Shown: positions 1 through 64,000 of the stretch, piece after piece
Numbering within the stretch: the first letter of the stretch is position 1
Layout of the letters: each line of letters opens with the position of its first letter
Assembly (NCBI GenBank): GCA_964016885.1
Contig: OZ024743.1
Coordinates: forward strand, 212,226,001 to 212,290,000
Direction of reading: 5' to 3'
DNA from: Eledone cirrhosa
Lineage: Eukaryota
DNA: 64,000 nucleotides
Position numbers and translations under genes: made by a program
The notes under the pieces: model-generated
The model's database searches: none
Seen by the model: only the letters and a program-made list of their open reading frames with translations
Told to the model about the DNA's origin: nothing

Positions 1-196
1 GAAGATCACACCACACACAGCCAATGAGTGTCTGCACATGTACCAGTAATTACAGATGGATCCCACCACGGGCGGCCGGCCCACAATCGAAAAGGTTACT
101 CCGCCTGCAAATCGTCATTTTCGGATTCGTTTTCTTCGAAGCACACCATTCGCCGGCGGACTTCAGCTGCCTCATTTAGCATGGGCAGTTTTTCTT
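1..196. repeat. Representative type A monomer (196 bp, most abundant)
   Basis: Diagnostic GATGGATCCC, CCCACAATCGAAAAGGTTAC and TTTTCGGATTCG, with a 33-bp tail CAGCTGCCTCATTTAGCATG(G/A)GCAGTTTTTCTT. Hand count gives 100/196 G+C and 12 CpG. Confidence 0.97.
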
Positions 197-593
197 GAAG
201 ATCACACCACACACAGCCAATGAGTGTCTGCACATGTACCAGTAATTAGAGATCGATCCGACCACGGGCGGCCGGCCCACGATCGAGAAAAAGGTAACTC
301 CGCCGGCAAATCGTCATTTTTGTGATCCGTTTTCTTCGAAGCACACCATTCGCCGCCGGACTTCAGCTGCCTCATTTAGCATGGGCAGTTTTTTTTGAAA
401 ATCACACCACACACAACCAATGTGTGTCTGCACATGTACCAGTAATTACAGATCGATCCGACCACGGGCGGCCGGCCCGCGATTGAAAAGGTAACTCCGC
501 CGGCAAATCGTCATTTTTGTGATTCGTTTTCTTCGAAGCACACCATTCGCCGCCGGACTTCAGCTGCCTCATTTAGCATGGGCAGTTTTTTTT
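197..593. repeat. Representative type B (197-396, 200 bp) and type C (397-593, 197 bp) monomers
   Basis: B has TTAGAGATCGATCCG and CCCACGATCGAGAAAAAGGTAAC. C has CCCGCGATTGAAAAGGTAAC and TTTTTGTGATTCG. Both end in a T8 tract. They usually occur as B-C immediately before D. Confidence 0.95.
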
Positions 594-3350
594 GAAAATC
601 ACACCACACACAACCAATGTGTGTCTGCACATGTACCAGTAATTACAGATCGATCCCACCACGAGTTCAATGTAAACAAACTTACGCTAAACTACTTTGT
701 TGACGTTTAACACGGTTTGGTTCCACAGCCACAACTATTGATTTTACGGAGATATCTTGCTGAAATTCACGCCACACATAGCCAATGAGTGTCTGCACAT
801 GTGTCAGTAATTACAGATCGATCCGACCACGGACGGCCGGCCCGCGATTGAAAAGGTAACTCCTCCGGCAAATCGTCATTTTTGGATTCGTTTTCTTCGA
901 AGCACACCATTCGCCGGCGGACTTTGTTGACGTTTAACACGGTTTGGTTCCACAGCCACAACTATTGATTTTAAGGAGATATCTTGCTGAAATTCACGCC
1001 ACACATAGCCAATGAGTGTCTGCACATGTACCAGTAATTACAGATGGATCCCACCACGGGCGGCCGGCCCACAATCGAAAAGGTTACTCCGCCTGCAAAT
1101 CGTCATTTTCGGATTCGTTTTCTTCGAAGCACACCATTCGCCGGCGGACTTCAGCTGCCTCATTTAGCATGAGCAGTTTTTCTTGAAGATCACACCACAC
1201 ACAGCCAATGAGTGTCTGCACATGTACCAGTAATTACAGATGGATCCCACCACGGGCGGCCGGCCCACAATCGAAAAGGTTACTCCGCCTGCAAATCGTC
1301 ATTTTCGGATTCGTTTTCTTCGAAGCACACCATTCGCCGGCGGACTTCAGCTGCCTCATTTAGCATGAGCAGTTTTTCTTGAAGATCACACCACACATAG
1401 CCAATGAGTGTCTGCACATGTACCAGTAATTACAGATGGATCCCACCACGGGCGGCCGGCCCACAATCGAAAAGGTTACTCCGCCTGCAAATCGTCATTT
1501 TCGGATTCGTTTTCTTCGAAGCACACCATTCGCCGGCGGACTTCAGCTGCCTCATTTAGCATGGGCAGTTTTTCTTGAAGATCACACCACACACAGCCAA
1601 TGAGTGTCTGCACATGTACCAGTAATTACAGATGGATCCCACCACGGGCGGCCGGCCCACAATCGAAAAGGTTACTCCGCCTGCAAATCGTCATTTTCGG
1701 ATTCGTTTTCTTCGAAGCACACCATTCGCCGGCGGACTTCAGCTGCCTCATTTAGCATGGGCAGTTTTTCTTGAAGATCACACCACACACAGCCAATGAG
1801 TGTCTGCACATGTACCAGTAATTAGAGATCGATCCGACCACGGGCGGCCGGCCCACGATCGAGAAAAAGGTAACTCCGCCGGCAAATCGTCATTTTTGTG
1901 ATCCGTTTTCTTCGAAGCACACCATTCGCCGCCGGACTTCAGCTGCCTCATTTAGCATGGGCAGTTTTTTTTGAAAATCACACCACACACAACCAATGTG
2001 TGTCTGCACATGTACCAGTAATTACAGATCGATCCGACCACGGGCGGCCGGCCCGCGATTGAAAAGGTAACTCCGCCGGCAAATCGTCATTTTTGTGATT
2101 CGTTTTCTTCGAAGCACACCATTCGCCGCCGGACTTCAGCTGCCTCATTTAGCATGAGCAGTTTTTCTTGAAGATCACACCACACACAGCCAATGAGTGT
2201 CTGCACATGTACCAGTAATTACAGATGGATCCCCCCACGGGCGGCCGGCCCACAATCGAAAAGGTTACTCCGCCTGCAAATCGTCATTTTCGGATTCGTT
2301 TTCTTCGAAGCACACCATTCGCCGGCGGACTTCAGCTGCCTCATTTAGCATGAGCAGTTTTTCTTGAAGATCACACCACACACAGCCAATGAATGTCTGC
2401 ACATGTACCAGTAATTACAGATGGATCCCACCACGGGCGGCCGGCCCACAATCGAAAAGGTTACTCCGCCTGCAAATCGTCATTTTCGGATTCGTTTTCT
2501 TCGAAGCACACCATTCGCCGCCGGACTTCAGCTGCCTCATTTAGCATGGGCAGTTTTTCTTGAAGATCACATCACACACAGCCAATGAGTGTCTGCACAT
2601 GTACCAGTAATTACAGATGGATCCCACCACGGGCGGCCGGCCCACAATCGAAAAGGTTACTCCGCCTGCAAATCGTCATTTTCGGATTCGTTTTCTTCGA
2701 AGCACACCATTCGCCGGCGGACTTCAGCTGCCTCATTTAGCATGAGCAGTTTTTCTTGAAGATCACACCACACACAGCCAATGAGTGTCTGCACATGTAC
2801 CAGTAATTACAGATGGATCCCACCACGGGCGGCCGGCCCACAATCGAAAAGGTTACTCCGCATGCAAATCGTCATTTTCGGATTCGTTTTCTTCGAAGCA
2901 CACCATTCGCCGGCGGACTTCAGCTGCCTCATTTAGCATGGGCAGTTTTTCTTGAAGATCACACCACACACAGTCAATGAGTGTCTGCACATGTACCAGT
3001 AATTAGAGATCGATCCGACCACGGGCGGCCGGCCCACGATCGAGAAAAAGGTAACTCCGCCGGCAAATCGTCATTTTTGTGATCCGTTTTCTTCGAAGCA
3101 CACCATTCGCCGCCGGACTTCAGCTGCCTCATTTAGCATGGGCAGTTTTTTTTGAAAATCACACCACACACAACCAATGTGTGTCTGCACATGTACCAGT
3201 AATTACAGATCGATCCGACCATGGGCGGCCGGCCCGCGATTGAAAAGGTAACTCCGCCGGCAAATCGTCATTTTTGTGATTCGTTTTCTTCGAAGCACAC
3301 CATTCGCCGCCGGACTTCAGCTGCCTCATTTAGCATGGGCAGTTTTTTTT

Positions 3351-3745
3351 GAAAATCACACCACACACAACCAATGTGTGTCTGCACATGTACCAGTAAT
3401 TACAGATCGATCCCACCACGAGTTCAATGTAAACAAACTTACGCTCAACGACTTTGTTGACGTTTAACACGGTTTGGTTCCACAGCCACAACTATTGATT
3501 TTACGGAGATATCTTGCTGAAATTCACGCCACACATAGCCAATGAGTGTCTGCACATGTACCAGTAATTACAGATCGATCCGACCACGGACGGCCGGCCC
3601 GCGATTGAAAAGGTAACTCCGCCGGCAAATCGTCATTTTTGGATTCGTTTTCTTCGAAGCACACCATTCGCCGGCGGACTTTGTTGACGTTTAACACGGT
3701 TTGGTTCCACAGCCACAACTATTGATTTTAAGGAGATATCTTGCT
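3351..3745. repeat. Representative type D (3351-3518, 168 bp) and type E (3519-3745, 227 bp) monomers
   Basis: D = 70-bp shared head + 29-bp unique AGTTCAATGTAAACAAACTTACGCTCAAC + GACTT + 64-bp alternative tail. E = 163-bp shared head/body + the same 64-bp tail (TGTTGACGTTTAACACGG...GATATCTTGCT). Confidence 0.95.
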
Positions 3746-6700
3746 GAAATTCACGCCACACATAGCCAATGAGTGTCTGCACATGTACCATTAATTACAG
3801 ATGGATCCCACCACGGGCGGCCGGCCCACAATCGAAACGGTTACTCCGCCTGCAAATCGTCATTTTCGGATTCGTTTTCTTCGAAGCACACCATTCGCCG
3901 GCGGACTTCAGCTGCCTCATTTAGCATGAGCAGTTTTTCTTGAAGATCACACCACACACAGCCAATGAGTGTCTGCACATGTACCAGTAATTACAGATGG
4001 ATCCCACCACGGGCGGCCGGCCCACAATCGAAAAGGTTACTCCGCCTGCAAATCGTCATTTTCGGATTCGTTTTCTTCGAAGCACACCATTCGCCGGCGG
4101 ACTTCAGCTGCCTCATTTAGCATGAGCAGTTTTTCTTGAAGATCACACCACACACAGCCAATGAGTGTCTGCACATGTACCAGTAATTACAGATGGATCC
4201 CACCACGGGCGTCCGGCCCACAATCGAAAAGGTTACTCCGCCTGCAAATCGTCATTTTCGGATTCGTTTTCTTCGAAGCACACCATTCGCCGGCGGACTT
4301 CAGCTGCCTCATTTAGCATGAGCAGTTTTTCTTGAAGATCACACCACACATAGCCAATGAGTGTCTGCACATGTACCAGTAATTAGAGATCGATCCGACC
4401 ACGGGCGGCCGGCCCGCGATTGAAAAGGTAACTCCGCCGGCAAATCGTCATTTTTGTGATTCGTTTTCTTCGAAGCACACCATTCGCCGCCGGACTTCAG
4501 CTGCCTCATTTAGCATGGGCAGTTTTTTTTGAAAATCACACCACACACAACCAATGTGTGTCTGCACATGTACCAGTAATTACAGATCGATCCCACCACG
4601 AGTTCAATGTAAACAAACTTACGCTCAACGACTTTGTTGACGTTTAACACGGTTTGGTTCCACAGCCACAACTATTGATTTTACGGAGATATCTTGCTGA
4701 AATTCACGCCACACATAGCCAATGAGAGTCTGCACATGTACCAGTAATTACAGATCGATCCGACCAGGGGCGGCCGGCCCGCGATTGAAAAGGTAACTCC
4801 GCCGGCAAATCGTCATTTTTGGATTCGTTTTCTTCGAAGCACACCATTCGCCGGCGGACTTTGTTGACGTTTAACACGGTTTGGTTCCACAGCCACAACT
4901 ATTGATTTTACGGAGATATCTTGCTGAAATTCACGCCACACATAGCCAATGAGTGTCTGCACATGTAGCAGTAATGACAGATCGATCCGACCACGGATGG
5001 CCGGCCCGCGATTGAAAAGGTAACTCCGCCGGCAAATCGTCATTTTTGGATTCGTTTTCTTCGAAGCACACCATTCGCCGGCGTACTTTGTTGACGTTTA
5101 ACACGGTTTGGTTCCACAGCCACAACTATTGATTTTAAGGAGATATCTTGCTGAAGTTCACGCCACTCATAGCCAATGAGTGTCTGCACATGTACCAGTA
5201 ATTACAGATGGATCCCACCACGGGCGGCCGGCCCACAATCGAAAAGGTTACTCCGCCTGCAAATCGTCATTTTCGGATTCGTTTTCTTCGAAGCACACCA
5301 TTCGCCGGCGGACTTCAGCTGCCTCATTTAGCATGAGCAGTTTTTCTTGAAGATCACACCACACACAGCCAATGAGTGTCTGCACATGTACCAGTAATTA
5401 CAGATGGATCCCACCACGGGCGGCCGGCCCACAATCGAAAAGGTTACTCCGCATGCAAATCGTCATTTTCGGATTCGTTTTCTTCGAAGCACACCATTCG
5501 CCGGCGGACTTCAGCTGCCTCATTTAGCATGGGCAGTTTTTCTTGAAGATCACACCACACACAGCCAATGAGTGTCTGCACATGTACCAGTAATTAGAGA
5601 TCGATCCGACCACGGGCGGCCGGCCCACGATCGAGAAAAAGGTAACTCCGCCGGCAAATCGTCATTTTTGTGATCCGTTTTCTTCGAAGCACACCATTCG
5701 CCGCCGGACTTCAGCTGCCTCATTTAGCATGGGCAGTTTTTTTTGAAAATCACACCACACACAACCAATGTGTGTCTGCACATGTACCAGTAATTACAGA
5801 TCGATCCGACCACGGGCGGCCGGCCCGCGATTGAAAAGGTAACTCCGCCGGCAAATCGTCATTTTTGTGATTCGTTTTCTTCGAAGCACACCATTCGCCG
5901 CCGGACTTCAGCTGCCTCATTTAGCATGGGCAGTTTTTTTTGAAAATCACACCACACACAACCAATGTGTGTCTGCACATGTACCAGTAATTACAGATCG
6001 ATCCCACCACGAGTTCAATGTAAACAAACTTACGCTAAACTACTTTGTTGACGTTTAACACGGTTTGGTTCCACAGCCACAACTATTGATTTTACGGAGA
6101 TATCTTGCTGAAATTCACGCCACACATAGCCAATGAGTGTCTGCACATGTGTCAGTAATTACAGATCGATCCGACCACGGACGGCCGGCCCGCGATTGAA
6201 AAGGTAACTCCGCCGGCAAATCGTCATTTTTGGATTCGTTTTCTTCGAAGCACACCATTCGCCGGCGGACTTTGTTGACGTTTAACACGGTTTGGTTCCA
6301 CAGCCACAACTATTGATTTTAAGGAGATATCTTGCTGAAATTCACGCCACACATAGCCAATGAGTGTCTGCACATGTACCAGTAATTACAGATGGATCCC
6401 ACCACGGGCGGCCGGCCCACAATCGAAAAGGTTACTCCGCCTGCAAATCGTCATTTTCGGATTCGTTTTCTTCGAAGCACACCATTCGCCGGCGGACTTC
6501 AGCTGCCTCATTTAGCATGAGCAGTTTTTCTTGAAGATCACACCACACACAGCCAATGAGTGTCTGCACATGTACCAGTAATTACAGATGGATCCCACCA
6601 CGGGCGGCCGGCCCACAATCGAAAAGGTTACTCCGCCTGCAAATCGTCATTTTCGGATTCGTTTTCTTCGAAGCACACCATTCGCCGGCGGACTTCAGCT

Positions 6701-9700
6701 GCCTCATTTAGCATGAGCAGTTTTTCTTGAAGATCACACCACACATAGCCAATGAGTGTCTGCACATGTACCAGTAATTACAGATGGATCCCACCACGGG
6801 CGGCCGGCCCACAATCGAAAAGGTTACTCCGCCTGCAAATCGTCATTTTCGGATTCGTTTTCTTCGAAGCACACCATTCGCCGGCGGACTTCAGCTGCCT
6901 CATTTAGCATGGGCAGTTTTTCTTGAAGATCACACCACACACAGCCAATGAGTGTCTGCACATGTACCAGTAATTACAGATGGATCCCACCACGGGCGGC
7001 CGGCCCACAATCGAAAAGGTTACTCCGCCTGCAAATCGTCATTTTCGGATTCGTTTTCTTCGAAGCACACCATTCGCCGGCGGACTTCAGCTGCCTCATT
7101 TAGCATGGGCAGTTTTTCTTGAAGATCACACCACACACAGCCAATGAGTGTCTGCACATGTACCAGTAATTAGAGATCGATCCGACCACGGGCGGCCGGC
7201 CCACGATCGAGAAAAAGGTAACTCCGCCGGCAAATCGTCATTTTTGTGATCCGTTTTCTTCGAAGCACACCATTCGCCGCCGGACTTCAGCTGCCTCATT
7301 TAGCATGGGCAGTTTTTTTTGAAAATCACACCACACACAACCAATGTGTGTCTGCACATGTACCTGTAATTACAGATGGATCCCACCACGGGCGGCCGGC
7401 CCACAATCGAAAAGGTTACTCCGCCTGCAAATCGTCATTTTCGGATTCGTTTTCTTCGAAGCACACCATTCGCCGGCGGACTTCAGCTGCCTCATTTAGC
7501 ATGGGCAGTTTTTCTTGAAGATCACACCACACACAGCCAATGAGTGTCTGCACATGTACCAGTAATTACAGATGGATCCCACCACGGGCGGCCGGCCCAC
7601 AATCGAAAAGGTTACTCCGCCTGCAAATCGTCATTTTCGGATTCGTTTTCTTCGAAGCACACCATTCGCCGGCGGACTTCAGCTGCCTCATTTAGCATGG
7701 GCAGTTTTTCTTGAAGATCACACCACACACAGCCAATGAGTGTCTGCACATGTACCAGTAAATAGAGATCGATCCGACCACGGGCGGCCGGCCCACGATC
7801 GAGAAAAAGGTAACTCCGCCGGCAAATCGTCATTTTTGTGATCCGTTTTCTTCGAAGCACACCATTCGCCGCCGGACTTCAGCTGCCTCATTTAGCATGG
7901 GCAGTTTTTTTTGAAAATCACACCACACACAACCAATGTGTGTCTGCACATGTACCAGTAATTACAGATCGATCCGACCACGGGCGGCCGGCCCGCGATT
8001 GAAAAGGTAACTCCGCCGGCAAATCGTCATTTTTGTGATTCGTTTTCTTCGAAGCACACCATTCGCCGCCGGACTTCAGCTGCCTCATTTAGCATGGGCA
8101 GTTTTTTTTGAAAATCACACCACACACAACCAATGTGTGTCTGCACATGTACCAGTAATTACAGATCGATCCCACCACGAGTTCAATGTAAACAAACTTA
8201 CGCTCAACGACTTTGTTGACGTTTAACACGGTTTGGTTCCACAGCCACAACTATTGATTTTACGGAGATATCTTGCTGAAATTCACGCCACACATAGCCA
8301 ATGAGAGTCTGCACATGTACCAGTAATTACAGATCGATCCGACCAGGGGCGGCCGGCCCGCGATTGAAAAGGTAACTCCGCCGGCAAATCGTCATTTTTG
8401 GATTCGTTTTCTTCGAAGCACACCATTCGCCGGCGGACTTTGTTGACGTTTAACACGGTTTGGTTCCACAGCCACAACTATTGATTTTACGGAGATATCT
8501 TGCTGAAATTCATGCCACACATAGCCAATGAGTGTCTGCACATGTAGCAGTAATGACAGATCGATCCGACCACGGATGGCCGGCCCGCGATTGAAAAGGT
8601 AACTCCGCCGGCAAATCGTCATTTTTGGATTCGTTTTCTTCGAAGCACACCATTCGCCGGCGTACTTTGTTGACGTTTAACACGGTTTGGTTCCACAGCC
8701 ACAACTATTGATTTTAAGGAGATATCTTGCTGAAGTTCACGCCACTCATAGCCAATGAGTGTCTGCACATGTACCAGTAATTACAGATGGATCCCACCAC
8801 GGGCGGCCGGCCCACAATCGAAAAGGTTACTCCGCCTGCAAATCGTCATTTTCGGATTCGTTTTCTTCGAAGCACACCATTCGCCGGCGGACTTCAGCTG
8901 CCTCATTTAGCATGAGCAGTTTTTCTTGAAGATCACACCACACACAGCCAATGAGTGTCTGCACATGTACCAGTAATTACAGATGGATCCCACCACGGGC
9001 GGCCGGCCCACAATCGAAAAGGTTACTCCGCATGCAAATCGTCATTTTCGGATTCGTTTTCTTCGAAGCACACCATTCGCCGGCGGACTTCAGCTGCCTC
9101 ATTTAGCATGGGCAGTTTTTCTTGAAGATCACACCACACACAGCCAATGAGTGTCTGCACATGTACCAGTAATTAGAGATCGATCCGACCACGGGCGGCC
9201 GGCCCACGATCGAGAAAAAGGTAACTCCGCCGGCAAATCGTCATTTTTGTGATCCGTTTTCTTCGAAGCACACCATTCGCCGCCGGACTTCAGCTGCCTC
9301 ATTTAGCATGGGCAGTTTTTTTTGAAAATCACACCACACACAACCAATGTGTGTCTGCACATGTACCAGTAATTACAGATCGATCCGACCACGGGCGGCC
9401 GGCCCGCGATTGAAAAGGTAACTCCGCCGGCAAATCGTCATTTTTGTGATTCGTTTTCTTCGAAGCACACCATTCGCCGCCGGACTTCAGCTGCCTCATT
9501 TAGCATGGGCAGTTTTTTTTGAAAATCACACCACACACAACCAATGTGTGTCTGCACATGTACCAGTAATTACAGATCGATCCCACCACGAGTTCAATGT
9601 AAACAAACTTACGCTCAACGACTTTGTTGACGTTTAACACGGTTTGGTTCCACAGCCACAACTATTGATTTTACGGAGATATCTTGCTGAAATTCACGCC

Positions 9701-12700
9701 ACACATAGCCAATGAGTGTCTGCACATGTACCAGTAATTACAGATCGATCCGACCACGGACGGCCGGCCCGCGATTGAAAAGGTAACTCCGCCGGCAAAT
9801 CGTCATTTTTGGATTCGTTTTCTTCGAAGCACACCATTCGCCGGCGGACTTTGTTGACGTTTAACACGGTTTGGTTCCACAGCCACAACTATTGATTTTA
9901 AGGAGATATCTTGCTGAAATTCACGCCACACATAGCCAATGAGTGTCTGCACATGTACCATTAATTACAGATGGATCCCACCACGGGCGGCCGGCCCACA
10001 ATCGAAACGGTTACTCCGCCTGCAAATCGTCATTTTCGGATTCGTTTTCTTCGAAGCACACCATTCGCCGGCGGACTTCAGCTGCCTCATTTAGCATGAG
10101 CAGTTTTTCTTGAAGATCACACCACACACAGCCAATGAGTGTCTGCACATGTACCAGTAATTACAGATGGATCCCACCACGGGCGGCCGGCCCACAATCG
10201 AAAAGGTTACTCCGCCTGCAAATCGTCATTTTCGGATTCGTTTTCTTCGAAGCACACCATTCGCCGGCGGACTTCAGCTGCCTCATTTAGCATGAGCAGT
10301 TTTTCTTGAAGATCACACCACACACAGCCAATGAGTGTCTGCACATGTACCAGTAATTACAGATGGATCCCACCACGGGCGTCCGGCCCACAATCGAAAA
10401 GGTTACTCCGCCTGCAAATCGTCATTTTCGGATTCGTTTTCTTCGAAGCACACCATTCGCCGGCGGACTTCAGCTGCCTCATTTAGCATGAGCAGTTTTT
10501 CTTGAAGATCACACCACACATAGCCAATGAGTGTCTGCACATGTACCAGTAATTAGAGATCGATCCGACCACGGGCGGCCGGCCCGCGATTGAAAAGGTA
10601 ACTCCGCCGGCAAATCGTCATTTTTGTGATTCGTTTTCTTCGAAGCACACCATTCGCCGCCGGACTTCAGCTGCCTCATTTAGCATGGGCAGTTTTTTTT
10701 GAAAATCACACCACACACAACCAATGTGTGTCTGCACATGTACCAGTAATTACAGATCGATCCCACCACGAGTTCAATGTAAACAAACTTACGCTCAACG
10801 ACTTTGTTGACGTTTAACACGGTTTGGTTCCACAGCCACAACTATTGATTTTACGGAGATATCTTGCTGAAATTCACGCCACACATAGCCAATGAGTGTC
10901 TGCACATGTATCAGTAATTACAGATCGATCCGACCACGCACGGCCGGCCCGCGATTGAAAAGGTAACTCCGCCGGCAAATCGTCATTTTTGGATTCGTTT
11001 TCTTCGAAGCACACCATTCGCCGGCGGACTTTGTTGACGTTTAACACGGTTTGGTTCCACAGCCACAACTATTGATTTTAAGTAGATATCTTGCTGAAAT
11101 TCACGCCACACATAGCCAATGAGTGTCTGCACATGTACCAGTAATTACAGATGGATCCCACCACGGGCGGCCGGCCCACAATCGAAAAGGTTACTCCGCC
11201 TGCAAATCGTCATTTTCGGATTCGTTTTCTTCGAAGCACACCATTCGCCGGCGGACTTCAGCTGCCTCATTTAGCATGAGCAGTTTTTCTTGAAGATCAC
11301 ACCACACACAGCCAATGAGTGTCTGCACATGTACCAGTAATTAGAGATCGATCCGACCACGGGCGGCCGGCCCACGATCGAGAAAAAGGTAACTCCGCCG
11401 GCAAATCGTCATTTTTGTGATCCGTTTTCTTCGAAGCACACCATTCGCCGCCGGACTTCACCTGCCTCATTTAGCATGGGCAGTTTTTTTTGAAAATCAC
11501 ACCACACACAACCAATGTGTGTCTGCACATGTACCAGTAATTACAGATCGATCCCACCACGGGCGGCCGGCCCACAATCGAAAAGGTTACTCCGCCTGCA
11601 AATCGTCATTTTCGGATTCGTTTTCTTCGAAGCATACCATTCGCCGGCGGACTTCAGCTGCCTCATTTAGCATGAGCAGTTTTTCTTGAAGATCACACCA
11701 CACACAGCCAATGAGTGTCTGCACATGTACCAGTAATTACAGATGGATCCCACCACGGGCGGCCGGCCCACAATCGAAAAGGTTACTCCGCCTGCAAATC
11801 GTCATTTTCGGATTCGTTTTCTTCGAAGCACACCATTCGCCGGCGGACTTCAGCTGCCTCATTTAGCATGAGCAGTTTTTCTTGAAGATCACACCACACA
11901 CAGCCAATGAGTGTCTGCACATGTACCAGTAATTACAGATGGATCCCACCACGGGCGGCCGGCCCACAATCGAAAAGGTTACTCCGCCTGCAAATCGTCA
12001 TTTTCGGATTCGTTTTCTTCGAAGCACACCATTCGCCGGCGGACTTCAGCTGCCTCATTTAGCATGGGCAGTTTTTCTTGAAGATCACACCACACACAGC
12101 CAATGAGTGTCTGCACATGTACCAGTAATTAGAGATCGATCCGACCACGGGCGGCCGGCCCACGATCGAGAAAAAGGTAACTCCGCCGGCAAATCGTCAT
12201 TTTTGTGATCCGTTTTCTTCGAAGCACACCATTCGCCGCCGGACTTCAGCTGCCTCATTTAGCATGGGCAGTTTTTTTTGAAAATCACACCACACACAAC
12301 CAATGTGTGTCTGCACATGTACCAGTAATTACAGATCGATCCGACCACGGGCGGCCGGCCCGCGATTGAAAAGGTAACTCCGCCGGCAAATCGTCATTTT
12401 TGTGATTCGTTTTCTTCGAAGCACACCATTCGCCGCCGGACTTCAGCTGCCTCATTTAGCATGGGCAGTTTTTTTTGAAAATCACACCACACACAACCAA
12501 TGTGTGTCTGCACATGTACCAGTAATTACAGATCGATCCCACCACGAGTTCAATGTAAACAAACTTACGCTAAACTACTTTGTTGACGTTTAACACGGTT
12601 TGGTTCCACAGCCACAACTATTGATTTTACGGAGATATCTTGCTGAAATTCACGCCACACATAGCCAATGAGTGTCTGCACATGTGTCAGTAATTACAGA

Positions 12701-15700
12701 TCGATCCGACCACGGACGGCCGGCCCGCGATTGAAAAGGTAACTCCGCCGGCAAATCGTCATTTTTGGATTCGTTTTCTTCGAAGCACACCATTCGCCGG
12801 CGGACTTTGTTGACGTTTAACACGGTTTGGTTCCACAGCCACAACTATTGATTTTAAGGAGATATCTTGCTGAAATTCACGCCACACATAGCCAATGAGT
12901 GTCTGCACATGTACCAGTAATTACAGATGGATCCCACCACGGGCGGCCGGCCCACAATCGAAAAGGTTACTCCGCCTGCAAATCGTCATTTTCGGATTCG
13001 TTTTCTTCGAAGCACACCATTCGCCGGCGGACTTCAGCTGCCTCATTTAGCATGAGCAGTTTTTCTTGAAGATCACACCACACACAGCCAATGAGTGTCT
13101 GCACATGTACCAGTAATTACAGATGGATCCCACCACGGGCGGCCGGCCCACAATCGAAAAGGTTACTCCGCCTGCAAATCGTCATTTTCGGATTCGTTTT
13201 CTTCGAAGCACACCATTCGCCGGCGGACTTCAGCTGCCTCATTTAGCATGAGCAGTTTTTCTTGAAGATCACACCACACATAGCCAATGAGTGTCTGCAC
13301 ATGTACCAGTAATTACAGATGGATCCCACCACGGGCGGCCGGCCCACAATCGAAAAGGTTACTCCGCCTGCAAATCGTCATTTTCGGATTCGTTTTCTTC
13401 GAAGCACACCATTCGCCGGCGGACTTCAGCTGCCTCATTTAGCATGGGCAGTTTTTCTTGAAGATCACACCACACACAGCCAATGAGTGTCTGCACATGT
13501 ACCAGTAATTACAGATGGATCCCACCACGGGCGGCCGGCCCACAATCGAAAAGGTTACTCCGCCTGCAAATCGTCATTTTCGGATTCGTTTTCTTCGAAG
13601 CACACCATTCGCCGGCGGACTTCAGCTGCCTCATTTAGCATGGGCAGTTTTTCTTGAAGATCACACCACACACAGCCAATGAGTGTCTGCACATGTACCA
13701 GTAATTAGAGATCGATCCGACCACGGGCGGCCGGCCCACGATCGAGAAAAAGGTAACTCCGCCGGCAAATCGTCATTTTTGTGATCCGTTTTCTTCGAAG
13801 CACACCATTCGCCGCCGGACTTCAGCTGCCTCATTTAGCATGGGCAGTTTTTTTTGAAAATCACACCACACACAACCAATGTGTGTCTGCACATGTACCA
13901 GTAATTACAGATCGATCGCACCACGGGCGGCCGGCTCACAATCGAAAAGGTTACTCCGCCTGCAAATCGTCATTTTCGGATTCGTTTTCTTCGAAGCACA
14001 CCATTCGCCGGCGGACTTCAGCTGCCTCATTTAGCATGAGCAGTTTTTCTTGAAGATCACACCACACACAGCCAATGAGTGTCTGCACATGTACCAGTAA
14101 TTACAGATGGATCCCCCCACGGGCGGCCGGCCCACAATCGAAAAGGTTACTCCGCCTGCAAATCGTCATTTTCGGATTCGTTTTCTTCGAAGCACACCAT
14201 TCGCCGCCGGACTTCAGCTGCCTCATTTAGCATGAGCAGTTTTTCTTGAAGATCACACCACACACAGCCAATGAGTGTCTGCACATGTACCAGTAATTAC
14301 AGATGGATCCCACCACGGGCGGCCGGCCCACAATCGAAAAGGTTACTCCGCCTGCAAATCGTCATTTTCGGATTCGTTTTCTTCGAAGCACACCATTCGC
14401 CGGCGGACTTCAGCTGCCTCATTTAGCATGGGCAGTTTTTCTTGAAGATCACACCACACACAGCCAATGAGTGTCTGCACATGTACCAGTAATTACAGAT
14501 GGATCCCACCACGGGCGGCCGGCCCACAATCGAAAAGGTTACTCCGCCTGCAAATCGTCATTTTCGGATTCGTTTTCTTCGAAGCACACCATTCGCCGGC
14601 GGACTTCAGCTGCCTCATTTAGCATGGGCAGTTTTTCTTGAAGATCACACCACACACAGCCAATGAGTGTCTGCACATGTACCAGTAATTAGAGATCGAT
14701 CCGACCACGGGCGGCCGGCCCACGATCGAGAAAAAGGTAACTCCGCCGGCAAATCGTCATTTTTGTGATCCGTTTTCTTCGAAGCACACCATTCGCCGCC
14801 GGACTTCAGCTGCCTCATTTAGCATGGGCAGTTTTTTTTGAAAATCACACCACACACAACCAATGTGTGTCTGCACATGTACCAGTAATTACAGATCGAT
14901 CCGACCACGGGCGGCCGGCCCGCGATTGAAAAGGTAACTCCGCCGGCAAATCGTCATTTTTGTGATTCGTTTTCTTCGAAGCACACCATTCGCCGCCGGA
15001 CTTCAGCTGCCTCATTTAGCATGGGCAGTTTTTTTTGAAAATCACACCACACACAACCAATGTGTGTCTGCACATGTACCAGTAATTACAGATCGATCCC
15101 ACCACGAGTTCAATGTAAACAAACTTACGCTCAACGACTTTGTTGACGTTTAACACGGTTTGGTTCCACAGCCACAACTATTGATTTTACGGAGATATCT
15201 TGCTGAAATTCACGCCACACATAGCCAATGAGTGTCTGCACATGTATCAGTAATTACAGATCGATCCGACCACGGACGGCCGGCCCGCGATTGAAAAGGT
15301 AACTCCGCCGGCAAATCGTCATTTTTGGATTCGTTTTCTTCGAAGCACACCATTCGCCGGCAGACTTTGTTGACGTTTAACACGGTTTGGTTCCACAGCC
15401 ACAACTATTGATTTTACGGAGATATCTTGCTGAAATTCACGCCACACATAGCCAATGAGTGTCTGCACATGTACCAGTAATTACAGATGGATCCCACCAC
15501 GGGCGGCCGGCCCACAATCGAAAAGGTTACTCCGCCTGCAAATCGTCATTTTCGGATTCGTTTTCTTCGAAGCACACCATTCGCCGGCGGACTTCAGCTG
15601 CCTCATTTAGCATGAGCAGTTTTTCTTGAAGATCACACCACACACAGCCAATGAGTGTCTGCACATGTACGAGTAATTACAGATGGATCCCACCACGGGC

Positions 15701-18700
15701 GGCCGGCCCACAATCGAAAAGGTTACTCCGCCTGCAAATCGTCATTTTCGGATTCGTTTTCTTCGAAGCACACCATTCGCCGGCGGACTTCAGCTGCCTC
15801 ATTTAGCATGAGCAGTTTTTCTTGAAGATCACACCACACACAGCCAATGAATGTCTGCACATGTACCAGTAATTACAGATGGATCCCACCACGGGCGGCC
15901 GGCCCACAATCGAAAAGGTTACTCCGCCTGCAAATCGTCATTTTCGGATTCGTTTTCTTCGAAGCACACCATTCGCCGCCGGACTTCAGCTGCCTCATTT
16001 AGCATGGGCAGTTTTTCTTGAAGATCACATCACACACAGCCAATGAGTGTCTGCACATGTACCAGTAATTACAGATGGATCCCACCACGGGCGGCCGGCC
16101 CACAATCGAAAAGGTTACTCCGCCTGCAAATCGTCATTTTCGGATTCGTTTTCTTCGAAGCACACCATTCGCCGGCGGACTTCAGCTGCCTCATTTAGCA
16201 TGAGCAGTTTTTCTTGAAGATCACACCACACACAGCCAATGAGTGTCTGCACATGTACCAGTAATTACAGATGGATCCCACCACGGGCGGCCGGCCCACA
16301 ATCGAAAAGGTTACTCCGCATGCAAATCGTCATTTTCGGATTCGTTTTCTTCGAAGCACACCATTCGCCGGCGGACTTCAGCTGCCTCATTTAGCATGGG
16401 CAGTTTTTCTTGAAGATCACACCACACACACCCAATGAGTGTCTGCACATGTACCAGTAATTAGAGATCGATCCGACCACGGGCGGCCGGCCCACGATCG
16501 AGAAAAAGGTAACTCCGCCGGCAAATCGTCATTTTTGTGATCCGTTTTCTTCGAAGCACACCATTCGCCGCCGGACTTCAGCTGCCTCATTTAGCATGGG
16601 CAGTTTTTTTTGAAAATCACACCACACACAACCAATGTGTGTCTGCACATGTACCAGTAATTACAGATCGATCCGACCACGGGCGGCCGGCCCGCGATTG
16701 AAAAGGTAACTCCGCCGGCAAATCGTCATTTTTGTGATTCGTTTTCTTCGAAGCACACCATTCGCCGCCGGACTTCAGCTGCCTCATTTAGCATGGGCAG
16801 TTTTTTTTGAAAATCACACCACACACAACCAATGTGTGTCTGCACATGTACCAGTAATTACAGATCGATCCCACCACGAGTTCAATGTAAACAAACTTAC
16901 GCTCAACGACTTTGTTGACGTTTAACACGGTTTGGTTCCACAGCCACAACTATTGATTTTACGGAGATATCTTGCTGAAATTCACGCCACACATAGCCAA
17001 TGAGTGTCTGCACATGTACCAGTAATTACAGATCGATCCGACCACGGACGGCCGGCCCGCGATTGAAAAGGTAACTCCGCCGGCAAATCGTCATTTTTGG
17101 ATTCGTTTTCTTCGAAGCACACCATTCGCCGGCGGACTTTGTTGACGTTTAACACGGTTTGGTTCCACAGCCACAACTATTGATTTTAAGGAGATATCTT
17201 GCTGAAATTCACGCCACACATAGCCAATGAGTGTCTGCACATGTACCATTAATTACAGATGGATCCCACCACGGGCGGCCGGCCCACAATCGAAACGGTT
17301 ACTCCGCCTGCAAATCGTCATTTTCGGATTCGTTTTCTTCGAAGCACACCATTCGCCGGCGGACTTCAGCTGCCTCATTTAGCATGAGCAGTTTTTCTTG
17401 AAGATCACACCACACACAGCCAATGAGTGTCTGCACATGTACCAGTAATTACAGATGGATCCCACCACGGGCGGCCGGCCCACAATCGAAAAGGTTACTC
17501 CGCCTGCAAATCGTCATTTTCGGATTCGTTTTCTTCGAAGCACACCATTCGCCGGCGGACTTCAGCTGCCTCATTTAGCATGAGCAGTTTTTCTTGAAGA
17601 TCACACCACACACAGCCAATGAGTGTCTGCACATGTACCAGTAATTACAGATGGATCCCACCACGGGCGTCCGGCCCACAATCGAAAAGGTTACTCCGCC
17701 TGCAAATCGTCATTTTCGGATTCGTTTTCTTCGAAGCACACCATTCGCCGGCGGACTTCAGCTGCCTCATTTAGCATGAGCAGTTTTTCTTGAGGATCAC
17801 ACCACACATAGCCAATGAGTGTCTGCACATGTACCAGTAATTAGAGATCGATCCGACCACGGGCGGCCGGCCCGCGATTGAAAAGGTAACTCCGCCGGCA
17901 AATCGTCATTTTTGTGATTCGTTTTCTTCGAAGCACACCATTCGCCGCCGGACTTCAGCTGCCTCATTTAGCATGGGCAGTTTTTTTTGAAAATCACACC
18001 ACACACAACCAATGTGTGTCTGCACATGTACCAGTAATTACAGATCGATCCCACCACGAGTTCAATGTAAACAAACTTACGCTCAACGACTTTGTTGACG
18101 TTTAACACGGTTTGGTTCCACAGCCACAACTATTGATTTTACGGAGATATCTTGCTGAAATTCACGCCACACATAGCCAATGAGAGTCTGCACATGTACC
18201 AGTAATTACAGATCGATCCGACCAGGGGCGGCCGGCCCGCGATTGAAAAGGTAACTCCGCCGGCAAATCGTCATTTTTGGATTCGTTTTCTTCGAAGCAC
18301 ACCATTCGCCGGCGGACTTCAGCTGCCTCATTTAGCATGAGCAGTTTTTCTTGAAGATCACACCACACACAGCCAATGAGTGTCTGCACATGTACGAGTA
18401 ATTACAGATGGATCCCACCACGGGCGGCCGGCCCACAATCGAAAAGGTTACTCCGCCTCCAAATCGTCATTTTCGGATTCGTTTTCTTCGAAGCACACCA
18501 TTCGCCGGCGGACTTCAGCTGCCTCATTTAGCATGGGCAGTTTTTCTTGAAGATCACACCACACACAGCCAATGAGTGTCTGCACATGTACCAGTAATTA
18601 CAGATGGATCCCACCACGGGCGGCCGGCCCACAATCGAAAAGGTTACTCCGCCTGCAAATCGTCATTTTCGGATTCGTTTTCTTCGAAGCACACCATTCG

Positions 18701-21700
18701 CCGGCGGACTTCAGCTGCCTCATTTAGCATGGGCAGTTTTTCTTGAAGATCACACCACACACAGCCAATGAGTGTCTGCACATGTACCAGTAATTAGAGA
18801 TCGATCCGACCACGGGCGGCCGGCCCACGATCGAGAAAAAGGTAACTCCGCCGGCAAATCGTCATTTTTGTGATCCGTTTTCTTCGAAGCACACCATTCG
18901 CCGCCGGACTTCAGCTGCCTCATTTAGCATGGGCAGTTTTTTTTGAAAATCACACCACACACAACCAATGTGTGTCTGCACATGTACCAGTAATTACAGA
19001 TCGATCGCACCACGGGCGGCCGGCTCACAATCGAAAAGGTTACTCCGCCTGCAAATCGTCATTTTCGGATTCGTTTTCTTCGAAGCACACCATTCGCCGG
19101 CGGACTTCAGCTGCCTCATTTAGCATGAGCAGTTTTTCTTGAAGATCACACCACACACAGCCAATGAGTGTCTGCACATGTACCAGTAATTACAGATGGA
19201 TCCCCCCACGGGCGGCCGGCCCACAATCGAAAAGGTTACTCCGCCTGCAAATCGTCATTTTCGGATTCGTTTTCTTCGAAGCACACCATTCGCCGGCGGA
19301 CTTCAGCTGCCTCATTTAGCATGAGCAGTTTTTCTTGAAGATCACACCACACACAGCCAATGAGTGTCTGCACATGTACCAGTAATTACAGATGGATCCC
19401 ACCACGGGCGGCCGGCCCACAATCGAAAAGGTTACTCCGCCTGCAAATCGTCATTTTCGGATTCGTTTTCTTCGAAGCACACCATTCGCCGGCGGACTTC
19501 AGCTGCCTCATTTAGCATGGGCAGTTTTTCTTGAAGATCACACCACACACAGCCAATGAGTGTCTGCACATGTACCAGTAATTACAGATGGATCCCACCA
19601 CGGGCGGCCGGCCCACAATCGAAAAGGTTACTCCGCCTGCAAATCGTCATTTTCGGATTCGTTTTCTTCGAAGCACACCATTCGCCGGCGGACTTCAGCT
19701 GCCTCATTTAGCATGGGCAGTTTTTCTTGAAGATCACACCACACACAGCCAATGAGTGTCTGCACATGTACCAGTAATTAGAGATCGATCCGACCACGGG
19801 CGGCCGGCCCACGATCGAGAAAAAGGTAACTCCGCCGGCAAATCGTCATTTTTGTGATCCGTTTTCTTCGAAGCACACCATTCGCCGCCGGACTTCAGCT
19901 GCCTCATTTAGCATGGGCAGTTTTTTTTGAAAATCACACCACACACAACCAATGTGTGTCTGCACATGTACCAGTAATTACAGATCGATCCGACCACGGG
20001 CGGCCGGCCCGCGATTGAAAAGGTAACTCCGCCGGCAAATCGTCATTTTTGTGATTCGTTTTCTTCGAAGCACACCATTCGCCGCCGGACTTCAGCTGCC
20101 TCATTTAGCATGGGCAGTTTTTTTTGAAAATCACACCACACACAACCAATGTGTGTCTGCACATGTACCAGTAATTACAGATCGATCCCACCACGAGTTC
20201 AATGTAAACAAACTTACGCTCAACGACTTTGTTGACGTTTAACACGGTTTGGTTCCACAGCCACAACTATTGATTTTACGGAGATATCTTGCTGAAATTC
20301 ACGCCACACATAGCCAATGAGTGTCTGCACATGTATCAGTAATTACAGATCGATCCGACCACGGACGGCCGGCCCGCGATTGAAAAGGTAACTCCGCCGG
20401 CAAATCGTCATTTTTGGATTCGTTTTCTTCGAAGCACACCATTCGCCGGCAGACTTTGTTGACGTTTAACACGGTTTGGTTCCACAGCCACAACTATTGA
20501 TTTTACGGAGATATCTTGCTGAAATTCACGCCACACATAGCCAATGAGTGTCTGCACATGTACCAGTAATTACAGATGGATCCCACCACGGGCGGCCGGC
20601 CCACAATCGAAAAGGTTACTCCGCCTGCAAATCGTCATTTTCGGATTCGTTTTCTTCGAAGCACACCATTCGCCGGCGGACTTCAGCTGCCTCATTTAGC
20701 ATGAGCAGTTTTTCTTGAAGATCACACCACACACAGCCAATGAGTGTCTGCACATGTACGAGTAATTACAGATGGATCCCACCACGGGCGGCCGGCCCAC
20801 AATCGAAAAGGTTACTCCGCCTGCAAATCGTCATTTTCGGATTCGTTTTCTTCGAAGCACACCATTCGCCGGCGGACTTCAGCTGCCTCATTTAGCATGA
20901 GCAGTTTTTCTTGAAGATCACACCACACACAGCCAATGAATGTCTGCACATGTACCAGTAATTACAGATGGATCCCACCACGGGCGGCCGGCCCACAATC
21001 GAAAAGGTTACTCCGCCTGCAAATCGTCATTTTCGGATTCGTTTTCTTCGAAGCACACCATTCGCCGCCGGACTTCAGCTGCCTCATTTAGCATGGGCAG
21101 TTTTTCTTGAAGATCACATCACACACAGCCAATGAGTGTCTGCACATGTACCAGTAATTACAGATGGATCCCACCACGGGCGGCCGGCCCACAATCGAAA
21201 AGGTTACTCCGCCTGCAAATCGTCATTTTCGGATTCGTTTTCTTCGAAGCACACCATTCGCCGGCGGACTTCAGCTGCCTCATTTAGCATGAGCAGTTTT
21301 TCTTGAAGATCACACCACACACAGCCAATGAGTGTCTGCACATGTACCAGTAATTACAGATGGATCCCACCACGGGCGGCCGGCCCACAATCGAAAAGGT
21401 TACTCCGCATGCAAATCGTCATTTTCGGATTCGTTTTCTTCGAAGCACACCATTCGCCGGCGGACTTCAGCTGCCTCATTTAGCATGGGCAGTTTTTCTT
21501 GAAGATCACACCACACACAGCCAATGAGTGTCTGCACATGTACCAGTAATTAGAGATCGATCCGACCACGGGCGGCCGGCCCACGATCGAGAAAAAGGTA
21601 ACTCCGCCGGCAAATCGTCATTTTTGTGATCCGTTTTCTTCGAAGCACACCATTCGCCGCCGGACTTCAGCTGCCTCATTTAGCATGGGCAGTTTTTTTT

Positions 21701-24700
21701 GAAAATCACACCACACACAACCAATGTGTGTCTGCACATGTACCAGTAATTACAGATCGATCCGACCATGGGCGGCCGGCCCGCGATTGAAAAGGTAACT
21801 CCGCCGGCAAATCGTCATTTTTGTGATTCGTTTTCTTCGAAGCACACCATTCGCCGCCGGACTTCAGCTGCCTCATTTAGCATGGGCAGTTTTTTTTGAA
21901 AATCACACCACACACAACCAATGTGTGTCTGCACATGTACCAGTAATTACAGATCGATCCCACCACGAGTTCAATGTAAACAAACTTACGCTCAACGACT
22001 TTGTTGACGTTTAACACGGTTTGGTTCCACAGCCACAACTATTGATTTTACGGAGATATCTTGCTGAAATTCACGCCACACATAGCCAATGAGAGTCTGC
22101 ACATGTACCAGTAATTACAGATCGATCCGACCAGGGGCGGCCGGCCCGCGATTGAAAAGGTAACTCCGCCGGCAAATCGTCATTTTTGGATTCGTTTTCT
22201 TCGAAGCACACCATTCGCCGGCGGACTTTGTTGACGTTTAACACGGTTTGGTTCCACAGCCACAACTATTGATTTTACGGAGATATCTTGCTGAAATTCA
22301 CGCCACACATAGCCAATGAGTGTCTGCACATGTAGCAGTAATTACAGATCGATCCGACCACGGATGGCCGGCCCGCGATTGAAAAGGTAACTCCGCCGGC
22401 AAATCGTCATTTTTGGATTCGTTTTCTTCGAAGCACACCATTCGCCGGCGTACTTTGTTGACGTTTAACACGGTTTGGTTCCACAGCCACAACTATTGAT
22501 TTTAAGGAGATATCTTGCTGAAGTTCACGCCACTCATAGCCAATGAGTGTCTGCACATGTACCAGTAATTACAGATGGATCCCACCACGGGCGGCCGGCC
22601 CACAATCGAAAAGGTTACTCCGCCTGCAAATCGTCATTTTCGGATTCGTTTTCTTCGAAGCACACCATTCGCCGGCGGACTTCAGCTGCCTCATTTAGCA
22701 TGAGCAGTTTTTCTTGAAGATCACACCACACACAGCCAATGAGTGTCTGCACATGTACCAGTAATTACAGATGGATCCCACCACGGGCGGCCGGCCCACA
22801 ATCGAAAAGGTTACTCCGCCTGCAAATCGTCATTTTCGGATTCGTTTTCTTCGAAGCACACCATTCGCCGGCGGACTTCAGCTGCCTCATTTAGCATGGG
22901 CAGTTTTTCTTGAAGATCACACCACACACACCCAATGAGTGTCTGCATATGTACCAGTAATTAGAGATCGATCCGACCACGGGCGGCCGGCCCGCGATTG
23001 AAAAGGTAACTCCGCCGGCAAATCGTCATTTTTGTGATTCGTTTTCTTCGAAGCACACCATTCGCCGCCGGACTTCAGCTGCCTCATTTAGCATGGGCAG
23101 TTTTTTTTGAAAATCACACCACACACAACCAATGTGTGTCTGCACATGTACCAGTAATTACAGATCGATCCCACCACGAGTTCAATGTAAACAAACTTAC
23201 GCTCAACGACTTTGTTGACGTTTAACACGGTTTGGTTCCACAGCCACAACTATTGATTTTACGGAGATATCTTGCTGAAATTCACGCCACACATAGCCAA
23301 TGAGTGTCTGCACATCTACCAGTAATTACAGATGGATCCCACCACGGGCGGCCGGCCCACAATCGAAAAGGTTACTCCGCCTGCAAATCGTCATTTTCGG
23401 ATTCGTTTTCTTCGAAGCACACCATTCGCCGGCGGACTTCAGCTGCCTCATTTAGCATGAGCAGTTTTTCTTGAAGATCACACCACACACAGCCAATGAG
23501 TGTCTGCACATGTACGAGTAATTACAGATGGATCCCACCACGGGCGGCCGGCCCACAATCGAAAAGGTTACTCCGCCTGCAAATCGTCATTTTCGGATTC
23601 GTTTTCTTCGAAGCACACCATTCGCCGGCGGACTTCAGCTGCCTCATTTAGCATGAGCAGTTTTTCTTGAAGATCACACCACACACAGCCAATGAATGTC
23701 TGCACATGTACCAGTAATTACAGATGGATCCCACCACGGGCGGCCGGCCCACAATCGAAAAGGTTACTCCGCCTGCAAATCGTCATTTTCGGATTCGTTT
23801 TCTTCGAAGCACACCATTCGCCGGCGGACTTCAGCTGCCTCATTTAGCATGGGCAGTTTTTCTTGAAGATCACATCACACACAGCCAATGAGTGTCTGCA
23901 CATGTACCAGTAATTACAGATGGATCCCACCACGGGCGGCCGGCCCACAATCGAAAAGGTTACTCCGCCTGCAAATCGTCATTTTCGGATTCGTTTTCTT
24001 CGAAGCACACCATTCGCCGGCGGACTTCAGCTGCCTCATTTAGCATGGGCAGTTTTTCTTGAAGATCACACCACACACAGCCAATGAGTGTCTGCACATG
24101 TACCAGTAATTAGAGATCGATCCGACCACGGGCGGCCGGCCCACAATCGAAAAGGTTACTCCGCCTGCAAATCGTCATTTTCGGATTCGTTTTCTTCGAA
24201 GCACACCATTCGCCGGCGGACTTCAGCTGCCTCATTTAGCATGGGCAGTTTTTCTTGAAGATCACACCACACACAGCCAATGAGTGTCTGCACATGTACC
24301 AGTAATTAGAGATCGATCCGACCACGGGCGGCCGGCCCACGATCGAGAAAAAGGTAACTCCGCCGGCAAATCGTCATTTTTGTGATCCGTTTTCTTCGAA
24401 GCACACCATTCGCCGCCGGACTTCAGCTGCCTCATTTAGCATGGGCAGTTTTTTTTGAAAATCACACCACACACAACCAATGTGTGTCTGCACATGTACC
24501 AGTAATTACAGATCGATCCCACCACGAGTTCAATGTAAACAAACTTACGCTCAACGACTTTGTTGACGTTTAACACGGTTTGGTTCCACAGCCACAACTA
24601 TTGATTTTACGGAGATATCTTGCTGAAATTCACGCCACACATAGCCAATGAGTGTCTGCACATGTACCAGTAATTACAGATCGATCCGACCACGGACGGC

Positions 24701-27047
24701 CGGCCCGCGATTGAAAAGGTAACTCCGCCGGCAAATCGTCATTTTTGGATTCGTTTTCTTCGAAGCACACCATTCGCCGGCGGACTTTGTTGACGTTTAA
24801 CACGGTTTGGTTCCACAGCCACAACTATTGATTTTAAGGAGATATCTTGCTGAAATTCACGCCACACATAGCCAATGAGTGTCTGCACATGTACCATTAA
24901 TTACAGATGGATCCCACCACGGGCGGCCGGCCCACAATCGAAACGGTTACTCCGCCTGCAAATCGTCATTTTCGGATTCGTTTTCTTCGAAGCACACCAT
25001 TCGCCGGCGGACTTCAGCTGCCTCATTTAGCATGAGCAGTTTTTCTTGAAGATCACACCACACACAGCCAATGAGTGTCTGCACATGTACCAGTAATTAC
25101 AGATGGATCCCACCACGGGCGGCCGGCCCACAATCGAAAAGGTTACTCCGCCTGCAAATCGTCATTTTCGGATTCGTTTTCTTCGAAGCACACCATTCGC
25201 CGGCGGACTTCAGCTGCCTCATTTAGCATGAGCAGTTTTTCTTGAAGATCACACCACACACAGCCAATGAGTGTCTGCACATGTACCAGTAATTACAGAT
25301 GGATCCCACCACGGGCGTCCGGCCCACAATCGAAAAGGTTACTCCGCCTGCAAATCGTCATTTTCGGATTCGTTTTCTTCGAAGCACACCATTCGCCGGC
25401 GGACTTCATCTGCCTCATTTAGCATGAGCAGTTTTTCTTGAAGATCACACCACACATAGCCAATGAGTGTCTGCACATGTACCAGTAATTAGAGATCGAT
25501 CCGACCACGGGCGGCCGGCCCGCGATTGAAAAGGTAACTCCGCCGGCAAATCGTCATTTTTGTGATTCGTTTTCTTCGAAGCACACCATTCGCCGCCGGA
25601 CTTCAGCTGCCTCATTTAGCATGGGCAGTTTTTTTTGAAAATCACACCACACACAACCAATGTGTGTCTGCACATGTACCAGTAATTACAGATCGATCCC
25701 ACCACGAGTTCAATGTAAACAAACTTACGCTCAACGACTTTGTTGACGTTTAACACGGTTTGGTTCCACAGCCACAACTATTGATTTTACGGAGATATCT
25801 TGCTGAAATTCACGCCACACATAGCCAATGAGAGTCTGCACATGTACCAGTAATTACAGATCGATCCGACCAGGGGCGGCCGGCCCGCGATTGAAAAGGT
25901 AACTCCGCCGGCAAATCGTCATTTTTGGATTCGTTTTCTTCGAAGCACACCATTCGCCGGCGGACTTTGTTGACGTTTAACACGGTTTGGTTCCACAGCC
26001 ACAACTATTGATTTTACGGAGATATCTTGCTGAAATTCACGCCACACATAGCCAATGAGTATCTGCACATGTAGCAGTAATGACAGATCGATCCGACCAC
26101 GGATGGCCGGCCCGCGATTGAAAAGGTAACTCCGCCGGCAAATCGTCATTTTTGGATTCGTTTTCTTCGAAGCACACCATTCGCCGGCGGACTTTGTTGA
26201 CGTTTAACACGGTTTGGTTCCACAGCCACAACTATTGATTTTAAGGAGATATCTTGCTGAAATTCACGCCACACATAGCCAATGAGTGTCTGCACATGTA
26301 CCATTAATTACAGATGGATCCCACCACGGGCGGCCGGCCCACAATCGAAACGGTTACTCCGCCTGCAAATCGTCATTTTCGGATTCGTTTTCTTCGAAGC
26401 ACACCATTCGCCGGCGGACTTCAGCTGCCTCATTTAGCATGAGCAGTTTTTCTTGAAGATCACACCACACACAGCCAATGAGTGTCTGCACATGTACCAG
26501 TAATTACAGATGGATCCCACCACGGGCGGCCGGCCCACAATCGAAAAGGTTACTCCGCCTGCAAATCGTCATTTTCGGATTCGTTTTCTTCGAAGCACAC
26601 CATTCGCCGGCGGACTTCAGCTGCCTCATTTAGCATGGGCAGTTTTTCTTGAAGATCACACCACACACACCCAATGAGTGTCTGCACATGTACCAGTAAT
26701 TAGAGATCGATCCGACCACGGGCGGCCGGCCCACGATCGAGAAAAAGGTAACTCCGCCGGCAAATCGTCATTTTTGTGATCCGTTTTCTTCGAAGCACAC
26801 CATTCGCCGCCGGACTTCAGCTGCCTCATTTAGCATGGGCAGTTTTTTTTGAAAATCACACCACACACAACCAATGTGTGTCTGCACATGTACCAGTAAT
26901 TACAGATCGATCCGACCACGGGCGGCCGGCCCGCGATTGAAAAGGTAACTCCGCCGGCAAATCGTCATTTTTGTGATTCGTTTTCTTCGAAGCACACCAT
27001 TCGCCGCCGGACTTCAGCTGCCTCATTTAGCATGGGCAGTTTTTTTT

Positions 27048-30000
27048 GAAAATCACACCACACACAACCAATGTGTGTCTGCACATGTACCAGTAATTAC
27101 AGATCGATCCCACCACGAGTTCAATGTAAACAAACTTACGCTCAACGACTTTGTTGACGTTTAACACGGTTTGGTTCCACAGCCACAACTATTGATTTTA
27201 CGGAGATATCTTGCTGAAATTCACGCCACACATAGCCAATGAGTGTCTGCACATGTAGCAGTAATTACAGATCGATCCGACCACGGATGGCCGGCCCGCG
27301 ATTGAAAAGGTAACTCTGCCGGCAAATCGTCATTTTTGGATTCGTTTTCTTCGAAGCACACCATTCGCCGGCGGACTTTGTTGACGTTTAACACGGTTTG
27401 GTTCCACAGCCACAACTATTGATTTTAAGGAGATATCTTGCTGAAATTCACGCCACACATAGCCAATGAGTGTCTGCACATGTACCATTAATTACAGATG
27501 GATCCCACCACGGGCGGCCGGCCCACAATCGAAACGGTTACTCCGCCTGCAAATCTTCATTTTCGGATTCGTTTTCTTCGAAGCACACCATTCGCCGGCG
27601 GACTTCAGCTGCCTCATTTAGCATGAGCAGTTTTTCTTGAAGATCACACCACACACAGCCAATGAGTGTCTGCACATGTACCAGTAATTACAGATGGATC
27701 CCACCACGGGCGGCCGGCCCACAATCGAAAAGGTTACTCCGCCTGCAAATCGTCATTTTCGGATTCGTTTTCTTCGAAGCACACCATTCGCCGGCGGACT
27801 TCAGCTGCCTCATTTAGCATGGGCAGTTTTTCTTGAAGATCACACCACACACACCCAATGAGTGTCTGCACATGTACCAGTAATTAGAGATCGATCCGAC
27901 CACGGGCGGCCGGCCCACGATCGAGAAAAAGGTAACTCCGCCGGCAAATCGTCATTTTTGTGATCCGTTTTCTTCGAAGCACACCATTCGCCGCCGGACT
28001 TCAGCTGCCTCATTTAGCATGGGCAGTTTTTTTTGAAAATCACACCACACACAACCAATGTGTGTCTGCACATGTACCAGTAATTACAGATCGATCCGAC
28101 CACGGGCGGCCGGCCCGCGATTGAAAAGGTAACTCCGCCGGCAAATCGTCATTTTTGTGATTCGTTTTCTTCGAAGCACACCATTCGCCGCCGGACTTCA
28201 GCTGCCTCATTTAGCATGGGCAGTTTTTTTTGAAAATCACACCACACACAACCAATGTGTGTCTGCACATGTACCAGTAATTACAGATCGATCCCACCAC
28301 GAGTTCAATGTAAACAAACTTACGCTCAACGACTTTGTTGACGTTTAACACGGTTTGGTTCCACAGCCACAACTATTGATTTTACGGAGATATCTTGCTG
28401 AAATTCACGCCACACATAGCCAATGAGTGTCTGCACATGTAGCAGTAATTACAGATCGATCCGACCACGGATGGCCGGCCCGCGATTGAAAAGGTAACTC
28501 TGCCGGCAAATCGTCATTTTTGGATTCGTTTTCTTCGAAGCACACCATTCGCCGGCGGACTTTGTTGACGTTTAACACGGTTTGGTTCCACAGCCACAAC
28601 TATTGATTTTAAGGAGATATCTTGCTGAAGTTCACGCCACTCATAGCCAATGAGTGTCTGCACATGTACCAGTAATTACAGATGGATCCCACCACGGGCG
28701 GCCGGCCCACAATCGAAAAGGTTACTCCGCCTGCAAATCGTCATTTTCGGATTCGTTTTCTTCGAAGCACACCATTCGCCGGCGGACTTCAGCTGCCTCA
28801 TTTAGCATGAGCAGTTTTTCTTGAAGATCACACCACACACAGCCAATGAGTGTCTGCACATGTACCAGTAATTACAGATGGATTCCACCACGGGCGGCCG
28901 GCCCACAATCGAAAAGGTTACTCCGCCTGCAAATCGTCATTTTCGGATTCGTTTTCTTCGAAGCACACCATTCGCCGGCGGACTTCAGCTGCCTCATTTA
29001 GCATGGGCAGTTTTTCTTGAAGATCACACCACACACACCCAATGAGTGTCTGCACATGTACCAGTAATTAGAGATCGATCCGACCACGGGCGGCCGGCCC
29101 ACGATCGAGAAAAAGGTAACTCCGCCGGCAAATCGTCATTTTTGTGATCCGTTTTCTTCGAAGCACACCATTCGCCGCCGGACTTCAGCTGCCTCATTTA
29201 GCATGGGCAGTTTTTTTTGAAAATCACACCACACACAACCAATGTGTGTCTGCACATGTACCAGTAATTACAGATCGATCCGACCACGGGCGGCCGGCCC
29301 GCGATTGAAAAGGTAACTCCGCCGGCAAATCGTCATTTTTGTGATTCGTTTTCTTCGAAGCACACCATTCGCCGCCGGACTTCAGCTGCCTCATTTAGCA
29401 TGGGCAGTTTTTTTTGAAAATCACACCACACACAACCAATGTGTGTCTGCACATGTACCAGTAATTACAGATCGATCCCACCACGAGTTCAATGTAAACA
29501 AACTTACGCTCAACGACTTTGTTGACGTTTAACACGGTTTGGTTCCACAGCCACAACTATTGATTTTACGGAGATATCTTGCTGAAATTCACGCCACACA
29601 TAGCCAATGAGTGTCTGCACATGTACCAGTAATTACAGATCGATCCGACCACGGACGGCCGGCCCGCGATTGAAAAGGTAACTCCGCCGGCAAATCGTCA
29701 TTTTTGGATTCGTTTTCTTCGAAGCACACCATTCGCCGGCGGACTTTGTTGACGTTTAACACGGTTTGGTTCCACAGCCACAACTATTGATTTTAAGGAG
29801 ATATCTTGCTGAAATTCACGCCACACATAGCCAATGAGTGTCTGCACATGTACCATTAATTACAGATGGATCCCACCACGGGCGGCCGGCCCACAATCGA
29901 AACGGTTACTCCGCCTGCAAATCGTCATTTTCGGATTCGTTTTCTTCGAAGCACACCATTCGCCGGCGGACTTCAGCTGCCTCATTTAGCATGAGCAGTT

Positions 30001-32967
30001 TTTCTTGAAGATCACACCACACATAGCCAATGAGTGTCTGCACATGTACCAGTAATTACAGATGGATCCCACCACGGGCGGCCGGCCCACAATCGAAAAG
30101 GTTACTCCGCCTGCAAATCGTCATTTTCGGATTCGTTTTCTTCGAAGCACACCATTCGCCGGCGGACTTCAGCTGCCTCATTTAGCATGGGCAGTTTTTC
30201 TTGAAGATCACACCACACACACCCAATGAGTGTCTGCACATGTACCAGTAATTAGAGATCGATCCGACCACGGGCGGCCGGCCCACGATCGAGAAAAAGG
30301 TAACTCCGCCGGCAAATCGTCATTTTTGTGATCCGTTTTCTTCGAAGCACACCATTCGCCGCCGGACTTCAGCTGCCTCATTTAGCATGGGCAGTTTTTT
30401 TTGAAAATCACACCACACACAACCAATGTGTGTCTGCACATGTACCAGTAATTACAGATCGATCCGACCACGGGCGGCCGGCCCGCGATTGAAAAGGTAA
30501 CTCCGCCGGCAAATCGTCATTTTTGTGATTCGTTTTCTTCGAAGCACACCATTCGCCGCCGGACTTCAGCTGCCTCATTTAGCATGGGCAGTTTTTTTTG
30601 AAAATCACACCACACACAACCAATGTGTGTCTGCACATGTACCAGTAATTACAGATCGATCCCACCACGAGTTCAATGTAAACAAACTTACGCTCAACGA
30701 CTTTGTTGACGTTTAACACGGTTTGGTTCCACAGCCACAACTATTGATTTTACGGAGATATCTTGCTGAAATTCACGCCACACATAGCCAATGAGTGTCT
30801 GCACATGTACCAGTAATTACAGATCGATCCGACCACGGACGGCCGGCCCGCGATTGAAAAGGTAACTCCGCCGGCAAATCGTCATTTTTGGATTCGTTTT
30901 CTTCGAAGCACACCATTCGCCGGCGGACTTTGTTGACGTTTAACACGGTTTGGTTCCACAGCCACAACTATTGATTTTAAGGAGATATCTTGCTGAAATT
31001 CACGCCACACATAGCCAATGAGTGTCTGCACATGTACCATTAATTACAGATGGATCCCACCACGGGCGGCCGGCCCACAATCGAAACGGTTACTCCGCCT
31101 GCAAATCGTCATTTTCGGATTCGTTTTCTTCGAAGCACACCATTCGCCGGCGGACTTCAGCTGCCTCATTTAGCATGAGCAGTTTTTCTTGAAGATCACA
31201 CCACACACAGCCAATGAGTGTCTGCACATGTACCAGTAATTACAGATGGATCCCACCACGGGCGGCCGGCCCACAATCGAAAAGGTTACTCCGCCTGCAA
31301 ATCGTCATTTTCGGATTCGTTTTCTTCGAAGCACACCATTCGCCGGCGGACTTCAGCTGCCTCATTTAGCATGGGCAGTTTTTCTTGAAGATCACACCAC
31401 ACACACCCAATGAGTGTCTGCACATGTACCAGTAATTAGAGATCGATCCGACCACGGGCGGCCGGCCCACGATCGAGAAAAAGGTAACTCCGCCGGCAAA
31501 TCGTCATTTTTGTGATCCGTTTTCTTCGAAGCACACCATTCGCCGCCGGACTTCAGCTGCCTCATTTAGCATGGGCAGTTTTTTTTGAAAATCACACCAC
31601 ACACAACCAATGTGTGTCTGCACATGTACCAGTAATTACAGATCGATCCGACCACGGGCGGCCGGCCCGCGATTGAAAAGGTAACTCCGCCGGCAAATCG
31701 TCATTTTTGTGATTCGTTTTCTTCGAAGCACACCATTCGCCGCCGGACTTCAGCTGCCTCATTTAGCATGGGCAGTTTTTTTTGAAAATCACACCACACA
31801 CAACCAATGTGTGTCTGCACATGTACCAGTAATTACAGATCGATCCCACCACGAGTTCAATGTAAACAAACTTACGCTCAACGACTTTGTTGACGTTTAA
31901 CACGGTTTGGTTCCACAGCCACAACTATTGATTTTACGGAGATATCTTGCTGAAATTCACGCCACACATAGCCAATGAGTGTCTGCACATGTAGCAGTAA
32001 TTACAGATCGATCCGACCACGGATGGCCGGCCCGCGATTGAAAAGGTAACTCTGCCGGCAAATCGTCATTTTTGGATTCGTTTTCTTCGAAGCACACCAT
32101 TCGCCGGCGGACTTTGTTGACGTTTAACACGGTTTGGTTCCACAGCCACAACTATTGATTTTAAGGAGATATCTTGCTGAAGTTCACGCCACTCATAGCC
32201 AATGAGTGTCTGCACATGTACCAGTAATTACAGATGGATCCCACCACGGGCGGCCGGCCCACAATCGAAAAGGTTACTCCGCCTGCAAATCGTCATTTTC
32301 GGATTCGTTTTCTTCGAAGCACACCATTCGCCGGCGGACTTCAGCTGCCTCATTTAGCATGAGCAGTTTTTCTTGAAGATCACACCACACACAGCCAATG
32401 AGTGTCTGCACATGTACCAGTAATTACAGATGGATCCCACCACGGGCGGCCGGCCCACAATCGAAAAGGTTACTCCGCCTGCAAATCGTCATTTTCGGAT
32501 TCGTTTTCTTCGAAGCACACCATTCGCCGGCGGACTTCAGCTGCCTCATTTAGCATGGGCAGTTTTTCTTGAAGATCACACCACACACACCCAATGAGTG
32601 TCTGCACATGTACCAGTAATTAGAGATCGATCCGACCACGGGCGGCCGGCCCACGATCGAGAAAAAGGTAACTCCGCCGGCAAATCGTCATTTTTGTGAT
32701 CCGTTTTCTTCGAAGCACACCATTCGCCGCCGGACTTCAGCTGCCTCATTTAGCATGGGCAGTTTTTTTTGAAAATCACACCACACACAACCAATGTGTG
32801 TCTGCACATGTACCAGTAATTACAGATCGATCCGACCACGGGCGGCCGGCCCGCGATTGAAAAGGTAACTCCGCCGGCAAATCGTCATTTTTGTGATTCG
32901 TTTTCTTCGAAGCACACCATTCGCCGCCGGACTTCAGCTGCCTCATTTAGCATGGGCAGTTTTTTTT
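27048..32967. repeat. Five tandem 1184-bp 6-mer HORs (D-E-A-A-B-C)
   Basis: Repeat-derived ORF starts at 26973, 28157, 29341, 30525, 31709 and 32893 are exactly 1184 apart; 168+227+196+196+200+197=1184. Confidence 0.96.
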
Positions 32968-35900
32968 GAAAATCACACCACACACAACCAATGTGTGTCT
33001 GCACATGTACCAGTAATTACAGATCGATCCCACCACGAGTTCAATGTAAACAAACTTACGCTCAACGACTTTGTTGACGTTTAACACGGTTTGGTTCCAC
33101 AGCCACAACTATTGATTTTACGGAGATATCTTGCTGAAATTCACGCCACACATAGCCAATGAGTGTCTGCACATCTACCAGTAATTACAGATGGATCCCA
33201 CCACGGGCGGCCGGCCCACAATCGAAAAGGTTACTCCGCCTGCAAATCGTCATTTTCGGATTCGTTTTCTTCGAAGCACACCATTCGCCGGCGGACTTCA
33301 GCTGCCTCATTTAGCATGAGCAGTTTTTCTTGAAGATCACACCACACACAGCCAATGAGTGTCTGCACATGTACGAGTAATTACAGATGGATCCCACCAC
33401 GGGCGGCCGGCCCACAATCGAAAAGGTTACTCCGCCTGCAAATCGTCATTTTCGGATTCGTTTTCTTCGAAGCACACCATTCGCCGGCGGACTTCAGCTG
33501 CCTCATTTAGCATGAGCAGTTTTTCTTGAAGATCACACCACACACAGCCAATGAATGTCTGCACATGTACCAGTAATTACAGATGGATCCCACCACGGGC
33601 GGCCGGCCCACAATCGAAAAGGTTACTCCGCCTGCAAATCGTCATTTTCGGATTCGTTTTCTTCGAAGCACACCATTCGCCGGCGGACTTAAGCTGCCTC
33701 ATTTAGCATGGGCAGTTTTTCTTGAAGATCACATCACACACAGCCAATGAGTGTCTGCACATGTACCAGTAATTACAGATGGATCCCACCACGGGCGGCC
33801 GGCCCACAATCGAAAAGGTTACTCCGCCTGCAAATCGTCATTTTCGGATTCGTTTTCTTCGAAGCACACCATTCGCCGGCGGACTTCAGCTGCCTCATTT
33901 AGCATGGGCAGTTTTTCTTGAAGATCACACCACACACAGCCAATGAGTGTCTGCACATGTACCAGTAATTAGAGATCGATCCGACCACGGGCGGCCGGCC
34001 CACAATCGAAAAGGTTACTCCGCCTGCAAATCGTCATTTTCGGATTCGTTTTCTTCGAAGCACACCATTCGCCGGCGGACTTCAGCTGCCTCATTTAGCA
34101 TGGGCAGTTTTTCTTGAAGATCACACCACACACAGCCAATGAGTGTCTGCACATGTACCAGTAATTAGAGATCGATCCGACCACGGGCGGCCGGCCCACG
34201 ATCGAGAAAAAGGTAACTCCGCCGGCAAATCGTCATTTTTGTGATCCGTTTTCTTCGAAGCACACCATTCGCCGCCGGACTTCAGCTGCCTCATTTAGCA
34301 TGGGCAGTTTTTTTTGAAAATCACACCACACACAACCAATGTGTGTCTGCACATGTACCAGTAATTACAGATCGATCCGACCACGGGCGACCGGCCCGCG
34401 ATTGAAAAGGTAACTCCGCCGGCAAATCGTCATTTTTGTGATTCGTTTTCTTCGAAGCACACCATTCGCCGCCGGACTTCAGCTGCCTCATTTAGCATGG
34501 GCAGTTTTTTTTGAAAATCACACCACACACAACCATTGTGTGTCTGCACATGTACCAGTAATTACAGATCGATCCCACCACGAGTTCAATGTAAACTAAC
34601 TTACGCTCAACGACTTTGTTGACGTTTAACACGGTTTGGTTCCACAGCCACAACTATTGATTTTACGGAGATATCTTGCTGAAATTCACGCCACACATAG
34701 CCAATGAGTGTCTGCACATGTACCAGTAATTACAGATGGATCCCACCACGGGCGGCCGGCCCACAATCGAAAAGGTTACTCCGCCTGCAAATCGTCATTT
34801 TCGGATTCGTTTTCTTCGAAGCACACCATTCGCCGACGGACTTCAGCTGCCTCATTTAGCATGAGCAGTTTTTCTTGAAGATCACACCACACACAGCCAA
34901 TGAGTGTCTGCACATGTACCAGTAATTACAGATGGATCCCACCACGGGCGGCCGGCCCACAATCGAAAAGGTTACTCCGCCTGCAAATCGTCATTTTCGG
35001 ATTCGTTTTCTTCGAAGCACACCATTCGCCGGCGGACTTCAGCTGCCTCATTTAGCATGGGCAGTTTTTCTTGAAGATCACACCACACACAGCCAATGAG
35101 TGTCTGCACATGTACCACTAACTACAGATGGATCCCACCACGGGCGGCCGGCCCACAATCGAAAAGGTTACTCCGCCTGCAAATCGTCATTTTCGGATTC
35201 GTTTTCTTCGAAGCACACCATTCGCCGGCGGACTTCAGCTGCCTCATTTAGCATGAGCAGTTTTTCTTGAAGATCACACCACACACAGCCAATGAGTGTC
35301 TGCAAATGTACCAGTAATTACAGATGGATCCCACCACGGGCGGCCGGCCCACAATCGAAAAGGTTACTCCGTCTGCAAATCGTCATTTTCGGATTCGTTT
35401 TCTTCGAAGCACACCATTCGCCGGCGGACTTCAGCTGCCTCATTTAGCATGAGCAGTTTTTCTTGAAGATCACACCACACACAGCCAATGAGTGTCTGCA
35501 CATGTACCAGTAATTACAGATGGATCCCACCACGGGCGGCCGGCCCACAATCGAAAAGGTTACTCCGCCTGCAAATCGTCATTTTCGGATTCGTTTTCTT
35601 CGAAGCACACCATTCGCCGGCGGACTTCAGCTGCCTCATTTAGCATGAGCAGTTTTTCTTGAAGATCACACCACACACAGCCAATGAGTGTCTGCACATG
35701 TACCAGTAATTAGAGATCGATCCGACCACGGGCGGCCGGCCCACGATCGAGAAAAAGGTAACTCCGCCGGCAAATCGTCATTTTTGTGATCCGTTTTCTT
35801 CGAAGCACACCATTCGCCGCCGGACTTCAGCTGCCTCATTTAGCATGGGCAGTTTTTTTTGAAAATCACACCACACACAACCAATGTGTGTCTGCACATG

Positions 35901-38586
35901 TACCAGTAATTACAGATCGATCCGACCACGGGCGGCCGGCCCGCGATTGAAAAGGTAACTCCGCCGGCAAATCGTCATTTTTGTGATTCGTTTTCTTCGA
36001 AGCACACCATTCGCCGCCGGACTTCAGCTGCCTCATTTAGCATGGGCAGTTTTTTTTGAAAATCACACCACACACAACCAATGTGTGTCTGCACATGTAC
36101 CAGTAATTACAGATCGATCCCACCACGAGTTCAATGTAAACAAACTTACGCTCAACGACTTTGTTGACGTTTAACACGGTTTGGTTCCACAGCCACAACT
36201 ATTGATTTTACGGAGATATCTTGCTGAAATTCACGCCACACATAGCCAATGAGTGTCTGCACATCTACCAGTAATTACAGATGGATCCCACCACGGGCGG
36301 CCGGCCCACAATCGAAAAGGTTACTCCGCCTGCAAATCGTCATTTTCGGATTCGTTTTCTTCGAAGCACACCATTCGCCGGCGGACTTCAGCTGCCTCAT
36401 TTAGCATGAGCAGTTTTTCTTGAAGATCACACCACACACAGCCAATGAGTGTCTGCACATGTACGAGTAATTACAGATGGATCCCACCACGGGCGGCCGG
36501 CCCACAATCGAAAAGGTTACTCCGCCTGCAAATCGTCATTTTCGGATTCGTTTTCTTCGAAGCACACCATTCGCCGGCGGACTTCAGCTGCCTCATTTAG
36601 CATGAGCAGTTTTTCTTGAAGATCACACCACACACAGCCAATGAATGTCTGCACATGTACCAGTAATTACAGATGGATCCCACCACGGGCGGCCGGCCCA
36701 CAATCGAAAAGGTTACTCCGCCTGCAAATCGTCATTTTCGGATTCGTTTTCTTCGAAGCACACCATTCGCCGGCGGACTTCAGCTGCCTCATTTAGCATG
36801 GGCAGTTTTTCTTGAAGATCACACCACACACAGCCAATGAGTGTCTGCACATGTACCAGTAATTAGAGATCGATCCGACCACGGGCGGCCGGCCCACAAT
36901 CGAAAAGGTTACTCCGCCTGCAAATCGTCATTTTCGGATTCGTTTTCTTCGAAGCACACCATTCGCCGGCGGACTTCAGCTGCCTCATTTAGCATGGGCA
37001 GTTTTTCTTGAAGATCACACCACACACAGCCAATGAGTGTCTGCACATGTACCAGTAATTAGAGATCGATCCGACCACGGGCGGCCGGCCCACGATCGAG
37101 AAAAAGGTAACTCCGCCGGCAAATCGTCATTTTTGTGATCCGTTTTCTTCGAAGCACACCATTCGCCGCCGGACTTCAGCTGCCTCATTTAGCATGGGCA
37201 GTTTTTTTTGAAATTCACGCCACACATAGCCAATGAGTGTCTGCACATGTACCAGTAATTACAGATGGATCCCACCACGGGCGGCCGGCCCACAATCGAA
37301 AAGGTTACTCCGCCTGCAAATCGTCATTTTCGGATTCGTTTTCTTCGAAGCACACCATTCGCCGACGGACTTCAGCTGCCTCATTTAGCATGAGCAGTTT
37401 TTCTTGAAGATCACACCACACACAGCCAATGAGTGTCTGCACATGTACCAGTAATTACAGATGGATCCCACCACGGGCGGCCGGCCCACAATCGAAAAGG
37501 TTACTCCGCCTGCAAATCGTCATTTTCGGATTCGTTTTCTTCGAAGCACACCATTCGCCGGCGGACTTCAGCTGCCTCATTTAGCATGGGCAGTTTTTCT
37601 TGAAGATCACACCACACACAGCCAATGAGTGTCTGCACATGTACCACTAACTACAGATGGATCCCACCACGGGCGGCCGGCCCACAATCGAAAAGGTTAC
37701 TCCGCCTGCAAATCGTCATTTTCGGATTCGTTTTCTTCGAAGCACACCATTCGCCGGCGGACTTCAGCTGCCTCATTTAGCATGAGCAGTTTTTCTTGAA
37801 GATCACACCACACACAGCCAATGAGTGTCTGCAAATGTACCAGTAATTACAGATGGATCCCACCACGGGCGGCCGGCCCACAATCGAAAAGGTTACTCCG
37901 TCTGCAAATCGTCATTTTCGGATTCGTTTTCTTCGAAGCACACCATTCGCCGGCGGACTTCAGCTGCCTCATTTAGCATGAGCAGTTTTTCTTGAAGATC
38001 ACACCACACACAGCCAATGAGTGTCTGCACATGTACCAGTAATTACAGATGGATCCCACCACGGGCGGCCGGCCCACAATCGAAAAGGTTACTCCGCCTG
38101 CAAATCGTCATTTTCGGATTCGTTTTCTTCGAAGCACACCATTCGCCGGCGGACTTCAGCTGCCTCATTTAGCATGAGCAGTTTTTCTTGAAGATCACAC
38201 CACACACAGCCAATGAGTGTCTGCACATGTACCAGTAATTAGAGATCGATCCGACCACGGGCGGCCGGCCCACGATCGAGAAAAAGGTAACTCCGCCGGC
38301 AAATCGTCATTTTTGTGATCCGTTTTCTTCGAAGCACACCATTCGCCGCCGGACTTCAGCTGCCTCATTTAGCATGGGCAGTTTTTTTTGAAAATCACAC
38401 CACACACAACCAATGTGTGTCTGCACATGTACCAGTAATTACAGATCGATCCGACCACGGGCGGCCGGCCCGCGATTGAAAAGGTAACTCCGCCGGCAAA
38501 TCGTCATTTTTGCGATTCGTTTTCTTCGAAGCACACCATTCGCCGCCGGACTTCAGCTGCCTCATTTAGCATGGGCAGTTCTTTTT
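32968..38586. repeat. E-less HOR zone with long A runs; a 3090-bp block and its deleted 2529-bp copy
   Basis: D is followed directly by A at 33.1, 34.7 and 36.2 kb. Private variants GCCGACGG, TACCACTAACTAC and TGCAAATGTA each occur twice here, 2529 bp apart. Confidence 0.9.
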
Positions 38587-39766
38587 GAAAATCACACCAC
38601 ACACAACCAATGTGTGTCTGCACATGTACCAGTAATTACAGATCGATCCCACCACGAGTTCAATGTAAACAAACTTACGCTCAACGACTTTGTTGACGTT
38701 TAACACGGTTTGGTTCCACAGCCACAACTATTGATTTTACGGAGATATCTTGCTGAAATTCACGCCACACATAGCCAATGAGTGTCTGCACATGTACCAG
38801 TAATTACAGATCGATCCGACCACGGACGGCCGGCCCGCGATTGAAAAGGTAACTCCGCCGGCAAATCGTCATTTTTGGATTCGTTTTCTTCGAAGCACAC
38901 CATTCGCCGGCGGACTTTGTTGACGTTTAACACGGTTTGGTTCCACAGCCACAACTATTGATTTTAAGGAGATATCTTGCTGAAATTCACGCCACACATA
39001 GCCAATGAGTGTCTGCACATGTACCATTAATTACAGATGGATCCCACCACGGGCGGCCGGCCCACAATCGAAACGGTTACTCCGCCTGCAAATCGTCATT
39101 TTCGGATTCGTTTTCTTCGAAGCACACCATTCGCCGGCGGACTTCAGCTGCCTCATTTAGCATGAGCAGTTTTTCTTGAAGATCACACCACACACAGCCA
39201 ATGAGTGTCTGCACATGTACCAGTAATTACAGATGGATCCCACCACGGGCGGCCGGCCCACAATCGAAAAGGTTACTCCGCCTGCAAATCGTCATTTTCG
39301 GATTCGTTTTCTTCGAAGCACACCATTCGCCGGCGGACTTCAGCTGCCTCATTTAGCATGAGCAGTTTTTCTTGAAGATCACACCACACACAGCCAATGA
39401 GTGTCTGCACATGTACCAGTAATTACAGATGGATCCCACCACGGGCGTCCGGCCCACAATCGAAAAGGTTACTCCGCCTGCAAATCGTCATTTTCGGATT
39501 CGTTTTCTTCGAAGCACACCATTCGCCGGCGGACTTCAGCTGCCTCATTTAGCATGAGCAGTTTTTCTTGAAGATCACACCACACATAGCCAATGAGTGT
39601 CTGCACATGTACCAGTAATTAGAGATCGATCCGACCACGGGCGGCCGGCCCGCGATTGAAAAGGTAACTCCGCCGGCAAATCGTCATTTTTGTGATTCGT
39701 TTTCTTCGAAGCACACCATTCGCCGCCGGACTTCAGCTGCCTCATTTAGCATGGGCAGTTTTTTTT

Positions 39767-42700
39767 GAAAATCACACCACACACAACCAATGTGTGTCTG
39801 CACATGTACCAGTAATTACAGATCGATCCCACCACGAGTTCAATGTAAACAAACTTACGCTCAACGACTTTGTTGACGTTTAACACGGTTTGGTTCCACA
39901 GCCACAACTATTGATTTTACGGAGATATCTTGCTGAAATTCACGCCACACATAGCCAATGAGAGTCTGCACATGTACCAGTAATTACAGATCGATCCGAC
40001 CAGGGGCGGCCGGCCCGCGATTGAAAAGGTAACTCCGCCGGCAAATCGTCATTTTTGGATTCGTTTTCTTCGAAGCACACCATTCGCCGGCGGACTTTGT
40101 TGACGTTTAACACGGTTTGGTTCCACAGCCACAACTATTGATTTTACGGAGATATCTTGCTGAAATTCACGCCACACATAGCCAATGAGTGTCTGCACAT
40201 GTAGCAGTAATGACAGATCGATCCGACCACGGATGGCCGGCCCGCGATTGAAAAGGTAACTCCGCCGGCAAATCGTCATTTTTGGATTCGTTTTCTTCGA
40301 AGCACACCATTCGCCGGCGTACTTTGTTGACGTTTAACACGGTTTGGTTCCACAGCCACAACTATTGATTTTAAGGAGATATCTTGCTGAAGTTCACGCC
40401 ACTCATAGCCAATGAGTGTCTGCACATGTACCAGTAATTACAGATGGATCCCACCACGGGCGGCCGGCCCACAATCGAAAAGGTTACTCCGCCTGCAAAT
40501 CGTCATTTTCGGATTCGTTTTCTTCGAAGCACACCATTCGCCGGCGGACTTCAGCTGCCTCATTTAGCATGAGCAGTTTTTCTTGAAGATCACACCACAC
40601 ACAGCCAATGAGTGTCTGCACATGTACCAGTAATTACAGATGGATCCCACCACGGGCGGCCGGCCCACAATCGAAAAGGTTACTCCGCATGCAAATCGTC
40701 ATTTTCGGATTCGTTTTCTTCGAAGCACACCATTCGCCGGCGGACTTCAGCTGCCTCATTTAGCATGGGCAGTTTTTCTTGAAGATCACACCACACACAG
40801 CCAATGAGTGTCTGCACATGTACCAGTAATTAGAGATCGATCCGACCACGGGCGGCCGGCCCACGATCGAGAAAAAGGTAACTCCGCCGGCAAATCGTCA
40901 TTTTTGTGATCCGTTTTCTTCGAAGCACACCATTCGCCGCCGGACTTCAGCTGCCTCATTTAGCATGGGCAGTTTTTTTTGAAAATCACACCACACACAA
41001 CCAATGTGTGTCTGCACATGTACCAGTAATTACAGATCGATCCGACCACGGGCGGCCGGCCCGCGATTGAAAAGGTAACTCCGCCGGCAAATCGTCATTT
41101 TTGTGATTCGTTTTCTTCGAAGCACACCATTCGCCGCCGGACTTCAGCTGCCTCATTTAGCATGGGCAGTTTTTTTTGAAAATCACACCACACACAACCA
41201 ATGTGTGTCTGCACATGTACCAGTAATTACAGATCGATCCCACCACGAGTTCAATGTAAACAAACTTACGCTCAACGACTTTGTTGACGTTTAACACGGT
41301 TTGGTTCCACAGCCACAACTATTGATTTTACGGAGATATCTTGCTGAAATTCACGCCACACATAGCCAATGAGAGTCTGCACATGTACCAGTAATTACAG
41401 ATCGATCCGACCAGGGGCGGCCGGCCCGCGATTGAAAAGGTAACTCCGCCGGCAAATCGTCATTTTTGGATTCGTTTTCTTCGAAGCACACCATTCGCCG
41501 GCGGACTTTGTTGACGTTTAACACGGTTTGGTTCCACAGCCACAACTATTGATTTTACGGAGATATCTTGCTGAAATTCACGCCACACATAGCCAATGAG
41601 TGTCTGCACATGTAGCAGTAATGACAGATCGATCCGACCACGGATGGCCGGCCCGCGATTGAAAAGGTAACTCCGCCGGCAAATCGTCATTTTTGGATTC
41701 GTTTTCTTCGAAGCACACCATTCGCCGGCGTACTTTGTTGACGTTTAACACGGTTTGGTTCCACAGCCACAACTATTGATTTTAAGGAGATATCTTGCTG
41801 AAGTTCACGCCACTCATAGCCAATGAGTGTCTGCACATGTACCAGTAATTACAGATGGATCCCACCACGGGCGGCCGGCCCACAATCGAAAAGGTTACTC
41901 CGCCTGCAAATCGTCATTTTCGGATTCGTTTTCTTCGAAGCACACCATTCGCCGGCGGACTTCAGCTGCCTCATTTAGCATGAGCAGTTTTTCTTGAAGA
42001 TCACACCACACACAGCCAATGAGTGTCTGCACATGTACCAGTAATTACAGATGGATCCCACCACGGGCGGCCGGCCCACAATCGAAAAGGTTACTCCGCA
42101 TGCAAATCGTCATTTTCGGATTCGTTTTCTTCGAAGCACACCATTCGCCGGCGGACTTCAGCTGCCTCATTTAGCATGGGCAGTTTTTCTTGAAGATCAC
42201 ACCACACACAGCCAATGAGTGTCTGCACATGTACCAGTAATTAGAGATCGATCCGACCACGGGCGGCCGGCCCACGATCGAGAAAAAGGTAACTCCGCCG
42301 GCAAATCGTCATTTTTGTGATCCGTTTTCTTCGAAGCACACCATTCGCCGCCGGACTTCAGCTGCCTCATTTAGCATGGGCAGTTTTTTTTGAAAATCAC
42401 ACCACACACAACCAATGTGTGTCTGCACATGTACCAGTAATTACAGATCGATCCGACCACGGGCGGCCGGCCCGCGATTGAAAAGGTAACTCCGCCGGCA
42501 AATCGTCATTTTTGTGATTCGTTTTCTTCGAAGCACACCATTCGCCGCCGGACTTCAGCTGCCTCATTTAGCATGGGCAGTTTTTTTTGAAAATCACACC
42601 ACACACAACCATTGTGTGTCTGCACATGTACCAGTAATTACAGATGGATCCCACCACGGGCGGCCGGCCCACAATCGAAAAGGTTACTCCGCCTGCAAAT

Positions 42701-45700
42701 CGTCATTTTCGGATTCGTTTTCTTCGAAGCACACCATTCGCCGGCGGACTTCAGCTGCCTCATTTAGCATGAGCAGTTTTTCTTGAAGATCACACCACAC
42801 ACAGCCAATGAGTGTCTGCACATGTACCAGTAATTACAGATGGATCCCACCACGGGCGTCCGGCCCACAATCGAAAAGGTTACTCCGCCTGCAAATCGTC
42901 ATTTTCGGATTCGTTTTCTTCGAAGCACACCATTCGCCGGCGGACTTCAGCTGCCTCATTTAGCATGAGCAGTTTTTCTTGAAGATCACACCACACATAG
43001 CCAATGAGTGTCTGCACATGTACCAGTAATTAGAGATCGATCCGACCACGGGCGGCCGGCCCGCGATTGAAAAGGTAACTCCGCCGGCAAATCGTCATTT
43101 TTGTGATTCGTTTTCTTCGAAGCACACCATTCGCCGCCGGACTTCAGCTGCCTCATTTAGCATGGGCAGTTTTTTTTGAAAATCACACCACACACAACCA
43201 ATGTGTGTCTGCACATGTACCAGTAATTACAGATCGATCCCACCACGAGTTCAATGTAAACAAACTTACGCTCAACGACTTTGTTGACGTTTAACACGGT
43301 TTGGTTCCACAGCCACAACTATTGATTTTACGGAGATATCTTGCTGAAATTCACGCCACACATAGCCAATGAGAGTCTGCACATGTACCAGTAATTACAG
43401 ATCGATCCGACCAGGGGCGGCCGGCCCGCGATTGAAAAGGTAACTCCGCCGGCAAATCGTCATTTTTGGATTCGTTTTCTTCGAAGCACACCATTCGCCG
43501 GCGGACTTTGTTGACGTTTAACACGGTTTGGTTCCACAGCCACAACTATTGATTTTACGGAGATATCTTGCTGAAATTCACGCCACACATAGCCAATGAG
43601 TGTCTGCACATGTAGCAGTAATGACAGATCGATCCGACCACGGATGGCCGGCCCGCGATTGAAAAGGTAACTCCGCCGGCAAATCGTCATTTTTGGATTC
43701 GTTTTCTTCGAAGCACACCATTCGCCGGCGTACTTTGTTGACGTTTAACACGGTTTGGTTCCACAGCCACAACTATTGATTTTAAGGAGATATCTTGCTG
43801 AAGTTCACGCCACTCATAGCCAATGAGTGTCTGCACATGTACCAGTAATTACAGATGGATCCCACCACGGGCGGCCGGCCCACAATCGAAAAGGTTACTC
43901 CGCCTGCAAATCGTCATTTTCGGATTCGTTTTCTTCGAAGCACACCATTCGCCGGCGGACTTCAGCTGCCTCATTTAGCATGAGCAGTTTTTCTTGAAGA
44001 TCACACCACACACAGCCAATGAGTGTCTGCACATGTACCAGTAATTACAGATGGATCCCACCACGGGCGGCCGGCCCACAATCGAAAAGGTTACTCCGCA
44101 TGCAAATCGTCATTTTCGGATTCGTTTTCTTCGAAGCACACCATTCGCCGGCGGACTTCAGCTGCCTCATTTAGCATGGGCAGTTTTTCTTGAAGATCAC
44201 ACCACACACAGCCAATGAGTGTCTGCACATGTACCAGTAATTAGAGATCGATCCGACCACGGGCGGCCGGCCCACGATCGAGAAAAAGGTAACTCCGCCG
44301 GCAAATCGTCATTTTTGTGATCCGTTTTCTTCGAAGCACACCATTCGCCGCCGGACTTCAGCTGCCTCATTTAGCATGGGCAGTTTTTTTTGAAAATCAC
44401 ACCACACACAACCAATGTGTGTCTGCACATGTACCAGTAATTACAGATCGATCCGACCACGGGCGGCCGGCCCGCGATTGAAAAGGTAACTCCGCCGGCA
44501 AATCGTCATTTTTGTGATTCGTTTTCTTCGAAGCACACCATTCGCCGCCGGACTTCAGCTGCCTCATTTAGCATGGGCAGTTTTTTTTGAAAATCACACC
44601 ACACACAACCAATGTGTGTCTGCACATGTACCAGTAATTACAGATCGATCCCACCACGAGTTCAATGTAAACAAACTTACGCTCAACGACTTTGTTGACG
44701 TTTAACACGGTTTGGTTCCACAGCCACAACTATTGATTTTACGGAGATATCTTGCTGAAATTCACGCCACACATAGCCAATGAGAGTCTGCACATGTACC
44801 AGTAATTACAGATCGATCCGACCAGGGGCGGCCGGCCCGCGATTGAAAAGGTAACTCCGCCGGCAAATCGTCATTTTTGGATTCGTTTTCTTCGAAGCAC
44901 ACCATTCGCCGGCGGACTTTGTTGACGTTTAACACGGTTTGGTTCCACAGCCACAACTATTGATTTTACGGAGATATCTTGCTGAAATTCACGCCACACA
45001 TAGCCAATGAGTGTCTGCACATGTAGCAGTAATGACAGATCGATCCGACCACGGATGGCCGGCCCGCGATTGAAAAGGTAACTCCGCCGGCAAATCGTCA
45101 TTTTTGGATTCGTTTTCTTCGAAGCACACCATTCGCCGGCGTACTTTGTTGACGTTTAACACGGTTTGGTTCCACAGCCACAACTATTGATTTTAAGGAG
45201 ATATCTTGCTGAAGTTCACGCCACTCATAGCCAATGAGTGTCTGCACATGTACCAGTAATTACAGATGGATCCCACCACGGGCGGCCGGCCCACAATCGA
45301 AAAGGTTACTCCGCCTGCAAATCGTCATTTTCGGATTCGTTTTCTTCGAAGCACACCATTCGCCGGCGGACTTCAGCTGCCTCATTTAGCATGAGCAGTT
45401 TTTCTTGAAGATCACACCACACACAGCCAATGAGTGTCTGCACATGTACCAGTAATTACAGATGGATCCCACCACGGGCGGCCGGCCCACAATCGAAAAG
45501 GTTACTCCGCATGCAAATCGTCATTTTCGGATTCGTTTTCTTCGAAGCACACCATTCGCCGGCGGACTTCAGCTGCCTCATTTAGCATGGGCAGTTTTTC
45601 TTGAAGATCACACCACACACAGCCAATGAGTGTCTGCACATGTACCAGTAATTAGAGATCGATCCGACCACGGGCGGCCGGCCCACGATCGAGAAAAAGG

Positions 45701-48700
45701 TAACTCCGCCGGCAAATCGTCATTTTTGTGATCCGTTTTCTTCGAAGCACACCATTCGCCGCCGGACTTCAGCTGCCTCATTTAGCATGGGCAGTTTTTT
45801 TTGAAAATCACACCACACACAACCAATGTGTGTCTGCACATGTACCAGTAATTACAGATCGATCCGACCACGGGCGGCCGGCCCGCGATTGAAAAGGTAA
45901 CTCCGCCGGCAAATCGTCATTTTTGTGATTCGTTTTCTTCGAAGCACACCATTCGCCGCCGGACTTCAGCTGCCTCATTTAGCATGGGCAGTTTTTTTTG
46001 AAAATCACACCACACACAACCATTGTGTGTCTGCACATGTACCAGTAATTACAGATGGATCCCACCACGGGCGGCCGGCCCACAATCGAAAAGGTTACTC
46101 CGCCTGCAAATCGTCATTTTCGGATTCGTTTTCTTCGAAGCACACCATTCGCCGGCGGACTTCAGCTGCCTCATTTAGCATGGGCAGTTTTTCTTGAAGA
46201 TCACACCACACACAGCCAATGAGTGTCTGCACATGTACCACTAACTACAGATGGATCCCACCACGGGCGGCCGGCCCACAATCGAAAAGGTTACTCCGCC
46301 TGCAAATCGTCATTTTCGGATTCGTTTTCTTCGAAGCACACCATTCGCCGGCGGACTTCAGCTGCCTCATTTAGCATGAGCAGTTTTTCTTGAAGATCAC
46401 ACCACACACAGCCAATGAGTGTCTGCAAATGTACCAGTAATTACAGATGGATCCCACCACGGGCGGCCGGCCCACAATCGAAAAGGTTACTCCGTCTGCA
46501 AATCGTCATTTTCGGATTCGTTTTCTTCGAAGCACACCATTCGCCGGCGGACTTCAGCTGCCTCATTTAGCATGAGCAGTTTTTCTTGAAGATCACACCA
46601 CACACAGCCAATGAGTGTCTGCACATGTACCAGTAATTACAGATGGATCCCACCACGGGCGGCCGGCCCACAATCGAAAAGGTTACTCCGCCTGCAAATC
46701 GTCATTTTCGGATTCGTTTTCTTCGAAGCACACCATTCGCCGGCGGACTTCAGCTGCCTCATTTAGCATGAGCAGTTTTTCTTGAAGATCACACCACACA
46801 CAGCCAATGAGTGTCTGCACATGTACCAGTAATTAGAGATCGATCCGACCACGGGCGGCCGGCCCACGATCGAGAAAAAGGTAACTCCGCCGGCAAATCG
46901 TCATTTTTGTGATCCGTTTTCTTCGAAGCACACCATTCGCCGCCGGACTTCAGCTGCCTCATTTAGCATGGGCAGTTTTTTTTGAAAATCACACCACACA
47001 CAACCAATGTGTGTCTGCACATGTACCAGTAATTACAGATCGATCCGACCACGGGCGGCCGGCCCGCGATTGAAAAGGTAACTCCGCCGGCAAATCGTCA
47101 TTTTTGCGATTCGTTTTCTTCGAAGCACACCATTCGCCGCCGGACTTCAGCTGCCTCATTTAGCATGGGCAGTTCTTTTTGAAAATCACACCACACACAA
47201 CCAATGTGTGTCTGCACATGTACCAGTAATTACAGATCGATCCCACCACGAGTTCAATGTAAACAAACTTACGCTCAACGACTTTGTTGACGTTTAACAC
47301 GGTTTGGTTCCACAGCCACAACTATTGATGTTACGGAGATATCTTGCTGAAATTCACGCCACACATAGCCAATGAGTGTCTGCACATGTACCAGTAATTA
47401 CAGATCGATCCGACCACGGACGGCCGGCCCGCGATTGAAAAGGTAACTCCGCCGGCAAATCGTCATTTTTGGATTCGTTTTCTTCGAAGCACACCATTCG
47501 CCGGCGGACTTTGTTGACGTTTAACACGGTTTGGTTCCACAGCCACAACTATTGATTTTAAGGAGATATCTTGCTGAAATTCACGCCACACATAGCCAAT
47601 GAGTGTCTGCACATGTACCATTAATTACAGATGGATCCCACCACGAGCGGCCGGCCCACAATCGAAACGGTTACTCCGCCTGCAAATCGTCATTTTCGGA
47701 TTCGTTTTCTTCGAAGCACACCATTCGCCGGCGGACTTCAGCTGCCTCATTTAGCATGAGCAGTTTTTCTTGAAGATCACACCACACACAGCCAATGAGT
47801 GTCTGCACATGTACCAGTAATTACAGATGGATCCCACCACGGGCGGCCGGCCCACAATCGAAAAGGTTACTCCGCCTGCAAATCGTCATTTTCGGATTCG
47901 TTTTCTTCGAAGCACACCATTCGCCGGCGGACTTCAGCTGCCTCATTTAGCATGAGCAGTTTTTCTTGAAGATCACACCACAGACAGCCAATGAGTGTCT
48001 GCACATGTACCAGTAATTACAGATGGATCCCACCACGGGCGGCCGGCCCACAATCGAAAAGGTTACTCCGCATGCAAATCGTCATTTTCGGATTCGTTTT
48101 CTTCGAAGCACACCATTCGCCGGCGGACTTCAGCTGCCTCATTTAGCATGGGCAGTTTTTCTTGAAGATCACACCACACACAGCCAATGAGTGTCTGCAC
48201 ATGTACCAGTAATTAAAGATCGATCCGACCACGGGCGGCCGGCCCACGATCGAGAAAAAGGTAACTCCGCCGGCAAATCGTCATTTTTGTGATTCGTTTT
48301 CTTCGAAGCACACCATTCGCCGCCGGACTTCAGCTGCCTCATTTAGCATGGGCAGTTTTTTTTGAAAATCACACCACACACAACCAATGTGTGTCTGCAC
48401 ATGTACCAGTAATTACAGATCGATCCCACCACGGGCGGCCGGCCCGCGATTGAAAAGGTAACTCCGCCGGCAAATCGTCATTTTTGTGATTCGTTTTCTT
48501 CGAAGCACACCATTCGCCGCCGGACTTCAGCTGCCTCATTTAGCATGGGCAGTTTTTTTTGAAAATCACACCACACACAACCAATGTGTGTCTGCACATG
48601 TACCAGTAATTACAGATCGATCCCACCACGAGTTCAATGTAAACAAACTTACGCTCAACGACTTTGTTGACGTTTAACACGGTTTGGTTCCACAGCCACA

Positions 48701-51700
48701 ACTATTGATTTTACGAAGATATCTTGCTGAAATTCACGCCACACATAGCCAATGAGAGTCTGCACATGTACCAGTAATTACAGATCGATCCGACCAGGGG
48801 CGGCCGGCCCGCGATTGAAAAGGTAACTCCGCCGGCAAATCGTCATTTTTGGATTCGTTTTCTTCGAAGCACACCATTCGCCGGCGGACTTTGTTGACGT
48901 TTAACACGGTTTGGTTCCACAGCCACAACTATTGATTTTACGGAGATATCTTGCTGAAATTCACGCCACACATAGCCAATGAGTGTCTGCACATGTAGCA
49001 GTAATGACAGATCGATCCGACCACGGATGGCCGGCCCGCGATTGAAAAGGTAACTCCGCCGGCAAATCGTCATTTTTGGATTCGTTTTCTTCGAAGCACA
49101 CCATTCGCCGGCGTACTTTGTTGACGTTTAACACGGTTTGGTTCCACAGCCACAACTATTGATTTTAAGGAGATATCTTGCTGAAGTTCACGCCACTCAT
49201 AGCCAATGAGTGTCTGCACATGTACCAGTAATTACAGATGGATCCCACCACGGGCGGCCGGCCCACAATCGAAAAGGTTACTCCGCCTGCAAATCGTCAT
49301 TTTCGGATTCGTTTTCTTCGAAGCACACCATTCGCCGGCGGACTTCAGCTGCCTCATTTAGCATGAGCAGTTTTTCTTGAAGATCACACCACACACAGCC
49401 AATGAGTGTCTGCACATGTACCAGTAATTACAGATGGATCCCACCACGGGCGGCCGGCCCACAATCGAAAAGGTTACTCCGCATGCAAATCGTCATTTTC
49501 GGATTCGTTTTCTTCGAAGCACACCATTCGCCGGCGGACTTCAGCTGCCTCATTTAGCATGGGCAGTTTTTCTTGAAGATCACACCACACACAGCCAATG
49601 AGTGTCTGCACATGTACCAGTAATTAGAGATCGATCCGACCACGGGCGGCCGGCCCACGATCGAGAAAAAGGTAACTCCGCCGGCAAATCGTCATTTTTG
49701 TGATCCGTTTTCTTCGAAGCACACCATTCGCCGCCGGACTTCAGCTGCCTCATTTAGCATGGGCAGTTTTTTTTGAAAATCACACCACACACAACCAATG
49801 TGTGTCTGCACATGTACCAGTAATTACAGATCGATCCGACCACGGGCGGCCGGCCCGCGATTGAAAAGGTAACTCCGCCGGCAAATCGTCATTTTTGTGA
49901 TTCGTTTTCTTCGAAGCACACCATTCGCCGCCGGACTTCAGCTGCCTCATTTAGCATGGGCAGTTTTTTTTGAAAATCACACCACACACAACCAATGTGT
50001 GTCTGCACATGTACCAGTAATTACAGATCGATCCCACCACGAGTTCAATGTAAACAAACTTACGCTCAACGACTTTGTTGACGTTTAACACGGTTTGGTT
50101 CCACAGCCACAACTATTGATTTTACGGAGATATCTTGCTGAAATTCACGCCACACATAGCCAATGAGTGTCTGCACATGTAGCAGTAATGACAGATCGAT
50201 CCGACCACGGGCGGCCGGCCCACAATCGAAAAGGTTACTCCGCATGCAAATCGTCATTTTCGGATTCGTTTTCTTCGAAGCACACCATTCGCCGGCGGAC
50301 TTCAGCTGCCTCATTTAGCATGGGCAGTTTTTCTTGAAGATCACACCACACACAGCCAATGAGTGTCTGCACATGTACCAGTAATTAGAGATCGATCCGA
50401 CCACGGGCGGCCGGCCCACGATCGAGAAAAAGGTAACTCCGCCGGCAAATCGTCATTTTTGTGATTCGTTTTCTTCGAAGCACACCATTCGCCGCCGGAC
50501 TTCAGCTGCCTCATTTAGCATGGGCAGTTTTTTTTGAAAATCACACCACACACAACCAATGTGTGTCTGCACATGTACCAGTAATTACAGATCGATCCGA
50601 CCACGGGCGGCCGGCCCGCGATTGAAAAGGTAACTCCGCCGGCAAATCGTCATTTTTGTGATTCGTTTTCTTCGAAGCACACCATTCGCCGCCGGACTTC
50701 AGCTGCCTCATTTAGCATGGGCAGTTTTTTTTGAAAATCACACCACACACAACCAATGTGTGTCTGCACATGTACCAGTAATTACAGATCGATCCCACCA
50801 CGAGTTCAATGTAAACAAACTTACGCTCAACGACTTTGTTGACGTTTAACACGGTTTGGTTCCACAGCCACAACTATTGATTTTACGAAGATATCTTGCT
50901 GAAATTCACGCCACACATAGCCAATGAGAGTCTGCACATGTACCAGTAATTACAGATCGATCCGACCAGGGGCGGCCGGCCCGCGATTGAAAAGGTAACT
51001 CCGCCGGCAAATCGTCATTTTTGGATTCGTTTTCTTCGAAGCACACCATTCGCCGGCGGACTTTGTTGACGTTTAACACGGTTTGGTTCCACAGCCACAA
51101 CTATTGATTTTACGGAGATATCTTGCTGAAATTCACGCCACACATAGCCAATGAGTGTCTGCACATGTAGCAGTAATGACAGATCGATCCGACCACGGAT
51201 GGCCGGCCCGCGATTGAAAAGGTAACTCCGCCGGCAAATCGTCATTTTTGGATTCGTTTTCTTCGAAGCACACCATTCGCCGGCGTACTTTGTTGACGTT
51301 TAACACGGTTTGGTTCCACAGCCACAACTATTGATTTTAAGGAGATATCTTGCTGAAGTTCACGCCACTCATAGCCAATGAGTGTCTGCACATGTACCAG
51401 TAATTACAGATGGATCCCACCACGGGCGGCCGGCCCACAATCGAAAAGGTTACTCCGCCTGCAAATCGTCATTTTCGGATTCGTTTTCTTCGAAGCACAC
51501 CATTCGCCGGCGGACTTCAGCTGCCTCATTTAGCATGAGCAGTTTTTCTTGAAGATCACACCACACACAGCCAATGAGTGTCTGCACATGTACCAGTAAT
51601 TACAGATGGATCCCACCACGGGCGGCCGGCCCACAATCGAAAAGGTTACTCCGCATGCAAATCGTCATTTTCGGATTCGTTTTCTTCGAAGCACACCATT

Positions 51701-54700
51701 CGCCGGCGGACTTCAGCTGCCTCATTTAGCATGGGCAGTTTTTCTTGAAGATCACACCACACACAGCCAATGAGTGTCTGCACATGTACCAGTAATTAGA
51801 GATCGATCCGACCACGGGCGGCCGGCCCACGATCGAGAAAAAGGTAACTCCGCCGGCAAATCGTCATTTTTGTGATCCGTTTTCTTCGAAGCACACCATT
51901 CGCCGCCGGACTTCAGCTGCCTCATTTAGCATGGGCAGTTTTTTTTGAAAATCACACCACACACAACCAATGTGTGTCTGCACATGTACCAGTAATTACA
52001 GATCGATCCGACCACGGGCGGCCGGCCCGCGATTGAAAAGGTAACTCCGCCGGCAAATCGTCATTTTTGTGATTCGTTTTCTTCGAAGCACACCATTCGC
52101 CGCCGGACTTCAGCTGCCTCATTTAGCATGGGCAGTTTTTTTTGAAAATCACACCACACACAACCAATGTGTGTCTGCACATGTACCAGTAATTACAGAT
52201 CGATCCCACCACGAGTTCAATGTAAACAAACTTACGCTCAACGACTTTGTTGACGTTTAACACGGTTTGGTTCCACAGCCACAACTATTGATTTTACGGA
52301 GATATCTTGCTGAAATTCACGCCACACATAGCCAATGAGTGTCTGCACATGTAGCAGTAATGACAGATCGATCCGACCACGGATGGCCGGCCCGCGATTG
52401 AAAAGGTAACTCCGCCGGCAAATCGTCATTTTTGGATTCGTTTTCTTCGAAGCACACCATTCGCCGGCGTACTTTGTTGACGTTTAACACGGTTTGGTTC
52501 CACAGCCACAACTATTGATTTTAAGGAGATATCTTGCTGAAGTTCACGCCACTCATAGCCAATGAGTGTCTGCACATGTACCAGTAATTACAGATGGATC
52601 CCACCACGGGCGGCCGGCCCACAATCGAAAAGGTTACTCCGCCTGCAAATCGTCATTTTCGGATTCGTTTTCTTCGAAGCACACCATTCGCCGGCGGACT
52701 TCAGCTGCCTCATTTAGCATGAGCAGTTTTTCTTGAAGATCACACCACACACAGCCAATGAGTGTCTGCACATGTACCAGTAATTACAGATGGATCCCAC
52801 CACGGGCGGCCGGCCCACAATCGAAAAGGTTACTCCGCATGCAAATCGTCATTTTCGGATTCGTTTTCTTCGAAGCACACCATTCGCCGGCGGACTTCAG
52901 CTGCCTCATTTAGCATGGGCAGTTTTTCTTGAAGATCACACCACACACAGCCAATGAGTGTCTGCACATGTACCAGTAATTAGAGATCGATCCGACCACG
53001 GGCGGCCGGCCCACGATCGAGAAAAAGGTAACTCCGCCGGCAAATCGTCATTTTTGTGATCCGTTTTCTTCGAAGCACACCATTCGCCGCCGGACTTCAG
53101 CTGCCTCATTTAGCATGGGCAGTTTTTTTTGAAAATCACACCACACACAACCAATGTGTGTCTGCACATGTACCAGTAATTACAGATCGATCCGACCACG
53201 GGCGGCCGGCCCGCGATTGAAAAGGTAACTCCGCCGGCAAATCGTCATTTTTGTGATTCGTTTTCTTCGAAGCACACCATTCGCCGCCGGACTTCAGCTG
53301 CCTCATTTAGCATGGGCAGTTTTTTTTGAAAATCACACCACACACAACCAATGTGTGTCTGCACATGTACCAGTAATTACAGATCGATCCCACCACGAGT
53401 TCAATGTAAACAAACTTACGCTCAACGACTTTGTTGACGTTTAACACGGTTTGGTTCCACAGCCACAACTATTGATTTTACGGAGATATCTTGCTGAAAT
53501 TCACGCCACACATAGCCAATGAGAGTCTGCACATGTACCAGTAATTACAGATCGATCCGACCAGGGGCGGCCGGCCCGCGATTGAAAAGGTAACTCCGCC
53601 GGCAAATCGTCATTTTTGGATTCGTTTTCTTCGAAGCACACCATTCGCCGGCGGACTTTGTTGACGTTTAACACGGTTTGGTTCCACAGCCACAACTATT
53701 GATTTTACGGAGATATCTTGCTGAAATTCACGCCACACATAGCCAATGAGTGTCTGCACATGTAGCAGTAATGACAGATCGATCCGACCACGGATGGCCG
53801 GCCCGCGATTGAAAAGGTAACTCCGCCGGCAAATCGTCATTTTTGGATTCGTTTTCTTCGAAGCACACCATTCGCCGGCGTACTTTGTTGACGTTTAACA
53901 CGGTTTGGTTCCACAGCCACAACTATTGATTTTAAGGAGATATCTTGCTGAAGTTCACGCCACTCATAGCCAATGAGTGTCTGCACATGTACCAGTAATT
54001 ACAGATGGATCCCACCACGGGCGGCCGGCCCACAATCGAAAAGGTTACTCCGCCTGCAAATCGTCATTTTCGGATTCGTTTTCTTCGAAGCACACCATTC
54101 GCCGGCGGACTTCAGCTGCCTCATTTAGCATGAGCAGTTTTTCTTGAAGATCACACCACACACAGCCAATGAGTGTCTGCACATGTACCAGTAATTACAG
54201 ATGGATCCCACCACGGGCGGCCGGCCCACAATCGAAAAGGTTACTCCGCATGCAAATCGTCATTTTCGGATTCGTTTTCTTCGAAGCACACCATTCGCCG
54301 GCGGACTTCAGCTGCCTCATTTAGCATGGGCAGTTTTTCTTGAAGATCACACCACACACAGCCAATGAGTGTCTGCACATGTACCAGTAATTAGAGATCG
54401 ATCCGACCACGGGCGGCCGGCCCACGATCGAGAAAAAGGTAACTCCGCCGGCAAATCGTCATTTTTGTGATCCGTTTTCTTCGAAGCACACCATTCGCCG
54501 CCGGACTTCAGCTGCCTCATTTAGCATGGGCAGTTTTTTTTGAAAATCACACCACACACAACCAATGTGTGTCTGCACATGTACCAGTAATTACAGATCG
54601 ATCCGACCACGGGCGGCCGGCCCGCGATTGAAAAGGTAACTCCGCCGGCAAATCGTCATTTTTGTGATTCGTTTTCTTCGAAGCACACCATTCGCCGCCG

Positions 54701-56149
54701 GACTTCAGCTGCCTCATTTAGCATGGGCAGTTTTTTTTGAAAATCACACCACACACAACCAATGTGTGTCTGCACATGTACCAGTAATTACAGATCGATC
54801 CCACCACGAGTTCAATGTAAACAAACTTACGCTCAACGACTTTGTTGACGTTTAACACGGTTTGGTTCCACAGCCACAACTATTGATTTTACGGAGATAT
54901 CTTGCTGAAATTCACGCCACACATAGCCAATGAGAGTCTGCACATGTACCAGTAATTACAGATCGATCCGACCAGGGGCGGCCGGCCCGCGATTGAAAAG
55001 GTAACTCCGCCGGCAAATCGTCATTTTTGGATTCGTTTTCTTCGAAGCACACCATTCGCCGGCGGACTTTGTTGACGTTTAACACGGTTTGGTTCCACAG
55101 CCACAACTATTGATTTTACGGAGATATCTTGCTGAAATTCACGCCACACATAGCCAATGAGTGTCTGCACATGTAGCAGTAATGACAGATCGATCCGACC
55201 ACGGATGGCCGGCCCGCGATTGAAAAGGTAACTCCGCCGGCAAATCGTCATTTTTGGATTCGTTTTCTTCGAAGCACACCATTCGCCGGCGTACTTTGTT
55301 GACGTTTAACACGGTTTGGTTCCACAGCCACAACTATTGATTTTAAGGAGATATCTTGCTGAAGTTCACGCCACTCATAGCCAATGAGTGTCTGCACATG
55401 TACCAGTAATTACAGATGGATCCCACCACGGGCGGCCGGCCCACAATCGAAAAGGTTACTCCGCCTGCAAATCGTCATTTTCGGATTCGTTTTCTTCGAA
55501 GCACACCATTCGCCGGCGGACTTCAGCTGCCTCATTTAGCATGAGCAGTTTTTCTTGAAGATCACACCACACACAGCCAATGAGTGTCTGCACATGTACC
55601 AGTAATTACAGATGGATCCCACCACGGGCGGCCGGCCCACAATCGAAAAGGTTACTCCGCCTGCAAATCGTCATTTTCGGATTCGTTTTCTTCGAAGCAC
55701 ACCATTCGCCGGCGGACTTCAGCTGCCTCATTTAGCATGGGCAGTTTTTTTTGAAGATCACACCACACACACCCAATGAGTGTCTGCACATGTACCAGTA
55801 ATTAGAGATCGATCCGACCACGGGCGGCCGGCCCACGATCGAGAAAAAGGTAACTCCGCCGGCAAATCGTCATTTTTGTGATCCGTTTTCTTCGAAGCAC
55901 ACCATTCGCCGCCGGACTTCAGCTGCCTCATTTAGCATGGGCAGTTTTTTTTGAAAATCACACCACACACAACCAATGTGTGTCTGCACATGTACCAGTA
56001 ATTACAGATCGATCCGACCACGGGCGGCCGGCCCGCGATTGAAAAGGTAACTCCGCCGGCAAATCGTCATTTTTGTGATTCGTTTTCTTCGAAGCACACC
56101 ATTCGCCGCCGGACTTCAGCTGCCTCATTTAGCATGGGCAGTTTTTTTT
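39767..56149. repeat. Zone dominated by a 1411-bp 7-mer HOR (D-E-E-A-A-B-C)
   Basis: 1411-bp spacings: 39692-41103-42514, 43103-44514-45925, 48486-49897, 50658-52069 and 53253-54664-56075 (1184+227=1411). E1 is marked by GAGAGTCT/ACCAGGGG and E2 by GTAGCAGTAATGAC/GGCGTACT. Confidence 0.95.
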
Positions 56150-59100
56150 GAAAATCACACCACACACAACCAATGTGTGTCTGCACATGTACCAGTAATT
56201 ACAGATCGATCCCACCACGAGTTCAATGTAAACAAACTTACGCTCAACGACTTTGTTGACGTTTAACACGGTTTGGTTCCACAGCCACAACTATTGATTT
56301 TACGGAGATATCTTGCTGAAATTCACGCCACACATAGCCAATGAGTGTCTGCACATCTACCAGTAATTACAGATGGATCCCACCACGGGCGGCCGGCCCA
56401 CAATCGAAACGGTTACTCCGCCTGCAAATCGTCATTTTCGGATTCGTTTTCTTCGAAGCACACCATTCGCCGGCGGACTTCAGCTGCCTCATTTAGCATG
56501 AGCAGTTTTTCTTGAAGATCACACCACACACAGCCAATGAGTGTCTGCACATGTACCAGTAATTACAGATGGATCCCACCACGGGCGGCCGGCCCACAAT
56601 CGAAAAGGTTACTCCGCCTGCAAATCGTCATTTTCGGATTCGTTTTCTTCGAAGCACACCATTCGCCGGCGGACTTCAGCTGCCTCATTTAGCATGGACA
56701 GTTTTTCTTGAAGATCACACCACACACACCCAATGAGTGTCTGCACATGTACCAGTAATTAGAGATCGATCCGACCACGGGCGGCCGGCCCACGATCGAG
56801 AAAAAGGTAACTCCGACGGCAAATCGTCATTTTTGTGATCCGTTTTCTTCGAAGCACACCATTCGCCGCCGGACTTCAGCTGCCTCATTTAGCATGGGCA
56901 GTTTTTTTTGAAAATCACACCACACACAACCAGTGTGTGTCTGCACATGTACCAGTAATTACAGATCGATCCGACCACGGGCGGCCGGCCCGCGATTGAA
57001 AAGGTAACTCCGCCGGCAAATCGTCATTTTTGTGATTCGTTTTCTTCGAAGCACACCATTCGCCGCCGGACTTCAGCTGCCTCATTTAGCATGGGCAGTT
57101 TTTTTTGAAAATCACACCACACACAACCAATGTGTGTCTGCACATGTACCAGTAATTACAGATCGATCCCACCACGAGTTCAATGTAAACAAACTTACGC
57201 TCAACGACTTTGTTGACGTTTAACACGGTTTGGTTCCACAGCCACAACTATTGATTTTACGGAGATATCTTGCTGAAATTCACGCCACACATAGCCAATG
57301 AGTGTCTGCACATGTAGCAGTAATTACAGATCGATCCGACCACGGATGGCCGGCCCGCGATTGAAAAGGTAACTCTGCCGGCAAATCGTCATTTTTGGAT
57401 TCGTTTTCTTCGAAGCACACCATTCGCCGGCGGACTTTGTTGACGTTTAACACGGTTTGGTTCCACAGCCACAACTATTGATTTTAAGGAGATATCTTGC
57501 TGAAATTCACGCCACACATAGCCAATGAGTGTCTGCACATGTACTAGTAATTACAGATGGATCCCACCACGGGCGGCCGGCCCACAATCGAAAAGGTTAC
57601 TCCGCCTGCAAATCGTCATTTTCGGATTCGTTTTCTTCGAAGCACACCATTCGCCGGCGGACTTCAGCTGCCTCATTTAGCATGGGCAGTTTTTCTTGAA
57701 GATCACACCACACACAGCCAATGAGTGTCTGCACATGTACCAGTAATTAGAGATCGATCCGACCACGGGCGGCCGGCCCACGATCGAGAAAAAGGTAACT
57801 CCGCCGGCAAATCGTCATTTTTGTGATCCGTTTTCTTCGAAGCACACCATTCGCCGCCGGACTTCAGCTGCCTCATTTAGCATAGGCAGTTTTTTTTGAA
57901 AATCACACCACACACAACCAATGTGTGTCTGCACATGTACCAGTAATTACAGATCGATCCCACCACGAGTTCAATGTAAACAAACTTACGCTCAACGACT
58001 TTGTTGACGTTTAACACGGTTTGGTTCCACAGCCACAACTATTGATTTTACGGAGATATCTTGCTGAAATTCACGCCACACATAGCCAATGAGTGTCTGC
58101 ACATCTACCAGTAATTACAGATGGATCCCACCACGGGCGGCCGGCCCACAATCGAAACGGTTACTCCGCCTGCAAATCGTCATTTTCGGATTCGTTTTCT
58201 TCGAAGCACACCATTCGCCGGCGGACTTCAGCTGCCTCATTTAGCATGAGCAGTTTTTCTTGAAGATCACACCACACACAGCCAATGAGTGTCTGCACAT
58301 GTACCAGTAATTAGAGATCGATCCGACCACGGGCGGCCGGCCCACGATCGAGAAAAAGGTAACTCCGCCGGCAAATCGTCATTTTTGTGATCCGTTTTCT
58401 TCGAAGCACACCATTCGCCGCCGGACTTCAGCTGCCTCATTTAGCATAGGCAGTTTTTTTTGAAAATCACACCACACACAACCAATGTGTGTCTGCACAT
58501 GTACCAGTAATTACAGATCGATCCCACCACGAGTTCAATGTAAACAAACTTACGCTCAACGACTTTGTTGACGTTTAACACGGTTTGGTTCCACAGCCAC
58601 AACTATTGATTTTACGGAGATATCTTGCTGAAATTCACGCCACACATAGCCAATGAGTGTCTGCACATCTACCAGTAATTACAGATGGATCCCACCACGG
58701 GCGGCCGGCCCACAATCGAAACGGTTACTCCGCCTGCAAATCGTCATTTTCGGATTCGTTTTCTTCGAAGCACACCATTCGCCGGCGGACTTCAGCTGCC
58801 TCATTTAGCATGAGCAGTTTTTCTTGAAGATCACACCACACACAGCCAATGAGTGTCTGCACATGTACCAGTAATTACAGATGGATCCCACCACGGGCGG
58901 CCGGCCCACAATCGAAAAGGTTACTCCGCCTGCAAATCGTCATTTTCGGATTCGTTTTCTTCGAAGCACACCATTCGCCGGCGGACTTCAGCTGCCTCAT
59001 TTAGCATGGACAGTTTTTCTTGAAGATCACACCACACACAGCCAATGAGTGTCTGCACATGTACCAGTAATTACAGATCGATCCCACCACGAGTTCAATG

Positions 59101-61175
59101 TAAACAAACTTACGCTCAACGACTTTGTTGACGTTTAACACGGTTTGGTTCCACAGCCACAACTATTGATTTTAAGGGGATATCTTGCTGAAATTCACGC
59201 CACACATAGCCAATGAGTGTCTGCACATGTACCAGTAATTGCAGATCGATCCGACCACGGACGGCCGGCCCGCGATTGAAAAGGTAACTCCGTCGGCAAA
59301 TCGTCATTTTTGGATTCGTTTTCTTCGAAGCACACCATTCGCCGGCCGACTTTGTTGACGTTTAACACGGTTTGGTTCCACAGCCACAACTATTGATTTT
59401 AAGGGGATATCTTGCTGAAATTCACGCCACACATAGCCAATGAGTGTCTGCACATGTACCAGTAATTACAGATGGATCCCACCACGGGCGGCCGGCCCAC
59501 AATCGAAAAGGTTACTCCGCCTGCAAATCGTCATTTTCGGATTCGTTTTCTTCGAAGCACACCATTCGCCGGCGGACTTCAGCTGCCTCATTTAGCATGG
59601 GCAGTTTTTCTTGAAGATCACACCACACACAGCCAATGAGTGTCTGCACATGTACCAGTAATTAGAGATCGATCCGACCACGGGCGGCCGGCCCACGATC
59701 GAGAAAAAGGTAACTCCGCCGGCAAATCGTCATTTTCGGATTCGTTTTCTTCGAAGCACACCATTCGCCGGCGGACTTCAGCTGCCTCATTTAGCATGAG
59801 CAGTTTTTCTTGAAGATCACACCACACACAGCCAATGAGTGTCTGCACATGTACCAGTAATTACAGATGGATCCCACCACGGGCGGCCGGCCCACAATCG
59901 AAAAGGTTACTCCGCCTGCAAATCGTCATTTTCGGATTCGTTTTCTTCGAAGCACACCATTCGCCGGCGGACTTCAGCTGCCTCATTTAGCATGGGCAGT
60001 TTTTCTTGAAGATCACACCACACACACCCAATGAGTGTCTGCACATGTACCAGTAATTAGAGATCGATCCGACCACGGGCGGCCGGCCCACGATCGAGAA
60101 AAAGGTAACTCCGCCGGCAAATCGTCATTTTTGTGATCCGTTTTCTTCGAAGCACACCATTCGCCGCCGGACTTCAGCTGCCTCATTTAGCATGGGCAGT
60201 TTTTTTTGAAAATCACACCACACACAACCAATGTGTGTCTGCACATGTACCAGTAATTACAGATCGATCCGACCACGGGCGGCCGGCCCGCGATTGAAAA
60301 GGTAACTCCGCCGGCAAATCGTCATTTTTGTGATTCGTTTTCTTCGAAGCACACCATTCGCCGCCGGACTTCAGCTGCCTCATTTAGCATGGGCAGTTTT
60401 TCTTGAAGATCACACCACACACAGCCAATGAGTGTCTGCACATGTACCAGTAATTACAGATGGATCCCACCACGGGCGGCCGGCCCACAATCGAAAAGGT
60501 TACTCCGCCTGCAAATCGTCATTTTCGGATTCGTTTTCTTCGAAGCACACCATTCGCCGGCGGACTTCAGCTGCCTCATTTAGCATGGGCAGTTTTTCTT
60601 GAAGATCACACCACACACAGCCAATGAGTGTCTGCACATGTACCAGTAATTAGAGATCGATCCGACCACGGGCGGCCGGCCCACGATCGAGAAAAAGGTA
60701 ACTCCGCCGGCAAATCGTCATTTTTGTGATCCGTTTTCTTCGAAGCACACCATTCGCCGCCGGACTTCAGCTGCCTCATTTAGCATGGGCAGTTTTTTTT
60801 GAAAATCACACCACACACAACCAATGTGTGTCTGCACATGTACCAGTAATTACAGATCGATCCCACCACGAGTTCAATGTAAACAAACTTACGCTCAACG
60901 ACTTTGTTGACGTTTAACACGGTTTGGTTCCACAGCCACAACTATTGATTTTAAGGGGATATCTTGCTGAAATTCACGCCACACATAGCCAATGAGTGTC
61001 TGCACATGTAGCAGTAATTACAGATCGATCCGACCACGGATGGCCGGCCCGCGATTGAAAAGGTAACTCCGCCGGCAAATCGTCATTTTTGGATTCGTTT
61101 TCTTCGAAGCACACCATTCGCCGGCGGACTTTGTTGACGTTTAACACGGTTTGGTTCCACAGCCACAACTATTGA
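56150..61175. repeat. Array edge zone: short irregular HORs (957 bp, 564 bp and others) with edge-specific variants
   Basis: 56075-57032 = 957 (D-A-A-B-C). CATAGGCAG at 57881 and 58445 = 564 (D-A-B). TTAAGGGGAT is seen only at ~59.17, 59.40 and 60.95 kb. Confidence 0.9.
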
Positions 61176-62282
61176 CCGCCCCGTGCCTTCGAAGAAGGAA
61201 GAAGGAAAGGATTTTGTTTTTTGTTTTGAAGATACGCTAGAATTAGGGATTGAGGTTTGAAAATACGTTAGGAATTAAGGTTTGAAAATAGCTAGCAAGA
61301 AGGTAATGATTGAATGGGGTCCATGCATTTAACAAGCGATTAACAAAAATACAAAATTTGTTCTGTTAAATACGTCCAAAAACCTACGTATTTAGCAATT
61401 AATAGAAACAGAAAATGTAGTTTGTTTTAGCGAAATATGGATTGTTTTGAAAATACGCTAGAATTAAGATTTGTGGAGGGAGAGAGATGAAGTCTGTACA
61501 TTACGTTTACATGAATATCGTGGACAGCAAGCAATGAAATGAAATTTGGCGAAGTGAATTCCTATCATATATTTATAGAGAGAGAGAGAGAGTGAGAGAG
61601 AGCGAGGGGAGGGGGCCACATGATGGCTGTGAGTGTTAGGCGTTTGACCGCCCCGTGCCTTCGAAGAAGGAAGAAGGAAAGGATTTTGTTTTTTGTTTTG
61701 AAGATACGCTAGAATTAGGGATTGAGGTTTGAAAATACGTTAGGAATTAAGGTTTGAAAATAGCTAGCAAGAAGGTAATGATTGAATGGGGTCCATGCAT
61801 TTAACAAGCGATTAACAAAAATACAAAATTTGTTCTGTTAAATACGTCCAAAAACCTACGTATTTAGCAATTAATAGAAACAGAAAATGTAGTTTGTTTT
61901 AGCGAAATATGGATTGTTTTGAAAATACGCTAGAATTAAGATTTGTGGAGGGAGAGAGATGAAGTCTGTACATTACGTTTACATGAATATCGTGGACAGC
62001 AAGCAATGAAATGAAATTTGGCGAAGTGAATTCCTATCATATATTTATAGAGAGAGAGAGTGAGAGAGAGCGAGGGGAGGGGGACACATGATGGCTGTGA
62101 GTGTTAGGCGTTTGACCGCCCCGTGCCTTCGAAGAAGGAAGAAGGAAAGGATTTTGTTTTTTGTTTTGAAGATACGCTAGAATTAGGGATTGAGGTTTGA
62201 AAATACGTTAGGAATTAAGGTTTGAAAATAGCTAGCAAGAAGGTAATGATTGAATGGGGTCCATGCATTTAACAAGCGATTA
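61172..62282. repeat. Second tandem repeat, ~470-bp unit x2.4 (61172-61643, 61644-62111, partial 62112-62282)
   Basis: TTGACCGCCCCGTGCCTTCGAAG recurs at 61172, 61644 and 62112 (periods 472 and 468). Units 1 and 2 differ by a 4-bp (AG)n contraction and one substitution (GGGGGCCACA vs GGGGGACACA). AT-rich, with internal TTTGAARATACGYTAG sub-repeats. Confidence 0.97.
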
Positions 62283-62285
62283 TAT

Positions 62286-62522
62286 ATATAATATAAAACG
62301 AAAAATCAGTGATGCATCTGGATTCAGTTTATTGTGTGTTACAATTGTTTCGCCGGCAGATAACTCGAGACACGATCATTGTATGGATCTGTCTGATTCT
62401 GAGATCTAGAATCAGACAGATCCATACAATGATCGTGTCTCGAGCTATCTGCCGGCGAAACAATTGTAACACACAATAAACTGAGTCCAGATGCATCACT
62501 AATTTTTCGTTTTATATTATAT
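62286..62522. repeat. 237-bp near-perfect palindrome (115-bp arms, 7-nt spacer); possible fold-back mobile element remnant
   Basis: 62286-62400 is the reverse complement of 62408-62522 with 3 mismatches, all transitions. The spacer is GAGATCT. Both ends lie in TA-rich sequence. Confidence 0.97.
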
Positions 62523-62595
62523 CACACTCTGCTCTGTAAGAGCATAGAGTGCTCAACTGGCATACCGCCTATGGAAGCATCATAGCTACCATTAA

Positions 62596-62601
<6 letters not shown>

Positions 62602-62674
<73 letters not shown>
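62602..62674. repeat. Compound microsatellite (AC)n-(TA)n-(GA)n
   Basis: Directly visible: about 21 AC units, then TA at 62645-62662, then GA at 62663-62674. Confidence 0.98.
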
Positions 62675-62778
62675 TATTACACTATATTACAAGAGCAAGA
62701 ATGAGGGGCTCATTCTACTGACATGGCTTAAAAGAGGCTGTTTGTATAATTGCAAACGAATCGAATATTATTATTAAT

Positions 62779-62972
62779 GGTCGGTGGATTGGCAGTATCG
62801 GTAGAGGGTCGGACGCCATGCTTTCCAGCATAGTTACGTCCCTTTACGATCTGAGTTCAAATCCCGCCGAGGTTGACTTTGCCTTTCATCCTTACGGGGT
62901 CGATAAAATAAAGTACCAGTAATGCACTGGGTAATTGCTGGCCTTGTGCCTAAAGTAGAAACAATTATTAAT
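62779..62972 (+). mobile_element. tRNA-derived SINE, resembling the abundant octopus SINE family
   Basis: A-box-like TGGCAGTATCGG (62790-62801) and B-box GAGTTCAAATCCC (62853-62865). The body GGTTGACTTTGCCTTTCATCCTTACGGGGTCGATAAAATAAAGTACCAG matches my recollection of octopus/mollusc SINE cores (not searched). ATTATTAAT on both sides (62770-62778, 62964-62972) may be a target-site duplication or tail. Confidence 0.8.
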
Positions 62973-62984
62973 ATTCGAAAATTA

Positions 62985-63026
62985 AAAGGGACGTAACTAT
63001 GCATTCCAGCATAGTTACGTCCCTTT
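62985..63026. repeat. Perfect 18-bp inverted repeat with 6-nt loop at the SINE duplication junction
   Basis: AAAGGGACGTAACTATGC (62985-63002) - ATTCCA - GCATAGTTACGTCCCTTT (63009-63026). Confidence 0.97.
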
Positions 63027-63161
63027 ACGTCTGAGTTCAAATCCCGCCGAGGTTGACTTTTCCTTTCATCCTTAAGGGGTCGATAAAATAAAGTACCAGT
63101 AATGCACTGGGTAATTGCTGGCCTTGTGCCTAAAGTAGAAACAATTATTAATATTCGAAAA
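63004..63161 (+). mobile_element. 5'-truncated tandem duplicate of the SINE (copy of 62823-62981)
   Basis: Near-identical at offset 181/180, with a 1-bp indel and two substitutions seen. It includes the 3' flank ATATTCGAAAA, so it is a DNA-level duplication rather than a second retrotransposition. Confidence 0.9.
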
Positions 63162-63506
63162 ACTCCGATTACATTTATTGTATTCAGCCAGGATGGAACA
63201 ATAACATTTTTAGAAGTGCAGTGTATTTTGTTTCATGCAGTTTCAAATCGGCTGCAATTGATGTTGAAGGATATCTTTTATTAATAATTTACCCAAGTTA
63301 TCGATGCAATGGATACAAGCATGGCTAGCTACAATGATACTAATTGTAGTTCTATAATTTTGCTACTGGAAAAAGCTGCTTCGATAGTTTTTTGTGAATT
63401 TTTGTTTATTAAACCACTAGTTTTTTTCTCTTTAGCTAAAAAAACATGATTTTTAAATAAAGTATTGTGAATTTATATTTACTACCGCTACCTTAGGTGC
63501 CCTTAC

Positions 63507-63581
63507 CAGAGTTCACTCTGTTGCATTCCAGGGTGGATTTCCAGTTTAAACACACTTTCTTCTTTCCACCAGTGATGGTAG
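63507..63581 (-). other. Candidate 75-bp internal exon (unverified)
   Basis: Minus strand CCCTTTTCATAG|CTACCATC...GAACTCTG|GTAAGG: pyrimidine-rich acceptor, good donor, length divisible by 3, two open frames. No recognisable protein. Confidence 0.25.
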
Positions 63582-63840
63582 CTATGAAAAGGGTCATGGA
63601 CACAACTTTTCCTCTTAATCAAGCAGTAAAAAACATATTTATTGCTATAGTGCTTTGCTTCTCTCACCAAATTTAGAAATGGTAAATCATTTGCCAAGAA
63701 TTTATTTTTTTAAACTTTTACTTTCTATCGTACTTTGATCACTTGATCATATATTGTAGTTTGGGAATAATCGATATATGTTGCTATTTTTCCTCTTTCT
63801 TTTTTTTTCTTTTTTTTTTATATTCAGCTTGATCCCGACC

Positions 63841-63927
63841 CCGGTGATCTTTGAGTATAAGGTGCAACTTTCACTTTGTCAAACAAAATAAAAGGGGGCC
63901 GTACTGTATACTCAATGATCTGCCACG
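63841..63927. mobile_element. Possible degenerate MITE relic (pogo/Tigger-like inverted ends)
   Basis: GATCTTTGAGTATA (63846-63859) and TATACTCAATGATC (63907-63920) are reverse complements at 13/14 positions. The GAGTATAA...TATACTC pattern is reminiscent of pogo-like MITE ends. Confidence 0.3.
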
Positions 63928-64000
63928 TGACTGAATAATTGCTGCCAAAGAGTTTCATTTCACATTATTATATGGTATAGCATTCCATGGAGGTCAACTT

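What the first reader, a model, noticed from the sequence alone, without database searches (positions are those of the whole stretch)
1..61175. Candidate centromeric/pericentromeric satellite with a variable HOR grammar, D-E(0-2)-A(n)-B-C
Seen: over 61 kb of same-strand, near-identical repeat with five monomer types in a constrained order. E follows only D or E, B-C nearly always precedes D, and mainly the A and E copy numbers vary. I saw no insertion or inversion, although the adjacent flank is dense in repeats. Known: HOR-organised, nucleosome-length satellites form centromeres in primates (alpha satellite) and Arabidopsis (CEN178). Inference: this may be the centromeric or pericentromeric satellite of an octopus-like genome. 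I do not recognise the monomer from any described family.
Basis: partly seen in the sequence, partly recalled or inferred. Interest (0 to 1): 0.8.

Follow-up and report, generated by a model that had tools for sequence, protein, structure and literature searches.

The report
Octopod higher-order satellite on giant chromosomes
This is the end of a 650-kb array of an apparently undescribed, ordered ~200-base repeat that forms several separate blocks in the middle of a likely octopus's giant chromosomes, some next to long telomere-like tracts; it is likely heterochromatin and a candidate, but unproven, centromere.

Summary
The repeat is real: 309 whole monomers of five types (168–227 bp), all on one strand, uninterrupted, in strongly non-random order. 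The 'grammar' is looser than claimed. It fits 22 of 41 units here and 24 of 90 elsewhere in the array, and reflects a few multi-monomer haplotypes copied and recombined; hybrid monomers mark the exchanges.

The window ends a 0.65-Mb array on contig C4 (379 Mb) of an octopod-type genome. The family totals roughly 6 Mb (0.2%). It lies in separate blocks on C1, C2 (three) and C4 (three), with fragments or compound forms on C3, C18 and C28, and on unplaced scaffolds. Sampling found none on the other 21 chromosome-scale contigs. On C2 and C3 it abuts interstitial telomeric tracts (at least 1.6 Mb on C2). It is absent from the rDNA spacer.

Best reading: a heterochromatic satellite block, pericentromeric-type or intercalary, not the shared centromere repeat. 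This array may still be C4's active centromere (about 0.27). No cephalopod centromeric satellite turned up in seven literature searches. Verdict: new member of a known kind, and a ready CENP-A/FISH target.

The parts
1..61175 (+). Right-hand 61 kb of a 0.65-Mb satellite array (G000:C4:211,634,155-212,287,175); 309 complete monomers (28-60,995) plus partial ends; G+C about 49% against 37% in the flank
   Evidence: extent
28..223 (+). Example A monomer (196 bp): shared head, middle module, tail 1
224..423 (+). Example B monomer (200 bp), 91% identical to A and 96.5% to C
424..620 (+). Example C monomer (197 bp), 92% identical to A
621..788 (+). Example D monomer (168 bp): shared ~43-bp head, ~29-bp D-specific piece, tail 2; about 61% identical to A/B/C
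789..1015 (+). Example E monomer (227 bp): C/A-type head and middle joined to the D tail at a shared 5-base word; equivalently one more copy of a 227-bp unit
   Evidence: pairwise alignments; 227-bp period with 2.0 or 3.0 copies
39205..46026 (+). Perfect tandem duplication of 17 monomers (39,205-42,615 = 42,616-46,026)
3378..5968 (+). 13 monomers identical to 38,614-41,204, 35 kb away
61172..61175 (+). Array end: 4 bases shared between a truncated E monomer and the start of a 472-bp tandem repeat (microhomology-type junction, inferred)
   Evidence: sequence
61172..62282 (+). Flanking 472-bp tandem repeat, 2.4 copies, 99% matches; not part of the satellite

Best explanation
The window is the right-hand 61 kb of a 0.65-Mb single-strand satellite array, one of several separate blocks of the same G+C-rich 168-227-bp family on the giant chromosomes of a likely octopod; it is likely a heterochromatic block rather than the centromere repeat shared by all chromosomes, and its ordered pattern likely arises from duplication and unequal exchange of a few multi-monomer haplotypes. 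SHOWN: the monomers are modular (a shared head, then middle or D-specific piece, then tail 1 or tail 2); E joins a C/A-type front to the D tail; the same allele strings recur; hybrid monomers and multi-kb perfect duplications exist; the family forms several separate arrays per chromosome, some beside long interstitial telomeric tracts and other satellites. INFERRED: E arose once as a 227-bp tandem duplication (or deletion) at a 5-base microhomology, which by construction places it after D or E. Out-of-register homologous exchange then added and removed monomers, and whole units were amplified, giving local 'dialects'. The block would be packaged as constitutive heterochromatin, pericentromeric-type or intercalary, without needing to hold the kinetochore.
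For: Few origins, not a rule: all 12 E-E pairs have the same first-E haplotype (T2A, C42G, A45G, A186C) and all 12 second Es carry C16G and C46T. Hybrids: 7 of 8 C monomers not preceded by B carry B's G26, one A after D carries an E-type head, and three As before B carry a B-type head. Recent block copying: perfect 3.4-kb tandem and 2.6-kb distant duplications. The pattern drifts along the array (24 of 90 strict units) and differs between arrays. Several blocks on C4: 211.63-212.29, about 233.53-234.4 (pure E, about 0.9 Mb) and 247.41-247.58 Mb. Ten samples between them held no family DNA and had a long tandem array in 2 of 10, against 1 of 10 in arm controls. C2 has blocks at 169.46, 209.7-209.8 and 243.63-245.04 Mb. 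Rare-variant probes gave 63 fully listed hits: C1 19, C2 15, C4 5, C28 2, unplaced 22, and none on C3 or C5-C27. A compound-form probe hit only C18 among C1-C27. Neighbours: 99- and 29-bp satellites over at least 0.4 Mb left of this array; a telomeric-repeat tract from 242.0 to 243.64 Mb interleaved with the C2 array; family fragments inside a telomeric-repeat tract at 49% of C3. Large interstitial telomeric blocks are described as mainly (peri)centromeric, in vertebrates (PMC6410037, passages). No dyad excess, no fold-energy excess and no 10-bp WW periodicity against shuffles.
Against: Nothing here measures chromatin or locates C4's constriction. The array has features typical of active satellite centromeres: 196-bp unit, higher-order units, about 99% homogeneity, no insertion in 16 of 16 10-kb samples, mid-chromosome position and an assembly gap at its left end. 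About a third of the family is on unplaced scaffolds that could belong to the small chromosomes. The 41 placed rare-variant hits are only 16 locus-by-variant events, so small arrays on C5-C27 could be missed. No telomeric tract was found at any sampled edge of the C4 or C1 arrays, so the link to telomeric tracts holds only for C2 and C3. The right flank passes at once into ordinary DNA, so heterochromatin is itself inferred.
Confidence: 0.56

Rival explanations
1. This array is the active, CENP-A-bound centromere of C4, and the family is the centromeric satellite of the giant chromosomes; the other C4 blocks are displaced or relic copies.
For: It lies at 56% of C4, inside a satellite complex of at least 1.06 Mb with a gap. 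It is homogeneous, uninterrupted and recently turned over. A/B/C-like monomers are 94-97% alike within C4 arrays but about 90% alike between C4 and C1/C2, as expected of chromosome-specific centromeric variants. C1 and C2 each have one dominant complex, at 63% and 59%. Octopod C-bands are mostly centromeric (PMC6160780, passages).
Against: C4 has a larger and equally homogeneous pure-E array 21 Mb away. C3 shows only fragments. No dyad or periodicity signal. Satellite arrays can be uncoupled from centromere function (equids, PMC13477059, abstract).
Confidence: 0.27
2. The family, probably its pure-E form, is the centromere repeat of all chromosomes, and the arrays of the small chromosomes were collapsed or left unplaced by the assembly.
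For: 22 of 63 rare-variant hits are on unplaced scaffolds; three of the five examined are pure E at 98-99% identity. E occurs on C1, C2 and C4. A compound form is on C18 and C28.
Against: 0 of 16 placed locus-by-variant events fall on C5-C27, where anchored array edges would be expected. Placed blocks (about 4 Mb) plus the unplaced share (about 35%) already account for the roughly 6-Mb estimate. The other two unplaced scaffolds match known arrays (C1280 the C4 type, C1458 the C1 type).
Confidence: 0.1
3. The satellite is an amplified subrepeat of the ribosomal DNA intergenic spacer.
For: A diverged compound form recurs every 30-45 kb on C28, just downstream of 18S and 28S fragments. Spacer-derived satellites are known in plants (PMC2679016, search listing only).
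Against: Three stretches spanning whole rDNA units (C4:352.07, C12:25.07, C25:23.02 Mb) gave no blastn hit to any monomer at word size 7, E <= 0.1; the C12 unit has full-length 18S, 5.8S and 28S. The C28 unit holds only rRNA fragments.
Confidence: 0.03
4. The array or its order is an assembly artefact.
For: A perfect 3.4-kb tandem duplication and a gap at the array's left end; short reads cannot confirm long-range order.
Against: 77 distinct monomer sequences with consistent haplotypes and hybrids. The monomers are held at very high summed depth in run X1, which may be the source sample, and in raw reads of two further samples with the same species label (X21, X22).
Confidence: 0.02

Closest known systems
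Primate alpha satellite higher-order repeats (recalled, no call)
   Same: Nucleosome-scale monomers, multi-monomer units copied as blocks, hybrid monomers at unit variants, chromosome-group-specific variants, megabase arrays.
   Different: No sequence relation is claimed. G+C-rich (49%) with no CpG decay. Monomers are unequal (168-227 bp) and modular. A, B and C are 91-96% alike, and unit length is highly variable. No exact CENP-B box core. Not found on most chromosomes; several blocks per chromosome; CENP-A binding untested.
Arabidopsis CEN178 (recalled, no call)
   Same: Local, variable higher-order duplications instead of one fixed unit.
   Different: CEN178 marks one centromere on every chromosome and is heavily methylated; neither is seen here.
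Heterochromatic interstitial telomeric sequences (het-ITS) with flanking satellites (PMC6410037, passages)
   Same: Megabase degenerate telomeric tracts inside chromosomes, interleaved with satellite DNA (C2, C3).
   Different: Described mainly in vertebrates and plants. In my samples each tract read in one orientation, with no head-to-head junction. None was found beside the window's own array.
SSUsat of the bivalve Spisula subtruncata (PMC5537241, passages)
   Same: Molluscan, G+C-rich satellite in large blocks on a subset of chromosomes, intercalary rather than centromeric.
   Different: 315-bp monomer, at least 1.3% of its genome, methylated above the genome mean. The passages seen mention no higher-order structure. 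Sequence not compared.
Equid non-centromeric satellite loci (PMC13477059, abstract and outline)
   Same: Precedent for large satellite arrays without centromere function in a reshuffled karyotype.
   Different: Established there by CENP-A mapping; untested here.

Membership tests
Satellite DNA with higher-order repeats | Long head-to-tail array of monomers | tested here: met
   309 contiguous monomers in the window; 16 of 16 further 10-kb samples fully satellite
Satellite DNA with higher-order repeats | Multi-monomer units more alike than neighbouring monomers | tested here: met
   Within-type identity 97.7-99.7% against 61-96.5% between types; recurring allele strings
Satellite DNA with higher-order repeats | One dominant fixed unit across the array | tested here: not met
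   Commonest unit DEEAABC is 9 of 41; composition shifts along the array
Genome-wide centromeric satellite | One large array on each chromosome | tested here: not met
   Three blocks each on C2 and C4; 0 of 41 placed rare-variant hits on C3 or C5-C27. This is sampling, not a full map, and about a third of the family is unplaced
Genome-wide centromeric satellite | CENP-A enrichment or location at the primary constriction | not testable with these tools
   No chromatin or cytogenetic data
Genome-wide centromeric satellite | Most abundant tandem repeat of the genome | not tested
   About 6 Mb estimated; the telomeric, 16-bp, 25-bp and other satellites were not counted
Genome-wide centromeric satellite | Dyad symmetry or 10-bp WW periodicity (commonly reported, recalled; not strictly defining) | tested here: not met
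   0 of 5 monomer types exceed shuffles (dyad p 0.75-1.0; WW p 0.15-0.46; fold z -1.5 to +0.7)
Alpha-satellite-like (CENP-B box) | CENP-B box core (motif recalled) | tested here: not met
   0 exact sites; 41 one-mismatch sites in the array, and among the five reference monomers only B has one
rDNA spacer-derived satellite | Homology to the spacer of rDNA units | tested here: not met
   No hit in 3 of 3 rDNA stretches
Fusion-site satellite (het-ITS complex) | Adjacent interstitial telomeric tract | tested here: inconclusive
   Met for the C2 and C3 blocks; not found at sampled edges of the window's array, the other C4 arrays or C1
Fusion-site satellite (het-ITS complex) | Synteny break between ancestral chromosomes at the block | not testable with these tools
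   No related genome is held for G000

The most novel reading that the evidence does not exclude
In an octopod with a two-class karyotype (four chromosomes of 379-443 Mb, 23 of 22-136 Mb), this young satellite has taken over the centromeres of the giant, fusion-derived chromosomes only. Megabase telomeric tracts mark the fusion points, and the extra C2 and C4 arrays are inactivated or displaced centromeres. It would be the first cephalopod centromere sequence and a case of chromosome-class-specific centromere DNA.
Probability: 0.17. Interest if true: 0.72.

Novelty: new member of a known kind. Interest (0 to 1): 0.43.

Why it matters
I found no description of cephalopod centromeric or satellite DNA in seven searches of the held library. 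A recent cuttlefish genome paper says that centromeric or telomeric labelling could help settle disputed cephalopod karyotypes (PMC13218726, passages). This family gives allele-specific probes that distinguish three arrays on one chromosome, so 'which block holds CENP-A, and do the giant chromosomes use different centromere DNA from the small ones?' becomes directly testable. If none binds CENP-A, it is an ordinary, though well-resolved, heterochromatic satellite. It would still show clearly how a one-off duplication and unequal exchange create an apparent grammar.

Tried and rejected
rDNA spacer origin: suggested by the 30-45-kb periodicity on C28, rejected.

A functional 'grammar' rule: rejected; it follows from haplotype descent and breaks elsewhere. 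My first idea that D-E-E and D-A are reciprocal products of free E/A slippage was mostly wrong. E-E is one haplotype pair, and only 1 of 8 As after D has an E-type head.

One broad heterochromatic zone across C4:212-247 Mb: not supported by 10 zone samples against 10 control samples (small sample).

CpG-methylation footprint: none. Transitions occurred at 5 of 136 CpG against 24 of 341 other C/G sites in the window (p 0.21), and at 22 of 136 against 48 of 342 in 1,104 monomers (p 0.57).

Structured RNA: no Rfam match in the satellite part of 59,000-64,000; the miRNA matches are below their gathering scores and lie on a flanking palindrome. No RNA holder was listed, so expression is open.

Presence in other organisms' runs: the three laid (X4, X5, X19) had depth up to about 160 against 10^5-10^6 in X1. 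I read this as trace carry-over, not as shared satellite.

The probes (127 and 218 hits) and the lists were cut before reaching C5, so they were left out of the distribution count.

The first 1.5 kb of 27 contigs (24 of the 27 chromosome-scale ones) held no family DNA; this is a weak test. Earlier scan notes: none. Dfam and Repbase were not available.
Full report
OBSERVATION. A 14-base anchor cuts the window into 309 complete monomers between 28 and 60,995, plus a truncated last one ending at 61,175. No anchor lies on the minus strand and every spacing is a monomer length. The five classes are A 196 bp (137), B 200 (44), C 197 (42), D 168 (42) and E 227 (44). Order is highly non-random (1.11 bits against at most 0.099 in 2,000 shuffles). 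E follows D or E in 44 of 44 cases, and B-C is followed by D in 30 of 34. The full pattern D-E(0-2)-A(n)-B-C fits only 22 of 41 units. The array ends on four bases shared with a 472-bp tandem repeat.

ANATOMY. A, B and C are 91-96.5% alike. D shares about 43 bases of head with them, then has its own ~29-base piece and a different tail. E is the first ~137 bases of a C/A-type monomer joined to D's tail at a shared 5-base word. D-E(n) is therefore one to three copies of a 227-bp unit, which is what TRF reports. The fourth module combination (D piece with the A/B/C tail) was seen in 0 of 1,341 monomers. That E arose by one duplication or deletion at that word is inferred.

WHERE THE ORDER COMES FROM. 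Coding each monomer by allele shows a small library of recurring units. All 12 E-E pairs begin with one E haplotype and end with Es sharing C16G and C46T. Seven of 8 Cs that lack a preceding B carry B's G26, so they are B/C hybrids. One A after D has an E-type head, and three As before B have a B-type head. A 3.4-kb block is perfectly duplicated in tandem, and a 2.6-kb block recurs 35 kb away. In 16 further 10-kb samples the array is unbroken and on one strand. There the strict pattern fits 24 of 90 units, E follows A, B or C in 7 of 92 cases, and the left third is A-poor. I infer out-of-register homologous exchange plus block amplification: the grammar is history, not a rule.

GENOME. The window is G000:C4:212,226,001-212,290,000 in a 3.0-Gb assembly. 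There are 27 chromosome-scale contigs: 443, 416, 379 and 379 Mb, then 136 down to 22 Mb. Haemocyanin genes show seven units in a row. One unit scores 830 bits against PDB 1JS8, 720-724 against 4YD9 and 6R83, and about 500 or less against the others. That 1JS8 is octopus, 4YD9 and 6R83 are squid, and seven units is the octopod state is recalled. Octopuses have about 30 haploid chromosomes (PMC13218726, passages), so the four giants may be fusions; this is untested.

EXTENT AND ABUNDANCE. The array starts at a 200-N gap at C4:211,634,154 and spans 0.65 Mb. To its left lie 29-bp and 99-bp satellites over at least 0.4 Mb; to its right is ordinary DNA. A conserved 21-mer has 23,125 exact matches. 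It occurred 1,210 times against 1,545 anchors in my non-random samples, which gives roughly 29,000 monomers, about 6 Mb or 0.2% of the assembly. Summed depth in run X1 is 10^5-10^6 against 11-21 on unique flank; this is an order of magnitude only. Raw reads of two further samples with the same species label hold the repeat.

DISTRIBUTION. Blocks were found at C1:279.70-280.10+; C2:169.46 (small, pure E), 209.7-209.8 (fragments in a 16-bp satellite) and 243.63-245.04+; and C4:211.63-212.29, about 233.53-234.4 (pure E, both orientations) and 247.41-247.58 (with a strand switch). C3:184.75 has fragments, and C18:6.73-6.85 and C28:124.69-126.02+ have a diverged compound form. On C1 the first exact match is at 279.70 Mb, so the repeat is not dispersed. 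Three rare-variant probes with complete lists gave 63 hits: C1 19, C2 15, C4 5, C28 2 and unplaced 22. The placed hits are 16 locus-by-variant events, none on C3 or C5-C27. Two further probes were cut before C5 and were dropped. The placed blocks sum to about 4 Mb, and the unplaced share fills the rest. This is sampling, not a map. Between the C4 blocks, 10 samples looked like 10 arm controls, so the blocks are separate, and at most one can be the centromere of a monocentric chromosome. A/B/C-like monomers are 94-97% alike within C4 and about 90% alike against C1/C2, whereas E is 96-99% alike everywhere.

TELOMERIC NEIGHBOURS. On C2 a degenerate telomeric tract fills all or nearly all of each sample from 242.0 to 243.63 Mb and interleaves with the satellite; with 13- and 25-bp satellites the complex spans at least 3.7 Mb. 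On C3, family fragments sit inside such a tract at 49% of the length. Large interstitial telomeric blocks are described as mainly (peri)centromeric and often viewed as rearrangement scars (PMC6410037, passages; vertebrate data). None was found at the sampled edges of the C4 or C1 arrays.

NEGATIVE TESTS. No homology to three rDNA stretches. No Rfam family in the satellite. No dyad, folding or 10-bp WW signal and no exact CENP-B box core. CpG observed/expected is 1.14, with no excess of CpG transitions.

INTERPRETATION. Best (0.56): a heterochromatic satellite block, pericentromeric-type or intercalary, that is not the shared centromere repeat. Rivals: active centromere of C4 (0.27), shared centromere repeat hidden by assembly (0.10), rDNA-spacer origin (0.03), artefact (0.02). 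Octopod C-bands are mostly centromeric but some are interstitial (PMC6160780, passages). A G+C-rich intercalary satellite on a subset of chromosomes is known in a bivalve (PMC5537241, passages), and equids show satellites uncoupled from centromeres (PMC13477059, abstract). Molluscs have CENP-A (PMC12210499, passages), so the test is feasible. It works like a higher-order satellite and passes those membership tests. It fails the one-array-per-chromosome test of a genome-wide centromeric satellite, and CENP-A binding is untested.

NOVELTY. Searches listed no paper on cephalopod satellite or centromere DNA. The library lacks most subscription papers, no supplements were read, and Dfam and Repbase were not available, so a prior description is not excluded. 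Verdict: new member of a known kind, interest 0.43.

Noticed in passing
G000:C28:124.69-126.02+ Mb (L081-L092, L040, L099-L100): A tandem macro-unit of about 37-40 kb, about 99% identical between copies. It holds an rDNA-like remnant (18S 5' end, a 317-bp satellite that by eye is built of 18S pieces, 28S 3' end), a histone 3' stem-loop match, a 16-bp minisatellite, an inverted compound form of this satellite (1,584/1,780-bp units) and a 957-aa open frame that looks like an endonuclease-reverse transcriptase by eye (not searched).
   Followed up: partly
G000:C2:242.0-243.64 Mb (L065, L116, L117, L136-L140, L158, L159): Degenerate interstitial telomeric tract of at least 1.6 Mb by sampling, in one orientation, interleaved with the satellite; a strong candidate for C2's centromeric region or a fusion site.
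   Followed up: partly
G000:C3:184.60-185.25 Mb (L050, L070-L073, L143, L161): Telomeric-repeat tract with its own higher-order structure and embedded satellite fragments, followed by at least 0.45 Mb of a telomere-like 16-bp satellite, at the midpoint of C3.
   Followed up: partly
G000:C4:233.53-234.4 Mb (L051, L074-L076, L121, L130, L134, L135): Pure 227-bp E array of about 0.9 Mb with at least two orientation switches; larger than the window's array.
   Followed up: partly
L015:2400-2480 (G000:C4:247.4864 Mb): Strand switch inside the C4:247.4 array, with different monomer patterns on either side.
   Followed up: no
G000 contigs C1-C28: Two-class karyotype: four chromosomes of 379-443 Mb and 23 of 22-136 Mb; 5 contigs begin with terminal telomeric repeats.
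   Followed up: no
G000:C4:352.07, C12:25.07, C25:23.02 Mb (L103-L113): rDNA units at three loci with periods of about 40, 22.5 and 19.6 kb. The C12 unit has very long rRNA genes (18S about 2.9 kb, 28S about 6.3 kb), and the C4 spacer carries A+T-rich inserted DNA.
   Followed up: partly
window 62286-62522: 115-bp-arm inverted repeat, 97% complementary, high summed read depth; foldback or MITE-like.
   Followed up: no
window 62782-63161: Tandemly duplicated piece of a very high-copy interspersed repeat (summed depth up to 10^7); it resembles octopus SINEs (recalled, not tested).
   Followed up: no
G000:C1:279.2 (L146), C2:244.32 and 245.7 (L053, L160), C4:247.40 (L014): The same 25-bp satellite flanks family arrays on three chromosomes, which suggests that whole satellite complexes moved between chromosomes.
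   Followed up: no
runs X4, X5, X19: Trace copies of the satellite, including the C28-type form, in runs labelled as other organisms and in a wastewater metagenome; read as carry-over.
   Followed up: partly
G000:C1:173.74-173.91, C26:21.93-22.02, C27:0.06 Mb: Haemocyanin gene clusters, including an inverted pair on C26.
   Followed up: no
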